This document shows, piece after piece, positions 1 through 64,000 of a stretch of 64,000 nt of DNA. The notes below the pieces were generated by a model. That model was given only the letters and a program-made list of their open reading frames with translations. It did no database searches and was not told where the DNA came from. Both the position numbers and the translations under genes were made by a program. The stretch is from assembly GCA_963666215.2 (NCBI GenBank), contig CAXWPL010000004.1:160001-224000 (forward strand), given 5' to 3'. The DNA is from Acidobacteriota bacterium (GTDB taxonomy: Bacteria > Acidobacteriota > UBA890 > WLXD01). Numbering within the stretch: position 1 is the stretch's first letter; the number at the start of each line of letters is the position of its first letter.

Positions 1-9
1 GCCGGCCAC

Positions 10-1917
10 TCATGCGCCGAACGCCTCCTCGAGCTCATGGAACAGGGCTTCGCGAACCAGCACGACGGGTAGGAACCCGATCCGGTACACGCGATCGTGG
101 AAGTCCTTCAGCGTCCCACGCTCATTCAGCTCCCGCATCTTCTGGAAGTAGTCCTCGCGCAGCAGCATCCATTGGAAGTACCCGAGCGTGGGGGCGGCGT
201 AGTCGGCACCAGTCCGCGCGGTGATGTTATCGATGTTGATCCGGCCACCCTCTGGAACGAATCCGATCGTCTCGGTCTCGAGCTCGACCGCCTCGTCGTA
301 GCTCATCCCGCCGGTGTTGAGTCCCGAGTCGATGATCACCCGGCCGAAGCGCCACAGCTTGAGGCGCAGTGTCTCAAGCTCGTAAACATCCTGCTTGTCG
401 GCGGGGAACCAACCGTACTGCGGATCGGGCGTCAGCTCCCATTCGATGTAGTAGCACCAGGCCTGATTGGAGTAGTAGCTGCTGAGATAGCGACGCAGTC
501 GGCGGGGATTCTCCTTCTGATAGAGGCTCTGCAGGTGGTGCCCGGGATAGACCTCGTGGGTGGTGATGGCGTACATGAACGAGGCTTCCTTCTCGGTCAG
601 GTTCGCCTCCGCCATCGCGTCCGGCCAATCTGGAGACACCGGGATGATCCGCCAGGCCGACTTCCGACTCGGCGAGTCGGGCGACACGCCCGGCCCGAAC
701 CCCCACCACTGGGATGCCCACATGCTGGGGTCGGCCGCCGCCATGATCGAGTCGTCGTCGTCCCAGGGAATGCTCACCAGGTCGTTTTCAATGACCCAAT
801 CGCGGCTCCGCCGCGCTGCTTCGAGGTGCTTGAATACGAGCTGCTCGGCGAAGAAGTGATCCTGCTTCTCGTCCTTGATGATCTCGAGCCACGTGCGCTC
901 CGGATCGATTCGCCGCGCCTTGACCTCGAGGTGGTGGCGAATGATATCGAACTGCTTCCAACCCCAATCGTGGTAGCCAGGGACGCGCGTGAAGCTCTCC
1001 TGGCCGCGAGCGATGCGGCGCAGGTGGATGTCGTTCTCCGGGAACATGTAGCGGTGCTCCTGGAGGCCGTTGAAGACCTCCGCACCGACCCGCCAGTCGC
1101 CCTCCGGAAGCCGCGGCAGATCCTCGCGCAGGAAGGCACGAAAGCGCGCCATGGCGTCGGCTGCGCGCCCGCTCTCGGCCAGAAGACGGTCGCGCAAGGC
1201 GTCGTCGTCGACGCGCTCGGCAAAAGCCGGCAGATCGTTGGCCAGCACCGATTGAAAACCCACCAAGGTCTGATCGGTGAGCTCGATCCAACGCGCGATG
1301 TACTGGTCGAGGTTAGCGCGGGCGCTCGTCAGGCGCGTTTGCAGCAGCTGCAGATCGTCGATCAGGTCCGCTGCCCGCGCCGCCGGGGGCCGCGGATCGA
1401 CGGAGATCTTGTAGACGATCGGGCCGTTGTTGAAGTACAGGCGAGGATCCTGCCGCCAGCGCTGCACGTTCTCGGCCACCAGCAGATCGGCGCGCAGCGT
1501 GCCCTCCAGGAAGCGGTAGTCGATGTCCTGGTCGAACGTCAGCGCGCCGCGGTCGATGTCACCGAGCTCGTCGATGAACCGCCGCAACGTCGCCGTCTGC
1601 CGCCGAAAGCCCGCCGCGTCCATCTCCCGCAGCGCCGCGTCACCGCGGGTGATTGGCGCCGAGAGGGCGTCCCCGCCACCGACACCCTGAACCTCGCGCA
1701 GGTACCGATCGACCAGCCCCTCGAACTGCCAGCCAGCCTCCTGAGCCGGCGCCAGGCTCGACCCTGCACCGACGGCGGCCCCCATCAGCAGCAGCAGCGA
1801 CAGAACGACGGTGGCGGCCTCGCCGCTGCGCGCACGGTGCCGTCCGTCTCCGGAAGCCCGCAGATCCTCGGCGCACGGCCTTGGGGACCTCCACCGCGAC
1901 CTGCCGGAGCGCATCAT
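10..1917 (-). CDS. DUF885 family secreted protein, paralog 1
   Basis: THEVYPGHHLQ motif and C-terminal LKDFHDRVYRIG...LVRE typical of DUF885. The ATG at 1917 overlaps the upstream TGA (TGATG). The ORF-track extension to 2376 lies inside paralog 2. A hydrophobic signal follows a ~35 aa basic extension, so the true start may be later. Confidence 0.85.
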   Translation of the reverse strand: MMRSGRSRWRSPRPCAEDLRASGDGRHRARSGEAATVVLSLLLLMGAAVGAGSSLAPAQEAGWQFEGLVDRYLREVQGVGGGDALSAPITRGDAALREMDAAGFRRQTATLRRFIDELGDIDRGALTFDQDIDYRFLEGTLRADLLVAENVQRWRQDPRLYFNNGPIVYKISVDPRPPAARAADLIDDLQLLQTRLTSARANLDQYIARWIELTDQTLVGFQSVLANDLPAFAERVDDDALRDRLLAESGRAADAMARFRAFLREDLPRLPEGDWRVGAEVFNGLQEHRYMFPENDIHLRRIARGQESFTRVPGYHDWGWKQFDIIRHHLEVKARRIDPERTWLEIIKDEKQDHFFAEQLVFKHLEAARRSRDWVIENDLVSIPWDDDDSIMAAADPSMWASQWWGFGPGVSPDSPSRKSAWRIIPVSPDWPDAMAEANLTEKEASFMYAITTHEVYPGHHLQSLYQKENPRRLRRYLSSYYSNQAWCYYIEWELTPDPQYGWFPADKQDVYELETLRLKLWRFGRVIIDSGLNTGGMSYDEAVELETETIGFVPEGGRINIDNITARTGADYAAPTLGYFQWMLLREDYFQKMRELNERGTLKDFHDRVYRIGFLPVVLVREALFHELEEAFGA

Positions 1918-3731
1918 CAATCGGCCCGGCTGCCGCCGAACTCCTGCTCGAGCTCGTGAAAGAGTGCCTCTCGAACGAGCACGACCGGCAGGAAGCCGAT
2001 GTGGTAGATGCGGTCGTGAAAGTCCTTGAGCGTGCCCCGCTGATCGAGCTCCCTCATCTTCTGGAAGTAATCCTCTCGCAACAGCATCCACTGGAAGTAG
2101 CCGAGCGTCGCCGCGGCCGTCCCGGATCCGCCCGAGGTGATGCCGTCGATGTTGATCTGGGCGCCACGCAGCACGAACCCGATGGTCTCCGACTCGAGCT
2201 CGACGGCCTCGTCGTAGGTCATCTGGCCCGTGTGCAGCCCGGAATCGATGATCACCCGCCCGAGGCGCCACAGCTTGGTCCGCAAGGCCTCGAGCTCGTA
2301 CACGGCCTGTTTGTCGGGTGGATACCAGCCGTACTGCGGGTCCGGTGTCAGCTCCCACTCGATGTAGTAACACCAAGCCTGGTTCGAGTAGCTTCCCTCG
2401 TAGACCCGCAGCCGCCGTGCGTTCTCGTTTGAGTAAAGGCGTTGCAGGTGGTGCCCCGGATAGCCCTCATGGGTGGCGATCACGTAGGCGAAGCTGGCGT
2501 CCTTCTCCTGCAAGTTCCCTTCGGCGATGTCGTCCGGCCAATCCGGATTGACGGGGATAATCGTCCAGCCTGACTTGCGCGACGACGAGCCCGCCGGGAC
2601 GGTGCCGGCGAACCCCCACCACTGGGCCGCCCACAAGCTCGGATCGCCGGCCACCATGATGTTGTCGTCGTCGTCCCAGGGAATCGTCATCAGGTCGTTT
2701 TCGATGACCCAGTCCCGCGACCGCCGCAGGATCTTGTGGTGCTCGTAGACGACCTGCTCGTTGAAGAAATGGTCCTCCTTCTCGTCGCGGAGGATCTCCA
2801 GCCAGCTGCGCTCGGGATCGATGAGCCGCGCCTTGACCTCGAGGTGATGGCGGACGATGTCGAACTGCTTCCAGCCCCAGTCTCGATAGGCGGGCACACG
2901 GCTGAAGCTCGGGGCCCCACGAGCGATGCGCCGCAAGTGGATGTCGTTTTCCGGAAACATGTAGCGCAGCTCGTGCATGGCGTTGAAGACTTCGGCGCCG
3001 ACACGCCAGTCGCCCTCGCGGCGGCCGGGGAGCTCGTCGGTCAGGAACGTGCGGTAGTCCCGCAAGGCAGCAAGCGCCCGTTCGTTCTCGGCCAGAAGCT
3101 CTCCCTGGAGCGGCTGCGGCACGCGGCTGGCGAACTGCGGCAGGTTGGTCGACAGGCTGACCACGAAGCCGTCGAGGTTCTCGACGGTCTGCTGCGTCCA
3201 TCGCGGCACGTACTGGTCGACGTTGTCCTTGCCGTTGGCGAGACGCGTCTGCAGCAGTTGCAGGTCGGCGACCAGATCGGCGGCTCGCTCCACCGCCGGC
3301 CGCGGATCGGCCGTCAACTTGTAGACGATCGGCCGCACCGCCAGGTAGGTTCCGGGGCTCTGACGCCACCGCTGTACGTTCTGATCCCAGACGACGCCGG
3401 AGCGCAGGATGCTGTCGAGGAAGCGGTAGTCGATGTCCTGGTCGAAGGTCAGCGTCGAGCGATCGATGGCCTCGAGAGCCTGCAGCACGCGTCGCTTGGT
3501 CTCGAGTGCCCCGACGAAGCTGTCGGCGCTCATGTCGTTGGGGCCGCGTGCCGCGCCGATGCCGCGCACCTCGGCCAGGTAGCGGTCCACGAGCGCCTCG
3601 AAAGCCTCGTTCTCGGCGGCCGGTGCACCGGCGCTCCCGAGCACCGCCACCGGCTGGCCGACAGCGGCAAAAGCCATCAAGCCGACCAGAGCCACGCGCG
3701 ACAAGGTACCGAGAATCCTGGGCGTCTTCAT
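1917..3731 (-). CDS. DUF885 family secreted protein, paralog 2
   Basis: THEGYPGHHLQ motif; signal peptide MKTPRIL...; GGGAGG RBS at 3743-3738 before ATG 3731. Confidence 0.88.
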   Translation of the reverse strand: MKTPRILGTLSRVALVGLMAFAAVGQPVAVLGSAGAPAAENEAFEALVDRYLAEVRGIGAARGPNDMSADSFVGALETKRRVLQALEAIDRSTLTFDQDIDYRFLDSILRSGVVWDQNVQRWRQSPGTYLAVRPIVYKLTADPRPAVERAADLVADLQLLQTRLANGKDNVDQYVPRWTQQTVENLDGFVVSLSTNLPQFASRVPQPLQGELLAENERALAALRDYRTFLTDELPGRREGDWRVGAEVFNAMHELRYMFPENDIHLRRIARGAPSFSRVPAYRDWGWKQFDIVRHHLEVKARLIDPERSWLEILRDEKEDHFFNEQVVYEHHKILRRSRDWVIENDLMTIPWDDDDNIMVAGDPSLWAAQWWGFAGTVPAGSSSRKSGWTIIPVNPDWPDDIAEGNLQEKDASFAYVIATHEGYPGHHLQRLYSNENARRLRVYEGSYSNQAWCYYIEWELTPDPQYGWYPPDKQAVYELEALRTKLWRLGRVIIDSGLHTGQMTYDEAVELESETIGFVLRGAQINIDGITSGGSGTAAATLGYFQWMLLREDYFQKMRELDQRGTLKDFHDRIYHIGFLPVVLVREALFHELEQEFGGSRAD

Positions 3732-3868
3732 ATCGGGCCTCCCTTGGCTGAACACCGGACCATCCACGGATCGCCGCCGCGGCAGGGCCCGAGCCGAACG
3801 GGGCTCGACGCCCGGGTCCGGATTTGACCGGCATCAGTGACACCACCTCCGGGAACGTGCCCGAGGAT

Positions 3869-5671
3869 CTAGCTGAACTCCTCCTCCAGGTCGTGGAACA
3901 TGGTCTCCCGTACCAGGACGACCGGCAGGAAGCCGATCTTGTAGACGCGGTCGTGGAAGTCCTTGAGCGTTCCCCGCTGGTTGAGCTCGCGCATCTTCTG
4001 GAAGTAGTCCTCGCGCAACAGCATCCACTGGTAGTAGCCCACCGTCGGCGCGGCCGTCCTGGATCCGCCCCCGGTGATGCCGTCGATGTTGATCTGGGCG
4101 CCACGCAGCACGAACCCGATGGTCTCCGACTCGAGCTCGACGGCCTCGTCGTAGGTCATCCGACCCGTGTGCAGCCCGGAATCGATGATCACCCGCCCGA
4201 GGCGCCAGAGCTTCAGGCGCAGGGTCTCGAGGGCGTAGATCTCCTGCTTGTCGGGCGGGAACCAACCGTACTTGGGATCCGGGGTCAGCTCCCACTCGAC
4301 GTAGTAGCACCAGGACTGGTTCGAGTAGCTGCCCGCGTAGACCCGCAAGCGGCGAGGGTTCTCGTTGCGGTAGAGACTCTGCAGGTGATGCCCCGGGTAG
4401 ACTTCGTGCGTGGCAATGGCGTACATGAAGCTGGCGTCCTTCTCCGACAGGTTCTGCTCCGCTATGTCGTCCGGCCAGTCCGGGGCGACCGGTATGATCC
4501 GCCAGGCCGACTTCCGGGTGATGGTCTGCCCGGCCGGCACGCCAGGGCCGAAGCCCCACCACTGCGACGACCATCGGCTCGGGTCGGCCGCTTCCATGAT
4601 CGAGTCGTCGTCGTCCCAGGGGATGCTCACCAGGTCGTTGTCGATGACCCAATCGCGGGACGCCCGCGCAGCCTCATGGTGCTTGAAGACGAGCTGCTCG
4701 GCGAAGAAGTGATCTTCCTTCTCGTCGCGGAGGATCTCCAGCCAGGTGCGCTCGGGATCGATGAGCCTCGCCTTGACCTCGAGGTGGTGCTTGATGATCT
4801 CGAACTGCTTCCAGCCCCAGTCGTGATAGTCGGGCACCCGGGTGAAGCCCGGCTGGCCGCGGGCGATGCGACGCAGGTGGACGTCGTCTTCCGGGAACAT
4901 GTAGCGCAGCTCCTGCATAGCGTTGAAGACTTCGGCGCCGACCCGCCAGTCGCCCTCGGGGCGGCCAGGGAGCTCGTCGGTCAGGAACGAGCGATAGTCC
5001 CGCAGGGCAGCAAGCGCGCGTTCGTTCTCCGCCAGAAGCTCTCCCCGGAGCCGCTGCGGCACGCGCCCGGCGAAGGCCGGCAGGTCGTTCTCCAGGACGA
5101 CCACGAAGCCGTCGAGAATCTCGACGGCCTCCAGCGTCCAGCGTGGCACGTACTGGTCGACGTTGTCCTTGCCGTTGGCGAGTCGCGCCCGCAACAGTTG
5201 CAGATCGGCAACCATCCCGGCGGCACGCTCCGCCGGCGGCCGCGGATCCGCCGTTAGCCTGTACATGAAGCGCCCCGCCGCCACGTAGCTCCCCGGGTTC
5301 TGACGCCAGCGCTGTACGTTCTCGCCCCAGACGACGCCGGAGCGCAGGATGCTGTCGAGGAAGCGGTAATCGATGTCCTGGTCGAAGGTCAGCGTCGAGC
5401 GGTCAATGGCCTCGAGAGCCTGCAGCACGAGTCGCTGGGTCTCGAGCGCCCTGGCGAAGCTGTCGGCGCTCATGTCGTTGGGGCCGCGTGCCGAGCCGAT
5501 GCCGCGCACCTCGGCCAGGTAACGGTCCACGAGCGCCTCGAAAGCCTCGCTCTCGGCGACCGGCGCAGCGGCGCTCCCGAGTACAGCCACCGGGTGGCCG
5601 ACCGCGGCAACGGCCATCAAACCGACCAGAGCCAGGCGCGACAACGTACCGAGGATCCTGGGCGTGCTCAT
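3869..5671 (-). CDS. DUF885 family secreted protein, paralog 3
   Basis: 600 aa ORF with signal peptide and THEVYPGHHLQ motif; purine-rich RBS. Confidence 0.88.
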   Translation of the reverse strand: MSTPRILGTLSRLALVGLMAVAAVGHPVAVLGSAAAPVAESEAFEALVDRYLAEVRGIGSARGPNDMSADSFARALETQRLVLQALEAIDRSTLTFDQDIDYRFLDSILRSGVVWGENVQRWRQNPGSYVAAGRFMYRLTADPRPPAERAAGMVADLQLLRARLANGKDNVDQYVPRWTLEAVEILDGFVVVLENDLPAFAGRVPQRLRGELLAENERALAALRDYRSFLTDELPGRPEGDWRVGAEVFNAMQELRYMFPEDDVHLRRIARGQPGFTRVPDYHDWGWKQFEIIKHHLEVKARLIDPERTWLEILRDEKEDHFFAEQLVFKHHEAARASRDWVIDNDLVSIPWDDDDSIMEAADPSRWSSQWWGFGPGVPAGQTITRKSAWRIIPVAPDWPDDIAEQNLSEKDASFMYAIATHEVYPGHHLQSLYRNENPRRLRVYAGSYSNQSWCYYVEWELTPDPKYGWFPPDKQEIYALETLRLKLWRLGRVIIDSGLHTGRMTYDEAVELESETIGFVLRGAQINIDGITGGGSRTAAPTVGYYQWMLLREDYFQKMRELNQRGTLKDFHDRVYKIGFLPVVLVRETMFHDLEEEFS

Positions 5672-5701
5672 GTCCCCCCCTTTTGTTAAGAACCTAGAAA
5701 C

Positions 5702-5719
5702 CGGGCTGCTAGCAGCCCG
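5702..5719. repeat. Perfect 18-bp intergenic palindrome CGGGCTGCTAGCAGCCCG
   Basis: Read directly in the gap between paralogs 4 and 3. Confidence 0.6.
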
Positions 5720-5725
5720 TGGCTG

Positions 5726-7522
5726 CTACCCGAACTCCTCCTCCAGCTCGTGGAACAACGCCTCGCGCACGAGCACGACCGGCAGGAACCCAATGCGGTA
5801 GACGCGGTCGTGAAAGTCCTTGAGCGTTCCCCGCTGGTTGAGCTCCCGCATCTTCTGGAAGTAGTCCTCGCGCAGCAGCATCCACTGGTAGTAACCCACC
5901 GTCGGCGCCGCCGTGCTGCTACCCCCTGCAGTGATCCCGTCGATGTTGATCTGGGCGCCACGCTGCACGAATCCGATGACGTTCGACTCCAGGTCGACGG
6001 CCTCCTCGTAGGTCATGTCGCCGCCGTGTAGCCCCGAATCGATGATCACCCGGCCGAGGCGCCAGAGCTTCAGGCGCAGGGTCTCGAGGGCATAGATCTC
6101 CTGCTTGTCGGGCGGGAACCAGCCGTACTTTGGATCCGGGGTCAGCTCCCACTCGACGTAGTAGCACCACGACTGGTTCGAGTAGCTGCTCTCGTAGACC
6201 CGCAAGCGGCGGTCGTTCTCGTTCGCGTAGAGGCGCTGCAGGTGATGCCCCGGGTAGACCTCGTGGGTGGCAATGGCGTACATGAAGCTGCGGTCCTTCT
6301 CCGACAGGTTCTCCTCGGCCACGTCGTCCGCCCAATCCGGGGCGACAGGGATGATCCGCCATGCCGACCTCCGGGTGACGGTCTGCCCGGCCGGCACACC
6401 GGGGCCGAAGCCCCACCACTGCGACGACCACAAGCTCGGGTCGGCCGCCTCCATGATCGAGTCGTCGCTGTCCCAGGGAACCGTCACCAGGTCGTTGTCG
6501 ATGACCCAGTCACGGGACGCTCGCGCCGCCTCGTGGTGCTCGTAGACGAGCTGTTCGGCCTGCAGATGGTCCTCCTTCTCGTCGCGGAGAATCTGCAGCC
6601 AGGTGCGCTCCGGATCGATGCGGCTCGCCTTCACCTCGAGGTGGTGCTTGATGATCTCGAACTGCTTCCAGCCCCAGTCGTGGTAGCCCGGCACACGGGT
6701 GAAGCCCGGCGAGCCGAGGGCGATGCGCCGCAGGTGGATGTTGTCCTCCGGAAAGAGATACCGCGCCTCGTGCAGGTCGTTGAAGACGTCGGCGCCGATG
6801 CGGAAGTCGCCCTCGGGCATCGCCATCAGATCGGTGTTGATGAACTCCCGGTAGTCGTTCAGCGCCGCCAGCGCGGAGACGCTCTCATCCAGCAACTCCT
6901 GGCGGAGCGACGCCGACTGCAGTCGACCGGCGAAGGCCGGCAAGCTGTTCTCCAGAACGACGACCAGACCCTCGATGAGGTCGTCGGCGAGCTCGACCCA
7001 ACGATGGATGGGCTGCCGCAGATTGCGCTCGCCGTTCTGCAGCCGTACCTGCATCAACTGCAACCCGTCGAGAAGGTCGGCGGCGCGGGCCTCCGGCGCG
7101 CGCGGATCGACGGTCAGCAGGTAGTTGAGCCGGTTCGGCCGCACGCTCCAGCCACGGCTGATGCCCAGGTAGCCGCGCGGGTCCTGTCGCCAGCGCTGGA
7201 CGTTCTCGCCGCGGATGATGTTGCCGCGGAGAATGCTCTCGAGGAATCGCCAGTCGATGTCCTCGTCGAAGCTCAGCGTGTCGCGATCGATTTGGCGTAG
7301 CTCCCCGAGCAGTCGCCGTTGCACCTCGACATCGCGCCCGAACGCCGCGGCGCTCATGTCGTGGGCCTCCACACCAGCTCCAACGCCGCGCACCTCGGCC
7401 AGATATCGATCCACGAGAGCATCGAACTCGACGCTCGTGCTGGCCTCGAGGAAGCTGCCGCCGGATCCGGCGATAAGGGCGACGCCGGCCGCCAGCCCCA
7501 TGATCAGAAGCGTTCTGCGCAT
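5726..7522 (-). CDS. DUF885 family secreted protein, paralog 4
   Basis: 598 aa ORF with signal peptide and THEVYPGHHLQ motif. Confidence 0.88.
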   Translation of the reverse strand: MRRTLLIMGLAAGVALIAGSGGSFLEASTSVEFDALVDRYLAEVRGVGAGVEAHDMSAAAFGRDVEVQRRLLGELRQIDRDTLSFDEDIDWRFLESILRGNIIRGENVQRWRQDPRGYLGISRGWSVRPNRLNYLLTVDPRAPEARAADLLDGLQLMQVRLQNGERNLRQPIHRWVELADDLIEGLVVVLENSLPAFAGRLQSASLRQELLDESVSALAALNDYREFINTDLMAMPEGDFRIGADVFNDLHEARYLFPEDNIHLRRIALGSPGFTRVPGYHDWGWKQFEIIKHHLEVKASRIDPERTWLQILRDEKEDHLQAEQLVYEHHEAARASRDWVIDNDLVTVPWDSDDSIMEAADPSLWSSQWWGFGPGVPAGQTVTRRSAWRIIPVAPDWADDVAEENLSEKDRSFMYAIATHEVYPGHHLQRLYANENDRRLRVYESSYSNQSWCYYVEWELTPDPKYGWFPPDKQEIYALETLRLKLWRLGRVIIDSGLHGGDMTYEEAVDLESNVIGFVQRGAQINIDGITAGGSSTAAPTVGYYQWMLLREDYFQKMRELNQRGTLKDFHDRVYRIGFLPVVLVREALFHELEEEFG

Positions 7523-7534
7523 GTCAGCCTCGAT

Positions 7535-9343
7535 TCAGTTGCTGATGGCCTGGCCGAACTGCTGCTCCAGCTCGTGGAACATGGCCTCGCGTACCAGGAC
7601 GACAGGCATGAAGCCGATCCGATAGACGCGGTCGTGGAAGTCTTTCAGCGTTCCGCGCTGGTTGAGCTCGCGCATCTTCTGGAAGTAGTCCTCGCGCAGC
7701 AGCATCCACTGGAAGTAGCCGAGCGTCGGCGCCGCCATGGTCGAGCCGATGCGCGAGACGATGCCGTCCATGTTGATCCGCGATCCCTCTTCGACGAACC
7801 CGACCCCGCTCATCTCGAGCTCCAGCGCATCGTCGTAGCTCATGTCGCTGGCGTGGATGCCCGAGTCGATGATCACGCGGTCGAAGCGCCAGAGCTTCAA
7901 ACGAAGGGTCTCGAGCGCGTAGATGTCCTGCTTGTCGGCCGGGAACCAGCCGTACTGCGGATCCGGGGTCAGCTCCCACTCGATGTAGTAACACCAAGAC
8001 TGGTTCGAATAGCTGCTCTCGTACTGCCGCAGCCGACGCGGTATCTCGTTCGCGTAGAGCCGCTGCAGGTGGTGCCCCGGGTACACCTCGTGCGTGGCGA
8101 TGGCGTACATGAACATCGCGTCTTTCTCGGTCAGGTTGCCCTCGGCCTGCTGGTCTGGCCACTCCGGGTTGACCGGGATGATCGTCCACGCCGACTTGCG
8201 GAACTCGGTCTGGCCGGCGGGCACCCCCGGGCCCCAACCCCACCACTGCGACATCCACAGGCTCGGGTCGGCGGCCTGCATGATCGAGTCGTCGTCGTCC
8301 CACGGAATCGTCACCAGGTCGTTGTCGATAACCCAGTCGCGGCTCGCTCGTGCCGCCTCGAGGTGCTTGAAGACGAGCTGCTCGGCGAAGAAATGATCCT
8401 CCTTTTCGTCGCGCAGGATCTCGAGCCACGTACGGTCGGGGTCGATCCGCGCGGCCTTGACTTCGAGGTGGTGCTTGACGATCTCGAACTGCTTCAACCC
8501 CCACTCCCGATACGCCGGAAAGCGGGTGAAGCCCGGCATCCCGCGGGCGATACGGCGCAGGTGGATGTTGTCCTCCGGGAACATGTAGCGAGTCTCCATG
8601 AGCCCGTTGAAGACCTCGGCGCCGATCCGGTAGTCGCCCACCGGCATCTCGGACAGGTCCGAGTTGATGTGCTCACTGAAGTTGCCCAGGGCGGCGATCG
8701 CGCGATTGTTCTCGGCGAGCAGCCGCTGGCGAAGGTCGGCGTCGCCGACCCGCTCCGCGAACTTCGGAAGGTCGTTCTCGAGGACGACCAGGAAACCGTC
8801 GATGAAGGCGTCGGACAGCTCCACCCATCGGGCGATGTACTGGTTCAAGTTCGCCTTGCCGTTCTCCAGCCGTGTCCGCAACATCTGCAGGTCGGAGATC
8901 AGCCCCTCGGCTCGCACCTCGATGGGGCTCGGATCGACGATGACCTTGTAAGCGACCGCGCGGTTATTCAGGTAGACGCGCGGGTCTTGCCGCCAGCGCT
9001 GGACGTTCTCTTCCTCGAGCACGGCAGAAGCAAGGATGCTCTCGAGGAAGCGATGGTCGATGTACTGATCGAAGGTCAGGGTGTCGCGATCGATGCCCCT
9101 GAGCTCGGCGAGGAGCCTACGCTTGGTCTCGGTGACCCGCTCGAAGCTCTCGGCGCTCAGATCGCGCGGAGCCGAGCTCGCGCCGACGCCGCGCACCTCC
9201 TCGAGATAGCGGTCGATGAGACCCTCGAACTCCATGTTGAGGGCGGCCTGCGGACTCTCGACTCCGCCGGCTGCGAGTGAGCCCGCGAGCAGGCTGAGTC
9301 CGACGATGGCGCCGGCGGTCAGAACAAATCCGCGTTTCTTCAT
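7535..9343 (-). CDS. DUF885 family secreted protein, paralog 5
   Basis: 602 aa ORF; MKKRGF signal peptide; AGGAGGT RBS; THEVYPGHHLQ motif. Confidence 0.88.
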   Translation of the reverse strand: MKKRGFVLTAGAIVGLSLLAGSLAAGGVESPQAALNMEFEGLIDRYLEEVRGVGASSAPRDLSAESFERVTETKRRLLAELRGIDRDTLTFDQYIDHRFLESILASAVLEEENVQRWRQDPRVYLNNRAVAYKVIVDPSPIEVRAEGLISDLQMLRTRLENGKANLNQYIARWVELSDAFIDGFLVVLENDLPKFAERVGDADLRQRLLAENNRAIAALGNFSEHINSDLSEMPVGDYRIGAEVFNGLMETRYMFPEDNIHLRRIARGMPGFTRFPAYREWGLKQFEIVKHHLEVKAARIDPDRTWLEILRDEKEDHFFAEQLVFKHLEAARASRDWVIDNDLVTIPWDDDDSIMQAADPSLWMSQWWGWGPGVPAGQTEFRKSAWTIIPVNPEWPDQQAEGNLTEKDAMFMYAIATHEVYPGHHLQRLYANEIPRRLRQYESSYSNQSWCYYIEWELTPDPQYGWFPADKQDIYALETLRLKLWRFDRVIIDSGIHASDMSYDDALELEMSGVGFVEEGSRINMDGIVSRIGSTMAAPTLGYFQWMLLREDYFQKMRELNQRGTLKDFHDRVYRIGFMPVVLVREAMFHELEQQFGQAISN

Positions 9344-9425
9344 CGGCTGGGCTACCTCCTGTCCGACCGCCCCGCGCGCAAAGCTCAGGGTCTACCCTGG
9401 TTGGCGCGACTCGGCCCTCGAAAAT

Positions 9426-9473
9426 GTGGCCGTCATCTATCGCCGAAAGGGAACAGCGAGAGAGGGCGGCCAC
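9426..9473. other. Intergenic stem-loop between TBDR1 and the DUF885 array
   Basis: GTGGCCG(9426)...CGGCCAC(9473) closes a longer imperfect hairpin; function unknown. Confidence 0.35.
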
Positions 9474-9549
9474 TTGTTGATCATCGTTTGACTTGTTTCA
9501 GCTGGTTGTGTCCCGCCAAAACGGAACCGTCTGCCCTTCCTCCGCGGTC

Positions 9550-12360
9550 CTAGAACTCGATCCGCAGGCCGAGCCGGAAGATGCGCGGCGGCGTCACGTT
9601 GCGAGGCACGTTGAGGTTCGAGCCGGTGAGCACGCCGGTGCGCAGGATGGTGTTGGCGTTGAGCACGTTGAAGCCATCGACCATGGCCTCGAGCGAGATG
9701 TCCCCGACACGGAAGGTCTTCGCGAACCTGAGGTCGAGAATGCTGCTGGCATCCTGGCGGAACTCGCCATTCTCCTCCACGCGGATCGAGGAGAAGGAAC
9801 CGGTCGTGGCGTCCTGGACCAGGAGCTCGCGCGCCATCTGGTGATCGAGGCCACCGTAGGTGTTCATGCCACTCGTAATCCGGTACGCGCCACCGATATT
9901 GATGTCATAGGGGGCCACGAAGAAGCCGGAGACCTTGCCGGCGAACGGTGCGTCCAGGCCGGTCGAACCGTAGGGGAACACCTCCGCCGTGTTGCGGTTC
10001 GTGAAGCCGCCCACGCGACCGTACTGGTCAGAGATGGTCGCCGACGCGGTCATCATCCACACGCCGTCGAAGCGGCGGGTGTAGACGAAGTCGACGCCGT
10101 GGTAGCGGTTGTAATCGTCCTCGTGATTCCCGAGGGTCTGCTGTCTGTCGACGCCGACGAAGGCCGGGTCGATCGACCAGTAGTCGATCGTGTTACCCGT
10201 GATCGGATCGATCGCGGTGGTCGGGATGTTGTAGGCCGACGTCGGAATGCCCGCCCAGCTCACGCCCCATAGGTTGCTGTTCTTGCGGTAGGTATAGCGG
10301 GCGCTGAGCGAGCTGCGCTCCGTCAGGCCCCTCTCCACCGCGAAGCTGACCTCGTCGCTGTGCCAGGTATCGAAGTCGTCCGCGAATTGGTTGCTGCTGC
10401 TCAGTGTCTGGATGCCCGAGGCGTTGAACTCGTCCGGATAGTCCGGGAAGTCGTTGCCGTTCAGGTCGTTCCACGAGACCGTTGCGTTGCGGTTCGAGAA
10501 CCTGATCCCGTAGCTGTGCATGTCGCTGTTGTCGATGCCGGTGTAGTAGCGGCCGGCGCTGCCCTTGACGACCGTGCGGCCGTCACCCTTGACGTCCAAG
10601 GCGAAGCCGAGGCGTGGCGAAACGGTGGTCCAGCCGGCGACGCTGTCGTTCGGCTGGACGGCCTGCTGCTCCGAGAAGAAGATGCCGACCCAGGGCCCCT
10701 GGTTTTGGGGCTGCTGCGGGATGCTGGCGTTGTGGTCCTCTACCCGGACGCCGAGGTTCAGGGTCAAGTTGCCGATCCGGACGTCGTCCTGGACGTAGCC
10801 CATCCACACCTGCTGGTGGTTTCGTGCCTCGACCGGGGAGTTGAACACCCTCACGCGGAAGGGCACGCCGTTAGCATAGCGGCGCTCGAGGCTCGCGTTG
10901 TGTGAGGTTCGGGTGTAGTAGGAGCCGCGCCGGTGCTCGACCCCGAGCTTGAGGTCATGCGAAGCGCTGGCCCCGTCCTTGAACAGCGTGTAGTTGCTGC
11001 CGAGGGTCCACAGGTGGGCGAGCGAGAAGAACTCACTCCGCGCGGCGTCCGAGCGAACGCCGGTGACCTCGTCGAAGCGGCTGGTGGTGTTGCCGACGCC
11101 GTCCTGGTACTTCAGCGGAAATGGCGGGCTGCCCCAGCCGGCGTAGACGTCGAGGAAGGCATTGTTGCCAAACACCCGGTTGTACTTGCCCTGCATGATG
11201 AAGTGGCGGCCATCCTGGAACCACGAGCCCTCCGGGGCGGTGAACTGGCTGACGCCACGATTGGCACGGATCTTTTGGGCCCACTCGCCGTTCACCATCA
11301 GCGTGCTGCTGTCGTCGAGACGAGCCGTGACCTTGGAGGTGAGGTTGGTGAGGAAGGAGCCGTCGGTGCACCCGCTGCCGTCCGGCAGGAGACAGTTCAG
11401 GACAAACGGTGTCACCCGATACTCGCGGAACGCGGTGTAGAACCAGACGCTGTCACTCACAACCGGCCCGCCGAAGTCCACCGAGATGTCGGTGAGCTTG
11501 TCGAGATTACCGCCGGTCGAGGTGACTCCCTTGTCCCGGAGCTCCTGGTTGAGGTTGTCGCCCTGGAGAGACGGGCCCTCGTAGTAGCCGCGGATACCGC
11601 CGTGAAAATCATTGCCACCGTCCTTGACGATGGTGTTGATGATCATGCCGCCCTTCGAGTTCTCGGCCGAGATCCCCGAGGTGGTGAACTGGATCTCCTC
11701 GAAGGCATCGGTGTTGAAATAACCGAGCCCGATGCCGTGCTCGAACAGCGTCATGTCCATACCGTTCATGTTGTACTGCTGCGCCTCGCGCTCCGATCCA
11801 TGTACCTGGAACCCGGACAGCTGGACGCTCTCGTTGCCGCCTACGTTCTCCTTGGAGAGCATCACACCAGGCACCTGCTGGAGGTACGACCACAGGTCCA
11901 TCGCCGAGGGGATCTCGTGGAGCTGGTTCTGCCCCCAGACGGAGGTGGCCCCTGAGTTCTTGGTGTCGATGAGCGGCGCCTCGCCAGTGACCGAGACGGT
12001 CTCGGACACGCCGGAAAGATCGAGCCGCGCGTCGATCGTGAGGCTCACACCAACGCTGACGCCGACGGCGCTGAATTCGGCTGTTCTAAAGCCCTGTAGC
12101 TCGACCCGCACGAGGTAGGTCCCGGACTGCAGGCCGGGGAACCGGTACACTCCCGCTACCGACGTTGTCGTCGTCCGACTGCCACCGATCAGGTCGTCGC
12201 TCTCGACCGTCACCGTGACCCCGGGCAGTGGCGCCCCGTCAGGGTCGGTAATGATGCCTCGGATGGCTCCGGTATCCCGCCCCTGCGCGAACGCCACGTT
12301 CGCGGTGACGAGAACGAGAACGACGACAAAACAACAGAACGCGCAACGGGCCACTCGCAT
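9550..12360 (-). CDS. TonB-dependent receptor 1 (Oar-like, N-terminal carboxypeptidase-regulatory-like domain)
   Basis: Signal peptide; GAIRGIITDPDGAPLPGVTVT domain; YVQDD...LTLNLGVR and SPRLGFA barrel motifs; C-terminal PRIFRLGLRIEF ending in Phe. ATG 12360 has an AGGAAGG RBS. Confidence 0.9.
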   Translation of the reverse strand: MRVARCAFCCFVVVLVLVTANVAFAQGRDTGAIRGIITDPDGAPLPGVTVTVESDDLIGGSRTTTTSVAGVYRFPGLQSGTYLVRVELQGFRTAEFSAVGVSVGVSLTIDARLDLSGVSETVSVTGEAPLIDTKNSGATSVWGQNQLHEIPSAMDLWSYLQQVPGVMLSKENVGGNESVQLSGFQVHGSEREAQQYNMNGMDMTLFEHGIGLGYFNTDAFEEIQFTTSGISAENSKGGMIINTIVKDGGNDFHGGIRGYYEGPSLQGDNLNQELRDKGVTSTGGNLDKLTDISVDFGGPVVSDSVWFYTAFREYRVTPFVLNCLLPDGSGCTDGSFLTNLTSKVTARLDDSSTLMVNGEWAQKIRANRGVSQFTAPEGSWFQDGRHFIMQGKYNRVFGNNAFLDVYAGWGSPPFPLKYQDGVGNTTSRFDEVTGVRSDAARSEFFSLAHLWTLGSNYTLFKDGASASHDLKLGVEHRRGSYYTRTSHNASLERRYANGVPFRVRVFNSPVEARNHQQVWMGYVQDDVRIGNLTLNLGVRVEDHNASIPQQPQNQGPWVGIFFSEQQAVQPNDSVAGWTTVSPRLGFALDVKGDGRTVVKGSAGRYYTGIDNSDMHSYGIRFSNRNATVSWNDLNGNDFPDYPDEFNASGIQTLSSSNQFADDFDTWHSDEVSFAVERGLTERSSLSARYTYRKNSNLWGVSWAGIPTSAYNIPTTAIDPITGNTIDYWSIDPAFVGVDRQQTLGNHEDDYNRYHGVDFVYTRRFDGVWMMTASATISDQYGRVGGFTNRNTAEVFPYGSTGLDAPFAGKVSGFFVAPYDINIGGAYRITSGMNTYGGLDHQMARELLVQDATTGSFSSIRVEENGEFRQDASSILDLRFAKTFRVGDISLEAMVDGFNVLNANTILRTGVLTGSNLNVPRNVTPPRIFRLGLRIEF

Positions 12361-12458
12361 CTTTAGTGCCTTCCTGGTGTGTAGCATCCGCCGCCAACGG
12401 CATCATGTGGGTGCCCTCGGCGGGCAGAATTACGGTTATCAATCGTTATCAAAGCGTA

Positions 12459-12488
12459 GTTTTACTAACCCTTCGGTCCTCTTGTCAA
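12459..12488 (-). promoter_or_regulatory. Sigma70-like promoter of TBDR1 with an operator-like site in the spacer
   Basis: TTGACA (12488-12483), N18, TAAAAC (12464-12459). Site ACTAAC-CC-TTCGGT at 12464-12477. Same layout as the promoter at 21844-21873. Confidence 0.55.
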
Positions 12489-12566
12489 GCGATCGGCTCC
12501 GAATTCATGCCGTCGCGCTAACCAACGGCGATGGTTCATCCATCGACGGTTTCAGGGGTCGGACCC

Positions 12567-13221
12567 CTACTCGCCGCGACGTAGGTGTTCGTCGAAGAAC
12601 CGTTCCATCTTCCCGAAGGCGTCGACCCAGCTCCGCTTGCGGCCGAAGAAGTGAGGCTCGCCCGGGTAAACCTCGAACTCGAACCGCTTGCCCCGTTGCA
12701 ACATCTCGTCGACCAGCTTGATCGACTGCAGGAAGTTCACGTGGACATCCGCCGTGCCCTGCACGGTCAGCACGGGCGCCTGGAGATCGTCGAGGAAATT
12801 CAACGCTGAGGCGTTGAAGTAGGCCTCGGGATTCTGCTCGGGCGTTCCCAGGCGAGCGTACATCCAGCCGTTGCGGACGTCCCATGGCCCTCCCTCCATC
12901 TCGAAGTCGAGAACACCCGCGACGTTGATGTCCGCCGCCGTCGACGGGCACGACGTAGAGATCCTGGGTGCGCCAGTCGGTCCATAGAAAGGACACGTGG
13001 CCACTGTCGGGCGAGAAGTTGGGCCGGGAGGGCCAGAGAGCGTCCAGATAGTCGCCCATGGACAGGGTGTCATCGGTGGGGGCCGCCGGATCATTGCCGC
13101 TAGTGCCCCACGGATCGCCACTGCAGGCCGTCACGGAGACGACGAGAAGCGCGGCGGTGCTGATCGCTCGTCCCGCTCGCCGTTGCCGTGGGCCCGAGCC
13201 GGTCCGGTCGTCACTGGTCAT
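12567..13221 (-). pseudogene. S9 peptidase copy with internal deletion and frameshift
   Basis: 5' and 3' ends are identical to 16590-18767 and are joined at ~12930. The segment equivalent to 16957-18480, including the catalytic GMSYGG, is missing (net -1523 bp). Confidence 0.9.
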
Positions 13222-13407
13222 CCTGCTACCTCCGTTGCCAACACGCGTGCGAGTCCGCTCGGGCGTCGACCGCTAGACCGTGCGCCGCGACACGCTGGTC
13301 GCCCTGCGCGCCCGCGTGGCCCGAATCGCCCTGGAAAACGTCAAGGGCGGTGGCGACCGGGCGACCGGCTCGCCACTGCCCTTGCGGCTCAGTCGAGGCG
13401 AGGCGCC

Positions 13408-16209
13408 TCAGAAGTTGATCCGCGCCCCGATCCGGAAGACCCGCGGCGGCAGCACCGCGATCGGCGTTCCGAGATTGCCACCGGTGGTCGTGCCCTCCAC
13501 CAGGATGTTGTTGGCATTGAGCGCGTTGAAGCCATCGATCATCGCCTCGACATCGACGTTCCCGAGCCGGAAGGTCTTGGCCAACCTCAGGTCGAGGATG
13601 TTGGTTGCGTCCTGTCGGAACGATCCGTTCTCCTCTACCCGAATGTTGTAGAAGGAGCCGGTGGTCTGATCCGCGACCAGAAGGGTGCGAGCCATGTTGT
13701 TGGCGCGGCCGTCAACGTTACGGCCGCCCGAGTACCGGTACGCGAACCCGAGGTTGATGTCGTACGGCGCCACATAGTAGCCGGAGACGCGACCGTGGAG
13801 CGCCGTGTCGAGCCCGTGGGCACCGTAGGGGAAGATCTCCCGAGTGTTCCGGTCCGAGAAGCCGCCGATGCGGCCGTACTTGTCGGAGATCGTCGCCGAG
13901 GCGGTCACCATCCAAGTTCCGTCGAAGCGACGGGTGTAGATGAAATCGACGCCGTGGTAGCGGTTGTAGTTGTCCTCCTGGTTGGTCAGCGTGGGCACGT
14001 TGTCGGCACCGACGAACGCCGGGTCGATCGACCAGTACTCGACCGTGCTGCTCGTGATCGGATCGACGGCGGTGCTCGGGATGTTCCAGGCCGAGGACGG
14101 GATTCCATCCCAGGTCTGGGCCCAGAGATTGTTGTTCTTTCGGTACGTGAAACGGGCCGAGAGCGAGCTTCGCCGGGTGAGCTCGCGCTCGATCGAGAGG
14201 TTGAACTCGTCGGCGTGCGGACTCCTGAAGTCGTCCGCCATCCGTCGGCTGCTGGTCAGCTCGACGATGCCCGTGGTGTTGAACTCGTCCGGGAAGTCCG
14301 CGACGTCGTTGCCGTTGAGATCGTTCCACGGGGCCGCCGCGCTGGCATTGACCCTACGGATCCCGTAGCTGTGGATGTCAGCGTTGTCGATCCCGAAGTA
14401 GTAGCGTCCGAAGCTGCCCTTGACCACGGTCTGGCCCGTGCCCATGAGGTCCCAGGCAAAGCCGACCCGCGGCGACAAGGTCGTCCAGCCGGCGATGCCG
14501 TCCTGCGGCTCTACTGGCGGCTGCTCCGAGAAGAAGACGCCGATCCAAGGCCCCGTCTGGGCCTTCTGCTCCGGGATGTTGGCGTTGTGTTTCTCGACGC
14601 GGACGCCGAGGTTCAGCGTCAGGTTGCCGATGCGCACATCGTCCTGGACGTAGCCCATCCACACCTGCTGGTAGCTGTTGGCCTCGACCGGGTGGTTGCG
14701 CACGCTCACCCGGAAGGGCACGCCGTCGGCGTACTGGCGCTCCAGCGCGCCGTTCGACGAACTGCGCGTGTAGTAGGAGCTGCGCCGGTGCTCGACCCCG
14801 AACTTCAGGTCGTGCGAGGCGCCCAGCATGTCGTCATTGAACAACGTGTAGTTGGTGCCCATCGTCCACAGGTGGGCAATCGCCCTGAACTCGATTCTCG
14901 CCGCTCCAAACCGGTGTCCCGTGACGACGTCGACGGCCGTCGTGGTATCACCGACTCCTGTCTGGTAGTTCAACGGGAAGGGCGAGTTGCCGTAGCCGAT
15001 GTAGGCGTCCAAGAACCCCGTGTTGCCGAAAACGCGGTTGTACTTGGCCTGCAGCGCGAAGTAGCGGTAGGCTTCGATCCAGGTCGCCTCTGAGGCCACG
15101 AACTGGCCGACGTTTCGGGTCGGCCGGTCGTACCACTGGCGCTCGCCGTACAGCATGACCGTGCTCGCGTCGTCGGGCCGAGCGGTGATCTTCGCGTTGA
15201 CGTTCTTGATCGTCACGCCGTCGGTGCAGGGTACCCCTTCGGGCGTGATGCAGTTGAGCTTGATCGGGAATACGGCGTACGAGCGACCCCCGGTGTAGAA
15301 CCACGCCCTGTCACGCTTGATCGGGCCACCCAGGTTCAGGGTGGCCAGTTTGATGTAGTCCACGCCACCGGCAGAGCTGGTGACGCCGGCCTTGCGGAGA
15401 TCGTCGTCGATATTGCTCGACTGTAGGCTGTCGTTCTCGAGCATGCCCTGGAGCATGCCGTGGAAGTCGTTGCCGCCGTCCCTCACCACGGCGTTGATGA
15501 TGACGCCGCCCTTCGAGTACTCGGCGGTGATGCCGGCGGTCGTGAACTGGATCTCCTCGAAGGCGTCCGTGTTGTAGTAGCCGAGCCCGATCCCGTGCTC
15601 GAACAGCGTCATGTCCATGCCGTTGATGTTGTACTGCTGCTGCTCGCGCTCCGAGCCGTGTACCTCGAAGGCGTCGAGCATGACGCTGCCGCTGCCGCCG
15701 ACGTTCTCACGGTTGGTCTGCATCCCCGGAACCTGCTGGATGTACGACCACACGTCCATCGCCGAGGGAATTTCCTGGAGCTGATCCTCGCCCCAGGTGA
15801 AATCGGAGGAGGAGTTCGCGAGGTCGATGATCGGCGCCTCACCGGTAACGGTGAGGGTCTCCGCGACACCGGCGAGCTCGAGCAGCGCGTCGAACGTCAG
15901 GGTGCTAGCGACGTGGACTCCGATGTCCGCTACCTGAACCGTCCTGAAGCCGGTCAGGGTCACCAGGAGCTCGTACGTGCCCGGGGGCAGACCGGGAAAC
16001 CGATAGATACCCGCGAGCGTCGTCGTCGCCGTCCGAGTCCCTCCCAGGAGCGCCTCGCTGCTCAACGTCACCGTGACCCCGGGCAGTGCCGCCCCGTCAG
16101 GATCTGTAATGATCCCTCGGATGGCTCCGGTATCCCGGCCTTGCGCGAGCGCCACGCTCGCGACACTGAGAATGAGCAAACAACAGAACAAGCATCGGGC
16201 CGTTCGCAT
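13408..16209 (-). CDS. TonB-dependent receptor 2, copy A
   Basis: Paralog of TBDR1 with the same motifs, ending PRVFRIGARINF; GGGGAGG RBS before ATG 16209. Confidence 0.9.
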   Translation of the reverse strand: MRTARCLFCCLLILSVASVALAQGRDTGAIRGIITDPDGAALPGVTVTLSSEALLGGTRTATTTLAGIYRFPGLPPGTYELLVTLTGFRTVQVADIGVHVASTLTFDALLELAGVAETLTVTGEAPIIDLANSSSDFTWGEDQLQEIPSAMDVWSYIQQVPGMQTNRENVGGSGSVMLDAFEVHGSEREQQQYNINGMDMTLFEHGIGLGYYNTDAFEEIQFTTAGITAEYSKGGVIINAVVRDGGNDFHGMLQGMLENDSLQSSNIDDDLRKAGVTSSAGGVDYIKLATLNLGGPIKRDRAWFYTGGRSYAVFPIKLNCITPEGVPCTDGVTIKNVNAKITARPDDASTVMLYGERQWYDRPTRNVGQFVASEATWIEAYRYFALQAKYNRVFGNTGFLDAYIGYGNSPFPLNYQTGVGDTTTAVDVVTGHRFGAARIEFRAIAHLWTMGTNYTLFNDDMLGASHDLKFGVEHRRSSYYTRSSSNGALERQYADGVPFRVSVRNHPVEANSYQQVWMGYVQDDVRIGNLTLNLGVRVEKHNANIPEQKAQTGPWIGVFFSEQPPVEPQDGIAGWTTLSPRVGFAWDLMGTGQTVVKGSFGRYYFGIDNADIHSYGIRRVNASAAAPWNDLNGNDVADFPDEFNTTGIVELTSSRRMADDFRSPHADEFNLSIERELTRRSSLSARFTYRKNNNLWAQTWDGIPSSAWNIPSTAVDPITSSTVEYWSIDPAFVGADNVPTLTNQEDNYNRYHGVDFIYTRRFDGTWMVTASATISDKYGRIGGFSDRNTREIFPYGAHGLDTALHGRVSGYYVAPYDINLGFAYRYSGGRNVDGRANNMARTLLVADQTTGSFYNIRVEENGSFRQDATNILDLRLAKTFRLGNVDVEAMIDGFNALNANNILVEGTTTGGNLGTPIAVLPPRVFRIGARINF

Positions 16210-16302
16210 CTGGGGCCTCCCCCGCAGTAGATCCCCAGCGAGCCCGAGACGGCCGTCCGCGATCCCAGGCATGCCAGGGTAATAATTAGTCAAAGGTGTT
16301 TT

Positions 16303-16316
16303 ACTAACTCGTCAGT
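16303..16316. promoter_or_regulatory. Putative operator ACTAAC-TC-GTCAGT
   Basis: Imperfect palindrome upstream of TBDR2 copy A. Confidence 0.5.
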
Positions 16317-16589
16317 CAACAACTGCAAGTCGTGTGCCCGGACACCATCGCCGCGAAGTTGCTCGAAAATTACGTGAAGTCGTAGATATGAGACGTAAAT
16401 CTACGTAATTACGGGGAAGACGAAGGTTTCTCTATGTAGCAACTGGCCGCAAGAATTCAATTAATTGAACAATGGTTTCAAAAGGCCGAAGAGAACAGGT
16501 CCTCTTGTCAAGCGATCGGCTCCGAATTCATGCCGTCGCGCTAACCAACGGCGATGGTTCATCCATCGACGGTTTCAGGGGTCGGACCC

Positions 16590-18767
16590 CTACTCGCCGC
16601 GACGTAGGTGTTCGTCGAAGAACCGTTCCATCTTCCCGAAGGCGTCGACCCAGCTCCGCTTGCGGCCGAAGAAGTGAGGCTCGCCCGGGTAAACCTCGAA
16701 CTCGAACCGCTTGCCCCGTTGCAACATCTCGTCGACCAGCTTGATCGACTGCAGGAAGTTCACGTGGACATCCGCCGTGCCCTGCACGGTCAGCACGGGC
16801 GCCTGGAGATCGTCGAGGAAATTCAACGCTGAGGCGTTGAAGTAGGCCTCGGGATTCTGCTCGGGCGTTCCCAGGCGAGCGTACATCCAGCCGTTGCGGA
16901 CGTCCCATGGCCCTCCCTCCATCTCGAAGTCGAGAACACCCGCGACGTTGATTCCGGCGGCAAACACCTCCGGGTACTTCGACAGCAGCGTCAGGACCAT
17001 GTGGCCGCCGTAGCTCATCCCATGTACGCCCACGCGATCGGTGTCGACGAACCCGAGCCCCGCGAGGTAGTTCACCCCTTCGACCGCGTCTGCAGCGTCA
17101 CCGACGCCGACGTCCAGGTAGTTGGCGGTGCGGAAGTCCCGGCCGTAGCCGTAGCTGCCCCGGAAGTCGACGTTGAGAACGACGTAGCCGCGGTCGGCGA
17201 GTCGCTGGTGCCAGCCGTACCAGGCGACGTTGTCCTTCTGCGGCCCCGAACCCACGAAGACCTCCTGGTAGATCGCCGCCTGGTGGACGTGGACGATCGC
17301 CGGATAGGAGCCATCCGGATCGAACGACCGCGGTCGGAACAGCTGGGCGCGGATCGGCACGCCCTCGTGACCGGGGTAGCTGACGATCTCCGGGCTCTTC
17401 CAGTCGTAGGCATGCAGCTCGGGTGTCATGGAGTCGGTGAGCTGCACGGCCTCGGCAGCCGCAGCGGTTTCCGTTACCCACAGGTCGGGCAGGCGCGACG
17501 AGTCGGAATGTACGAACGCGATTCTCTCGCCGTCGGGAGACAAGCGAGCCGTGGTGTTGTTACCGGCCAGATCTGTCAGCTGGGTACGCTGGCCGCCATC
17601 GGCGCTGACCGAGTAGAGCTGCCGTCCCTCGGTTCCGGCCTCCGTGGAGACGAAGTAGATGGTCCCGCCATCCGGTGACCAGGCCGGGAAGCTGACCTCG
17701 AAGGGACCGGTCGTCACCTGGACCGCCTCGCCACCCTCCGCCGGCACCAAGTAGACGTGGTTCCAGCCGTCTTCGTCGCTGGTGTACAGCACCCTGGCGC
17801 CGTCAGGCGAAAAGGCAACGACCCGGTCTCGGCCGTTCAGGTAGCGATCATCATGCTGGGTCGCGAGAGTGGCGAGGACATTGCCGCGAAGATCGACGCG
17901 ATGAAGCGAACGATCCTTGACGTTGATGGAAGTGCGCTGGACGACGAGGCTCGCACCGTCCGGTGCCCAGGCCATGACCCCTTCGCGCTCGGGTGACGCG
18001 AGCAGCGTCCGAACCTCACCCGTTCGCGTCGACACGATCGCCGCGTCACGCTGGCCGCCTCGTGTTCGTCGAAAGACGAGCAATGGACCCGAGTAGGGGG
18101 GTGAGTAGTCGAGCCGCACCGACGGATCGCCGACGCTGCCAGCGATCCACTCCCCCGCGGGCGCCCAGCTCCCGAGGCTCATGCGCCCGATCTGGCCGCG
18201 GCTCGACTCGGCACCATCGTCGAGACCGAGGAGAACCAGCTCCCCCCCGCGCCTGAACGCGACGCTATCTCCATCCGGGGAGACGAGAGCCGACCCTTCA
18301 CGAGCCTCGGTCTCGGTGAGGTTGCGCGTGCCCCCCTCCGGCACCGACGCCAGAAACAGGTCGCCGTCGTCCGCGTAGACGATGCCGCTGCCGTCGGGAA
18401 GCCACTCGCCGAAGCTCCCGGAGCTGTTCCACGTCGACCCGCCGAGAAAACCGTCCGACTGCGTCAGCGCGACTGGCGGCCCGCCGTCGACGGGCACGAC
18501 GTAGAGATCCTGGGTGCGCCAGTCGGTCCATAGAAAGGACACGTGGCCACTGTCGGGCGAGAAGTTGGGCCGGGAGGGCCAGAGAGCGTCCAGATAGTCG
18601 CCCATGGACAGGGTGTCATCGGTGGGGGCCGCCGGATCATTGCCGCTAGTGCCCCACGGATCGCCACTGCAGGCCGTCACGGAGACGACGAGAAGCGCGG
18701 CGGTGCTGATCGCTCGTCCCGCTCGCCGTTGCCGTGGGCCCGAGCCGGTCCGGTCGTCACTGGTCAT
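16590..18767 (-). CDS. S9 family (prolyl oligopeptidase / DPP IV-like) lipoprotein peptidase
   Basis: Lipobox-like VTAC; beta-propeller repeats (FSPDG/WSPDG); nucleophile GMSYGG; Asp in GTADVHV; His in YPGEPH. Confidence 0.92.
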   Translation of the reverse strand: MTSDDRTGSGPRQRRAGRAISTAALLVVSVTACSGDPWGTSGNDPAAPTDDTLSMGDYLDALWPSRPNFSPDSGHVSFLWTDWRTQDLYVVPVDGGPPVALTQSDGFLGGSTWNSSGSFGEWLPDGSGIVYADDGDLFLASVPEGGTRNLTETEAREGSALVSPDGDSVAFRRGGELVLLGLDDGAESSRGQIGRMSLGSWAPAGEWIAGSVGDPSVRLDYSPPYSGPLLVFRRTRGGQRDAAIVSTRTGEVRTLLASPEREGVMAWAPDGASLVVQRTSINVKDRSLHRVDLRGNVLATLATQHDDRYLNGRDRVVAFSPDGARVLYTSDEDGWNHVYLVPAEGGEAVQVTTGPFEVSFPAWSPDGGTIYFVSTEAGTEGRQLYSVSADGGQRTQLTDLAGNNTTARLSPDGERIAFVHSDSSRLPDLWVTETAAAAEAVQLTDSMTPELHAYDWKSPEIVSYPGHEGVPIRAQLFRPRSFDPDGSYPAIVHVHQAAIYQEVFVGSGPQKDNVAWYGWHQRLADRGYVVLNVDFRGSYGYGRDFRTANYLDVGVGDAADAVEGVNYLAGLGFVDTDRVGVHGMSYGGHMVLTLLSKYPEVFAAGINVAGVLDFEMEGGPWDVRNGWMYARLGTPEQNPEAYFNASALNFLDDLQAPVLTVQGTADVHVNFLQSIKLVDEMLQRGKRFEFEVYPGEPHFFGRKRSWVDAFGKMERFFDEHLRRGE

Positions 18768-18953
18768 CCTGCTACCTCCGTTGCCAACACGCGTGCGAGT
18801 CCGCTCGGGCGTCGACCGCTAGACCGTGCGCCGCGACACGCTGGTCGCCCTGCGCGCCCGCGTGGCCCGAATCGCCCTGGAAAACGTCAAGGGCGGTGGC
18901 GACCGGGCGACCGGCTCGCCACTGCCCTTGCGGCTCAGTCGAGGCGAGGCGCC

Positions 18954-21755
18954 TCAGAAGTTGATCCGCGCCCCGATCCGGAAGACCCGCGGCGGCAGCA
19001 CCGCGATCGGCGTTCCGAGATTGCCACCGGTGGTCGTGCCCTCCACCAGGATGTTGTTGGCATTGAGCGCGTTGAAGCCATCGATCATCGCCTCGACATC
19101 GACGTTCCCGACCCGGAAGGTCTTGGCCAACCTCAGGTCGAGGATGTTGGTTGCGTCCTGTCGGAACGATCCGTTCTCCTCTACCCGAATGTTGTAGAAG
19201 GAGCCGGTGGTCTGATCCGCGACCAGAAGGGTGCGAGCCATGTTGTTGGCGCGGCCGTCAACGTTACGGCCGCCCGAGTACCGGTACGCGAACCCGAGGT
19301 TGATGTCGTACGGCGCCACATAGTAGCCGGAGACGCGACCGTGGAGCGCCGTGTCGAGCCCGTGGGCACCGTAGGGGAAGATCTCCCGAGTGTTCCGGTC
19401 CGAGAAGCCGCCGATGCGGCCGTACTTGTCGGAGATCGTCGCCGAGGCGGTCACCATCCAAGTTCCGTCGAAGCGACGGGTGTAGATGAAATCGACGCCG
19501 TGGTAGCGGTTGTAGTTGTCCTCCTGGTTGGTCAGCGTGGGCACGTTGTCGGCACCGACGAACGCCGGGTCGATCGACCAGTACTCGACCGTGCTGCTCG
19601 TGATCGGATCGACGGCGGTGCTCGGGATGTTCCAGGCCGAGGACGGGATTCCATCCCAGGTCTGGGCCCAGAGATTGTTGTTCTTTCGGTACGTGAAACG
19701 GGCCGAGAGCGAGCTTCGCCGGGTGAGCTCGCGCTCGATCGAGAGGTTGAACTCGTCGGCGTGCGGACTCCTGAAGTCGTCCGCCATCCGTCGGCTGCTG
19801 GTCAGCTCGACGATGCCCGTGGTGTTGAACTCGTCCGGGAAGTCCGCGACGTCGTTGCCGTTGAGATCGTTCCACGGGGCCGCCGCGCTGGCATTGACCC
19901 TACGGATCCCGTAGCTGTGGATGTCAGCGTTGTCGATCCCGAAGTAGTAGCGTCCGAAGCTGCCCTTGACCACGGTCTGGCCCGTGCCCATGAGGTCCCA
20001 GGCAAAGCCGACCCGCGGCGACAAGGTCGTCCAGCCGGCGATGCCGTCCTGCGGCTCTACTGGCGGCTGCTCCGAGAAGAAGACGCCGATCCAAGGCCCC
20101 GTCTGGGCCTTCTGCTCCGGGATGTTGGCGTTGTGTTTCTCGACGCGGACGCCGAGGTTCAGCGTCAGGTTGCCGATGCGCACATCGTCCTGGACGTAGC
20201 CCATCCACACCTGCTGGTAGCTGTTGGCCTCGACCGGGTGGTTGCGCACGCTCACCCGGAAGGGCACGCCGTCGGCGTACTGGCGCTCCAGCGCGCCGTT
20301 CGACGAACTGCGCGTGTAGTAGGAGCTGCGCCGGTGCTCGACCCCGAACTTCAGGTCGTGCGAGGCGCCCAGCATGTCGTCATTGAACAACGTGTAGTTG
20401 GTGCCCATCGTCCACAGGTGGGCAATCGCCCTGAACTCGATTCTCGCCGCTCCAAACCGGTGTCCCGTGACGACGTCGACGGCCGTCGTGGTATCACCGA
20501 CTCCTGTCTGGTAGTTCAACGGGAAGGGCGAGTTGCCGTAGCCGATGTAGGCGTCCAAGAACCCCGTGTTGCCGAAAACGCGGTTGTACTTGGCCTGCAG
20601 CGCGAAGTAGCGGTAGGCTTCGATCCAGGTCGCCTCTGAGGCCACGAACTGGCCGACGTTTCGGGTCGGCCGGTCGTACCACTGGCGCTCGCCGTACAGC
20701 ATGACCGTGCTCGCGTCGTCGGGCCGAGCGGTGATCTTCGCGTTGACGTTCTTGATCGTCACGCCGTCGGTGCAGGGTACCCCTTCGGGCGTGATGCAGT
20801 TGAGCTTGATCGGGAATACGGCGTACGAGCGACCCCCGGTGTAGAACCACGCCCTGTCACGCTTGATCGGGCCACCCAGGTTCAGGGTGGCCAGTTTGAT
20901 GTAGTCCACGCCACCGGCAGAGCTGGTGACGCCGGCCTTGCGGAGATCGTCGTCGATATTGCTCGACTGTAGGCTGTCGTTCTCGAGCATGCCCTGGAGC
21001 ATGCCGTGGAAGTCGTTGCCGCCGTCCCTCACCACGGCGTTGATGATGACGCCGCCCTTCGAGTACTCGGCGGTGATGCCGGCGGTCGTGAACTGGATCT
21101 CCTCGAAGGCGTCCGTGTTGTAGTAGCCGAGCCCGATCCCGTGCTCGAACAGCGTCATGTCCATGCCGTTGATGTTGTACTGCTGCTGCTCGCGCTCCGA
21201 GCCGTGTACCTCGAAGGCGTCGAGCATGACGCTGCCGCTGCCGCCGACGTTCTCACGGTTGGTCTGCATCCCCGGAACCTGCTGGATGTACGACCACACG
21301 TCCATCGCCGAGGGAATTTCCTGGAGCTGATCCTCGCCCCAGGTGAAATCGGAGGAGGAGTTCGCGAGGTCGATGATCGGCGCCTCACCGGTAACGGTGA
21401 GGGTCTCCGCGACACCGGCGAGCTCGAGCAGCGCGTCGAACGTCAGGGTGCTAGCGACGTGGACTCCGATGTCCGCTACCTGAACCGTCCTGAAGCCGGT
21501 CAGGGTCACCAGGAGCTCGTACGTGCCCGGGGGCAGACCGGGAAACCGATAGATACCCGCGAGCGTCGTCGTCGCCGTCCGAGTCCCTCCCAGGAGCGCC
21601 TCGCTGCTCAACGTCACCGTGACCCCGGGCAGTGCCGCCCCGTCAGGATCTGTAATGATCCCTCGGATGGCTCCGGTATCCCGGCCTTGCGCGAGCGCCA
21701 CGCTCGCGACACTGAGAATGAGCAAACAACAGAACAAGCATCGGGCCGTTCGCAT
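18954..21755 (-). CDS. TonB-dependent receptor 2, copy B
   Basis: Identical to copy A except one L/V residue near the C terminus. Confidence 0.9.
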   Translation of the reverse strand: MRTARCLFCCLLILSVASVALAQGRDTGAIRGIITDPDGAALPGVTVTLSSEALLGGTRTATTTLAGIYRFPGLPPGTYELLVTLTGFRTVQVADIGVHVASTLTFDALLELAGVAETLTVTGEAPIIDLANSSSDFTWGEDQLQEIPSAMDVWSYIQQVPGMQTNRENVGGSGSVMLDAFEVHGSEREQQQYNINGMDMTLFEHGIGLGYYNTDAFEEIQFTTAGITAEYSKGGVIINAVVRDGGNDFHGMLQGMLENDSLQSSNIDDDLRKAGVTSSAGGVDYIKLATLNLGGPIKRDRAWFYTGGRSYAVFPIKLNCITPEGVPCTDGVTIKNVNAKITARPDDASTVMLYGERQWYDRPTRNVGQFVASEATWIEAYRYFALQAKYNRVFGNTGFLDAYIGYGNSPFPLNYQTGVGDTTTAVDVVTGHRFGAARIEFRAIAHLWTMGTNYTLFNDDMLGASHDLKFGVEHRRSSYYTRSSSNGALERQYADGVPFRVSVRNHPVEANSYQQVWMGYVQDDVRIGNLTLNLGVRVEKHNANIPEQKAQTGPWIGVFFSEQPPVEPQDGIAGWTTLSPRVGFAWDLMGTGQTVVKGSFGRYYFGIDNADIHSYGIRRVNASAAAPWNDLNGNDVADFPDEFNTTGIVELTSSRRMADDFRSPHADEFNLSIERELTRRSSLSARFTYRKNNNLWAQTWDGIPSSAWNIPSTAVDPITSSTVEYWSIDPAFVGADNVPTLTNQEDNYNRYHGVDFIYTRRFDGTWMVTASATISDKYGRIGGFSDRNTREIFPYGAHGLDTALHGRVSGYYVAPYDINLGFAYRYSGGRNVDGRANNMARTLLVADQTTGSFYNIRVEENGSFRQDATNILDLRLAKTFRVGNVDVEAMIDGFNALNANNILVEGTTTGGNLGTPIAVLPPRVFRIGARINF

Positions 21756-21843
21756 CTGGGGCCTCCCCCGCAGTAGATCCCCAGCGAGCCCGAGACGGCC
21801 GTCCGCGATCCCAGGCATGCCAGGGTAATAATTAGTCAAAGGT

Positions 21844-21873
21844 GTTTTACTGACTCGTTAGTCTATGTGTCAA
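21844..21873 (-). promoter_or_regulatory. Sigma70-like promoter of TBDR2-B with palindromic operator
   Basis: TTGACA (21873-21868), N18, TAAAAC (21849-21844). ACTGAC-TC-GTTAGT at 21849-21862. Confidence 0.6.
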
Positions 21874-21905
21874 GAGGAGTGGCCCAAGTTGCGCATTTCT
21901 GATAG

Positions 21906-21929
21906 AAAATTGACCGGTCGGTCGATTTT
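21906..21929. promoter_or_regulatory. TetR-like palindromic operator upstream of the SDR gene
   Basis: AAAATTGACCG-GT-CGGTCGATTTT near-perfect inverted repeat in the divergent promoter region. Confidence 0.6.
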
Positions 21930-21982
21930 TCTTGACCTTGGCCGCCGGGACGGCCCTCTTTCGTTCACAGCGAGCACAGCCG

Positions 21983-22750
21983 ATGCGATCTGAGCTTCTT
22001 CAGGGCAAGACGGCGCTGATCACTGGCGGCGCTCGTGGAATCGGCCAGGCCGTTGCGAGACGCTTCAGTGCGGAGGGCGCGACGGTTGCTCTGATCGATC
22101 TGCCCGCCTCCAAGCTTGCCGAGACCGCCCGGGAATTGCAGGCATCGAACGGCGCCACGGTCCACGCCATCGAGGCGGACCTCCGGAACATCGACAACCT
22201 CTGTGGAGCGGTTGCGGAGACCGTCGAGCGACTCGGCAGGATCGACGTACTCGTGAACAACGCCGGCATCGCGCCGGAGCTGCCTTTCCTCGAGACCGGT
22301 CCCGAGCAATACGACCAGATCATGGCGGTAAACGCCCGTGGTTCCTTCTTTTGCGCCCAGCAGGTCGCACGGCACATGATCGGCAACGGCGGCGGCAGCA
22401 TCGTGCAGATCGCGTCGATCTGTGCGTTTCCGGCCGGCGCGCTCCGGAACTATGCCGCCTACAACATGTCGAAGGCAGCGGTCCGCCAGATGGCCGCAAG
22501 CCTGGCCAACGAGCTCGCCCGTCACTCCATTCGAGTCAACGCTGTCGCCCCTGGCAGCATCGACACCGAGTTGACGCGCAGCCTTCTGCCAACGTCCAAG
22601 AAGCAGGAGGAGGTGGTGCGGACAATCCCGATGAGGCGGCTGGGGCAGCCTCGAGAGATCGCCGCCGCCTGCGCCTTTCTCGCCTCCGACGAGGCCAGCT
22701 ACATCACCGGGGAGACACTGCTTGTCGACGGCGGCTGGCGGGTCACGTGA
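21983..22750 (+). CDS. SDR family NAD(P)-dependent oxidoreductase
   Basis: TGGARGIG, VNNAGI, YNMSK, and ASYITGETLLVDGG motifs. Confidence 0.93.
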   Translation: MRSELLQGKTALITGGARGIGQAVARRFSAEGATVALIDLPASKLAETARELQASNGATVHAIEADLRNIDNLCGAVAETVERLGRIDVLVNNAGIAPELPFLETGPEQYDQIMAVNARGSFFCAQQVARHMIGNGGGSIVQIASICAFPAGALRNYAAYNMSKAAVRQMAASLANELARHSIRVNAVAPGSIDTELTRSLLPTSKKQEEVVRTIPMRRLGQPREIAAACAFLASDEASYITGETLLVDGGWRVT

Positions 22751-23937
22751 ACCTCGGACGCGACCGCCTCGCCCACCGCCTCGACGAGGTCCCCGTCTCG
22801 GGAATACGTCGCGTCGTGCAGGCGCTGACCGATTGGCAGTCCACGCACGACGAGGAGGCCATCCCTTTCCACCTGGGGATGCCCGACTTCGATACCCCTC
22901 GGCACATCAAGGCAGCCCTCACGAGCGCGCTCGACGCTGGCTTCGTCGGCTACACCGCCAGCCGCGGTATTCCGGAGTTGCGCCAGGCGATCGCCAACAA
23001 GCTGGCGCGCGACAACGACATGGAGGTCGATCCCACCAGTGAGATCGTCGTCACGTGCGGCGCCAACGAGGCGATCAGCGCCGCGATCACCGCGACGATC
23101 GACCCGGGAGACGAGGTGATCGTCCCCGACCCGGCGTGGCCCCACTACGTGTACTGCCTGCGGATGGCCGGCGCGGTGCCGGTCTACTGCAAGCTGTCGG
23201 AGGCCGACGGGTTCGCGATGTCTCCGGAAGCCGTCGCCGAGTGCTGGTCGGAGCGCACCCGAATGGTGATCCTCAACTCACCCCACAACCCGACCGGGGC
23301 GGTGATGTCACGGGCCCAGATCGAGGCCATCGCCACAATGGCCAAGGAGCGCGGCGCCTGGCTGTTGTCGGACGAGCCCTACGAATACATCCTGTTCGAC
23401 GACCAGCACGTCAGCCCGGCCTCGCTACCGGGGATGCACTCGACCGTGCTGACCGTGGGGTGCCTGTCCAAGACGTATGCCATGACCGGGTGGCGCCTGG
23501 GCTGGCTCTGTGGCCCGCCGGAAGTCGTTGATGCCGTGAACCGCGTTCATCTGTATACCGTCACCTGTGCCGTCTCGTTCGTGCAGAAGGCGGCGATCGC
23601 CGCCCTCGCCGAGAGTCAGCAATGCGTCACCGACATGGTCGCCGAGTACCGTCGCCGTCGCGACCTGGTCGTAGCCTTGTTGCAGGAGATCCCGGGGGTT
23701 GAAATCGCGGCGCCGGCCGGCGCGTTCTACGCCTTTCCCAACGTCAGCGCCTTCGGTCTGCCATCGGAGGATCTGGCGATGCGCCTGGTTCAGGAGTGCG
23801 GCGTCGGCGCCGTCCACGGAACCGCCTTTGGCGACGCCGGCGAGGGCTACCTTCGGCTGGCCTTCACCTGCTCGGAGCAACACATCCGCGAGGGCGTCAG
23901 CCGCATGCGAGCCCTGCTCGGTGGGCTCGACCACTGA
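22747..23937 (+). CDS. PLP-dependent aminotransferase class I/II (AspAT-like)
   Basis: GMPDFDTP, NSPHNPTG, SDEPY, and SKTYAMTGWRLG motifs; GTG start overlaps the SDR stop (GTGA). Confidence 0.92.
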   Translation: MNLGRDRLAHRLDEVPVSGIRRVVQALTDWQSTHDEEAIPFHLGMPDFDTPRHIKAALTSALDAGFVGYTASRGIPELRQAIANKLARDNDMEVDPTSEIVVTCGANEAISAAITATIDPGDEVIVPDPAWPHYVYCLRMAGAVPVYCKLSEADGFAMSPEAVAECWSERTRMVILNSPHNPTGAVMSRAQIEAIATMAKERGAWLLSDEPYEYILFDDQHVSPASLPGMHSTVLTVGCLSKTYAMTGWRLGWLCGPPEVVDAVNRVHLYTVTCAVSFVQKAAIAALAESQQCVTDMVAEYRRRRDLVVALLQEIPGVEIAAPAGAFYAFPNVSAFGLPSEDLAMRLVQECGVGAVHGTAFGDAGEGYLRLAFTCSEQHIREGVSRMRALLGGLDH

Positions 23938-23947
23938 CCCTCTGCGC

Positions 23948-25537
23948 TCACTGCGGCGGGTTGCCGTGGCGCCGGCTCGGCAGCTCCACCTGCTTGTTCT
24001 CGAGCGCTGCCAGCGAACGTATCAACACCTGGCGGGTGTCTCGCGGATCGATGATGTCGTCAACGAAGTCGAACCGGTAGTTCTCTGCGAGCTTGAAGAT
24101 GTCGATGTAGGTCTCGCGATACTCGGCGCAGCGGGCCTCCAACACCTGCCGCTCCTCGGCGGAATCGGCCGCCGCCTTGACGTCCTTGGACCAGATCACC
24201 GCCGCTGCCGACTCCGGGCCCATGATCGAGATTTCCGCCGTCGGCCAGGCGAAGGAGAAATCAGCGCCCATCGTCTTGGATCCCATCACCACGTTGCCAC
24301 CGCCGTAGGAGCGACGCACGATCACCGAGATCTTGGGCACGGTGGCGCACGCGTATCCGTAGAGCAACTTGGCGCCGTGGCGCAAGATCCCCTTGTCTTC
24401 CCAGTCGCGGCCGACGACGAATCCGGGCGTGTCGACGAGCGTGACAATGGGGATGTTGAAGGCGCTGCAGAACGTCATCAGCCGCATGTACTTGTCGGAG
24501 CTGTCGTTCTCCATCACCCCGCCCATCTCCTCGGGGTTGTTGGCGATCAGCCCAACGCTGCGACCCCCGAGCCGGCACAGCCCGGTGATGATGTTCGGCG
24601 CGAACTCGTCCTTGAGCTCCAGAAAGCTATCCCTGTCGACGATGCAGTCGATGATCTCGTGCATGTCGTACGTCATCCGCGGCGAGTCCGGGAGAATCTC
24701 GAGAAGCGCTGCGTCCCTGCGATTCGACGGGTCCTGCGTGTCGACGACCGGAGGCGGCTCGCCGCTGTGCTGCGGCATGTACGAGAGCAGACGCTTGGCC
24801 TGTTCCAGAGCGTCATGGTCGTCGGCGGCGATGAGGTCGCACTGCCCGGCAGCCATGTTCGAGAATGCTGAGCCTACGATGGAATCGTCGATGTCTTCCC
24901 CAGTCGCCGCCTGGGTCAGCCGAGGGCCGCCGAGCCACATGTAGGCTGTGCGCTCGGTCATGATCAGGAAGTCGGAGAGCATCGGCGAGTAGCCCTGGCC
25001 CGCCGCGCATGGACCCATCAGAACCTGAATCTGCGGCACGACGCCTGAATAGACCGACTGATTGATGAAGATCTGATTGAACGGCCGGCTCAAAGCACTG
25101 CCCTCGTGCAATCGGGCTCCGGCTGAGTCGAGCATGCCCACCACCGGCACGCGCAGCTTCCCGGCCAAACCGACAATCGCGGCGATCTTGGCGGCGTGAC
25201 TCTCACCGGCGCTGCCGGCGAGAATCGTGAAATCGGTGCAATAGCAGCAGACCTGACGACCAGCGACGTCGCCGTAGCCGGTGATCACGCCGTCGGCAGG
25301 CGTGTGTCGCTCCCGCATGCCGAAATCGACGTTCTGGGAGCGCACGAGTCCCCCCAGCTCGACGAAGGTCCCTGCATCGTAGAAGGCCTCGATGCGCTCG
25401 CGCGCGGTGGCCTTGCCACGATCGTGCTGCTTGGCCACCGCCTTTTCGCCGCCCATGCCGGACTGCTCTGCCTTGCGCTCGCGGAGCTTCTGAAGCAGAC
25501 GGTCCATGGGCCTCGCTTTGTCGTCGATCGAGCTCAT
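23948..25537 (-). CDS. Acyl-CoA carboxylase carboxyltransferase (beta) subunit, PccB-like
   Basis: QHDRGKATARERI, DSAGARLHEG, VDTPGF, RRSYGGG, and C-terminal RRHGNPP motifs. Confidence 0.92.
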   Translation of the reverse strand: MSSIDDKARPMDRLLQKLRERKAEQSGMGGEKAVAKQHDRGKATARERIEAFYDAGTFVELGGLVRSQNVDFGMRERHTPADGVITGYGDVAGRQVCCYCTDFTILAGSAGESHAAKIAAIVGLAGKLRVPVVGMLDSAGARLHEGSALSRPFNQIFINQSVYSGVVPQIQVLMGPCAAGQGYSPMLSDFLIMTERTAYMWLGGPRLTQAATGEDIDDSIVGSAFSNMAAGQCDLIAADDHDALEQAKRLLSYMPQHSGEPPPVVDTQDPSNRRDAALLEILPDSPRMTYDMHEIIDCIVDRDSFLELKDEFAPNIITGLCRLGGRSVGLIANNPEEMGGVMENDSSDKYMRLMTFCSAFNIPIVTLVDTPGFVVGRDWEDKGILRHGAKLLYGYACATVPKISVIVRRSYGGGNVVMGSKTMGADFSFAWPTAEISIMGPESAAAVIWSKDVKAAADSAEERQVLEARCAEYRETYIDIFKLAENYRFDFVDDIIDPRDTRQVLIRSLAALENKQVELPSRRHGNPPQ

Positions 25538-25630
25538 GGTGGTCCTCGCCGGTTCGCGGATCGCGCCGGTTTCGATATGGCGATCAGTCTGACGTCCCTC
25601 GTCCGCGGCGCCGCTCGGCTTCCACCCGAC

Positions 25631-25954
25631 TCAGTCGTCGATGCTCAGCACGAGGCGCAGCAGATTGGGGCCGTAGGCCTTGCCAGTTTGGTCCATCATC
25701 AAGGTCTGAGTGGCGCCACCGCCCAGGGCCTGCGTCATGACGAACTCGAGCGACTCGAGATTGTCCATGGGGTAGCAGGTTACCTCGCCCTTGACGATTC
25801 CCCTGAAATGCTCGCGGACCACCGCGGCCGTGAGGTGCTTCTTCAGGAGCGCATAGCACTCCGAGTCCTTGGCCATCACACCGATGTTGATGACGTCACC
25901 CTTGTCGCCCGAGCGTGCGTAGGCGATTTCACGCAGCTGAACCGTACGAGCCAT
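25631..25954 (-). CDS. AtuA-related small ferredoxin-fold protein
   Basis: LREIAYARSGDKGD...ALGGG...DQTGKAYG; ATG overlaps the upstream TGA. Confidence 0.85.
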   Translation of the reverse strand: MARTVQLREIAYARSGDKGDVINIGVMAKDSECYALLKKHLTAAVVREHFRGIVKGEVTCYPMDNLESLEFVMTQALGGGATQTLMMDQTGKAYGPNLLRLVLSIDD

Positions 25955-27321
25955 CACGCCACCTCCGTGATCTCTACCCGCTGCGGCACGAGCTCGCGGG
26001 GAATCAACGTTGGCCACAGGGTCACAATCTCTCGCGGCGGTGGCGGCATGATCACCGCCGTCATGCCGAGAGGACCGTGGGTCCACAGGTGGGTCACTTC
26101 GCGCCGCACGAGGTTCGCGTTCTCCTTGCTGTCGGTGCGCACCGCCAGGCGCACGCGGATCTCGTTCACGTCCTCCAGATCGGCCGGCATCTTCGAAAGC
26201 GACCCGTGGATCGAGTTCAGCCCGATGTAGTCGAAGCGGATCTCCCGGATCGGGAGACCGATCTCGCGGAAGCGACCTCTGAGGAAGCTCTCGCAGAACT
26301 GGGCCTTCTCGTAGGCGTCGGGCCAGCAGGCGGTGATCTCGGACTGCCCTACCCAGCCGTCCCGGTAGCCGATCGTGAGCTTCAGCATGTCGGGCTTGGG
26401 CTTGCCGCGAAAGCCGGTGACCTTGACTCGGTCCTTGCCAACGGTCTCCAGCTTGATTCCGGTCAGGTCGCTGATGCCATCGGCCATGATGTAGTTGGCA
26501 GGATCGTGAACCTCGTAGACCAGGTGCTCCTTGACGGTCCATTCGGTGACCATCCGCCCACTGCCCTCGGCCTTGGTGATGATCGCGTCACCGTTCTCGT
26601 AGACCTCGGCGATGGGGAAGGCCACCCGCCACGGCTCCTCGATCTCCTTCCAGAAGTTCGACATACCTCCGGCGCAGCCCGACGAGCACTCGATGATGTG
26701 CCCGATCGCGATGGCCGCGCCCATCAGATCCGGGTCGTCGAGCGACCAGCCGAGCTCCTGGACCATCGGCGCCAGATGAGCCGAGCTGTCGGTGGCGCGC
26801 CCGGTGATGACGAGGTCCGCGCCCGCAGCCAGCGCCTCCACCTGGCCCTCAGCACCGATGTAGACATTCGCCTGCAAGATGTCGGCGGCGATACGATCGA
26901 TGTTCTCCTCGCCGGTCTCCATATTGGCGAACTGCAGGCCCTGATCCCGGAAATCCTGCAGGCGATCGAGAACGTCGTCACCGAGGACCGTGGCGATCTT
27001 CATGCCCTCGAGGCCCAGCCGCTTCGCCAGGCCCGTCGCCGCCTTCCCGGCCGCCTCGACGTTGGCGCCCCCGGCGTTGGTACACATGCGGATGCCGGCC
27101 GGTTGCGTAATCGGGAGCAGCCGCTCCATCCAAGGGATCAGGTCCGGTATGTAGCCGTACTCGGGCCGCTTCGCCTTGATCTTGTTGAGGATCGACATCG
27201 TCAGCTCGGCCAGGTGGTCGAACCCGAGGTACTGGACGTTTCCCTTCTCGACGAGCTCCACCGCCGGGTCGAGCATGTCGCCCCACGAGGCGGAGCCACA
27301 GCCGATGCGAACTTTCTTCAT
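25954..27321 (-). CDS. atuA: Acyclic terpene utilization AtuA family protein (DUF1446)
   Basis: RIGCGSASWGD, DHLAELTMS, TNAGGAN, ANVYIGA, ITGRATD, EHLVYEVHDPANY motifs. Confidence 0.88.
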   Translation of the reverse strand: MKKVRIGCGSASWGDMLDPAVELVEKGNVQYLGFDHLAELTMSILNKIKAKRPEYGYIPDLIPWMERLLPITQPAGIRMCTNAGGANVEAAGKAATGLAKRLGLEGMKIATVLGDDVLDRLQDFRDQGLQFANMETGEENIDRIAADILQANVYIGAEGQVEALAAGADLVITGRATDSSAHLAPMVQELGWSLDDPDLMGAAIAIGHIIECSSGCAGGMSNFWKEIEEPWRVAFPIAEVYENGDAIITKAEGSGRMVTEWTVKEHLVYEVHDPANYIMADGISDLTGIKLETVGKDRVKVTGFRGKPKPDMLKLTIGYRDGWVGQSEITACWPDAYEKAQFCESFLRGRFREIGLPIREIRFDYIGLNSIHGSLSKMPADLEDVNEIRVRLAVRTDSKENANLVRREVTHLWTHGPLGMTAVIMPPPPREIVTLWPTLIPRELVPQRVEITEVA

Positions 27322-27372
27322 AGCGTGAATCTCCTGAAAAGACCGAGGCGTCAGCTTCGGGTTGGGACGCCA

Positions 27373-27392
27373 ATTATACTGATTGGACAGTA
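27373..27392 (-). promoter_or_regulatory. -10 TATAAT with overlapping palindrome TACTG-N6-CAGTA upstream of atuA
   Basis: ATTATA at 27373-27378 reads TATAAT on the minus strand; TACTGATTGGACAGTA at 27377-27392. Confidence 0.55.
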
Positions 27393-27608
27393 GAATGCAC
27401 TACGCTAACGCCCCGCTCGCTCTCGAGGAGGCCGGGATTCCAGACGGTAGAACTTCTTGCGCCGCCCCCCAGAACTGTATTGGGACCAGGGTGGGCGTCC
27501 CCGGCAGCGCGATAATCAAAGCATCCGATGCCCCGAGACGTCAAATGGGGCCGCAGAAAGAGTCCGCGATTGTCGGACGTTGACCTCCATAGACCGCGCC
27601 CCGCGGAT

Positions 27609-28563
27609 TCATTCAACGAGCGGGTTCGGCCCGCGAACATGCGCCTGTACCGCCTCGATCACGGGTCGCAAGCGGACCGGCCACCCACGAGGTGTTTCCG
27701 GCGTCTGGCGGATCCGCGCCGAGACTATCGCCAACACGATTCCCGACTCGCTATCCCACGCCAGGTAGTCGCCAGTAACCTCGGGCCTACCGGGCCCGGT
27801 TCCGAGTGCTGTCGCCCAGGTCGGCGCCGCTGCCGGCCACAGGTCAGCGTCGGTATTCGTCCAGGTCATGTACCCGTAGGGGCTCTCGGCAAAATCATCC
27901 ACGCGCAGCTCGGTGGGACCATCGTTGGCGTTGTCGAAGTTCGGGATCACGCCATACGTTTGCTTGGTGGCCATCGCCGCGGCGAAGCCCTCGGCGAGGA
28001 GCCTCCGGTCGCGCCACACACCGTCGTTGATCATCAACAGGCCAAAGCGCCCCGGATCCTCGAGATCGAGCGACAGGGCCACGCCGTCGGCCCCGATGCT
28101 GGTGCTCCAGCCGGTTGCACCCATGCCGTTCATGAACGATTTCTGCAGGACCCGCTCGTAGTCTTGTCGATAGTCGGCGAGGCCCCAAACCCGCGCCAGT
28201 GCCAAGCACAGGGCATGAGCGTTGGCGTCGGAGTACGCCCACAGCGTGCCCGGCTTCAGCTGCGGCTCGTCGAACGCGGTCGTCTGCGTCAACACATGGC
28301 GCCAGGTGGCTTCGGCATTGTTGCCCGAAAGCTCGGGAATCCACCTGCGCAGGGGCTCGTCCAGGCTCGCGATTCGGCCCTGGTGCAGCGCCGCACCGAC
28401 CGTGGCCGCATGGAAGGTCTTGCGCACCGATCGCACCATGGTTCGATCGGTGAACGAGCCGTTCACGTGTGCTCCGCTCCTCAGAGCAGCCCGTCATCCC
28501 GATGCCGATCAGCACCAGGATCAGCGCCGGCCGGGTCAGCGCAGGAGCAGGGGCAGATCTCAT
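27609..28563 (-). pseudogene. Serine hydrolase (beta-lactamase-like) lipoprotein, disrupted
   Basis: SVRK (SxxK), HVLTQT, PGTLWAYS, and YGYMTW motifs. The signal peptide (...MTGC) is in a different frame, with a break near 28470. Confidence 0.65.
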
Positions 28564-28574
28564 TCGGGTGAGCT

Positions 28575-31500
28575 CTACTGCTCCCTGTCGCGAGCCGTGC
28601 GGCGCTCGAAAGCTGGCCGACCCGGAAAGCTCATGGGGCTGCCTTCCAGAATACCGAGTGCCTCCTGGATAGCGGCCTCGAGCTGCGGATCAACTCCGCG
28701 AGCGAGCTGCGCCGGGTCGTCGACAACCAGCAGGTCGGGCTCAACCCCATGGCCCTCCGCGAACCACTCGCCGTCGGGGCCATAGATACGACCGGGCGGC
28801 GCTGTGTAACGGCCGCCGTCGATCGTCTGGTGACCTACTGCCGGTCCGATCAAGCCGCCCCAGGTGCGCTCACCGATGATCGGGCCAACACCAAGTGTCT
28901 TGAAGAAGTAGGGAAATGCGTCTCCTCCGGAGCCGGCCCAGCCGTTGATCAGCATGACCTTGGCTCCGAAGAGGCCGACGTTGGGCTGGTTGACGATGTC
29001 GCCGGAGCGGAAATAGATGCGATTCACGAGGTTGCGGTTGAACGTCTCGATGAAGCGATCGGGAAGCTGCCCGCCGGCATTGAAGCGCTCATCGACGATG
29101 AGCCCTTCCTTGCGCACCTGCGAGGTGAGCTGGCGCACCAGCTCCGTTTGCCCCGGCACGCCCGTGTTGGGGACGAACACGTAGCCCACCCGACCGCCAC
29201 TGGCTTCGTCAACGCGGCGTCGGTTGGCCTCGATCCATTCGAGGTGGCGCAGCCGCGCGTCGCTCGTCAGGGTGCGAACGATCACCTCACGTGCGCCGTC
29301 TGTTGTGGGTCTGTCGTTCACCGTCAGCGCAACGGTTTCGCCAGCGAGCCCCTCGAAGGCGGCGTGAGGAGATACCGAGGTGTCCATCGGCCGGCCGTTG
29401 ACGGCGAGCACGTATTCGCCGGCCGAGACCTTTATGCCGGGCTCGCGCAAAGCCGATCGTGTCTCGATGTCCCATGGCGCGCCCCGAACGACGCGACCGA
29501 TGCGGTAGGCGCCGCCGTCCGCGCGGTCGAGCTCCCAGTCGACGCCCAGCAAGCCCACCGGACGGCTCGCCGCCGATTCGGTATCGCCGCCGCCGACGTA
29601 GGTATGCGACGCGTTGACCTCACCGATGAGCTCGCCGAGTAGGAAATTGACGTCCCAGCGCGTGACCGCGTGCTCAACCAGCGTGCCGTAGAGCTCGCGC
29701 ATGGCCTCCCAGTCGACGCCGTGCATGGACGGGTCGTAGAAGAAGTCGCGATAGGCCCGCCAGATGTCGTTGAAGATCTGCCGCCACTCCGCCAGAGGTT
29801 CGAGCGTGGTCTGCAGATCGTCGGTCGAGATCGCGTCGCCGAGCTCCTGCCGAGGACGCGCATCGACAATGAAGTAACCGCCCCGCCGCGCCACCAGCAT
29901 CTTGCTGCCCTTGGCCACCAGCTCGAAGCCACTGGCGTCGTCGCTGGCGTCTGCCTCTTCATCAGCCTCGTCATCGGCCTCCTCCTCGCTCTCTTCCTCG
30001 TCGTTGTGCGGTAACAGTAGCGACGCCACGTCGGCACGAAGCGGCGCAGCGACCACGCCGGTGGAGTTGGGATAGACCCAGGTGGCGTCGAAATCGGAGT
30101 AGACCGCCTGCAGGCTTCTGTTCGACAGGTAGTAGAGATAGTCGCCGTCGGGGTCGAAGACCGGCGACGAGTCGCTGTAGTAACCGGAGGTCGCCTGATG
30201 CAGCTCGGCACTCTCGGTGTCGTACAGGAATACCGCGCTGAGCTGAGTGTCGAGCGACTTCGAGTACGCCAGCCAGCGCGAATCGGACGACCAGCTCACC
30301 TCGAAGCCGGCGAGCGCCGGATGCAGCATGTAGGGGATGTGATCGACGTCGGTCAACGCTCCAGACTCCACGTCGACGAGCCTGAGGCTTCCAGCGTTGT
30401 CGACGAAGGCAATCGTCTCGCTGTCGGGCGACCTACATGGGGCGATAGCGATAGCCCTCGCCGAGCGACGTCAGCACTCGCTCCACTCCGCCTCCCGCTG
30501 GCCGCAGAGTGAGCTCATACTCGAAACTGCGATTGCTCCAGTAGGCCACCCAGCGGCCATCGGGCGACCACGCGGGATAGCGCTCGGCGACGCCGGAGCT
30601 ACCCGTCAGGTTGCGCGTGATGCCGTTCTCGGCCGGAACGGTGTACACATCGCCTCGCGCCTCGAACAGAACTCGGGCGCCGCTAGGCGAGATTCCGGCG
30701 CCCTGGATGTTGCCGGCAACGTCGACGGTACGCGGACGGAGAGTGGCGCGATCGCTGACGAGCTGAACAGGAACCGGCGTCACGGCCTCCGACTGAAGAT
30801 CGAGCAGCTGCAGCTCGCCGCCGGCCTGAAAAACAATCTCCTTGGGGCCGATCGCGGCGTGCGCGATGTCGTACTCGGCAAAGCGCGTCACCTGGCGCAT
30901 GTCGCCGCTGTCGACGCCGTAGGCCCAGATGTTGAGCCGCTGGTTGGGGCCACGGTCGGCGGCGAAGTAGATCGTGTTGCCGTAGAACATCGGCTGCATC
31001 TCGTTGGCGTCGCTATCGCTGATGTTGCGCGCCTCGAGCGTCGTCAGGTTGAAGAGCCAGATGTCGGGAGCCATGCCGCCGCGGTAACGCTTCCAGGTGC
31101 GCGAGCTGCGATCCTTGGGCGTGTAGGCGATCCACTCGCCGTAGGGCACCGGCAGCCGCTCCGGCAGGCCACCGTCGGCGCTGATCGTCCAGAGCTGGTT
31201 GTAGCGCTGCACACCACTGGTACGCGACGACGCGAACAGAATCCTGCCGTCAGGCGTCCACTCCACCATACGATCGGCGCCTGGGTGGAAGGTGACGCGC
31301 TGCACCGAGCCTCCGGTAGCCGGAACCACATAAACGTCGGTGTTGCCGTCGTAATTACCGGAAAACGCGATCCGGCTGCCATCGGGCGAGAACCGTGGAT
31401 AGCTCTCTTCGCCGGCCGGCGAGCTCAGCCGCCGCGCCACGCCACCACTCTTGTCCATCACCCAAACGTCACCTCCATAGACGAAGGCGATGTGGGTGTC

Positions 31501-31614
31501 GGACACGTCTGGATAACGCAGCATGCGAGCGTCCACCTGGGCCGAGACTGGCAGGGCGGCGGCTACCGAGACAACCAGAACAACAAGGGCAGTGATGCTG
31601 GCTCGCGATCTCAT
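28575..31614 (-). pseudogene. Tricorn-like S41 protease, frameshifted and with apparent internal deletions
   Basis: MLRYPDVS N terminus, WKRYRGG, PDZ region, GSGGDAF, GERTWGGLIG, EGHGVEPD, DPQLEAAI. An extra base at ~30434 turns ATG TGG TCG (MWSPD) into ATG TAG. Confidence 0.85.
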
Positions 31615-31875
31615 GACACTCCGGTGGCTCAAGCGGGGATCTTGGCTCGAAACCCCGACTGTACACAGTCGCTGGCCGCCGGTGGGGCAAGCGCTGGCTG
31701 GGGGCGGTCCAGTGGCGGCGACCCCGCAGGAGCCGACACTGCCGTAACGTCTCGAACCGGGCCACGCTGACTGCTGACGACACGACCGTACCGCCCGCGA
31801 GCAGGAGCGAAGAGCCAGTGCCGCGAGCCGTGCCGGGTTGCCAAAGCTGGTTGTCTATTTGTCCGTTTCCGGACC

Positions 31876-31904
31876 TTGCAATGCTTACCCCCTAAGCATA
31901 TCTT
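31876..31904 (+). promoter_or_regulatory. Promoter TTGCAA-N17-TATCTT with operator ATGCTTA-N5-TAAGCAT
   Basis: -35 at 31876-31881, -10 at 31899-31904, inverted repeat at 31881-31899. The ATG follows 7 nt after the -10. Confidence 0.65.
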
Positions 31905-31911
31905 TTGAGCT

Positions 31912-32364
31912 ATGAGAATGCCTGCAGACATCCGCGAGCAGTTCCGCCGCTACGGTCGAGCCGGCGGCGAAAAACGGGCAGCCCGCATGAGCCCGGAGGC
32001 CAGGGCAACGATCGCCCGCCGGGCCGCCACGGCTCGCTGGATCCAAGCGCGATTCGGTGCCTCGAGCTTCGAGGCACTGGGCCTGCCCGGCGGAGCAATC
32101 GTGGATGCCGGTCTCGCCGATCTCGCCGCGGGGAAGACGACGCCGGAGAGCCTGCTGGTCTCCCTGGCTGCACCTCGGCTACGCCGGGAAGGCGTCCCGA
32201 TGGGTTCGGTAGACGCGGATCCCGAGGAAAGCCTCTACAGAATGTTGTCACTATCCGAAGGCGATCTGGCGCACGCGCGGTACGGCGCCTACCTTCGACA
32301 GACGGTTTCCTTCGCGGATGCCTGCCGCGGAGCCCGGTTCGACCGAGGTCGACGTGCGCCGTAG
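31912..32364 (+). CDS. Hypothetical protein, putative antitoxin/regulator with basic GRAGG..RA..MSPE.R..IAR.AA.ARW motif
   Basis: 150 aa ORF overlapping the downstream nucleotidyltransferase gene; autoregulatory-type promoter. Confidence 0.65.
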   Translation: MRMPADIREQFRRYGRAGGEKRAARMSPEARATIARRAATARWIQARFGASSFEALGLPGGAIVDAGLADLAAGKTTPESLLVSLAAPRLRREGVPMGSVDADPEESLYRMLSLSEGDLAHARYGAYLRQTVSFADACRGARFDRGRRAP

Positions 32365-32887
32365 CCTGACGCGGGAGGGGCTGCGAGAGCTGATGAAGGA
32401 GCTTGCCCGTACCGCTCCGCCTGGACGGCCATACCGCGTTTTTCTAGTGGGTGGAGGCACGGCGGTTTTCTCGGGCTGGAGAGCGTCCACGATCGACGCC
32501 GATCTCCACGCCGATTACGAGGAAGTCTTCCGCGACATCCAGGCCATCAAGGAGCGTCTGCAGCTGAACGTGGAGTTTGTCCGGCCCGAGAACTTCATTC
32601 CCGCACTCGCTGGGAGCGACGACCGCCACGTCTTCATCGAGGCGATCGGAAGAGTGAGTTTCTTCCACTACGACCCTTGCGCGCAGCTCCTGTCGAAAGT
32701 CGTTCGCGGCTTCCGCCGCGACATGCAGGACGCCGACAGTTTCCTCGCTAGCGGCATGGTGGCCGCGAAACGATTTCGATCTCTCGTACACGCGATCCCG
32801 GAAGCGGCCTATGCCAGATACCCGGCCTTGTCTCGAGATGCCGTGATCGAAGCCGTCGACGACTTCTTGGCGCGCAGCGCGAGCTGA
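32354..32887 (+). CDS. DUF6036-like nucleotidyltransferase (putative toxin)
   Basis: FLVGGGTAV...R.STIDADL (GG plus DxD) NTase signature and LLSKVVRG..RD.QD; GTG start with GAGG RBS. Confidence 0.75.
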   Translation: MRRSLTREGLRELMKELARTAPPGRPYRVFLVGGGTAVFSGWRASTIDADLHADYEEVFRDIQAIKERLQLNVEFVRPENFIPALAGSDDRHVFIEAIGRVSFFHYDPCAQLLSKVVRGFRRDMQDADSFLASGMVAAKRFRSLVHAIPEAAYARYPALSRDAVIEAVDDFLARSAS

Positions 32888-32964
32888 TTTCTCTCGACTC
32901 CACCGGCGTCCAGCCTGGACGACAGGCCGGGCCTCGGCTACTTGTCTCGCGTGTCCGGGGCGAC

Positions 32965-33307
32965 TCGTGGCGGCACCGAACGTCACGGAGATGCCCGTCA
33001 GGAACTCTCCCCACGTTACCAGGGCCGCGAACACGCCCACGTTCGGCAGAACAACCGTCTCCAGGAACGGAACGAACCAACCGACCGTCCTGCCCGATTC
33101 CAGCACGCCGCCGATCTGACGGGCGATCTCGGCCGGGGCGTCGCCGGCTCGGAGCCAGTACAGACCGGTGCCAATCCACATGGGCCCGATCACCAGTCGC
33201 ACCAGGAGCAACACCAAGCCTGTGGCCCGATAGTCCTTGCTATCGCGCCAGAATGCACGAAAAACTGTTGAACCCTCCCGGTCGGGTACGACGCCGGCTT
33301 GATCCAT
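32965..33307 (-). pseudogene. DoxX/DoxD-like membrane protein, C-terminally truncated
   Basis: LLVRLVIG.MW, WFVPFLETVVLPN, LVTWGEFLTGIS; the sequence loses membrane character after FGAAT. Confidence 0.55.
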
Positions 33308-33460
33308 CGATCTCACTCGGTAGGCGGGGATGCTGGGGTGCGGGTGCGTTCGGTTTCATGAGCAAGAACCTAGCGGAGGCGCATTTTCTTCCCGAAAATC
33401 GCCAAATCCTCGGGAAATCCCCTGCCCCCGGCTCGACCGACCAGCGGCGCCGGAGCCTCG

Positions 33461-34046
33461 TCAGCTACGGAAGGGGAGGTAGCGCGGCACCTGGGCGGCG
33501 TAGTCGTCGTACGCGCGACCGAATCGCTGGCGCAGCTCTCGCTCCTCGAGCAGAACCAGAAGGTGGATCGTCGGCACGGTCACGATTACCAGCGCGTACA
33601 GCCCCGTGTAGTTCGCAAACAGAGCGTAGGCGAGGCATGCCAGGAGAATCTCGACGTAGCGCGGGTGCCGAATCCTCGAGTAGATCCCCTCGTTCAGCAG
33701 GACACCCGGATAGCTGGCCTGGGAGAGCTCGGGCACACCCACCAGCCGCGCCGTGGTCAGGTACTTCTTCCTTTTCAGGGCGATGATGATCGTGCCTGTA
33801 AAGGTGAGCGCCGCCAGCGCCATCAACGGCGTGCTGGCACCGAGGTCGGATCCCACCAGAGTGGCTCTCGCCGAGTACACCCCGTACATGAGCGCGGCCA
33901 TCGGCGGAGTCAAGATCACGTAGGTCCACATAGCGCCGAGCCGCCGCCAATGGCGCGCGAACGGGTGGATGACGAACCAGAGCGCCAGCCCGGGGGGGCA
34001 GGGCGACGAGCAGCAAGACGGCGATCGCGTAGCGCGCCGTGCTCAC
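33461..34046 (-). pseudogene. Isoprenylcysteine carboxylmethyltransferase (ICMT/PEMT) family protein, frameshifted
   Basis: GIYSRIRHPRY and EERELRQRFGRAYDDYAAQVPRY motifs; one extra base in the G7 run at 33992-33998. Confidence 0.8.
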
Positions 34047-34079
34047 GATGCCCTGTCGATCACGCGCCCGAGTCCAGGC

Positions 34080-35350
34080 CTAGCGCCCGGTTTGGGACGC
34101 GAGCTCGTCGAGATGCTCGGCCTTCCACTGCATCGCCATGTGGATGCGGGCGCGGCCGCTCGGGTGGTCGAAGAAAAGGAACTCTTCGAGCGGGCCGGGA
34201 TCGAGCTTGCGGTATTCGCTGAGCTTGAGCGCCGTCTGGGCGAAGCCGTCGGGCTCACGGGCGGCGTTGAGGCCGAATGCATCGGCCTCGGCTTCGTTGA
34301 CGCGGATGTTGGTGTTGACGAGTGGCGTCAGCACGAAGCCGTAAATCGATATCAGCAGCATGAGCAGCGGCAGCCCCGCCGGGTCGGCGATACCGCTCAC
34401 CCCCCAGCCGGCCCCCCAGCGTGCCAGCGCACGGTCGAACGCCATCTTGAGAAAGCCGAAGGCGCCGAGCACGAGGAGGGTGAAGAACATCAGACCCTCG
34501 TAGGCGTGGTTGAGCACGTAATGCCCCAACTCGTGCCCCATGACCGCCTTGATCTCGGGCACCGAGGTGCGGTTGAGCAGGTTGTCGTTGAGGCTCACCC
34601 GCATGGTGTTGAGGATGCCGCTGACGTTGGCGCTGATGCGGGTACTCTGGCGCGAGGCATCGAAGACATAGATGTTGTCGACCGGGACGCCGTTGGCGCG
34701 TGCCATGGAGAGGACCGGGTCGCGAACCTCGGCGCGGTCGACCGGGGTGTAGGTGTTGAACAGCGGTGCGATGTAGACAGGCCCCAACAGCTGGAGAATG
34801 ACGAGGAACACCAGCACGACAGCCGTCCCCCACAGCCACCACGTCTGCTGCGCGCGCCTGAACACGGCGTACAGCGCCACCAGCAACAGCGGCGCGATCA
34901 CGAGACCGAGACCGAGGCCAATGAGTCGCTCGCCGAACCACGGTCCGAAGGTCTGGGTGGCGAGCTCGTACTGGTGTTCGCGGAAGAAGCCCGTGTACCA
35001 GGTCAAGGGGAACTTTCGAGAACGGCGGTCAGGAGCAAGAACTGCACCGCGTAGAACGCCGTACGCAGCGGTTTTCTTGAGGTAAGGCCTGCCGCCAGGT
35101 CGCGCATGCGTGCCGAGACGCCTAGGCGAAGAAGCAGCCAGAGCTCGATGGCGCCGTAGAGAAACCCCCACAGCATCAGCCAGTAGCCGCCCTCGAAGTA
35201 GGCGTCGGACCGCGCCTTCTGTTCCGACGACAGCTGTCCCATGTACGCATCGGTGGCGGCGGCGACGTCGAACGCCTGCTGCGCGCTCGCCACCATGGGC
35301 ACCAGCGACAACAAGATCAGTGTCCATGTCCATACAACGCGCTGCTTCAC
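34080..35350 (-). pseudogene. M48 (Ste24-like) metallopeptidase, frameshifted
   Basis: HELGH, EAEADAFG, and DHPSGRARI motifs. GTG 35350 has an AGGAGG RBS; the frame changes near 35016. Confidence 0.85.
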
Positions 35351-35531
35351 GAGATGCCTCCTGAGACGATCCGACCCCCGCTCGTGCATCAGGTGCGCTC
35401 GGGATCGGGATGCGCTCCGCAGTCTATGCAGACTACTCGCCGATCGGAAGCGATCCGGCCACCGGGATACTCTCTGCGCTCGACTCGACTCCCACCCCGA
35501 GCGCAACTCCGCCACGGCTTCTCCTACGATC

Positions 35532-37310
35532 ATGACGACACCCAGCCCGCTACGTCGTCTCTTCGGATTCGCGCGGCCCTACCGCCGCGATGCCGTGCTC
35601 GCGACCACGTTCTCGCTGCTGAACAAGTTCTTCGACGTGCTTCCCGAGCTGTTGATCGGGGTCGCCGTCGACGTGGTGGTGAACCAGCGCGACTCGTTCC
35701 TGGCCCGGCAGGGCTTGGCCGACCCGACGCTGCAGCTCTGGGTACTGGCGGCATTGACGATCGTCGTGTGGGCCGTCGAGTCATCCTTCCAGTATTTGCA
35801 CCAGCTCAAGTGGCGCGGACTCGCCCAGGATCTGCAGCACGAGCTACGCCAGGCGGCCTACGCGCATGTTCAGAGGCTGCCGCCAGGGTTCATCGAACGC
35901 GAACGCAGCGGCCGCCTGATGGCGCTACTGAACGAGGACGTCAACCAGGTGGAGCGTTTTCTCAACACGGGCGCCAACGGACTGATTCAGGTGGCCTTCT
36001 CGTCGCTGCTCGTGGGTGGTGTCTTCTTCGCGGTAACCGCCAACCTGGCGGTGCTGGCGATGTTGCCGATTCCACTGATCATCTTCGGCGCCTTCTGGTT
36101 TCAGAAGCGGCTGGCGCCGCGCTATGCGGCCGCACGCGACGCCGCCGGCACGCTGTCGGCGCGGCTGAGCAACAACCTGATTGGCATGGCCACGATCCAG
36201 GCCTATACCGCCGAAGAGTTCGAGGCCGAGCACCTGCGGGCCGCGTCGGACGTATTCCGCGCCCGCAACGCCGCCGCCATCCGTTTCTCGGCTGCGATCA
36301 CCCCGGTGATCCGCATGGCGGTCCTCATCGGATTCATTGCGACTCTGCTCTACGGTGGAGTCCTCGCTCTACGCGGCGAAATTGGCGTTGGCAGCTACTC
36401 CGCCCTGGTGTTCCTCACCCAGCGCCTGCTCTGGCCCCTCACTGGGCTGGCCGAGCTCACCGACCTGTACAACCGCGCCATGGCCTCGGTGAATCGCATC
36501 ATGGATCTGCTCGAAACACCGGCGCCGGCGCAGCCCGAAACGAAGCTGCCCAGCGCTGCTACGGCGACCCTCCGATTCGAGGATCTGCACTTCGCGTACG
36601 ACGGTAAGCCGGCCATCAGCGGAATCGACTTCGATGTGCCGACAGGGACAACCGTGGCGCTCGTGGGCGCTACCGGCGGCGGCAAGAGCACCGTCCTCAA
36701 GCTGCTGATGCGATTTCTCGACGCAGACCACGGTCGCATTCTGTTCGACGGCCACGACATCACCGGCTACGACCCCGGATCGCTGCGCAAGGCAATCGGT
36801 TATGTCGCGCAGGATCCCTTTCTCACCGACAGCACCATCGCCGAGAACATCGCCTACGGAGAAGCCGCTCCCCACGCGACCGCCGTTGAAGCCGCTGCCC
36901 GAGCCGCCGAAGTGCACGACTTTGTCCGAACGCTGCCGCAGAAATACGAGAGTCTGGTTGGCGAACGCGGCACGCAACTATCTGGCGGCCAACGTCAACG
37001 TATCGCTCTGGCCCGAGCCCTTTACCGCGACCCGGCGATCTTGGTGCTCGACGAAGCAACCTCGGCCGTGGACAACAAAACCGAGGCCGCCATCCAGCGT
37101 TCGCTCGCCCACGGCGCCCGCGGCCGGACCACGCTGGTGGTCGCACATCGTCTGTCGACGGTGCGTCACGCCGACGCCATCCACGTCCTGGATCGCGGCC
37201 GCATCGTCGAGAACGGGACGCACGAAGAGCTCATCGCCCAGCGCGGGCTCTACGCCTCGCTTTGGCGACTGCAAACAGGCGAGACGCCGGACACAGGCGA
37301 CTACTCGTAG
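35532..37310 (+). CDS. ABC transporter fused permease/ATP-binding protein (MsbA-like)
   Basis: Transmembrane domain; Walker A GATGGGKS; LSGGQRQR; ILVLDEATSAVD; AHRLST. Confidence 0.93.
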   Translation: MTTPSPLRRLFGFARPYRRDAVLATTFSLLNKFFDVLPELLIGVAVDVVVNQRDSFLARQGLADPTLQLWVLAALTIVVWAVESSFQYLHQLKWRGLAQDLQHELRQAAYAHVQRLPPGFIERERSGRLMALLNEDVNQVERFLNTGANGLIQVAFSSLLVGGVFFAVTANLAVLAMLPIPLIIFGAFWFQKRLAPRYAAARDAAGTLSARLSNNLIGMATIQAYTAEEFEAEHLRAASDVFRARNAAAIRFSAAITPVIRMAVLIGFIATLLYGGVLALRGEIGVGSYSALVFLTQRLLWPLTGLAELTDLYNRAMASVNRIMDLLETPAPAQPETKLPSAATATLRFEDLHFAYDGKPAISGIDFDVPTGTTVALVGATGGGKSTVLKLLMRFLDADHGRILFDGHDITGYDPGSLRKAIGYVAQDPFLTDSTIAENIAYGEAAPHATAVEAAARAAEVHDFVRTLPQKYESLVGERGTQLSGGQRQRIALARALYRDPAILVLDEATSAVDNKTEAAIQRSLAHGARGRTTLVVAHRLSTVRHADAIHVLDRGRIVENGTHEELIAQRGLYASLWRLQTGETPDTGDYS

Positions 37311-37626
37311 ACGTAGACGCTGCCCGCGTCGTTGGCGTTCGCCGCACCAACGAAGATGGTGCCGCCGCGGAGAGCGATCGCCCCTCCGAACCGATCGTCG
37401 GCATCGATGTCGGAGCCGACGATCTTCTCGCTTTGAGCCCACGCTCCGGCCTTGCGACGAAACAAGTAGATCGAGCCTGAGTTGCCGCCGGCGTCGTTGT
37501 CGAGCGGCGCACCCAAGATGATGGTGCTCTGGGTCATGGCGAACGAGGCGGCACCGGTCCACTGCGGTCCGTCGGCGTCGGCGGCGGTGAGCTTGGCCTT
37601 CTCGACCCACCGAACGTTCTTCTCAT
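37301..37626 (-). pseudogene. FG-GAP repeat protein fragment
   Basis: WVEKAKLTAAD, IILGAPLD..GSIYLF, DRFGGAIAL...VGA..GSVYVY; no intact N terminus. Confidence 0.6.
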
Positions 37627-37730
37627 GAAGTCATCTCCTTGATCCTCCGGGCGTCCGGGCTCGTTCGCCGCATGATAGCTGTCAACCTCCAGCGCCACCC
37701 GACGTTCAGACGTAGACAATCTCACGCAAG

Positions 37731-39254
37731 CTAACGCACGCCCTCATCGAGTCCTCCGTCGGCGCGGTCTGGATCGGAGCTCGCGGCAAGCGCGAACAGG
37801 TGATGCCGCCCGCGAACGAAGAGGGTCCCCTCCGAGATCGCCGGCGAAGCCATGAGGATCTCGCCGATCGGGTTGTGCGCCAACAGCTCGTATGACGCAC
37901 CGGCTCGGACCACGAACACGTCGCCGTCCTCGCTCGGGAAGTAGAGCGCTCCGTCCGAAGCCACGGGCGAGGCCGAAAAGCCGGCGCCCACGGACAGTCG
38001 CGTGCGGTAATGACGCTCTCCACTCGCCAGGTCGTAGGCCGACAGAATGCCGTTGTCGACGATCACCTAGAGGATGCCGCGGTATGCGATGGGCGTCGGG
38101 GTGTAGGGTGAGCCGCGCTCCACCGTCCAGTCGAGATGCTCGCCGCGCTCACCCTGCGTCGCTGGAGTCAGGTCGCCGGTGCCACCGGCCCGCACGGCGT
38201 GGATCGGTCGGGCGCCCGTCGGGTTCCCGCCCGTGATCACAATCTGCTCCCCAACGACGATCGGCGTGGGTGTGATGACCTGGGCGTCGTTGTTCGACAA
38301 CCGCCACAGCTCCCGCCCCGTGCGCGGGTTGTAGGCCACGAAGTAGCGGGGCCGTTGAACACGAGCTCGTCACGCTCTCCTCTGTAGATGGCAGGAGTCG
38401 ACCACGCCGGCTTCTCGTCGCGCTCCACACGCCATGACCTCCTCTCCGGTCTCGAGGCTGTAGGCGGCGACGAAAGAGTTTGCCTGTCGGTCGTTTTGCA
38501 CGACGACCAGGTCCTCGTAGATCACCGGAGAGGTCGCCGGCCCCCATTGGAACTGGGGCTGTCCCCAGTAGCCGACGTCCAGAATGCCGACGTCGGTACG
38601 CCAAATCAGCTCGCCCTGCATGTCGAAGCAGAACAATCCCTCAGAATCGAGCAGCGCCACAATACGCTCGCCATTCGTGGCCGGCGTGGATGAGGCGTGA
38701 CTTGCTTTGCGATGGCGGTGGACCCGTGGGACGCCGTCCCATGCGCTACGGCTCCAGATCGGCTCGCCGGTGTTCTTGTTGAATGCGAGCAGCCGCCAGC
38801 TATGCTCGACCCGATCATCGGCGGTCGCCACGCCGGCAACGTCGGACGGGCCGGTGAGCAGCTCCATCTCTCCGCTCGAAGGAAGAGCTGTTGTCACGTA
38901 GATCGTGTTGCCCCAAACGATCGGGCTCGAGTGCCCCATGCCCGGAATCTCGGCGACCCAGCGCAGGTTCGTGCCATCCGCGGGGTCGAAGTGGATCGGC
39001 AAGCCCTGGTCATCCGCGACACCGGCATGACCGGGGCCACGGAACGCTGGCCAGACCTCGTCAACGACGCCGACGGATGGCGAGATCGACCGTGAAGACG
39101 CCGGTCGGCCAGTTGCCCACCGGCTCGCACTCGAAGCCAACAACGTGGTCGTGGCCCCGACGGTCGATATCACGACCAACGCGAGAAGCCCGACTCGACC
39201 ACGAGCGGCCGGCCGGCGGTCGAACCCTACGGCTCTGTGCGTTCTCACTGGCAA
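37731..39254 (-). pseudogene. PQQ-binding-like beta-propeller protein, disrupted
   Basis: WPAFRGP, GHSSPIVWG, ASSTPAT, and FSASPVA motifs. Frameshifts near 38435 and 38350, and an in-frame TAG at 38069-38067. Confidence 0.85.
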
Positions 39255-39379
39255 CTCTCGATGCGGGGATTCCGAACGGCGGCGATCGTGGATTCGACGA
39301 CATTCCAGGGCCGTGGCGCCTGCACTAGGAGCCGCGTCCCCCGCGCCAAGCGCGTTCGGGCTCGAGCGTCAACTGCCGC

Positions 39380-41593
39380 TCAGCAGGATAGACAGTTGTT
39401 GTTGTTCTTCGAGCGCAGGCCCTCGAGCAGGGCCATGGCAACCGGGAACGGCCGCACTCGCTGAACCGGCCCGTTGGCCATATCGGCAGTCGTCTGACCC
39501 TTGCGGCTGAGCGCCCTTACGTCGGCGCCCTTCGAGACGAGGTACAGCACCATTTGCACGTCGCCGCGTGCCGCGGCGTGGTGCAGCGGCGTGAACGCCT
39601 TGTCGTCGCGCAGGTTGACGTCGGCGCCGAGCTCCTCCACCAGATACTTCACCGAGGGGAGCCAGCCATCGGGCGCGTGCCGGTGCGAGTTCGCCGAGAA
39701 GCGCTCGCCGTATCCAGCGCCGGCAGCGGCGTGCAGCGGGAACACGGCTTGACCTCCCACGGCGACTGGCGGGATTCCCGACGAATCCTTTTGCTCGTCG
39801 CCGTCACCTGGATTCCGAGCGCCTCGCCTGCGGGTGGGAAGCTTCTTCGTGGGGATGTCGGGATCGGCTCCGTGAGCCATGAGCAGCCGCATTGCCGGCA
39901 CATCGGTGGCGTATGCAGCACGCCAGAACGGCGTGGCACCAGTCGTATCGAGCAGGTGATCGAAGTTGTACGAGCCGTGCCAAAGGTGCCGTTCGAGACG
40001 TGCGTTGGGGTCGGCGCCGGCTTGTAGCACAACCTCGGCCAGCTCGAGATAGCCGGTCTTCTGCTGCTTGTAGGCATTCTGTTGCGGATAACCGGCCTTC
40101 GGCGCCCAGTGAGTGTTCAATGCCGCGTAGAGCGGCGTCGCACCGTTGTCGCTCGCAAGGTTGGGATCCGCACCAAGCTCCAGCAACAACATGCTCAGGT
40201 CGAAGTGGCCGTTGATGATCGAGATCAGCAACGGGCTCGTTTGGTCGCCGGTGCTCACGCCGTTGATATCAGCACCCGAGTCCAAGAGCGCGACAACGGC
40301 CTCGGTATGACCCTCGCGAGCCGCGTACAGCAGCGCGGTCAAACCGCCATGCGCACCAACGAGCTCGGCGAAGCTCGGGGGCCGCGCCGGCGCCTCGGGC
40401 TTCTTGTCTTCGTCTTCTGACGCCTCCCCCTCTTCGCCCTCTCCGCCCTTGGCGGCTGCTTCGCCTTCAGGTGTCGCGTCATCCTCTTCGCCCTCGGCGG
40501 CTGCGTCTTCGCCTTCAGGCGTCGCGGCATCCTCTTCGCTCTCGTCGGCCTGGTCGAGCTGCTCGGGCTCGTCGACCTCGTCGGGCTGCTCGCCTTCTTC
40601 CGACACTGCAGCTCCGCTGGCTTCGGAGGTCTCGTCTTCGTTCTCCTCAGCTGCCGCCTCGGGCTGCGCGAGCCCTTCGACTTCCTCGGACTCTTCGGAT
40701 TCCGCGGGTTCTTCGCCCTCTTCCGCCGGCTCACCTTCTGGCGGACTCTCGCCCTCCTCGCCCTCCTCGCCTTCCTCGGGCTTCTCGGCTTCTTCGCCTT
40801 CTTCCGCTTCGGCGGTTTCGGTTTCCTCCGCTTCGGGCTCGGTCAGCTTGCGGATGGCTTCATCCGTTTGGCGGCGTAAGGTGCGGGCCGCGCGATCGGC
40901 TTTGTCTCGTTCCACAACATCGACCACCTTCGTGGCGATCGTCAGGTCGGCGCCGCGCTCGAGCAGCCGCGAGAGGGCTTCGAGACGGTCGTAGGCCGCC
41001 GCGAACATCAGGGGCGTCTGGCCCCAGGCGGATTCGGTGGCGTTGACGTCCGCTCCGTGATCGAGCAACACCTCCAACGCCTCGGAAGCGCCGCCTGCCG
41101 CCGCGAAGTGGAGCGCGCGCGCGCCGCCGGTGGTGGTGGTGGCGGCTTCGACGTCGGCGCCGACCTCGAGCAGAGTCGTCACGAGCTCGGCGTGTCCGGC
41201 TCTCACCGCCAGATGGAGCGGCGTGTAGCTGCCAATCCGCGTGGTCGCTTCTACGTTCGCGCCGGCGTACACCAGCATCGCCGCGAGATCTCGAGCTCCG
41301 TTCTCGGCGGCCCAGTGCAGAGCGGTCATGCCGTCGCTCTGCGCGGCGTTGACATCGACTCCAGCGCGCAACATTGCGCGCACGTTGTCGTGATCGCCGC
41401 GCATGGCAGCGTCGGCAACCGGTGCATCATCATCGGGCGCGGCACCAACCAGCGCGGGCGACAGAAGCGCGGCGGCGCACAAGACGATTACCCCGCGGCC
41501 GCGGAGGCTACCCGTGCGCGGTCTCCTGGGGCGATCGAGACTGGTGGATCTGTTGAATCTCGTGAAGAAGCCTGTCATTCCGTACCTTCTCAT
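39380..41593 (-). CDS. Ankyrin repeat protein with long acidic insertion
   Basis: DGMTALHWAA, TPLHLA, GQTPLMFAA, GATPFWRAA, and TPLHHAA repeats; C-terminal NNNCLSC. Confidence 0.9.
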   Translation of the reverse strand: MRRYGMTGFFTRFNRSTSLDRPRRPRTGSLRGRGVIVLCAAALLSPALVGAAPDDDAPVADAAMRGDHDNVRAMLRAGVDVNAAQSDGMTALHWAAENGARDLAAMLVYAGANVEATTRIGSYTPLHLAVRAGHAELVTTLLEVGADVEAATTTTGGARALHFAAAGGASEALEVLLDHGADVNATESAWGQTPLMFAAAYDRLEALSRLLERGADLTIATKVVDVVERDKADRAARTLRRQTDEAIRKLTEPEAEETETAEAEEGEEAEKPEEGEEGEEGESPPEGEPAEEGEEPAESEESEEVEGLAQPEAAAEENEDETSEASGAAVSEEGEQPDEVDEPEQLDQADESEEDAATPEGEDAAAEGEEDDATPEGEAAAKGGEGEEGEASEDEDKKPEAPARPPSFAELVGAHGGLTALLYAAREGHTEAVVALLDSGADINGVSTGDQTSPLLISIINGHFDLSMLLLELGADPNLASDNGATPLYAALNTHWAPKAGYPQQNAYKQQKTGYLELAEVVLQAGADPNARLERHLWHGSYNFDHLLDTTGATPFWRAAYATDVPAMRLLMAHGADPDIPTKKLPTRRRGARNPGDGDEQKDSSGIPPVAVGGQAVFPLHAAAGAGYGERFSANSHRHAPDGWLPSVKYLVEELGADVNLRDDKAFTPLHHAAARGDVQMVLYLVSKGADVRALSRKGQTTADMANGPVQRVRPFPVAMALLEGLRSKNNNNCLSC

Positions 41594-41607
41594 CTCGGCC
41601 GCGCGCC

Positions 41608-42996
41608 TCAGACGGACAGCGACAGTTCGCCCGTGCTGTCCCCGAAGCGCGACAAATCGTCATGCCCGAGCTTGTGCAGCAGACTCAGCATGACGTTGGC
41701 CATCGGCGTGCCGTCCGGTGCCTTCAGGTGCAGGTTCCCATCGAGTTGCCCGTTCGCCCCGCCGGCGATGAACAACGGGCAGCGACGATGGTTGTGCAGA
41801 TTGGGGTCACCCATAGGTGATCCGTAGATCACCATCGTCTTCTCGAGCAGATTCGTATCGCCCTCGCTGATCTCCTGCAGCTTCTGGAGCAGGTAGGGGA
41901 TCGTGCTGACGTGGTAGCGATTCATCTCCCCGAATTCTTCGATCGCGGCTTCCCGGCCTCCGTGGTGCGACGCGGGGTGGAACCCCTTGTCGACCCCGCT
42001 GCCAGGGTAGACCCGGGCCGAGGCGTCGCGGCCGAGCTTGAACGAGAAAATCCGCGTCGTGTCCGACGCGAACGCCAGCACCTGGAGGTCGAACATCAAC
42101 TCCACGTGATCTTTGAACGAATCGGGAACGCCAGCGGGAGCCTCTGGCAAGGCGCGCTCTTCGCCACTGCTGTTACGATCTTCAATGAGCTCGATGCGGC
42201 GCTCGACTTCGCGGATATTCTGCAGATAACGATCGAGCCGTAGCTGGTCGGCGGCGCCGAAATCCTGCCTGAGATGCGCCACTTCGCGAGCAATCCAGTC
42301 GAGCACGCTACGCTTGTTGCGGCGGCGCGCCGCGCGCTGCTCAGCCGTGCCGCCAGCGCCGAACAAACGGTCGAACACCGCACGCGGATCGCGGATCATC
42401 GGCAGCGCCTCTGTGGGCGACGCCCAGCTGATGGTGTCGGAATACACGCAGGCATAGCCGTAGTCACAGCCGCCGGCCTGATCGACGTTCTCGATGCACA
42501 GCTGCATCGACGGGATCGGCGTGCTCTGGCCAAAACGGTTGGCGTAGATCTGATCGAACGAGGTGCCGGCGAGGACGTCTGAACCCTCGGTTTGCTTCGG
42601 ATGCGACTGCGTGAGGAAAACGGCGCTGGAGCGGTAGTGATCGCCGCCGATCTCGTGCGACTCGAAGGCCTCGGCCATCTTGACGTCTGTATTGCTGACA
42701 ATCGTGAGGTGTTTGCGCCAAGGATCGAGCGGCAACAGCGAGCTCGGTGTCAGATCGAAGTCGTTCCCGGTGGCGCTGGGCGCCCAAAGATTCTTGCCGG
42801 CGCCGTATTCGTTGCTACCGGCCGCACCGTGAACCATCTCGATACAGATCAGTCGCGTCGGGTCGTCGGTCTCTGCGGCCCGCGTCGCGGCCCAGCTGCC
42901 AGCTGGCACCATCGCATCGAGAAAAGGCAGCGCTACCGTTGTCCCGACGCCGCGCAGAACAGTACGTCGGGAGATCCGCTTCCTCGTCAGGTACAT
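41608..42996 (-). CDS. DUF1552 domain protein
   Basis: SRRTVLRG..VALPFLDAM Tat-like start, FHPASHH (HxxSHH), and NLHNH motifs. Confidence 0.9.
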   Translation of the reverse strand: MYLTRKRISRRTVLRGVGTTVALPFLDAMVPAGSWAATRAAETDDPTRLICIEMVHGAAGSNEYGAGKNLWAPSATGNDFDLTPSSLLPLDPWRKHLTIVSNTDVKMAEAFESHEIGGDHYRSSAVFLTQSHPKQTEGSDVLAGTSFDQIYANRFGQSTPIPSMQLCIENVDQAGGCDYGYACVYSDTISWASPTEALPMIRDPRAVFDRLFGAGGTAEQRAARRRNKRSVLDWIAREVAHLRQDFGAADQLRLDRYLQNIREVERRIELIEDRNSSGEERALPEAPAGVPDSFKDHVELMFDLQVLAFASDTTRIFSFKLGRDASARVYPGSGVDKGFHPASHHGGREAAIEEFGEMNRYHVSTIPYLLQKLQEISEGDTNLLEKTMVIYGSPMGDPNLHNHRRCPLFIAGGANGQLDGNLHLKAPDGTPMANVMLSLLHKLGHDDLSRFGDSTGELSLSV

Positions 42997-43041
42997 CGGC
43001 ACTCCGCCTTTTTGATTCTTTTCTTGAGTCTCGTTCGCGTG

Positions 43042-45501
43042 CTAGCGGGAATCGGATGCGTTGCCGCGCACCACTAGCGTAGTGCTCCGAGCCCTGTCGT
43101 TGTGCCGGAACGCGGCGCTGTTGACCACTCCATGAATGAACGCCGACATGCGGCTACCGTTGAGGGCGGCCTCGTGCACGATGGCCCGTACCTCGGGCAT
43201 GTCGGAATACTCGAGCCGCCGGCCAATGGCGTAGGACAGCAGGTTCTCGGTGAAGTTCGTGAGGATCGAGTCGGAATATTGCAGCAACGCCGCCTGCAAG
43301 TCGGCCGGGCTACCGAGCTGGGTTCCGTCGTACAGCATGCCCGTTGCATCGATCGGGGCATCGTTGTCCTTTGTGCGCCAGGCGCCCGTCACGTCGTAGT
43401 TCTCCAACGCCAGCCCCAGCGGGTCGATCACTCGGTGGCACGAGGCGCAGGCCGGGTTGGCCCGATGCTCCTCCATGCGCTCGCGCACGGTCAGCAGACG
43501 GCCTTCGCGCACCGGGTTCGTCGCGTCGAGATCGGGGACGTCGGGAGGCGGCGGCGGGGGCGGGGTTCCCAGTAGAACTCCGAGCACCCACTTGCCGCGT
43601 AGGACGGCCGAAGTGCGATCAGCATGCGACGTCAAGGTCAGGATGCTGCCGTGGCCGAGCAACCCGCGCCGTTCTTGACCCTGCAGAGAGACCCGACGGA
43701 ATCCCGCGCCGCTGACGTTCGGAATGCCGTAGTGATTGGCGAGCCGCTCGTTGACAAACGTGTAGTCGGCGGTGAGGAGCTCCAGCGCGCTGCGATCGTC
43801 CTGCACGAGATAGTTGAAGAACAGCTCCGTCTCACGCCGCATCGCGTCGCCGAGCTGCTGGTGGAAATCGGGAAACAGGAGCGCGTCCGGATGGACCTTC
43901 TCCAGATCTTGCAGGCGGAGCCATTGGGCGGCGAAGCGTGTGCCCAGAGCAGCGGCGCGCGGGTCGGCGAGCATGCGGTCGACCTGCCGCGCGAGCACGG
44001 CAGGATCGGACAAGCGCCCCTCGGCTCCGACGCCGATCAACTCGTCGTCGGGCGGCGCGGCCCACAGGAAGAAGGAGAGCCGCGAAGCCAGCGTCGCGTC
44101 GCTGACGAGCGAGTCCGCGCTGCTGTCGCCGGAGCCCGCGCTCGCCGAGCGTTCCTCCAGGCGGAAGACGAAATAGGGACTCGCGAGAATCGCCTCCAGC
44201 GCCGAGGTGATGCCCACCTCGAAGCCGCCCTCATCTGCGCCGGCCTCGTAGAACTCCATCAACGAACCACGATCTCGCTTGATCAGCGGCCGCCGATAAG
44301 CCTCGGATGCCAGCCGCGTAACAATCAACTCGGCGCAGGTCAACTCCTCATCGGGCGCCGTTGGCCTGCAGCTGAAGATGTTGTCGCGGCTCACCGAGGC
44401 CGAGACCCCGGTGGCGTTGTACGGCCCAGCTATCGACAGGTTGCGCAGGTGAGGCAAGGTGGTCACGCCGTATGCCGAGCCGATCGTCTTGTCGGCGATG
44501 CTCCATTCGTGCGGCGACAGCAGGTCGGGCGGCGAACCCTCGGTCTTGCGGATGAAGGCTGCCGTTACTCGCTGCGGCCCAGCACGTACGTAGCTGGGCT
44601 CTGTTTTCAGATTCTCGTTGTCGGCGTCCATGTAGCGGTCGAGGTCGAGCAGCGCAACGCGCTCGCCGTCGATCGATACCTCGATCTGCTCGTCGTGGTA
44701 GGTCGTCGACCCGTACAGGAACGCGATCGGCGCGTCGAAGAACGCCATCGTGAACACATACTCGCCGTCCGCCGGGAACACGTGATCTATCGAGAGGCCA
44801 CCACGAGTGCCGTACGGAGCTCCTTCAACGCGATCGTTCTGCGAGGCATAGCGCGGCACGCTGTAGCGCGATTCCACAACCGTGGCGTCGGGGTCGCCCA
44901 CGGCGAGGCGGCTGATCTCGCTCGCAGCACTCAGGTAGCCCTCCATCACCGTGACCGAAAGGCCTTGAACGTCGGCGATGTTGTCGAAGCCGGCGCTCAC
45001 GGTATCGGGCGGCAGGTAGGTGTCGACGTCGATCTGGAGAAGCAGCAAATCGCTGATCGAGCGCTCGTACTCCGCTCGGTTGAGTCTCTGGAAAGTACGT
45101 CCTCCCGGACTCGGTTTTGCCGCGGCGGCCGTGTCGACGCGGCTCACCAACGTGGCAACGAGCTCTTCGACAACCGTACGCTCAGGACGGCGCGCAGGCA
45201 GCGGCGGCATGATGCCGGCCTGCAGCTTGCGGATGAGCTTTTCCGACAGCTCCGCGTTCTGCCCAGCTCGAGCAACATCGAAGTTTTCGAGCGTCAGGCC
45301 GCCGGTCAGTGTGGCGTCGTTGTGGCAACGCAGACAATAGCGGCCGATCACCTGGTTCTGAACATCGTCCGAGCCGGCGCTCACGGGTTGCACGGCCTGG
45401 CGAGCCGGCCCCGTAGGGCGAAGCGGTTCGGCGGGCGCAACCGGCGTAACTGCCGCCGCCACGAACGCGGCTCCCGCCAACGCCAGGGTAAGCCTTTGCA
45501 T
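43042..45501 (-). CDS. DUF1592/DUF1588/DUF1587 cytochrome c-type domain protein
   Basis: CLRCH and CASCH heme motifs; RLNRAEY; LASRLSFFLW; TSAVLRGKWVL; PPPPP. Confidence 0.9.
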   Translation of the reverse strand: MQRLTLALAGAAFVAAAVTPVAPAEPLRPTGPARQAVQPVSAGSDDVQNQVIGRYCLRCHNDATLTGGLTLENFDVARAGQNAELSEKLIRKLQAGIMPPLPARRPERTVVEELVATLVSRVDTAAAAKPSPGGRTFQRLNRAEYERSISDLLLLQIDVDTYLPPDTVSAGFDNIADVQGLSVTVMEGYLSAASEISRLAVGDPDATVVESRYSVPRYASQNDRVEGAPYGTRGGLSIDHVFPADGEYVFTMAFFDAPIAFLYGSTTYHDEQIEVSIDGERVALLDLDRYMDADNENLKTEPSYVRAGPQRVTAAFIRKTEGSPPDLLSPHEWSIADKTIGSAYGVTTLPHLRNLSIAGPYNATGVSASVSRDNIFSCRPTAPDEELTCAELIVTRLASEAYRRPLIKRDRGSLMEFYEAGADEGGFEVGITSALEAILASPYFVFRLEERSASAGSGDSSADSLVSDATLASRLSFFLWAAPPDDELIGVGAEGRLSDPAVLARQVDRMLADPRAAALGTRFAAQWLRLQDLEKVHPDALLFPDFHQQLGDAMRRETELFFNYLVQDDRSALELLTADYTFVNERLANHYGIPNVSGAGFRRVSLQGQERRGLLGHGSILTLTSHADRTSAVLRGKWVLGVLLGTPPPPPPPDVPDLDATNPVREGRLLTVRERMEEHRANPACASCHRVIDPLGLALENYDVTGAWRTKDNDAPIDATGMLYDGTQLGSPADLQAALLQYSDSILTNFTENLLSYAIGRRLEYSDMPEVRAIVHEAALNGSRMSAFIHGVVNSAAFRHNDRARSTTLVVRGNASDSR

Positions 45502-45746
45502 GCCTCTCTCCATTCCCGCGCATACCGCCGCGAATGCGGCAACGGGCCGAGTATACGGCCGATTCGCTCGCTCGCCCAGCAGTCAGCAGCCGTCTCGGAA
45601 GAGATTCTCGGAAGTTCAACCGAGCCGGCGTCCCCGAGCCATCCCCTGCGCAGGGGCGTCGCGCCGCGAAGCCGATCCTTGCCGCGCACGTTGATCCTCT
45701 ACAAACTCCCGTTGAGCTCTGTCCAGACTCCAGCCAGGAACTCGAG

Positions 45747-46577
45747 ATGTCAGTCGAGCGCCCCCACACTCCCTTCCGCGACGACGGCCCCGGCATGTAC
45801 GGCGACGACCTGGCTCACGTTCACCACGCCGGATTCACCGGCTACGTGCGTGGCGCCGCGCCGGCGATCCTGGCGGCAGCTCAAAGCGCCGGCATCCACC
45901 GCGGCCGCGCCGTCGACTTGGGATGCGGCAGCGGTGTGTGGCTGCGGCAAGCCAGCGTCGCGGGCTTCGAGGCGTTGGGCATCGATCGCTCGGAATCGAT
46001 GCTCCGTCTCGCGCGCGCGGCAGCCCCCGAAGCACAGCTGCGAGTCGGCTCCATTTACGAGACCGATCTCCCGGAATGCAGCGTTGTCACGGCCGTGGGT
46101 GAGGTGCTCAGCTATGTCGATCCGGACACCGGCGAAGCCGCCCCCACGAACCTTTTCTTCCAGCGCGTCTTCAATGTGCTGACGTCGCCCGGGCTGTTCA
46201 TGTTCGATCTGTTCGTCGCCTCCGCGGGCGCGCCAATGGGGTATCGGAACTGGTACGCAGCCGACGACTGGACCATCCTCGTCGAAGCCACCGAGGACGT
46301 CGCCCGCGCCCGCCTGCATCGCGATCAGATCACCTTTCGCGAGATCGACGGCACCTTCCGTCGCAGCCACGAGCGCCACGTGCTGCGGGTGGCGGAGCCG
46401 GCCGAAATCGCGGCTCAGTTGCGCGACGCGGGCTTCAGCGTCGAAGCCTCGACCGCGTACGGCAACTTCGAGCTGCCTCCGCGACGCATGGCCTTCACGG
46501 CAATCAAGGACGGCCGCGCGGCCGCGCGCGAGCCGAGTTTCTCGGACACATCGGATCTTCCCGAAAACCCCGACTAG
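45747..46577 (+). CDS. Class I SAM-dependent methyltransferase
   Basis: VDLGCGSG and GIDRSESML motifs. Confidence 0.85.
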   Translation: MSVERPHTPFRDDGPGMYGDDLAHVHHAGFTGYVRGAAPAILAAAQSAGIHRGRAVDLGCGSGVWLRQASVAGFEALGIDRSESMLRLARAAAPEAQLRVGSIYETDLPECSVVTAVGEVLSYVDPDTGEAAPTNLFFQRVFNVLTSPGLFMFDLFVASAGAPMGYRNWYAADDWTILVEATEDVARARLHRDQITFREIDGTFRRSHERHVLRVAEPAEIAAQLRDAGFSVEASTAYGNFELPPRRMAFTAIKDGRAAAREPSFSDTSDLPENPD

Positions 46578-47464
46578 ATCTCCTCGAGCACATCCGCAGG
46601 CACCCAGCCGACCTTGCCATCGTCGAGGACGATCTCAACCCAGTCGTCGGAGCGCCGGTCGATACGAACGTGCGTCCCCTCGTGAATCGCGAACAGCAGC
46701 AATGCGGGGTCGTCGGCAGGGGCACTGTGAACCGACACCTCGCCGGCCAGAACCACACCTTCGGCGGGAACGCCGATGCCGAGATCACGCACCGCGAGAT
46801 TAACGCCGAAGGTCAGCGCTACGATCGCCGCAATCACGGCCGCGCGCAGCGCCCACGTTCCGCCCAGCCCCGGCCTCAGGACGCGCGCCACGACGATGCC
46901 CATGGCCAGCAAGTAGCCGAGAGCTACGAGTCCTATCAACAGACCGCGCGGTAGCAGGTGAATCCACCAGCGGATGGCTCGAAAGAGCCAGAACTCGGGA
47001 ATCGGGGTGACTTCGTCGACGGTCAAGGAGCGCGCGATCTCGAGATTGGCGAGCAGGTTCTCGTCGCCCGGCATCCATCGTCGCGCCCGCTCGTAGTGGA
47101 GGATCGAGCGGCCGACGTCACCGAGCTTGAAGTACGTGTTGCCCAGGTTGTGGTGCAGGGCGCCGCTATCGAAGCCCGCGCTCTCGACTTGGAGATAGCT
47201 GGCTAGCGCGGCCTCGAAGTCGCTTTCCTGGTAGAGCCGATTGCCCTCGTGGTAGGCGGCTTCGGCCGCGCCTGGATCACCGCTGGCGTCAACAGGCTGT
47301 GCGAGGGCAGAAAGACAGAGCCCGAGCGAAGTACCGAGCACGGCCAGGGCCAGGCCCAGGACCTCGCGACGTCGCCGCAAGCAAATCATGTGCGCATTCT
47401 CGGATTCACGGTGCGGGCTTTCGGATTCATGGCGCCTCGGTCGAGGCATCTGATCACTGTGCAT
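46574..47464 (-). CDS. batE: BatE-like TPR + SH3 protein
   Basis: TPR HNLGNTYFK..SILHYERA, two transmembrane helices, IHEGTHV...GKVGWV; start codon uncertain. Confidence 0.8.
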   Translation of the reverse strand: MHSDQMPRPRRHESESPHRESENAHMICLRRRREVLGLALAVLGTSLGLCLSALAQPVDASGDPGAAEAAYHEGNRLYQESDFEAALASYLQVESAGFDSGALHHNLGNTYFKLGDVGRSILHYERARRWMPGDENLLANLEIARSLTVDEVTPIPEFWLFRAIRWWIHLLPRGLLIGLVALGYLLAMGIVVARVLRPGLGGTWALRAAVIAAIVALTFGVNLAVRDLGIGVPAEGVVLAGEVSVHSAPADDPALLLFAIHEGTHVRIDRRSDDWVEIVLDDGKVGWVPADVLEEI

Positions 47465-47468
47465 CCGA

Positions 47469-49391
47469 TCACCTGGCGAGCTCGCGCTCGAGACTCGTCA
47501 TCGCTGCGGCAACACGGTCGAGGAAGGCCGACCGCTGGTCGGCGTCGTTGCTTGGCGGCGCGAAACGGTGACGATCGCACTGCGACAGGCACGCCAGCAC
47601 GTCGGCGCTCGTCTCGGCCGTCACACCGCGATCGCCGAGGAGCTCGCGGGCCTGGTCGCGAATCAGGCCGGCTTCCGCCAGGTCGAGCTGGTCGGCGATA
47701 AAGCCCTCGAGCGAGCGCGCCGTCTCTGCGTAGAAATCGCGCGCCTCGTCGCTGCCCACCAACGAGCGCGCCTGCGCCAATCGTTTACGCGCCAGACGAC
47801 TGGCGCGACGACGACGCGCGTAGGCCACGTCGCCGAGCAGCCGGTCGCGATGGCGGCGCACCACGAGCGCCCCAGTGAGCACGAGCAAGGGAAGTGCCAG
47901 CACGAGCCAAAAGCCTGGGTGCCCGAAGAGTGTCGTGCCACGGCGAACCAGGCCAGGCGCGTCGAGGCGGATGAACCGAATGTCCGTCCTCAGGGCCGCC
48001 ACAGACGAGCGTGCCGGGGAGTCAGGACCGCCGAGGTCGCTGGCACCGACATCGCGTCCGCTCACCTCGATGCTCAGCGGCTCGGTCGCCGCCACTGCAT
48101 ACGCTTCCCTAGAAAGATCGTAGTAGCCGATCTCCACGCTCGGGATCGTGTATACACCCGGCGCCCGCGGAATCAATACGTACTCATAGGTCCGCGTACC
48201 GGAAACGCCACGGTCGCTACGGCGAATCTGATCGCTCACCTCGGGCGGAAAGGCTTCGAACCCCGCCGGGACATCGATCTGCGGCTCGGCCATGGCGCGA
48301 AGATTGCCTGTGCCCGACACCGCAACTCGCAACGTCACGGCGTCGTTGGTTCCGACCTCGGACTTGTCAGCGCTGGCGGTCACCTCGAGATCCCCCACGA
48401 AACCCGCGAAGCTGTCGGGTCGCCCGGAGAGCGGCGGCGACTCCACCTCGATCTCTACCGCCGCCGACGCGGCGGAAATCGGCACCATGCGTCCGAACGC
48501 GCTCAACAGCGAGCCGCGTCCGAAGAAGTCATCAAGACCACCGAACGGATCACGCGGGTCGCGCCCGCGCATGCGGGCCTGAGCTTCAACACCGAGCGGC
48601 TCGACGACTTTGGTTCCAGAGGCGGTCGGAAACATCACAACCTTGCGGACGACGACCGTCGCGTAGCGCTGACCGTCGCGCACAACCTCTTGGACCTGCG
48701 GCGAGTTTGGCAGCTCGATCTCTTCTACCCAGAAACCGGCCGTCGACGGCACGCTGGTGAGTCCATACGACCTGATCTCGAGCTTGGTGAAGAGCTTGTA
48801 CTCGACGATCACCGGCTCGTTCTGCAGCACGCGACGGCGACTCGGCTCCGCAACGATGAAGAAGTCTTCGGGCGCGATCGAGTCACCAGAGCCATCGTCG
48901 ATGACGCCGCCCCGACCTCTCGGAGTGCCGGCCGCGCCACCTCCGGACGGCGGGCTGGCGCTCACAGTCAGTGTTAGTGCCTCGGTCTCGAAAGCCTGCC
49001 CGTCAACGCCCACCGTCATCGGCGGGATCTCGAACGCCCCCTCCTGCGTCGCCTGATAGCGGTACTGGAGAGTGAAGGAAACGCTCGTGACACCGTTGCT
49101 CATCTGGAACGACTGCGATTGCTGGCGGCCCAGAAAGCGCGCGAAAGCTGCCAGGTCCGGCTGAGGTTCCTGGTCGATGTCGCGGGCGCCGGAGACCTGC
49201 ACGTTGAGCATGAACGACTGTCCGACGCCGACTTCGGTGTGGCTCAGATAAGCCGCCACCGTCGCGTCCTGGGCCGCGAACGAGCTGGCGGCGGCCGGAA
49301 TCCCGAGCAGGTGCAGACCGCAAACACTGGCCAGCGAAAGAGCGAGCGAGCGAGCGGCCCGCACTCGAAGATCGAAGCGCGGCGACTGCAT
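47469..49391 (-). CDS. batD: BatD family protein
   Basis: Ig-like Bat domains, G.GNL motif, C-terminal transmembrane helix and RFAP; position in the Bat operon. Confidence 0.85.
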   Translation of the reverse strand: MQSPRFDLRVRAARSLALSLASVCGLHLLGIPAAASSFAAQDATVAAYLSHTEVGVGQSFMLNVQVSGARDIDQEPQPDLAAFARFLGRQQSQSFQMSNGVTSVSFTLQYRYQATQEGAFEIPPMTVGVDGQAFETEALTLTVSASPPSGGGAAGTPRGRGGVIDDGSGDSIAPEDFFIVAEPSRRRVLQNEPVIVEYKLFTKLEIRSYGLTSVPSTAGFWVEEIELPNSPQVQEVVRDGQRYATVVVRKVVMFPTASGTKVVEPLGVEAQARMRGRDPRDPFGGLDDFFGRGSLLSAFGRMVPISAASAAVEIEVESPPLSGRPDSFAGFVGDLEVTASADKSEVGTNDAVTLRVAVSGTGNLRAMAEPQIDVPAGFEAFPPEVSDQIRRSDRGVSGTRTYEYVLIPRAPGVYTIPSVEIGYYDLSREAYAVAATEPLSIEVSGRDVGASDLGGPDSPARSSVAALRTDIRFIRLDAPGLVRRGTTLFGHPGFWLVLALPLLVLTGALVVRRHRDRLLGDVAYARRRRASRLARKRLAQARSLVGSDEARDFYAETARSLEGFIADQLDLAEAGLIRDQARELLGDRGVTAETSADVLACLSQCDRHRFAPPSNDADQRSAFLDRVAAAMTSLERELAR

Positions 49392-51280
49392 TACCAGTCC
49401 TTCTTCGGCTTGCGGCCGCGGGCCGCGGCGCGACGGGTGCGCTCGACCTCGTTCGGGTCTTCCTGAATCGCCTGCAGCAACCGCTCGGCTTCCTCGCGAG
49501 TGAGCTCTCCGGGCGCCTGTTGCTGACCTTCCTGTTGATCTTCTTCGCCCTGTTGCGCGGGAGATTGTTGTTGCTCGCCCGCTTCCTGCTCCTCCTGTTG
49601 ATCTTGCTGGTCAGGCTGTTGCTCCTGCTCGTCCTGCCCCTGTTGGTCCTGCCCCTGCTGGTCCTGCTGCTGGTCGCCTTCTTGCCCGTCTTGCTGCTGC
49701 TGATCTTGTTCGCTTTGTTGATCCTCACCGTCCTGGGGTTCGGACTCGTCGTCTTCGCCATCGCCCTGCTGCTGAGGTTGTTGTTCCTGTTGCTGCATCT
49801 GCTCCAGCACGCGCTCGAGATTGTGCTTGGCATCGGTGTCGCCAGGCGCGAGCCTCAGGGCCTGCTTGTATGCGTCGAGGCTGTCGTCGAGCTGTTGCTC
49901 GCGGTACAGGGCGTTTCCCAGGTTGTACCAAGCGTCCGACAGCAAGCTCGGGTCGCCGCTGTCGATCGCCGCGCGGTAGGCGTCGAGGGCACGCTGGTAG
50001 TCCTGGTTTTGGTAGAGGGCGTTGCCGTCGTTGAAGCGAATCAGTGGCGAGCCGGGTGCCGCGCGCAAGGCCTCGAGATAGCGCTCGTGCGCCTCGGCAA
50101 ACCGGCCCTCCTCGTACAGCCGATTTCCCTGCTCGACGTCGGCCCGCCCAGCCTGGGCAAACGCCCATCCAGGGGTCGCGAGAACGAGCATGGCGATGGC
50201 AGCGGCGGCAATACCACCGATCGCCCTAGCCGCCACGCCCGAGCGAATCGGCTGAGCGGGGCGCACGACGCGCCTCCTGGGTAGCAAGGCTTCGACGATC
50301 AACGCCAGAATCGCGAGTCCGAGGGCAAACTGGAACTGCTCATCGAACTGGGTGATCTCGCGCGTCTCGATCTCACGCCCGCCGAGCGTGGCGAGATCTT
50401 CGACCAGCGCGTCGAGCTCGCTGGCCGCTGGCGTGCTGCGGTAATGCCGCCCCCCGGTCAGACGCGAGATCTGCATCAAGACGGCCTCGTCGAGCCGCGT
50501 GGTCACCACGCTCCCCTGCTCGTCGCGCTTGAAGCCACGCCGCTGGCCGCGCTCGTCGAACTCTGGAATCGGGACACCATCCGGCGAGCCCACGCCCACC
50601 GTATAGATGCGCACACCAGCCGTCCGAGCCCGCTCGACGGCGGCGTCGATCTCACCCTCATGATCCTCGCCATCGGTCACCACCACGACAACGCGGTGCT
50701 CACGTGTATCGGGCATGCCGGGCTTGGTGCGGAAGCCGTCGAGCGCTACCGATAAGGCCTCGCCCAGATTGGTCCCCTGCACGGGCACCAAATCTGGATC
50801 CATGGCGTTGAGGAACAATCTGGCCGCCCCGTAGTCGGTGGTCAACGGACTCTGTACGAACGCCTGTCCAGCGAACGCCACCAGACCAATTCGGTCGCCT
50901 TCGAGCCGCTGGATCAACCTCTGGATCTCGATCTTCGAGCGCTCGAGCCGGTTCGGGCCAACGTCCTCGGCAAGCATCGAGCGCGACACGTCCAAAGCGA
51001 CCACGATGTCGTTGCCCTCGCGCCGTACGGTCTCGACGCGGGTCCCGAACTGCGGGCGGGCCAACGCCACCACGAGAAGCCCGAGCGCCAAGACCAGCAG
51101 CACCGCCCTCGCGGCGCGCGCTCGGTGGTGAACCGTTTCGGTCATTCGGTGCATCAGAGCCGGGTCGCCAAAGCGAGCCAAGGCCCGCGTGCGCACAGTG
51201 CGGGCGTACCACAGCAACGCCGTGGCAAGCGGCACGAGCAGTAGCGCATAGAGCGCTGTGGACTCTCCCCACCTGAACAT
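49391..51280 (-). CDS. batB: BatB-BatC fusion (VWA + TPR + Gln-rich tail)
   Basis: DVSRSM MIDAS, TDGEDH, TPR WYNLGNALY, Q/E-rich linker, AERLLQAI...KDW. Confidence 0.85.
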   Translation of the reverse strand: MFRWGESTALYALLLVPLATALLWYARTVRTRALARFGDPALMHRMTETVHHRARAARAVLLVLALGLLVVALARPQFGTRVETVRREGNDIVVALDVSRSMLAEDVGPNRLERSKIEIQRLIQRLEGDRIGLVAFAGQAFVQSPLTTDYGAARLFLNAMDPDLVPVQGTNLGEALSVALDGFRTKPGMPDTREHRVVVVVTDGEDHEGEIDAAVERARTAGVRIYTVGVGSPDGVPIPEFDERGQRRGFKRDEQGSVVTTRLDEAVLMQISRLTGGRHYRSTPAASELDALVEDLATLGGREIETREITQFDEQFQFALGLAILALIVEALLPRRRVVRPAQPIRSGVAARAIGGIAAAAIAMLVLATPGWAFAQAGRADVEQGNRLYEEGRFAEAHERYLEALRAAPGSPLIRFNDGNALYQNQDYQRALDAYRAAIDSGDPSLLSDAWYNLGNALYREQQLDDSLDAYKQALRLAPGDTDAKHNLERVLEQMQQQEQQPQQQGDGEDDESEPQDGEDQQSEQDQQQQDGQEGDQQQDQQGQDQQGQDEQEQQPDQQDQQEEQEAGEQQQSPAQQGEEDQQEGQQQAPGELTREEAERLLQAIQEDPNEVERTRRAAARGRKPKKDW

Positions 51281-51303
51281 CGTCAGTAGTTCCTAAGTAG
51301 TCC

Positions 51304-52296
51304 CTAGGGCAGCTTGCGAAGCAAGGTGTTGGCCAAACCGGTCTCGACCACCAGAAGCAGCAGGCCGAACACCAGCGGAATATGGAACAACTCGCCGTAG
51401 CGAGTGAAGCTCTGCACCTCGATCTCGGTGGTCTCGAGCTCATCGATCTCCGCGTAGATGCTCTGCAAGCTCTCGGTATCGGTGGCGCGAAAGTAACGGG
51501 CGCCGGTCGTGTCGGCCACTTCCTGCAGTGTGGCCTCATCAACATCCACCGCGATGGTCGCGTAACGCCGGCCGAACATCGGATCGTCCACGGGAATCCT
51601 CGCCGTGCCCTGAGAGCCAACTCCAATCGTGTAAACCCGCACGTCGAGCGCCTGCGCCATCTGCGCCGCCGTCACCGGATCGATCTCGCCGCGGTTGTTG
51701 CGCCCGTCGGTGAGCAACACCACCACCTTCGACTCCGCGCGACTCGACTGCAGGCGTTTGAGCGCGGTCGCCAAACCCATGCCGACGGCCGTTCCGTCTT
51801 TCACCATGCCGACCTCGAGCTCGCCCATCAGCTCGGCGACGACATCGTAGTCGAGCGTCAGCGGCACCTGGGTGAACGCCTGGCCGCCGAAGACAACCAG
51901 CCCGATGCGATCGTTGCGCCGCCCTTGCACGAAGTCGGCCGCGACGACCTTGGCGGCCTCGAGTCGGTTGGGCTGCAGATCCTCGGCGAGCATCGAGCTG
52001 GAAATGTCGATGGCCAGCACGATGTCGATGCCCTCGGTCAACACCTCCTCTTCGGTCACCCCTGTCTGTGGCCGCGCGAAGGCAACGATCAGCGCCGCGA
52101 GTGCCAGCAGCCGTAGAACCGGAAGAACACGACGCCACCGTCCGGTCGAGGCGCCGCCCGAGGCAACCACGGCTCCGAGACCCGGATAGCGCAGTGTGCC
52201 GCCCCGACGCCAGCGCCGGGCCATGTACACGTAGGCAAGCACCGGCAACGCGAGCAGCAAGGCCAAATAGAGCGGGTCGGCGAAACGATCGATCAT
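51304..52296 (-). CDS. batA: BatA VWA domain protein
   Basis: ARPQ, DISSSM, GTAVGMGL, LLTDGRNN, and YFRAT motifs. Confidence 0.9.
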   Translation of the reverse strand: MIDRFADPLYLALLLALPVLAYVYMARRWRRGGTLRYPGLGAVVASGGASTGRWRRVLPVLRLLALAALIVAFARPQTGVTEEEVLTEGIDIVLAIDISSSMLAEDLQPNRLEAAKVVAADFVQGRRNDRIGLVVFGGQAFTQVPLTLDYDVVAELMGELEVGMVKDGTAVGMGLATALKRLQSSRAESKVVVLLTDGRNNRGEIDPVTAAQMAQALDVRVYTIGVGSQGTARIPVDDPMFGRRYATIAVDVDEATLQEVADTTGARYFRATDTESLQSIYAEIDELETTEIEVQSFTRYGELFHIPLVFGLLLLVVETGLANTLLRKLP

Positions 52297-52306
52297 CGGC
52301 GTTCAA

Positions 52307-53452
52307 TCACTGGCTGAGCTCGCCCGCAGGAACACCGTCGATCGCCTCGGCCATGTCGATCTCCTGAGCATCTCCACCGGCTCCGACAGCGCCAGGATCT
52401 TCTACAGCGCGCACCGCGGGCCGTATCGCACGCGTGGCCTCGACCAGATGGCGCGCCTCCTGCGTAAGACGCCGGCAGGCGTCGTCGGACGGCCGGTGCT
52501 TGGCGAACTTCACGAGATCCGATTCGTCGAGCAGGCGGCCGAAGCCGCCGAGAATCTCGCCGCTGAGCTCGAGCGCGGCAAGATCGCGCATGGTCTCGCT
52601 GGTGGTCTCTTCGAGGGCCGCAACCTGGAACTGTCCTTCGATGTAAACGCGCACGATCTCGGATGCACGCGTGTAGTACTCCTTGAGCTCGCCGCGCTGC
52701 AGGAGCGACGAGGTCTCGAGCGCGGCAAGAGCTTCGAGCGCGACCTCGTGGGCTGGCCGTGTGGGCGCTGTGGGCGCTGTGGGCGCCGCGACCTCGGGAG
52801 CGGCGCTCTGTTTACGGGCGGCCAGCCAGCGCCAAAGCCACCATGTCGCGAGAGCGAGCACGAGCAGTAACACCGCCCAGGGCCAAAGCAGCAGCAGGCG
52901 CCGCTCGATCGAGCGCGGGCCCCGCAGGTTGCGGATATCGCCGTCCTCATCGAGACCGACCGAGGCAACGACCACGCCGAACACGTTGCTGGAGAGCGTC
53001 GTCTCACTCGCGTCAGCGCCAACCACAACAACATCGATGCTCGGAATCTCGAGCTCGCCGAGCTCGAAGGGGGCGAGCACCAGCTCGGCCGTCGAGCGTA
53101 CGCGCCTCCCACCCTCCGGGCCCTCCACGCTCTCGGCTCTTTCCGGCAACGCCACCGGCGGCTGCGCCTGTGCCTCGATGAGCTCGAACGACCCCGGATC
53201 GATCGACTCCGGCCACCGCACGCTGGCCTCGGCATCGTGCTCGACGGCCAGTGTGAGCCGAATGCGATCGCCAACATGCACATCGACATTGTCGAGATCG
53301 ATGTCGATGTTGGCACTCAGTCGCGGTTCGACGCCCTGCTGCACACTCGCGGCGTTCGCCGCTGAACCCACAAGAACAGCGAGCAGGAGCAGGAGCGTCG
53401 CGAGCGTCGCAGCTCGGATCGCCGCCGATTTCCCGCGCCCGTTCTCACTCAT
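52307..53452 (-). CDS. Bat operon membrane protein
   Basis: Ig-like domain, transmembrane helix, ALEETTSE and DLVKFAK motifs; lies between DUF58 and batA. Confidence 0.8.
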   Translation of the reverse strand: MSENGRGKSAAIRAATLATLLLLLAVLVGSAANAASVQQGVEPRLSANIDIDLDNVDVHVGDRIRLTLAVEHDAEASVRWPESIDPGSFELIEAQAQPPVALPERAESVEGPEGGRRVRSTAELVLAPFELGELEIPSIDVVVVGADASETTLSSNVFGVVVASVGLDEDGDIRNLRGPRSIERRLLLLWPWAVLLLVLALATWWLWRWLAARKQSAAPEVAAPTAPTAPTRPAHEVALEALAALETSSLLQRGELKEYYTRASEIVRVYIEGQFQVAALEETTSETMRDLAALELSGEILGGFGRLLDESDLVKFAKHRPSDDACRRLTQEARHLVEATRAIRPAVRAVEDPGAVGAGGDAQEIDMAEAIDGVPAGELSQ

Positions 53453-54335
53453 CGCAGCCGACGCGCGCGATCGTGGAAGAAACGAACCAGTGGGTTGACG
53501 TACGGCTCGTCGGCGCGGACGTCGATGACGTCGACTTTCGATCGCCGGAAGAGCTGCGTGCGGGCCTCGCGCGCGCTCGTCAGATGCTCCTCGAAAACTC
53601 GGCGGAACGTGGGGTCCGAGGTGTTCACCACCATCACTTCGCCGCTCTCGGGGTCTTCGATCTCGACGTAACCGAGCGCCGGCAATGAGCTCTCGCGGCG
53701 ATCGGCAACACGCACCGCGATCATGTCGTGCCGGCGGCCCGCGATCGCCAGCGCCCGATCGTATCCAGAGGCCAGGAAATCGCTGACGAGAAACACCACC
53801 GCCTTGCGGCGCGTCACATGCATCAGGTATTCGAGCGCACCCGCGATGTCGGTGCCACGGCCGGCGGGGCGGTGAAACAGCATCTCGCGCAGCAACCGCA
53901 ACACGTGCCGTCGGCCCTTGCGCGGCGGCACGAACTTCTCGATGCGGTCGCTGAAGATCATCAGCCCGACCTTGTCGTTGTTGTTGATGGCACTGAACGC
54001 CAGCAGAGCGCAGATCTCCACCGCCACCTCGCCTTTCGTGCGCTTGCCGCTGCCGAAGTCGCCCGAAGCGCTCACATCCACCATCAAGAGGACCGTCAGC
54101 TCGCGCTCCTCTTCGAACACCTTGACGTGCGGCGAGCCTGTGCGCGCGGTGACATTCCAGTCGATGCTGCGGATGTCGTCGCCGTAGTGGTACTCGCGGA
54201 CTTCGGCGAAGCTCACACCGCGGCCCTTGAAGACGGAGTGATACTCGCCCGAGAAAATCTCGTTCACCAGGCCCCGCGTCGAGATCTCGATGCGGCGCAC
54301 GGCGCTGAGGATGGGAGTGAGAACCTCGCGAGGAA

Positions 54336-54339
<4 letters not shown>
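53449..54339 (-). CDS. DUF58 domain protein
   Basis: FKGRGVSFAEVREY..GDDIRSIDWNVTAR and EEEREL motifs. Confidence 0.93.
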
Positions 54340-55325
<986 letters not shown>

Positions 55326-55522
55326 TAGGTTTTTTCGTGTTTGCAGAGATCGGATGTCAAGGGTTGGACGATCGGCCGCGGCAAATGGACGAACCTCGAT
55401 AGCCGCGCCCGCGAAATTTCAACAGAACCCGCTCCCGCTCGCGAAGTGCAACGATAGAGCAACCTGGTCGAATCCATAGGACCAGCTCCACGGGCTCGGA
55501 CCCATAGGCACGGCTTCACAGG

Positions 55523-55555
55523 CTCGTATCCATGAATCTCGTATCCATGAATCTC
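55523..55555. repeat. 15-bp tandem repeat (CTCGTATCCATGAAT x2.2)
   Basis: Read directly in the divergent intergenic region. Confidence 0.8.
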
Positions 55556-55628
55556 ATCTCCAAGATCTCGGGTCCATCGATCCAGAGGCGACACCATGCG
55601 ACGAGCGCCGCGAGTCCCGTGAGACGGC

Positions 55629-56141
55629 ATGGCTGACAAACGACGGTGGGCAATGATCGGGGCGGCCACCGTCACGGTAGCGGCCCTTGCCGGCATCAGC
55701 TTGTCGGCAGTGCTGTTCAACCGCTGGAGCGAGGTCTCGAGCGTCGACGAGTCCGCAGCCGAGCGGGCTTTCGCGCGCGAGCGGAAGGCCGCGGGTGGCG
55801 GGCCTGCCTACGTGGAAATCAGCCCTTCCGGACAGGTCAGTGTGCGGACTGAGCTCGAGCTCGACACCCCGATCAGGCTGACAACGCTACACCTGTTGGC
55901 CTGGCAGCCACAGGCGCGCAATCTCCTGCGCATCGCGTTCCCGATGTGGTTCGTGCGCGTCAAGATGAGCCGCGCCATCAACCTCGGAACGCTGACATCG
56001 GTGCTCGCCGGCGACTGGGGTCAGATCAACCTGACGGTTTCTGTGGAGGAGCTCGAACGCCGTGGCCCCGGAGTTGTGCTCGACCACCGTCTGAGCGGCG
56101 GCGGGCGGATTCTGCTGTGGACCGCAGCCGAGCAGCAATAG
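55629..56141 (+). CDS. Hypothetical membrane-anchored protein
   Basis: 170 aa ORF with an N-terminal transmembrane segment. Confidence 0.65.
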   Translation: MADKRRWAMIGAATVTVAALAGISLSAVLFNRWSEVSSVDESAAERAFARERKAAGGGPAYVEISPSGQVSVRTELELDTPIRLTTLHLLAWQPQARNLLRIAFPMWFVRVKMSRAINLGTLTSVLAGDWGQINLTVSVEELERRGPGVVLDHRLSGGGRILLWTAAEQQ

Positions 56142-56353
56142 GTGCGGTCGGCCCCACCCGCTACGGCCGTCGGCCTCACCCTCCGCACACCAGCCACCAG
56201 CCGATCGAGCGCCGCCACTTGCGACGTGCCCCGACCGTCGGCGACAATGCGGCCGCTCGCGCCGAGTGTCCGCGAGCTCAGCCTGCCAAGACGCTCGTGG
56301 TGGGGTCGACCGGCAACACCGGACGAGCCGACCAAAGCAAGGGAGACCTCCAA

Positions 56354-56764
56354 GTGAACCCAAAGCGCGCTTTTCTCGCTGTCGCGGTCGTGCTGCTCGC
56401 GTCCACCGCGCTCGCATCGTTGGCGGCTCCGGCCGCGCAGGGCGCGGCCAAGGTCATGGTCGTGCTCGGCTGCAACGGACAGAACGTCAGCATCAGCGTC
56501 AACCCGTTCCACGGCCATGCCGAGCCGGGGGAGACGTTCACGTGGCGTGGCGTCGGCGGGGATCCTGGCCCGTTCATGGTCGTGCCGACCAACCCGGCGG
56601 CCTTCCCGTGGGACCTCTCGAACGGGGGCACGAGCGACGCCGACAGAACCGTCACTGCGACGCCGAACGCGAAGATGACCGAAGAAGGCGACCACTACTA
56701 CAGGGTGCAGTTCGACTGCAACGGACCGAAATCGTCGACCGACCCGGTTCGCGCTCCAGCCTAG
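56354..56764 (+). CDS. Hypothetical secreted protein
   Basis: GTG start with GGGAG RBS; signal peptide; two Cys; beta-rich composition. Confidence 0.6.
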   Translation: MNPKRAFLAVAVVLLASTALASLAAPAAQGAAKVMVVLGCNGQNVSISVNPFHGHAEPGETFTWRGVGGDPGPFMVVPTNPAAFPWDLSNGGTSDADRTVTATPNAKMTEEGDHYYRVQFDCNGPKSSTDPVRAPA

Positions 56765-57969
56765 TTCACGACCTCGGCCCCACGGTCGGTCACGCTAGCG
56801 AAAACGCGCGCCGCGATCTCACGGAAGGCCAACGCCGTGGGGCTATCGGGATGCGAGATCACATATGGCGTGCCCGCGTCGCCCGCTTCGGCGATGCTCG
56901 GATCGATGGGAATGGCGCCCAGGAAGGGCACGTCCAGGTCGGCTGCGGTGCGCCGCCCGCCGTCCTTGCGGAAGATGTGCGCCTCATGCCCACAGCTCGG
57001 GCAGTGATAGACGGACATGTTCTCGACGATGCCGAGGACCGGCACATCGACCTCCTGGAACATCGCCAGGCCCTTGCGAGCGTCGATCAGCGCGACGTCC
57101 TGCGGAGTGGTGACAATCACGGCGCCGTCGAGCGGAGCCGACTGCGTCAGCGTGAGCTGCGCGTCGCCCGTGCCGGGCGGCAGGTCGATGATCAGGGTCT
57201 CGGCGCCGCGCCAATCGACGTCGCGGAGAAACTGGCGGATCGCCTTCATGATCAACGGACCGCGCCAGATAACCGGCTCGTCCTCCGGCTGCACGAAACC
57301 GAGCGACATCAGCTGCATGCCGAACTTGTGGATGGGCACGATCACCCGCCGCCCCTCGAGCTCGCTGATCTCAGGCTCTTCATGCGTTCCGAGCATCGTC
57401 GGCACCGACGGCCCGTAGATATCGGCGTCCATCAATCCCACCTTCTCGCCGAGCTGGCCCAACGCCGCTGCCAAGTTGACCGCTACCGTTGACTTGCCGA
57501 CGCCTCCCTTGCCCGACGCCACCGCGATGACGCGGCTGACGCCGTCGATTGGCTCCCGGTTGATCACCGGTCCGGGTCGGGCACCAGGGCTACCGGGGCT
57601 ACCGGGACCCGGCTGGCCTCCCGGAGGTCCCGCCAACGGTGAGCCGCCGGGGTGAGGTTTCGCTCCTCCCGCCGCTCCTGGAACCGCGGCGGCCTGCCGA
57701 GCTCCTCCCGGCTGGGCCGAGATGGGCGCCACCACGTCGAGCTTGACGCTTTCGATGCCGCCAATCGCCTCGATGACCGATCGAGATTCGCGCGCGATCT
57801 GGTCGACGGCTTCCGCCGACCCGGAGGGCACGTTGAGCCGCAACGCCACGGCGGCGCCGCAGATGGTGATCGACTCCACGAGTCCGAACGAGACGATGTC
57901 GCGTGGCAGGCCTGGAAACCGCACCAGGCTGAGCGCGGCTCGAATTTGGTCTTCGGTTACTTGCGCCAC
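56761..57969 (-). CDS. mrp: Mrp/NBP35 (ApbC) Fe-S carrier ATPase
   Basis: SGKGGVGKST, DADIYGPS, WRGP, DLPPGTGD, ENMS..CPSC; N-terminal DUF59-like domain with Gly/Pro linker. Confidence 0.93.
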   Translation of the reverse strand: MAQVTEDQIRAALSLVRFPGLPRDIVSFGLVESITICGAAVALRLNVPSGSAEAVDQIARESRSVIEAIGGIESVKLDVVAPISAQPGGARQAAAVPGAAGGAKPHPGGSPLAGPPGGQPGPGSPGSPGARPGPVINREPIDGVSRVIAVASGKGGVGKSTVAVNLAAALGQLGEKVGLMDADIYGPSVPTMLGTHEEPEISELEGRRVIVPIHKFGMQLMSLGFVQPEDEPVIWRGPLIMKAIRQFLRDVDWRGAETLIIDLPPGTGDAQLTLTQSAPLDGAVIVTTPQDVALIDARKGLAMFQEVDVPVLGIVENMSVYHCPSCGHEAHIFRKDGGRRTAADLDVPFLGAIPIDPSIAEAGDAGTPYVISHPDSPTALAFREIAARVFASVTDRGAEVVN

Positions 57970-58328
57970 GGAATCCCTCTAGCCTGCCGCATGAAACGTG
58001 GAGCGGCGTGTCGGAACAAACAAAAGGCCTTCGCCGAGCGAGTTCAGGGCGAGCCGGAGCTGGAATTCTACTGTCAGTGCCTCCGCACCGTCGGTCCGGG
58101 GCGCCGCATCGGCGTCGATCGGCAGTTACCTGAACTTTCGGGCCGACGACCCGTTGTATCGCTCAAACCCGTCGTCTATATTCCACCGACGCTTGACATG
58201 GGTCACCGCAATTTTCGTCCAATCTGCCGCGTTCCTTCGGAGTTAGGGGTGACTCCGGAGTCCCCTGCCCTGCTCGACTGCAAGCGGGCGGACTGCGCGA
58301 CGGACGCTGAAACCCGGGAGGTATGTGC

Positions 58329-58691
58329 ATGGCCCTTGAGGCTTCATTACCGGCACCATTCGAACTTGTTTCCACCGCAACGAATCGCTTGCCGGTCTCT
58401 GAGCAATGGACCGACCTAGAGGCTTACCGACAGCTGTACGTCTCGATTATCCAGCTCGCCATCAAGGACTATGAATTCCTCCGCCGCATCATCGAGCAGA
58501 ATGCGCTCACTCCCTCCGAGCGCAAGAAGCTGCGCGGCCTCGCAGAAGATTCCGATCCGGTGGAGTTCTTCAACTCTCGCTGGTTCGAGGACATCTGCGG
58601 CATGATCGGGGTTCACCCGCAGGCCATCCGCGAGCGCCTCGAGATCACGCCCGACATCGAGTTGCTGCCGCTGCCGCCACATCTGGCCTAG
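58329..58691 (+). CDS. Hypothetical protein
   Basis: GGAGG RBS 7 nt before ATG 58329; helical 120 aa protein (IIQLAIKDY...FFNSRWFEDIC). Confidence 0.7.
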   Translation: MALEASLPAPFELVSTATNRLPVSEQWTDLEAYRQLYVSIIQLAIKDYEFLRRIIEQNALTPSERKKLRGLAEDSDPVEFFNSRWFEDICGMIGVHPQAIRERLEITPDIELLPLPPHLA

Positions 58692-58755
58692 TAGGGCATA
58701 GCGGCCAACCGTCACGCGCACCCGAATCGGTGGTTTTTCGAGCCGGGGGTTGATT

Positions 58756-58773
58756 AACAGACATTTGTCTGTT
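58756..58773. promoter_or_regulatory. Putative LexA box AACAGACA-TT-TGTCTGTT upstream of lexA
   Basis: Palindrome immediately after a TTGATT -35-like hexamer; identical copy at 62332-62349. Confidence 0.8.
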
Positions 58774-58825
58774 TTATTGAACTGCTCCGTACGACTCACG
58801 CCAAGTCGCACTAAGGAAGCAGCTC

Positions 58826-59488
58826 ATGACCCCACGTACGCCTCCCGGGCAGACCCGAGAACGCATCTTCCGCTTCGTTCGTGACCGCCTACTCGAGGGT
58901 CGTCCTCCGACCCTACGCGAGGTGCAGAGCGCCTTCGATTTCAAGGCGGTGGAGTCGGCAAGAGCGCACCTGGCCGAGCTGGTGAGCGAGGGCCGGCTGA
59001 TCAAGGACGGCAACAAGGCACGCGGCTATCGTCTTCCCGATCAAGCCAACGTCGTACCGCCGCTGCAGGTGCCACTGCTCGGTAGCGTCCCCGCCGGGCC
59101 GTTGAACCTGGCGATCGAAGAGGTCGAAAGCTACCTGCCCGTGTGGCCGCGCTTTCACGGCTGTGAGCTGTTCGCGCTGCGCATCGATGGCGACAGCATG
59201 CGCGACGCCGGCATCATGCACGGCGACATCGTCATCGTCCGCAAACAGGCCACCGCCGATCCCGGCGACATCGTGGTGGCGCTCATCGGTGACGAAGCCA
59301 CCGTCAAGACCCTCTATAGAGAGGGGCGGCGTATCGAGTTGCGGCCGCAGAACCCCGAGTACACCCCGATCGTTCCCAATCCCGAAGAGTTGGTGCTGCT
59401 CGGCAAGGTCATCGAGGTGCGCCGTCACCTCGATGAAGACACCCCGCCGCTACTGAGATCCATTCCTGGAGGCCGAACAACCTCCTGA
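58826..59488 (+). CDS. lexA: Transcriptional repressor LexA
   Basis: PPTLRE wHTH, VPAG cleavage site, GDSM catalytic Ser, ATVK catalytic Lys. Confidence 0.95.
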   Translation: MTPRTPPGQTRERIFRFVRDRLLEGRPPTLREVQSAFDFKAVESARAHLAELVSEGRLIKDGNKARGYRLPDQANVVPPLQVPLLGSVPAGPLNLAIEEVESYLPVWPRFHGCELFALRIDGDSMRDAGIMHGDIVIVRKQATADPGDIVVALIGDEATVKTLYREGRRIELRPQNPEYTPIVPNPEELVLLGKVIEVRRHLDEDTPPLLRSIPGGRTTS

Positions 59489-59540
59489 AGCTCACGCCGT
59501 TATGGCGCCATTCGACCCCTCTCTCTAAAGACTTCTTCCG

Positions 59541-60284
59541 ATGTCCCTACGCACCCAATCTGCCCTCCAAGCTCTGTCCGGCGTCGTTCGCGCCATGCGG
59601 CTCGGGACGGCCGGCGAGCTCGAGTCCACCCCCGCAGGCTGGAGCCTGCAAGAGCTCTCCGGCCGACTCACCGAGCTTTCGGGCAGCAACGACGGCGCCT
59701 GCCTGACCCTTGCGATCTCGATGGTTCTCGATGCCCAGCTTCAGGGTGAAACGGTCGCCTGGGTCAGCAGCATCGACAGCACCTTCTACCCACCCGACGT
59801 ACACGACAGCGGCGTCGATCTCGATGCCCTGGCCGTGATTCGCGTTCCCGACACTCGCGACATCGTGCATGCCACCGACAAGCTGGCGCGCTCCGGTGCT
59901 TTCGGCCTCGTGGTCTTCGATCTCGCTTCGAAAAGCGGCCCTTATTCCAGTAATTCCAGTAGCTCTGGCGGTTCCACTAGCTTCGGCCACCACGATAGTC
60001 GCACCCGGAGATCGGGCCAGCGCTGGAGTCAACAAGTCCCTACTGCGATGCAATCGCGCCTCCGCAGCCTCGCACAGACCCACGACATGGCGATCCTCTG
60101 CCTCACGCACAAGTACGCGTCGTCACCATCACTCGGCTCGCTGGTTTCACTGCGCGGCGAGGCACGCCGAGAGCGGATCGGCAACGACCGCTTTGCCTGT
60201 CACCTCAACATCATCAAGGACAAACGCCGCGGCCCCGGCTGGCAACAGCAGCAAGTGTGCCGAGGTCCCGACGGCCTGTACTGA
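59541..60284 (+). CDS. imuA: ImuA (RecA-like) translesion accessory protein
   Basis: RecA-like core (GRLTELSG, GVDLDAL, ARSGAFGLVVFD, SLGSLVSLR) lacking the Walker A Lys; cassette context. Confidence 0.8.
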   Translation: MSLRTQSALQALSGVVRAMRLGTAGELESTPAGWSLQELSGRLTELSGSNDGACLTLAISMVLDAQLQGETVAWVSSIDSTFYPPDVHDSGVDLDALAVIRVPDTRDIVHATDKLARSGAFGLVVFDLASKSGPYSSNSSSSGGSTSFGHHDSRTRRSGQRWSQQVPTAMQSRLRSLAQTHDMAILCLTHKYASSPSLGSLVSLRGEARRERIGNDRFACHLNIIKDKRRGPGWQQQQVCRGPDGLY

Positions 60285-60528
60285 CGACAAGCGTCGCCTT
60301 CATCCGTCCCAATCCGTGCCCTCAACAACCAGCCCAGTACCCGACAAGAGCGAGCTCACACCTCGAGCCCGCGTATTTCTCGAAGCCATCTGCGGCAGTC
60401 CAGATCAAAGTTCAAAGAGGGAGGCAAACAACGCAGCGCCGAGGGGCGAAAAGGAGCCACGCGACACAGGCGATCGGGGGCGATCGTCTGGTAGCGAGGT
60501 TTCTACTCCCCCCCTGCGGGGCGGCAGG

Positions 60529-62211
60529 GTGCCAGATGCAAGGCACAGCGACGCAGGCGATCTTTGCCGATCGTCGAGGAGCTGTAACGAAGTCGATGGC
60601 ACCCTGCCGCCCCGCGGGAGCAGGCGGATTTGTTGCGTTGACGTGCCCGCCCTTCCGCTCCAGTTGCTGGCGCTCGAACATCCCGAGTGGTCCGATCGAC
60701 CCTTAGCCGTCGTCGATCGCGATCGACCCACGGGTCAGATCCTTTGGGTCAACGAGCGCGCCTACCGCTCTCGTGTGCTTCCCGGGCTCAGATATGCCGC
60801 CGGTTTGGCGCTCTGTAGACAGCTGTGTGCCGGTGAGGTGCACCCCGATGAGATTGCACGTGGGGCGCAGCAAATCGCCGAGCTGCTGCAGCGATTTAGC
60901 CCCGAGGTCGAAGGCGGAACACCGGGCACTGACAACGGCGACACCCGGCGCGGCAAGCCCGACGCCGCCTCTCCGGAGCCGGGGGTTTTTTGGCTCGATG
61001 CCACCGGCATGGAGCCACTCGAGGCGTCGTTACAGTCCTGGGGAGAACGTCTTCATGGCGAGCTGACGGCGGCGGGATTTGTGGCGAGCATCGCCATCGG
61101 ATTCAGCCGATTCGGCTCCTATGCGCTTGCCCGATCGCAAACCCACGCTCCCGTCGTCGTCCTCGAGAGCCCGATCGAGGAAGAACGCTCCGTACGAAAG
61201 ATCCGCCTCGATCGTCTGCAACTCGATCCGAACCTCCGAGCCAAGCTCGGCAAGCTCGGCATCCACACTGTGGGCGCTTTCCTGAAGCTGCCGCCCACCG
61301 GTCTCGGCAAGCGCTTCGGAGCCGCGGCGGTGCGGCTGCATCGCGCTGCAGCGGGAGCTCTCGTGGAGCCTCTCGTGCCGATACCTCCGTCTGACCCTGT
61401 CGAGGTTTGGGTGGAGCTCGAGTACCCCGAAGCCGACGCCATTCGTCTGCTGTTCGTGATCAAGCGAGTTTTGCACTCTCTGCTCGAGAGCACGGTTGCT
61501 CGGGGCCAAGCCCTCACCGAGCTGAACATGAAGTTGAGTTTCGATAGCGGCGACCATCGATCCATCGAGATCCGCACAGCCGCCCCCACGCTGGACAACG
61601 CCCAGATCCTCGAGCTGGTACGTCTTCGCTTCGAACGCTTCAACATCCATCAACTCGATCTCTCGGCCGGCGTCACCGAGATGCTGTTGACCGCACGCGG
61701 CGTGCCCGTCAGCCAGGAGCAACTCGAGCTGTTCGTCGAACAACCGCGACGCGACCTGGCAGCCGCCAACCGTGCTTTCGCGCGCCTACGCACCCGTTAC
61801 GGCCGCGATGCCGTGGCCCGTGCCCAGCTTCGTGATGGCCATCTGCCCGAGGCAACCTACACCTGGGAGTCACTAGAGAAGGCGCAAATGCCCGCTCCCA
61901 AATCCAGGAATTCCGTGAGCTCTAGTGAGTCCGATGGGGCTTCTCTCCAGCGGCCGATGGTTCGACGCGTATACCGACGCCCCATCGCCCTGCCGCATCG
62001 GGAGAACCCGGAGCAGGACGGCTGGCTGGTACGCGGCCCCGAACAAGGACCGATGGTGCGTATCGTCGGCCCCTACGTCGTTTCCGGTGGCTGGTGGGTA
62101 CGCGAAGTCTTCCGCGAGTACCACTTCGTCGAAACCCAGAAGGGCGACGTCATGTGGGTCTACTACGACCGCGTCCGCCGCCGCTGGTTTCTGCAGGGCG
62201 TGATCGACTGA
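60529..62211 (+). CDS. imuB: ImuB, inactive Y-family polymerase
   Basis: CVDVPALPLQ, FSPEVE, LGIHTVGAF, clamp motif QLELF, and C-terminal GGWW...YYDR...WFLQG; start uncertain. Confidence 0.85.
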   Translation: MPDARHSDAGDLCRSSRSCNEVDGTLPPRGSRRICCVDVPALPLQLLALEHPEWSDRPLAVVDRDRPTGQILWVNERAYRSRVLPGLRYAAGLALCRQLCAGEVHPDEIARGAQQIAELLQRFSPEVEGGTPGTDNGDTRRGKPDAASPEPGVFWLDATGMEPLEASLQSWGERLHGELTAAGFVASIAIGFSRFGSYALARSQTHAPVVVLESPIEEERSVRKIRLDRLQLDPNLRAKLGKLGIHTVGAFLKLPPTGLGKRFGAAAVRLHRAAAGALVEPLVPIPPSDPVEVWVELEYPEADAIRLLFVIKRVLHSLLESTVARGQALTELNMKLSFDSGDHRSIEIRTAAPTLDNAQILELVRLRFERFNIHQLDLSAGVTEMLLTARGVPVSQEQLELFVEQPRRDLAAANRAFARLRTRYGRDAVARAQLRDGHLPEATYTWESLEKAQMPAPKSRNSVSSSESDGASLQRPMVRRVYRRPIALPHRENPEQDGWLVRGPEQGPMVRIVGPYVVSGGWWVREVFREYHFVETQKGDVMWVYYDRVRRRWFLQGVID

Positions 62212-62330
62212 TTCACGACCGGCTGACACTGCAACGGAACGTCGACGCCCTTTTACGACAGTTCCAGCCAGCACGCAGACACGTCACCAGATTTCCGTAA
62301 AAAACCAGAAGGATGCCCGGCCATCTGGAT

Positions 62331-62354
62331 AAACAGACATTTGTCTGTTTTAAT
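62331..62354 (+). promoter_or_regulatory. Second putative LexA box and promoter upstream of dnaE2
   Basis: AAACAGACA-TT-TGTCTGTTT between TGGATA (62326-62331) and TTTAAT (62349-62354), spaced 17 bp. Confidence 0.8.
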
Positions 62355-62416
62355 GCCCCGCTCTCCGCACATCCTTATGTGGGGCAAGCCCAACCTCTGT
62401 GACGGACTCGTTTCGA

Positions 62417-64000
62417 ATGCCCGCTCCTTCTGCGTCTTTCGTTCCTTCCAGAAATCCTCCCGCCGGTTTCTACGCCCCCCTGTGGTGCAAGAGCAACTTC
62501 TCTTTCCTCGAAGGCGCAAGCGATCCAGCCGAGCTGATCGAGCAGGCCTACCACCTCGGACTACGCTCGATCGCCATCGTCGACCGCGACGGCGTACACG
62601 GCATCGTGCAGGCGCACGTGCGCGCGCAGGAGCTCGGCATCCACCTGATCGTCGGATCGCAGATCACCCTGCTGGACAACTCGATCATCGTCCTGCTGGC
62701 GCAGAATCGCGACGGCTACGCCAACCTCTGCGGGCTCGTGACCAAGGGCCGACTGCGATCCGCCAAGGGCGAGAGCCGCGTGACCTGGCGTGAGGTTGGT
62801 GAGCACGCCGAGGGACTGATCGCGTTGTGGGGCGGTGAGCGCAGCCTGCTGGTGAGCACACCCGCGGCAAGCGTTCTCCACACGGAAACGGGGCTCGGAG
62901 CAACGCCGGCTCTCGAGGCCGAGGCTGCCGAGCAGGACTCGAACTTGGCAGCCGCATCAGACGACCCGCACCGCATACCGCTGCGACTTGTCCCTCCGGG
63001 CACTCCACGCGATCGACAGGAACAGATACCCGAGAACGTCCTCGACTTCCCTCTCCGGCGCGCCCGCGATATTCGGCCCGAGCCCGATACGCTCGACGAC
63101 ATCGCAAACTCGCTCAAAAAGCACTTCGGTGACCGCCTGTATGCCGTGATCGCACGGCACCATCGCGCCTGCGAAATTGTCCAGGAGCGCACGGTGCGCC
63201 GCCGCGCGGAGCGTTTCGGCCTGCCGTTGGTGGCCGCGACCGAAGTTCTGTACCACCTGCCATCGCGACGCGACACACACGACGTGCTCGCGTGTATCCG
63301 AGAGGGTAAAAAGCTCTCGGAAGCCGGCCGTGTGATCCGTGGCAACTCCGAGCACGCGCTGCATGCGCCACGCAGCTTCGAGGCGCTCTACTCCGACATC
63401 CCGGCCGCGGTGTCTCGCAGTCTGGAGATTGCCGAGCGCTGCACCTTTTCGATGTCCGAGATCCGCTACCGCTACCCCTCCGAACGGCTACCCGACGGCA
63501 CCACCTCGAACCAATGGATGCGCCACCTCACCTACGAGGGAGCCAAGCGGCGCTACGGCATCAGGTCGTTCTTCCCTCCCTTGCAGGACCCCGCCACCTG
63601 GCGCGGCGAGCTGACCACCGATGACGACCCCGACCTGACACGCGTCCCCGCCGCCGTCCGGGCACAGCTGGCCAAAGAGCTCTCCCTCATCGAAGAGCTC
63701 GACTATTCCGGCTACTTCCTGACCATGCGCGAGATCGTTCGCTTCTGCCAGGAACAGAACATCCTCTGCCAGGGGCGCGGCTCGGCGGCCAACTCGATTG
63801 TTTGCTACTGCCTCGAGATCACCGCGATCGACCCGGTACAGATGAACCTGCTGTTCGAGCGGTTCATCTCCAAAGAGCGGGCGGAACCGCCAGACATCGA
63901 CCTCGACATCGAGCACAACCGTCGAGAAGAAGCGATCCAGCACATGTACGCCAAGTACGGGCGCGACCACGCCGCCATGGTCGCCAACGTCATCCGCTAT
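62417..64000 (+). CDS. dnaE2: Error-prone DNA polymerase DnaE2 (runs off the window end)
   Basis: ATG 62417; [20 protein letters not shown] start; [28 protein letters not shown]; the start and the last codons are in the same frame. Confidence 0.93.

Follow-up and report, generated by a model that had tools for sequence, protein, structure and literature searches.

Oar of Myxococcus xanthus is needed for secretion of the protease PopC. The Oar subclass of TonB receptors is defined by a CarboxypepD_reg N-terminal extension together with a Plug domain (PMC6434023). DUF885 is placed by Pfam in the Peptidase_MA clan (PMC12572635). An earlier, sequence-only reading of the DNA considered here had called DUF885 functionally little characterised; in the literature searched, as far as its text was accessible, there is indeed no functional study of a DUF885 (PF05960) protein, and its activity is nowhere demonstrated. 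Here we describe a locus that combines Oar-subclass receptors with DUF885 genes.

The window (the whole stretch of 64,000 nucleotides that was analysed) contains a region that is best read as two adjacent modules, each conserved separately. Module 1 would be a periplasmic peptide-scavenging operon with an oxidative step, and module 2 a separate Atu-like unit; we give this assignment about an even chance. Module 1 is a single minus-strand operon that occupies positions 10-21839 and continues to the left of the window (G000:C4:156270-160009, G000 being the genome of the window). Its 12 co-directional genes are, in order, receptor B, S9, receptor B', an S9 remnant, receptor A, five DUF885 genes, PQQ1 and PQQ2. 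The genes overlap or are separated by short gaps, none of which contains a terminator-like site, and no regulator gene is found among them. The genes listed by the sequence-only reading are all present, but its anatomy had to be corrected in receptor count, duplication and left end: it had overlooked a third receptor, the duplication and both PQQ genes. It had also supposed that the array may go on left of base 1. The operon does extend beyond that point, but with the two PQQ-type genes and no further DUF885 gene.

Not two but three TonB receptors are encoded, each with CarboxypepD_reg and Plug domains. Receptor B (TBDR-B; 18954..21839, minus strand), the first gene of the operon, and receptor A (TBDR-A; 9550..12387, minus; CarboxypepD_reg 65.4 bits, Plug 24.0 bits against a cut-off of 23.9) belong to the Oar subclass and are 64% identical. 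Their likely starts are at 21755 (MRTARC...) and 12360 (MRVARC...), respectively. Receptor A ends in ...RIEF, and its orthologues are 80% identical in G003, a genome of another genus in the same family, and 43% identical in G234. Receptor B' (TBDR-B'; 13408..16293, minus) is a duplicate of receptor B. Positions 12935-16317 repeat 18481-21863, the two segments differing at 3 of 3,383 bases (99.91% identity), and 12475-12934 matches 16498-16956; therefore what lies at 12505..13221 (minus), by this repeat alignment, is the remnant of a second S9 copy. The remnant matches no Pfam family. It has an internal deletion (the counterpart of 16957-18480) and a 1-base indel, and lacks about residues 96-604, the catalytic serine included. 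Receptors B and B' are 99.9% identical products of a 5,546-bp tandem duplication that left a gutted S9 behind, a very recent event in the lineage of the window. A unique AT-rich spacer of 180 bp (16318..16497) runs from the end of the duplication to the region downstream of S9. Both the duplication joint (21863->16318, back 5546; depth 12.2) and the deletion joint (16952->18481; depth 8.9) occur in an independent sequencing run, X4.

The intact S9 gene (16590..18767, minus; Peptidase_S9 154 bits, DPPIV_N 101 bits) encodes a serine peptidase of the DPP IV / prolyl peptidase type with a GMSYGG serine motif; its closest solved relative is 2D5L (E 1.7e-49). Its N-terminus (...VTAC) is lipobox-like, and the product is probably a lipoprotein, as had been proposed. 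The enzyme shares 81% identity with its orthologue in G003 and 64% with those at two further loci, L017 and L018. Contigs from all three RNA libraries, which come from one study, span 18547-21863, i.e. receptor B, and those in X11, X12 and X13 extend into the start of S9; because these runs were selected by receptor B' words, they are unable to rank genes.

With such receptors the direction of transport has to be considered. If they acted like Oar of M. xanthus, they would carry periplasmic DUF885 and S9 proteins out across the outer membrane. This would suit the Oar-defining domains of all three, their co-occurrence with six secreted hydrolase candidates and an operon that has no gene for an inner-membrane transporter. 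However, in most related loci it is a classical receptor without the CarboxypepD_reg extension that adjoins DUF885. L017 and L018 keep an S9-DUF885-PQQ1 set with no receptor inside 10 kb. Furthermore, S9 and PQQ1 resemble lipoproteins, and the electron acceptors that PQQ2 needs are periplasmic. We know of only one case of export by a TonB transporter. Export is very improbable here.

The five DUF885 genes stand in tandem on the minus strand, as had been claimed, and score 98-128 bits against PF05960 (cut-off 32.4). They are paralog 1 (10..1917; 127.8 bits), paralog 2 (1917..3767; 116.9 bits), paralog 3 (3869..5671), paralog 4 (5726..7522; 113.4 bits) and paralog 5, the first of the array (7535..9343; 98.4 bits). 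All five N-termini are basic and then hydrophobic, as judged by eye and not by a signal-peptide program. At 1917, where translational coupling had been reported, the ATG of paralog 1 overlaps the stop of the upstream gene (TGATG). Paralog 2 likely starts at an internal Met, that of MKTPRILG. Identity to the first paralog is 66-69% and to the third 66-81%, the third being a duplicate of paralog 2 (81%) that is specific to the window. Orthologues in G003 are 93% identical to paralog 2 and 89% identical to paralog 4. In a quick tree, paralog 1 clusters with copies from L003, L004 and L005 (SH-aLRT 100) and paralog 5 is the sister of a large gammaproteobacterial clade (SH-aLRT 82). Since the window paralogs interleave with gammaproteobacterial sequences in this tree, the subtypes are older than the spread. 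Among 40 sequences from two subfamilies, H422, P426, G427, H428 and E459 of the motif H-E-x-x-P-G-H...E are invariant, and E423 is retained in at least 90%. An AF2 model of paralog 3 (pLDDT 90.4) is matched best by three uncharacterised DUF885 structures (3U24, 3IUK, 3O0Y) and next by M32 carboxypeptidases, 5WVU (E 7.9e-3) followed by 5GIV and 3DWC; the M32 matches are weak (TM 0.29-0.35).

The two genes left of the window (G000:C4:156270-160009) encode PQQ1, a PQQ-like propeller of 536 aa that looks like a lipoprotein, and PQQ2, a cytochrome c plus PQQ dehydrogenase protein of 710 aa. The cytochrome c domain of PQQ2 is N-terminal and carries CLACH, a CxxCH motif. Its NCBIfam score is 341.8, under the cut-off of 480. 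G000 has a second S9-PQQ2 pair at C2:761084-765398. The genome is 92% complete, and no pqqE scored above its cut-off in it. What a PQQ dehydrogenase would contribute to the use of peptides is not obvious.

How general is this arrangement? With two peptide patterns we gathered 32 loci with DUF885 relatives, 18 of them with a DUF885 at least 60% identical (close loci) and 14 with lower identity. Close loci are found in the window's own phylum, in Acidobacteriota and in Gammaproteobacteria. PQQ2 (61-73% identical) or PQQ1 (64%) follows DUF885 directly in 15 of the 16 close loci that have a downstream flank. None of the 14 lower-identity loci has the PQQ gene. Paralog 1 orthologues in particular adjoin it at loci of Woeseiaceae and of other Gammaproteobacteria. 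A TonB receptor is present in 12/14 close loci with an upstream flank, and the combination of receptor, S9, DUF885 and PQQ is seen again in other marine bacteria. In G003, module 1 is syntenic with the window; the G234 locus consists of three DUF885 genes, an Oar-like receptor, another DUF885 gene and PQQ2. The DUF885 clade of the window occurs in 3 of 401 genomes of its own phylum. The idea of a TonB-receptor-linked locus of secreted hydrolases is thus borne out across phyla. Comparison of these loci suggests that the conserved core moving between phyla is a receptor, DUF885 and a cytochrome c-PQQ dehydrogenase, sometimes with S9. The five-gene DUF885 set is an expansion of this core in the window lineage.

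Module 2 (21932-27321) consists of two facing operons, both of which the sequence-only reading had recognised and which Pfam matches and gene overlaps support. On the plus strand, an SDR oxidoreductase (21932..22750; adh_short_C2 238 bits), whose top NCBIfam match is a glucose 1-dehydrogenase subfamily (264 bits, cut-off 215), is followed by a class I/II PLP aminotransferase (22747..23937; Aminotran_1_2 227 bits). The GTG start of the latter overlaps the SDR stop (GTGA), and no NCBIfam model matches it above the model's cut-off. On the minus strand are an AtuA (DUF1446) family protein (25954..27321; PF07287 436.6 bits), a small AtuA_ferredoxin-domain protein (25631..25954; PF23544 83.5 bits) whose ATG overlaps the AtuA stop (TGATG), and an acyl-CoA carboxyltransferase related to AtuC, PccB and MmdA (23948..25537; Carboxyl_trans 503 bits; TIGR01117 594.8 bits, under the cut-off of 998.8). 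In 25 metagenome AtuA loci the small gene adjoins AtuA 22 times, and all three genes are adjacent 12 times. The SDR-aminotransferase pair belongs with them: at L049 and L050 an aminotransferase (64-65% identical) and an SDR (59%) adjoin the three genes, and in another genome, G401, SDR and aminotransferase lie 10 kb from the AtuA operon.

Operator-like inverted repeats TACTGACTCGTTAGT (21848-21862) and TTGACCGGTCGGTCGA (21909-21924) occupy the receptor B / SDR intergenic region, and TACTGATTGGACAGT(A) (27377..27391) precedes AtuA by 56-70 nt. The matching place upstream of AtuA in G003 carries TACTGACCAGATAGTAGAAT, and related inverted repeats occur in metagenome loci. Within the window, the pattern TACTGA-N6-AGT is found exactly twice, ahead of SDR (21848) and ahead of AtuA (27377), with a chance expectation of 0.11; as it was derived from those two sites, only the absence of further ones is informative. 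The related promoter palindromes noticed earlier hold to this extent, while no inverted repeat of at least 30 nt was found. As operator-like repeats they tie the two operons of module 2 together. Since receptor B and SDR share an intergenic region, one regulator could act on both modules.

Such a shared region would also suit a single system, in which a peptide or acyl-amide enters through the receptors and is trimmed in the periplasm by S9 and DUF885, and the adjacent genes then transaminate its carbon skeleton (aminotransferase), oxidise it (SDR and PQQ enzymes) and (de)carboxylate and cleave it (carboxyltransferase and AtuA). One pathway of this kind had been proposed for the region. G000 and G003 both have the two blocks side by side, and in a survey of 11 genomes of the family both occur in these two and neither in the other nine. 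However, these genomes are kin, so their shared adjacency is one observation, and in G003 aminotransferase and carboxyltransferase are 10 kb apart, with other genes between them. In G401 a PQQ2 (61% identical) stands with another PQQ-like gene directly beside carboxyltransferase, small subunit and AtuA, so PQQ2 bridges both gene sets; Chattopadhyay and colleagues (2010, cited in PMC5487730) are said to have described a PQQ alcohol dehydrogenase in acyclic terpene (Atu) catabolism of P. aeruginosa. Yet in the same G401 the AtuA (72% identical) is ~423 kb from the S9-DUF885-PQQ1 locus. Elsewhere the linkage of DUF885 to a receptor recurs but that to AtuA or carboxyltransferase does not: AtuA, carboxyltransferase or aminotransferase matches occur in 0/32 DUF885 loci, and DUF885, receptor, S9 or PQQ matches in 0/25 metagenome AtuA loci. 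Two of five genomes with the DUF885 module lack an AtuA match (E <= 1e-20), and two more have one that is only 33-38% identical. We consider a single system quite unlikely. Judging by these distributions, module 2 is widespread without module 1 and would not be required for it.

We prefer two modules, the first being an envelope system that would scavenge protein-derived substrates. Its Oar-subclass receptors would import oligopeptides or other protein fragments, and the S9 lipoprotein, going by its family, would remove N-terminal di- or tripeptides. PQQ2, a quinohemoprotein, would together with PQQ1 oxidise a moiety with a hydroxyl group in the substrate or product and hand electrons to the respiratory chain via its own c-type haem, as its family and CxxCH motif suggest. 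Module 2 would be an Atu-like unit in the cytoplasm, made up of two operons. Several observations weigh against the reading of module 1: its operon has genes for neither an inner-membrane transporter nor a regulator, pqqE did not reach its cut-off in G000 and PQQ2 stays under its own, the M32 fold matches of DUF885 are weak, and the type of receptor varies by lineage (Oar-type in G000, G003 and G234, classical in Gammaproteobacteria).

The tight coupling between DUF885 and PQQ genes may point to a substrate other than a plain peptide. It could even be a hydroxyl-rich or glycosylated compound (glycoconjugate, polyol, terpenoid or other natural product), for which the PQQ dehydrogenases would be key and the DUF885 proteins would be amidases, esterases or binding proteins. 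DUF885 and PQQ dehydrogenase are the tightest conserved pair, a PQQ-type sugar dehydrogenase of the GSDH family precedes the receptor in 6/18 close loci, and residues 146-710 of PQQ2 match structures named by their depositors alcohol or sorbose dehydrogenase (4CVB, 7WMD, 4MH1; E 1e-137 to 1e-143). But the operon itself encodes an S9 enzyme, the frequent neighbours of DUF885 are mainly peptidases (S9, M24, M1) and amidohydrolases, with beta-lactamase-family proteins, and no glycoside hydrolase or esterase family appears among the scanned ORFs. We think a non-peptide substrate unlikely. The DUF885 motif bears on both readings: its departure from the canonical HEXXH would suit amidases, esterases or binding proteins, but the invariant H, E, H, E set and M32-like fold favour a metallohydrolase. 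For peptide scavenging, the five secreted DUF885 proteins would be zinc metallopeptidases differing in specificity, with HExxPGH in place of HEXXH.

The window spans G000:C4:160001-224000 and has a G+C content of about 65%; its left part is taken up by a minus-strand operon, referred to here as module 1. In reading order, the operon starts with TonB receptor B (18954-21839) and continues with an S9 peptidase recognized by Pfam (16590-18767), TonB receptor B' (13408-16293), a 238-aa ORF without a family that self-comparison identifies as an S9 remnant (12505-13221), TonB receptor A (9550-12387) and five DUF885 genes matching PF05960 (7535-9343, 5726-7522, 3869-5671, 1917-3767 and 10-1917). CarboxypepD_reg and Plug are found in each receptor. 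The stop of the fourth DUF885 gene overlaps the ATG of the fifth as TGATG at 1917. The operon does not end at base 1: further left are PQQ1, a PQQ-like propeller of 536 aa and a probable lipoprotein, and PQQ2, a 710-aa protein combining cytochrome c and a PQQ dehydrogenase, after which a convergent gene follows. The sequence-only reading had seen two receptors and five DUF885 genes and had supposed that the array might extend beyond base 1. The DUF885 count and the coupling at 1917 stand, but there are three receptors; the operon does extend leftwards, though as PQQ1 and PQQ2 and not as further DUF885 genes. Thus what that reading observed is confirmed in part, and its interpretation is supported in part. 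A promoter and terminator scan of 9000-28000 gave no promoter-like sites and 12 terminator-like sites against 8.8 expected, none of them within the operon's intergenic gaps. Of the ORFs Pfam-scanned at 27.5-46.6 kb, none matched a regulator family.

How do we explain the extra receptor? Self-comparison reveals that 12935-16317 repeats 18481-21863 with 3 mismatches per 3,383 bases and that 12475-12934 repeats 16498-16956; hence there are three receptor genes, two of which are near-identical. The tandem duplication is 5,546 bp in size and comprises receptor B plus S9 (window 12475-21863). One S9 copy subsequently suffered a 1.5-kb internal deletion, and the remnant ORF has lost approximately residues 96-604, the GMSYGG serine among them. 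Two of the three mismatches sit in the edge palindrome (16306 and 16315 for B', about 21852 and about 21861 for B). Contigs of sequencing run X4, whose study differs from that of the best-matching run, contain both the joint 21863->16318, which goes back 5546 (depth 12.2), and the joint 16952->18481 (depth 8.9). Since both junctions occur in a run from another study, the duplication is real and no artefact of this assembly. It is absent from G003, a syntenic genome from a different genus of the same family and the closest one having the locus. In X4 the contig depth is 21.7-24.6 over receptor B, 14.9 over mid-S9 and 17.2 over the right flank; such depths do not measure copy number, but they hint that the duplication is present in only some of the cells. 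Such a near-identical 5.5-kb repeat shows receptor gene amplification in action.

Receptors A and B are 64% identical, about 935 aa long, and both end in Phe, a length and a terminus in keeping with a Plug-and-barrel transporter. CarboxypepD_reg (PF13620) scores 62.8-65.4 bits in all three receptors (cut-off 32.3), and Plug is borderline, with 24.0 bits in A (cut-off 23.9) and 21.5 in B and B'. Pfam gave no PF00593 barrel match in A, B or B', receptor B had no match among solved structures at E <= 0.01, and neither the receptors nor AtuA and its small subunit are represented by an NCBIfam model. A CarboxypepD_reg extension plus Plug is the architecture of the Oar subclass, according to PMC6434023. 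In Oar of Myxococcus xanthus, that source describes the N-terminal extension, Plug and barrel in the order that the window receptors resemble. Oar is needed there for export of PopC, so one may ask whether the receptors of module 1 export the hydrolases encoded with them. We regard export as very improbable.

The left block had been proposed to be a TonB-receptor-linked locus, and its recurrence bears this out. A scan with one genome per species yielded 32 loci with relatives of the window DUF885, from Woeseiaceae, Halieaceae, Rariloculaceae, other Gammaproteobacteria and Marinacidobacterales; the window proteins were aligned to these loci, their ORFs were clustered, and cluster representatives were named by Pfam. 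In 18 loci the DUF885 is at least 60% identical. A TonB receptor is present in 12 of the 14 that have the upstream flank, and a PQQ gene lies directly downstream in 15 of the 16 that have the downstream flank (PQQ2 in 13, PQQ1 in 2; the exception is locus L005, from Chromatocurvus halotolerans DSM 23344, where a receptor adjoins the DUF885 but PQQ2 is missing). The receptors of these close loci are of classical type and lack the Oar extension. The PQQ gene is absent from all 14 loci with DUF885 of lower identity. Over all 32 loci, the neighbours include a second DUF885 subfamily and a GSDH-type PQQ sugar dehydrogenase (10 loci each), a methyltransferase (9), an M24 peptidase (8), S9 and Sortilin/BNR proteins (4 each), and M1, beta-lactamase-family and amidohydrolase genes in single loci. 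In four Rariloculaceae-type loci (L015, L034, L007, L011), the DUF885, PQQ2 and methyltransferase genes precede genes for an amino-acid ABC transporter, a DAO-family oxidoreductase and a DHDPS-family protein, a set that we take to resemble hydroxyproline or D-amino-acid catabolism.

Within the phylum of the window the DUF885 clade is rare: at E <= 1e-80 it was found in 3 of 401 genomes. The syntenic genome G003 has the order PQQ2, PQQ1, four DUF885 genes, receptor A, about 8.5 kb of IS-like ORFs, S9 and receptor B, and in G234, another carrier, three DUF885 genes are followed by an Oar-like receptor, a fourth DUF885 and PQQ2. The roughly 8 kb between receptor A and S9 in G003 (L042:12682-L043:562; G003:C2:1915681-1923561) hold small ORFs whose N-termini look, by eye, like those of IS elements or transposases. 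These IS-like ORFs suggest that the locus is a rearrangement hot spot.

The five DUF885 paralogs are mutually 66-81% identical, and all five match PF05960 over profile positions of about 13-532 with 98-128 bits (cut-off 32.4). Across 40 sequences of two DUF885 subfamilies, H422, P426, G427, H428 and E459 do not vary, and at least 90% of the sequences have E423. Together they form a candidate metal motif, H422-E423-x-x-P-G-H428 plus E459, whose spacing differs from that of HEXXH. A sequence search against solved structures matched only 3U24 and 3O0Y, both uncharacterised. The fold of an AlphaFold model (pLDDT 90.4) matches 3U24 (E 1.8e-15, TM 0.66/0.72), 3IUK and 3O0Y (E 1e-10 to 1e-12) and then, weakly, M32 carboxypeptidases and ACE2. 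Pfam assigns DUF885 to the Peptidase_MA clan, as stated in PMC12572635. An ESM Atlas look-up returned DUF885 clusters only, and no fused DUF885 was found at E <= 1e-10 among proteins of 1051-3000 aa, which is weak evidence.

A quick tree (SH-aLRT support, midpoint root) was built from 50 rows, namely c0-cluster members of at least 500 aa together with the copies of G000 (the source genome), G003 and G234; it includes neither shorter fragments nor the second DUF885 subfamily (c3). Each window paralog pairs with its G003 orthologue, and these pairs are interleaved with gammaproteobacterial sequences. It follows that the DUF885 subtypes are old and that the module has moved between phyla. The source genome has about 12 DUF885 genes in total. 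Another cluster of them lies 22-32 kb left of the window (G000:C4:127800-137880, locus L002), with a Sortilin/BNR protein of 1,098 aa, a DUF885 58% identical to ours, an MFS transporter, a luciferase-like monooxygenase and one more DUF885; its counterpart in G003 is placed between the aminotransferase and the carboxyltransferase. Also left of the window, at L001:8061-13430 (G000:C4:148061-153430), two luciferase-like monooxygenase genes enclose a set of genes for 2-oxoacid dehydrogenase E1 alpha/beta and E2.

The intact S9 gene matches DPPIV_N (101 bits), PD40 (72 bits) and Peptidase_S9 (154 bits), has GMSYGG at residue 583, and has DPP IV-type enzymes as its best solved relatives. PQQ2 matches PF01011 with 189 bits and aligns over the whole propeller with the PQQ alcohol/sorbose dehydrogenases 4CVB, 7WMD and 4MH1 at E of about 1e-140 (4CVB: 8.9e-143 over residues 146-710). 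Its NCBIfam score for TIGR03075 is 341.8, below the cut-off of 480, and its c-type haem domain is seen as Cytochrome_CBB3 (36.7 bits, residues 49-129) with CLACH at residue 61. PQQ1 matches PQQ dehydrogenases weakly and in its N-terminal half only. In the source genome, 91.7% complete, the best pqqE match reaches 65.7 bits (cut-off 381), though at least 8 PQQ2-like matches occur genome-wide; the PQQ enzymes may obtain their cofactor by scavenging or may work without PQQ. A second cluster at G000:C2:761084-767172, bordering IS-like ORFs at the contig end, holds a PQQ-like propeller, an S9 (50% identical) and a PQQ2 (64% identical), so that S9 and quinohemoprotein are paired twice in one genome.

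Several suggestions can be made regarding what these genes do. We give about an even chance to the reading that the region consists of two modules, a TonB-receptor/S9/DUF885/PQQ-dehydrogenase operon that scavenges protein-derived substrates and an autonomous Atu-like module beside it. If correct, an oxidative step by PQQ-type dehydrogenases would be the unexplained part of peptide scavenging. The substrate of module 1 could instead be something other than peptide, which we think unlikely.

A bolder suggestion, which we put forward as speculative and rather unlikely, is that receptor, DUF885 and cytochrome c-PQQ dehydrogenase constitute an undescribed, phylum-crossing envelope module in which a new type of zincin (HExxPGH) would hydrolyse an imported substrate, coupled to oxidation of that substrate by way of respiration. 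Hydroxylated or glycosylated peptides, for example, would be candidate substrates, the DUF885 subtypes would set the substrate range, and the products might, in this lineage, pass into the adjacent AtuA/carboxyltransferase module. Were this true, it would supply the first functions for DUF885 and for this clade of quinohemoproteins.

That neighbouring module, module 2, begins on the plus strand with an SDR (21932-22750) and a class I/II aminotransferase (22747-23937), overlapping by GTGA. Converging on this pair from the minus strand are AtuA (25954-27321; PF07287, 436.6 bits), a small AtuA_ferredoxin protein (25631-25954) with a TGATG overlap with AtuA, and a carboxyltransferase (23948-25537; PF01039, 503 bits). 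A biotin carboxylase alpha subunit, an acyl-CoA dehydrogenase, a hydratase and an AtuR repressor were looked for between 21932 and 27321 and not found. Searching metagenomes with AtuA yielded 25 AtuA loci; in 22 of them the small subunit comes after AtuA, and in 12 the carboxyltransferase is next in line behind these two. Two of the extracted loci, L049 and L050, have an aminotransferase (64-65% identical) and an SDR (59%) adjoining the AtuA genes as in the window. Among 41 relatives, only G003 has a close AtuA (85% identical); there, the aminotransferase and carboxyltransferase are 10 kb apart, with another DUF885 and other genes between them.

The sequence-only reading had a single pathway running from the receptors into AtuA and the carboxyltransferase. 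The comparison of loci does not support this: an AtuA, carboxyltransferase or aminotransferase match occurs in 0 of the 32 DUF885 loci, and a DUF885, receptor, S9 or PQQ match in 0 of the 25 AtuA loci. AtuA finds no match at E <= 1e-20 in two of five genomes with the DUF885 module, and its matches in two others are just 33-38% identical. In G401, another carrier, an AtuA of 72% identity lies about 423 kb from the S9-DUF885-PQQ1 locus. Its operon is flanked by a PQQ2 (61% identical) and a second PQQ-like gene, with SDR/aminotransferase 10 kb off, and these PQQ genes are the best remaining argument for a metabolic link. On balance, a fully integrated pathway across both modules seems to us improbable. 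With two modules, separating the AtuA, carboxyltransferase, SDR and aminotransferase genes from module 1 defines a second conserved unit, of five genes.

The sequence-only reading had also noted related palindromes in the promoters. They exist and do join SDR/aminotransferase to AtuA/carboxyltransferase, but their link to the receptors is not clear. The pattern TACTGA-N6-AGT occurs at two sites in the window, upstream of SDR and of AtuA, and six times in the 4.65 Mb genome including these two; G003 retains TACTGACCAGATAGTAGAAT upstream of AtuA. Repeats of the type TTGAC-N6/7-GTCAA follow -10-like boxes upstream of AtuA orthologues in five loci (L049, L050, L052, L053, L054) and are also seen upstream of SDR in L049 and at 21909-21924 in the window. 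We read the repeats as putative operators that would co-regulate the two operons of module 2. The palindrome statistics are soft because the pattern was derived from the sites themselves. A regulon defined by TACTGA-N6-AGT was considered and rejected, its sites being too few and the motif, taken from two promoter sites, too short. No inverted repeats of at least 30 nt occur in 1-32000.

In three RNA libraries of one study (X11-X13), the receptor B stretch 18547-21863 is covered by contigs, which extend as far as the start of S9. S9 and AtuA have short contigs only, at depth 2-4, and most of the SDR, aminotransferase, carboxyltransferase, beta-lactamase-like and tricorn-like genes have none. 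The runs were selected by receptor B' words, and their contigs indicate presence in the libraries, nothing quantitative; uncovered parts therefore say nothing on co-expression. With the receptor gene in RNA-library contigs from three samples, the locus is probably in use in nature.

Beyond module 2 on the minus strand are a beta-lactamase-family ORF (27609-28466), which matches only profile positions 49-312 and may be truncated or have an unrecognised start, and a tricorn-like protease (28575-31632; PD40, Tricorn_C1, PDZ_Tricorn, S41) whose coding sequence changes frame at about 30371-30470. A contig of the independent run X4 crosses the frame split without an indel there, with one extra G behind 28793; the split gene may be a real pseudogene. 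Further on (39380-45513, minus strand), a 737-aa protein made up almost entirely of ankyrin repeats adjoins a gene pair of the DUF1552 and DUF1592/DUF1588/DUF1585 types.

DUF885 is a large family with solved structures and no known activity, and a search of the DUF885/PF05960 literature found no functional study. Here, in Gammaproteobacteria, Acidobacteriota and a third phylum alike, the family has fixed genomic partners: a TonB receptor and a quinohemoprotein dehydrogenase. The fixed partnership, the conserved paralog subtypes and the invariant candidate metal site make its function directly testable. As far as the literature searches show, a core of receptor, DUF885 and quinohemoprotein is undescribed.

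We know other systems that parts of the region resemble. In TonB-linked utilisation loci (the PULs of Bacteroidota and the receptor-plus-hydrolase loci of proteobacteria), receptors are likewise co-transcribed with secreted hydrolases, and copy number has likewise grown through tandem duplication. Module 1 differs in that its hydrolases are S9 and DUF885, its conserved core includes two PQQ-type dehydrogenases, and it has no SusD-like gene, carbohydrate-active enzyme or regulator: Pfam scans of all called ORFs in 10-27321 gave no SusD family, and the locus as a whole gave no carbohydrate-active enzymes, the families found being only DUF885, S9, PQQ, SDR, aminotransferase, carboxyltransferase and AtuA.

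The structural-genomics structures 3U24, 3O0Y and 3IUK share family and fold with the window DUF885 (E 1e-15 to 1e-10, TM 0.6-0.7), and 3U24 also has HEAIPGH, but identity is only 14-19% and none has an assigned function. After these, the best characterised fold matches are M32 carboxypeptidases (Taq type; 5WVU, 5GIV, 3DWC), members of the Peptidase_MA clan that likewise have an all-helical, two-lobe fold and a His/Glu/His...Glu set at comparable positions. They differ from DUF885 in having HEXXH instead of HExxPGH, the fold match is weak (TM 0.29-0.35, E 8e-3 to 0.9), and there is no match at the sequence level. The best solved relative of S9 is that of Porphyromonas gingivalis (2D5L/2Z3W; E 1.7e-49 over residues 239-721), although the match is distant; it was deposited as 'dipeptidyl aminopeptidase IV, putative' and is known as prolyl tripeptidyl peptidase. 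Type II quinohemoprotein ADHs (1KV9, 1KB0, 1YIQ) also possess a c-type haem domain, but theirs is C-terminal, whereas in PQQ2 it is N-terminal, with CxxCH at residue 61 and the propeller from about 146.

For module 2 the comparison is with the atuABCDEFGH cluster of Pseudomonas, which serves acyclic terpene utilisation, as presented in PMC4847356. Module 2 has AtuA split into two genes and an aminotransferase added, and within 21932-27321 there is no AtuF (biotin carboxylase), AtuD, AtuE, AtuH or AtuR gene. Like that cluster, it combines AtuA with a carboxyltransferase resembling AtuC (the geranyl-CoA carboxylase beta subunit) and an SDR resembling AtuB/G, and inverted repeats precede its atuA gene.
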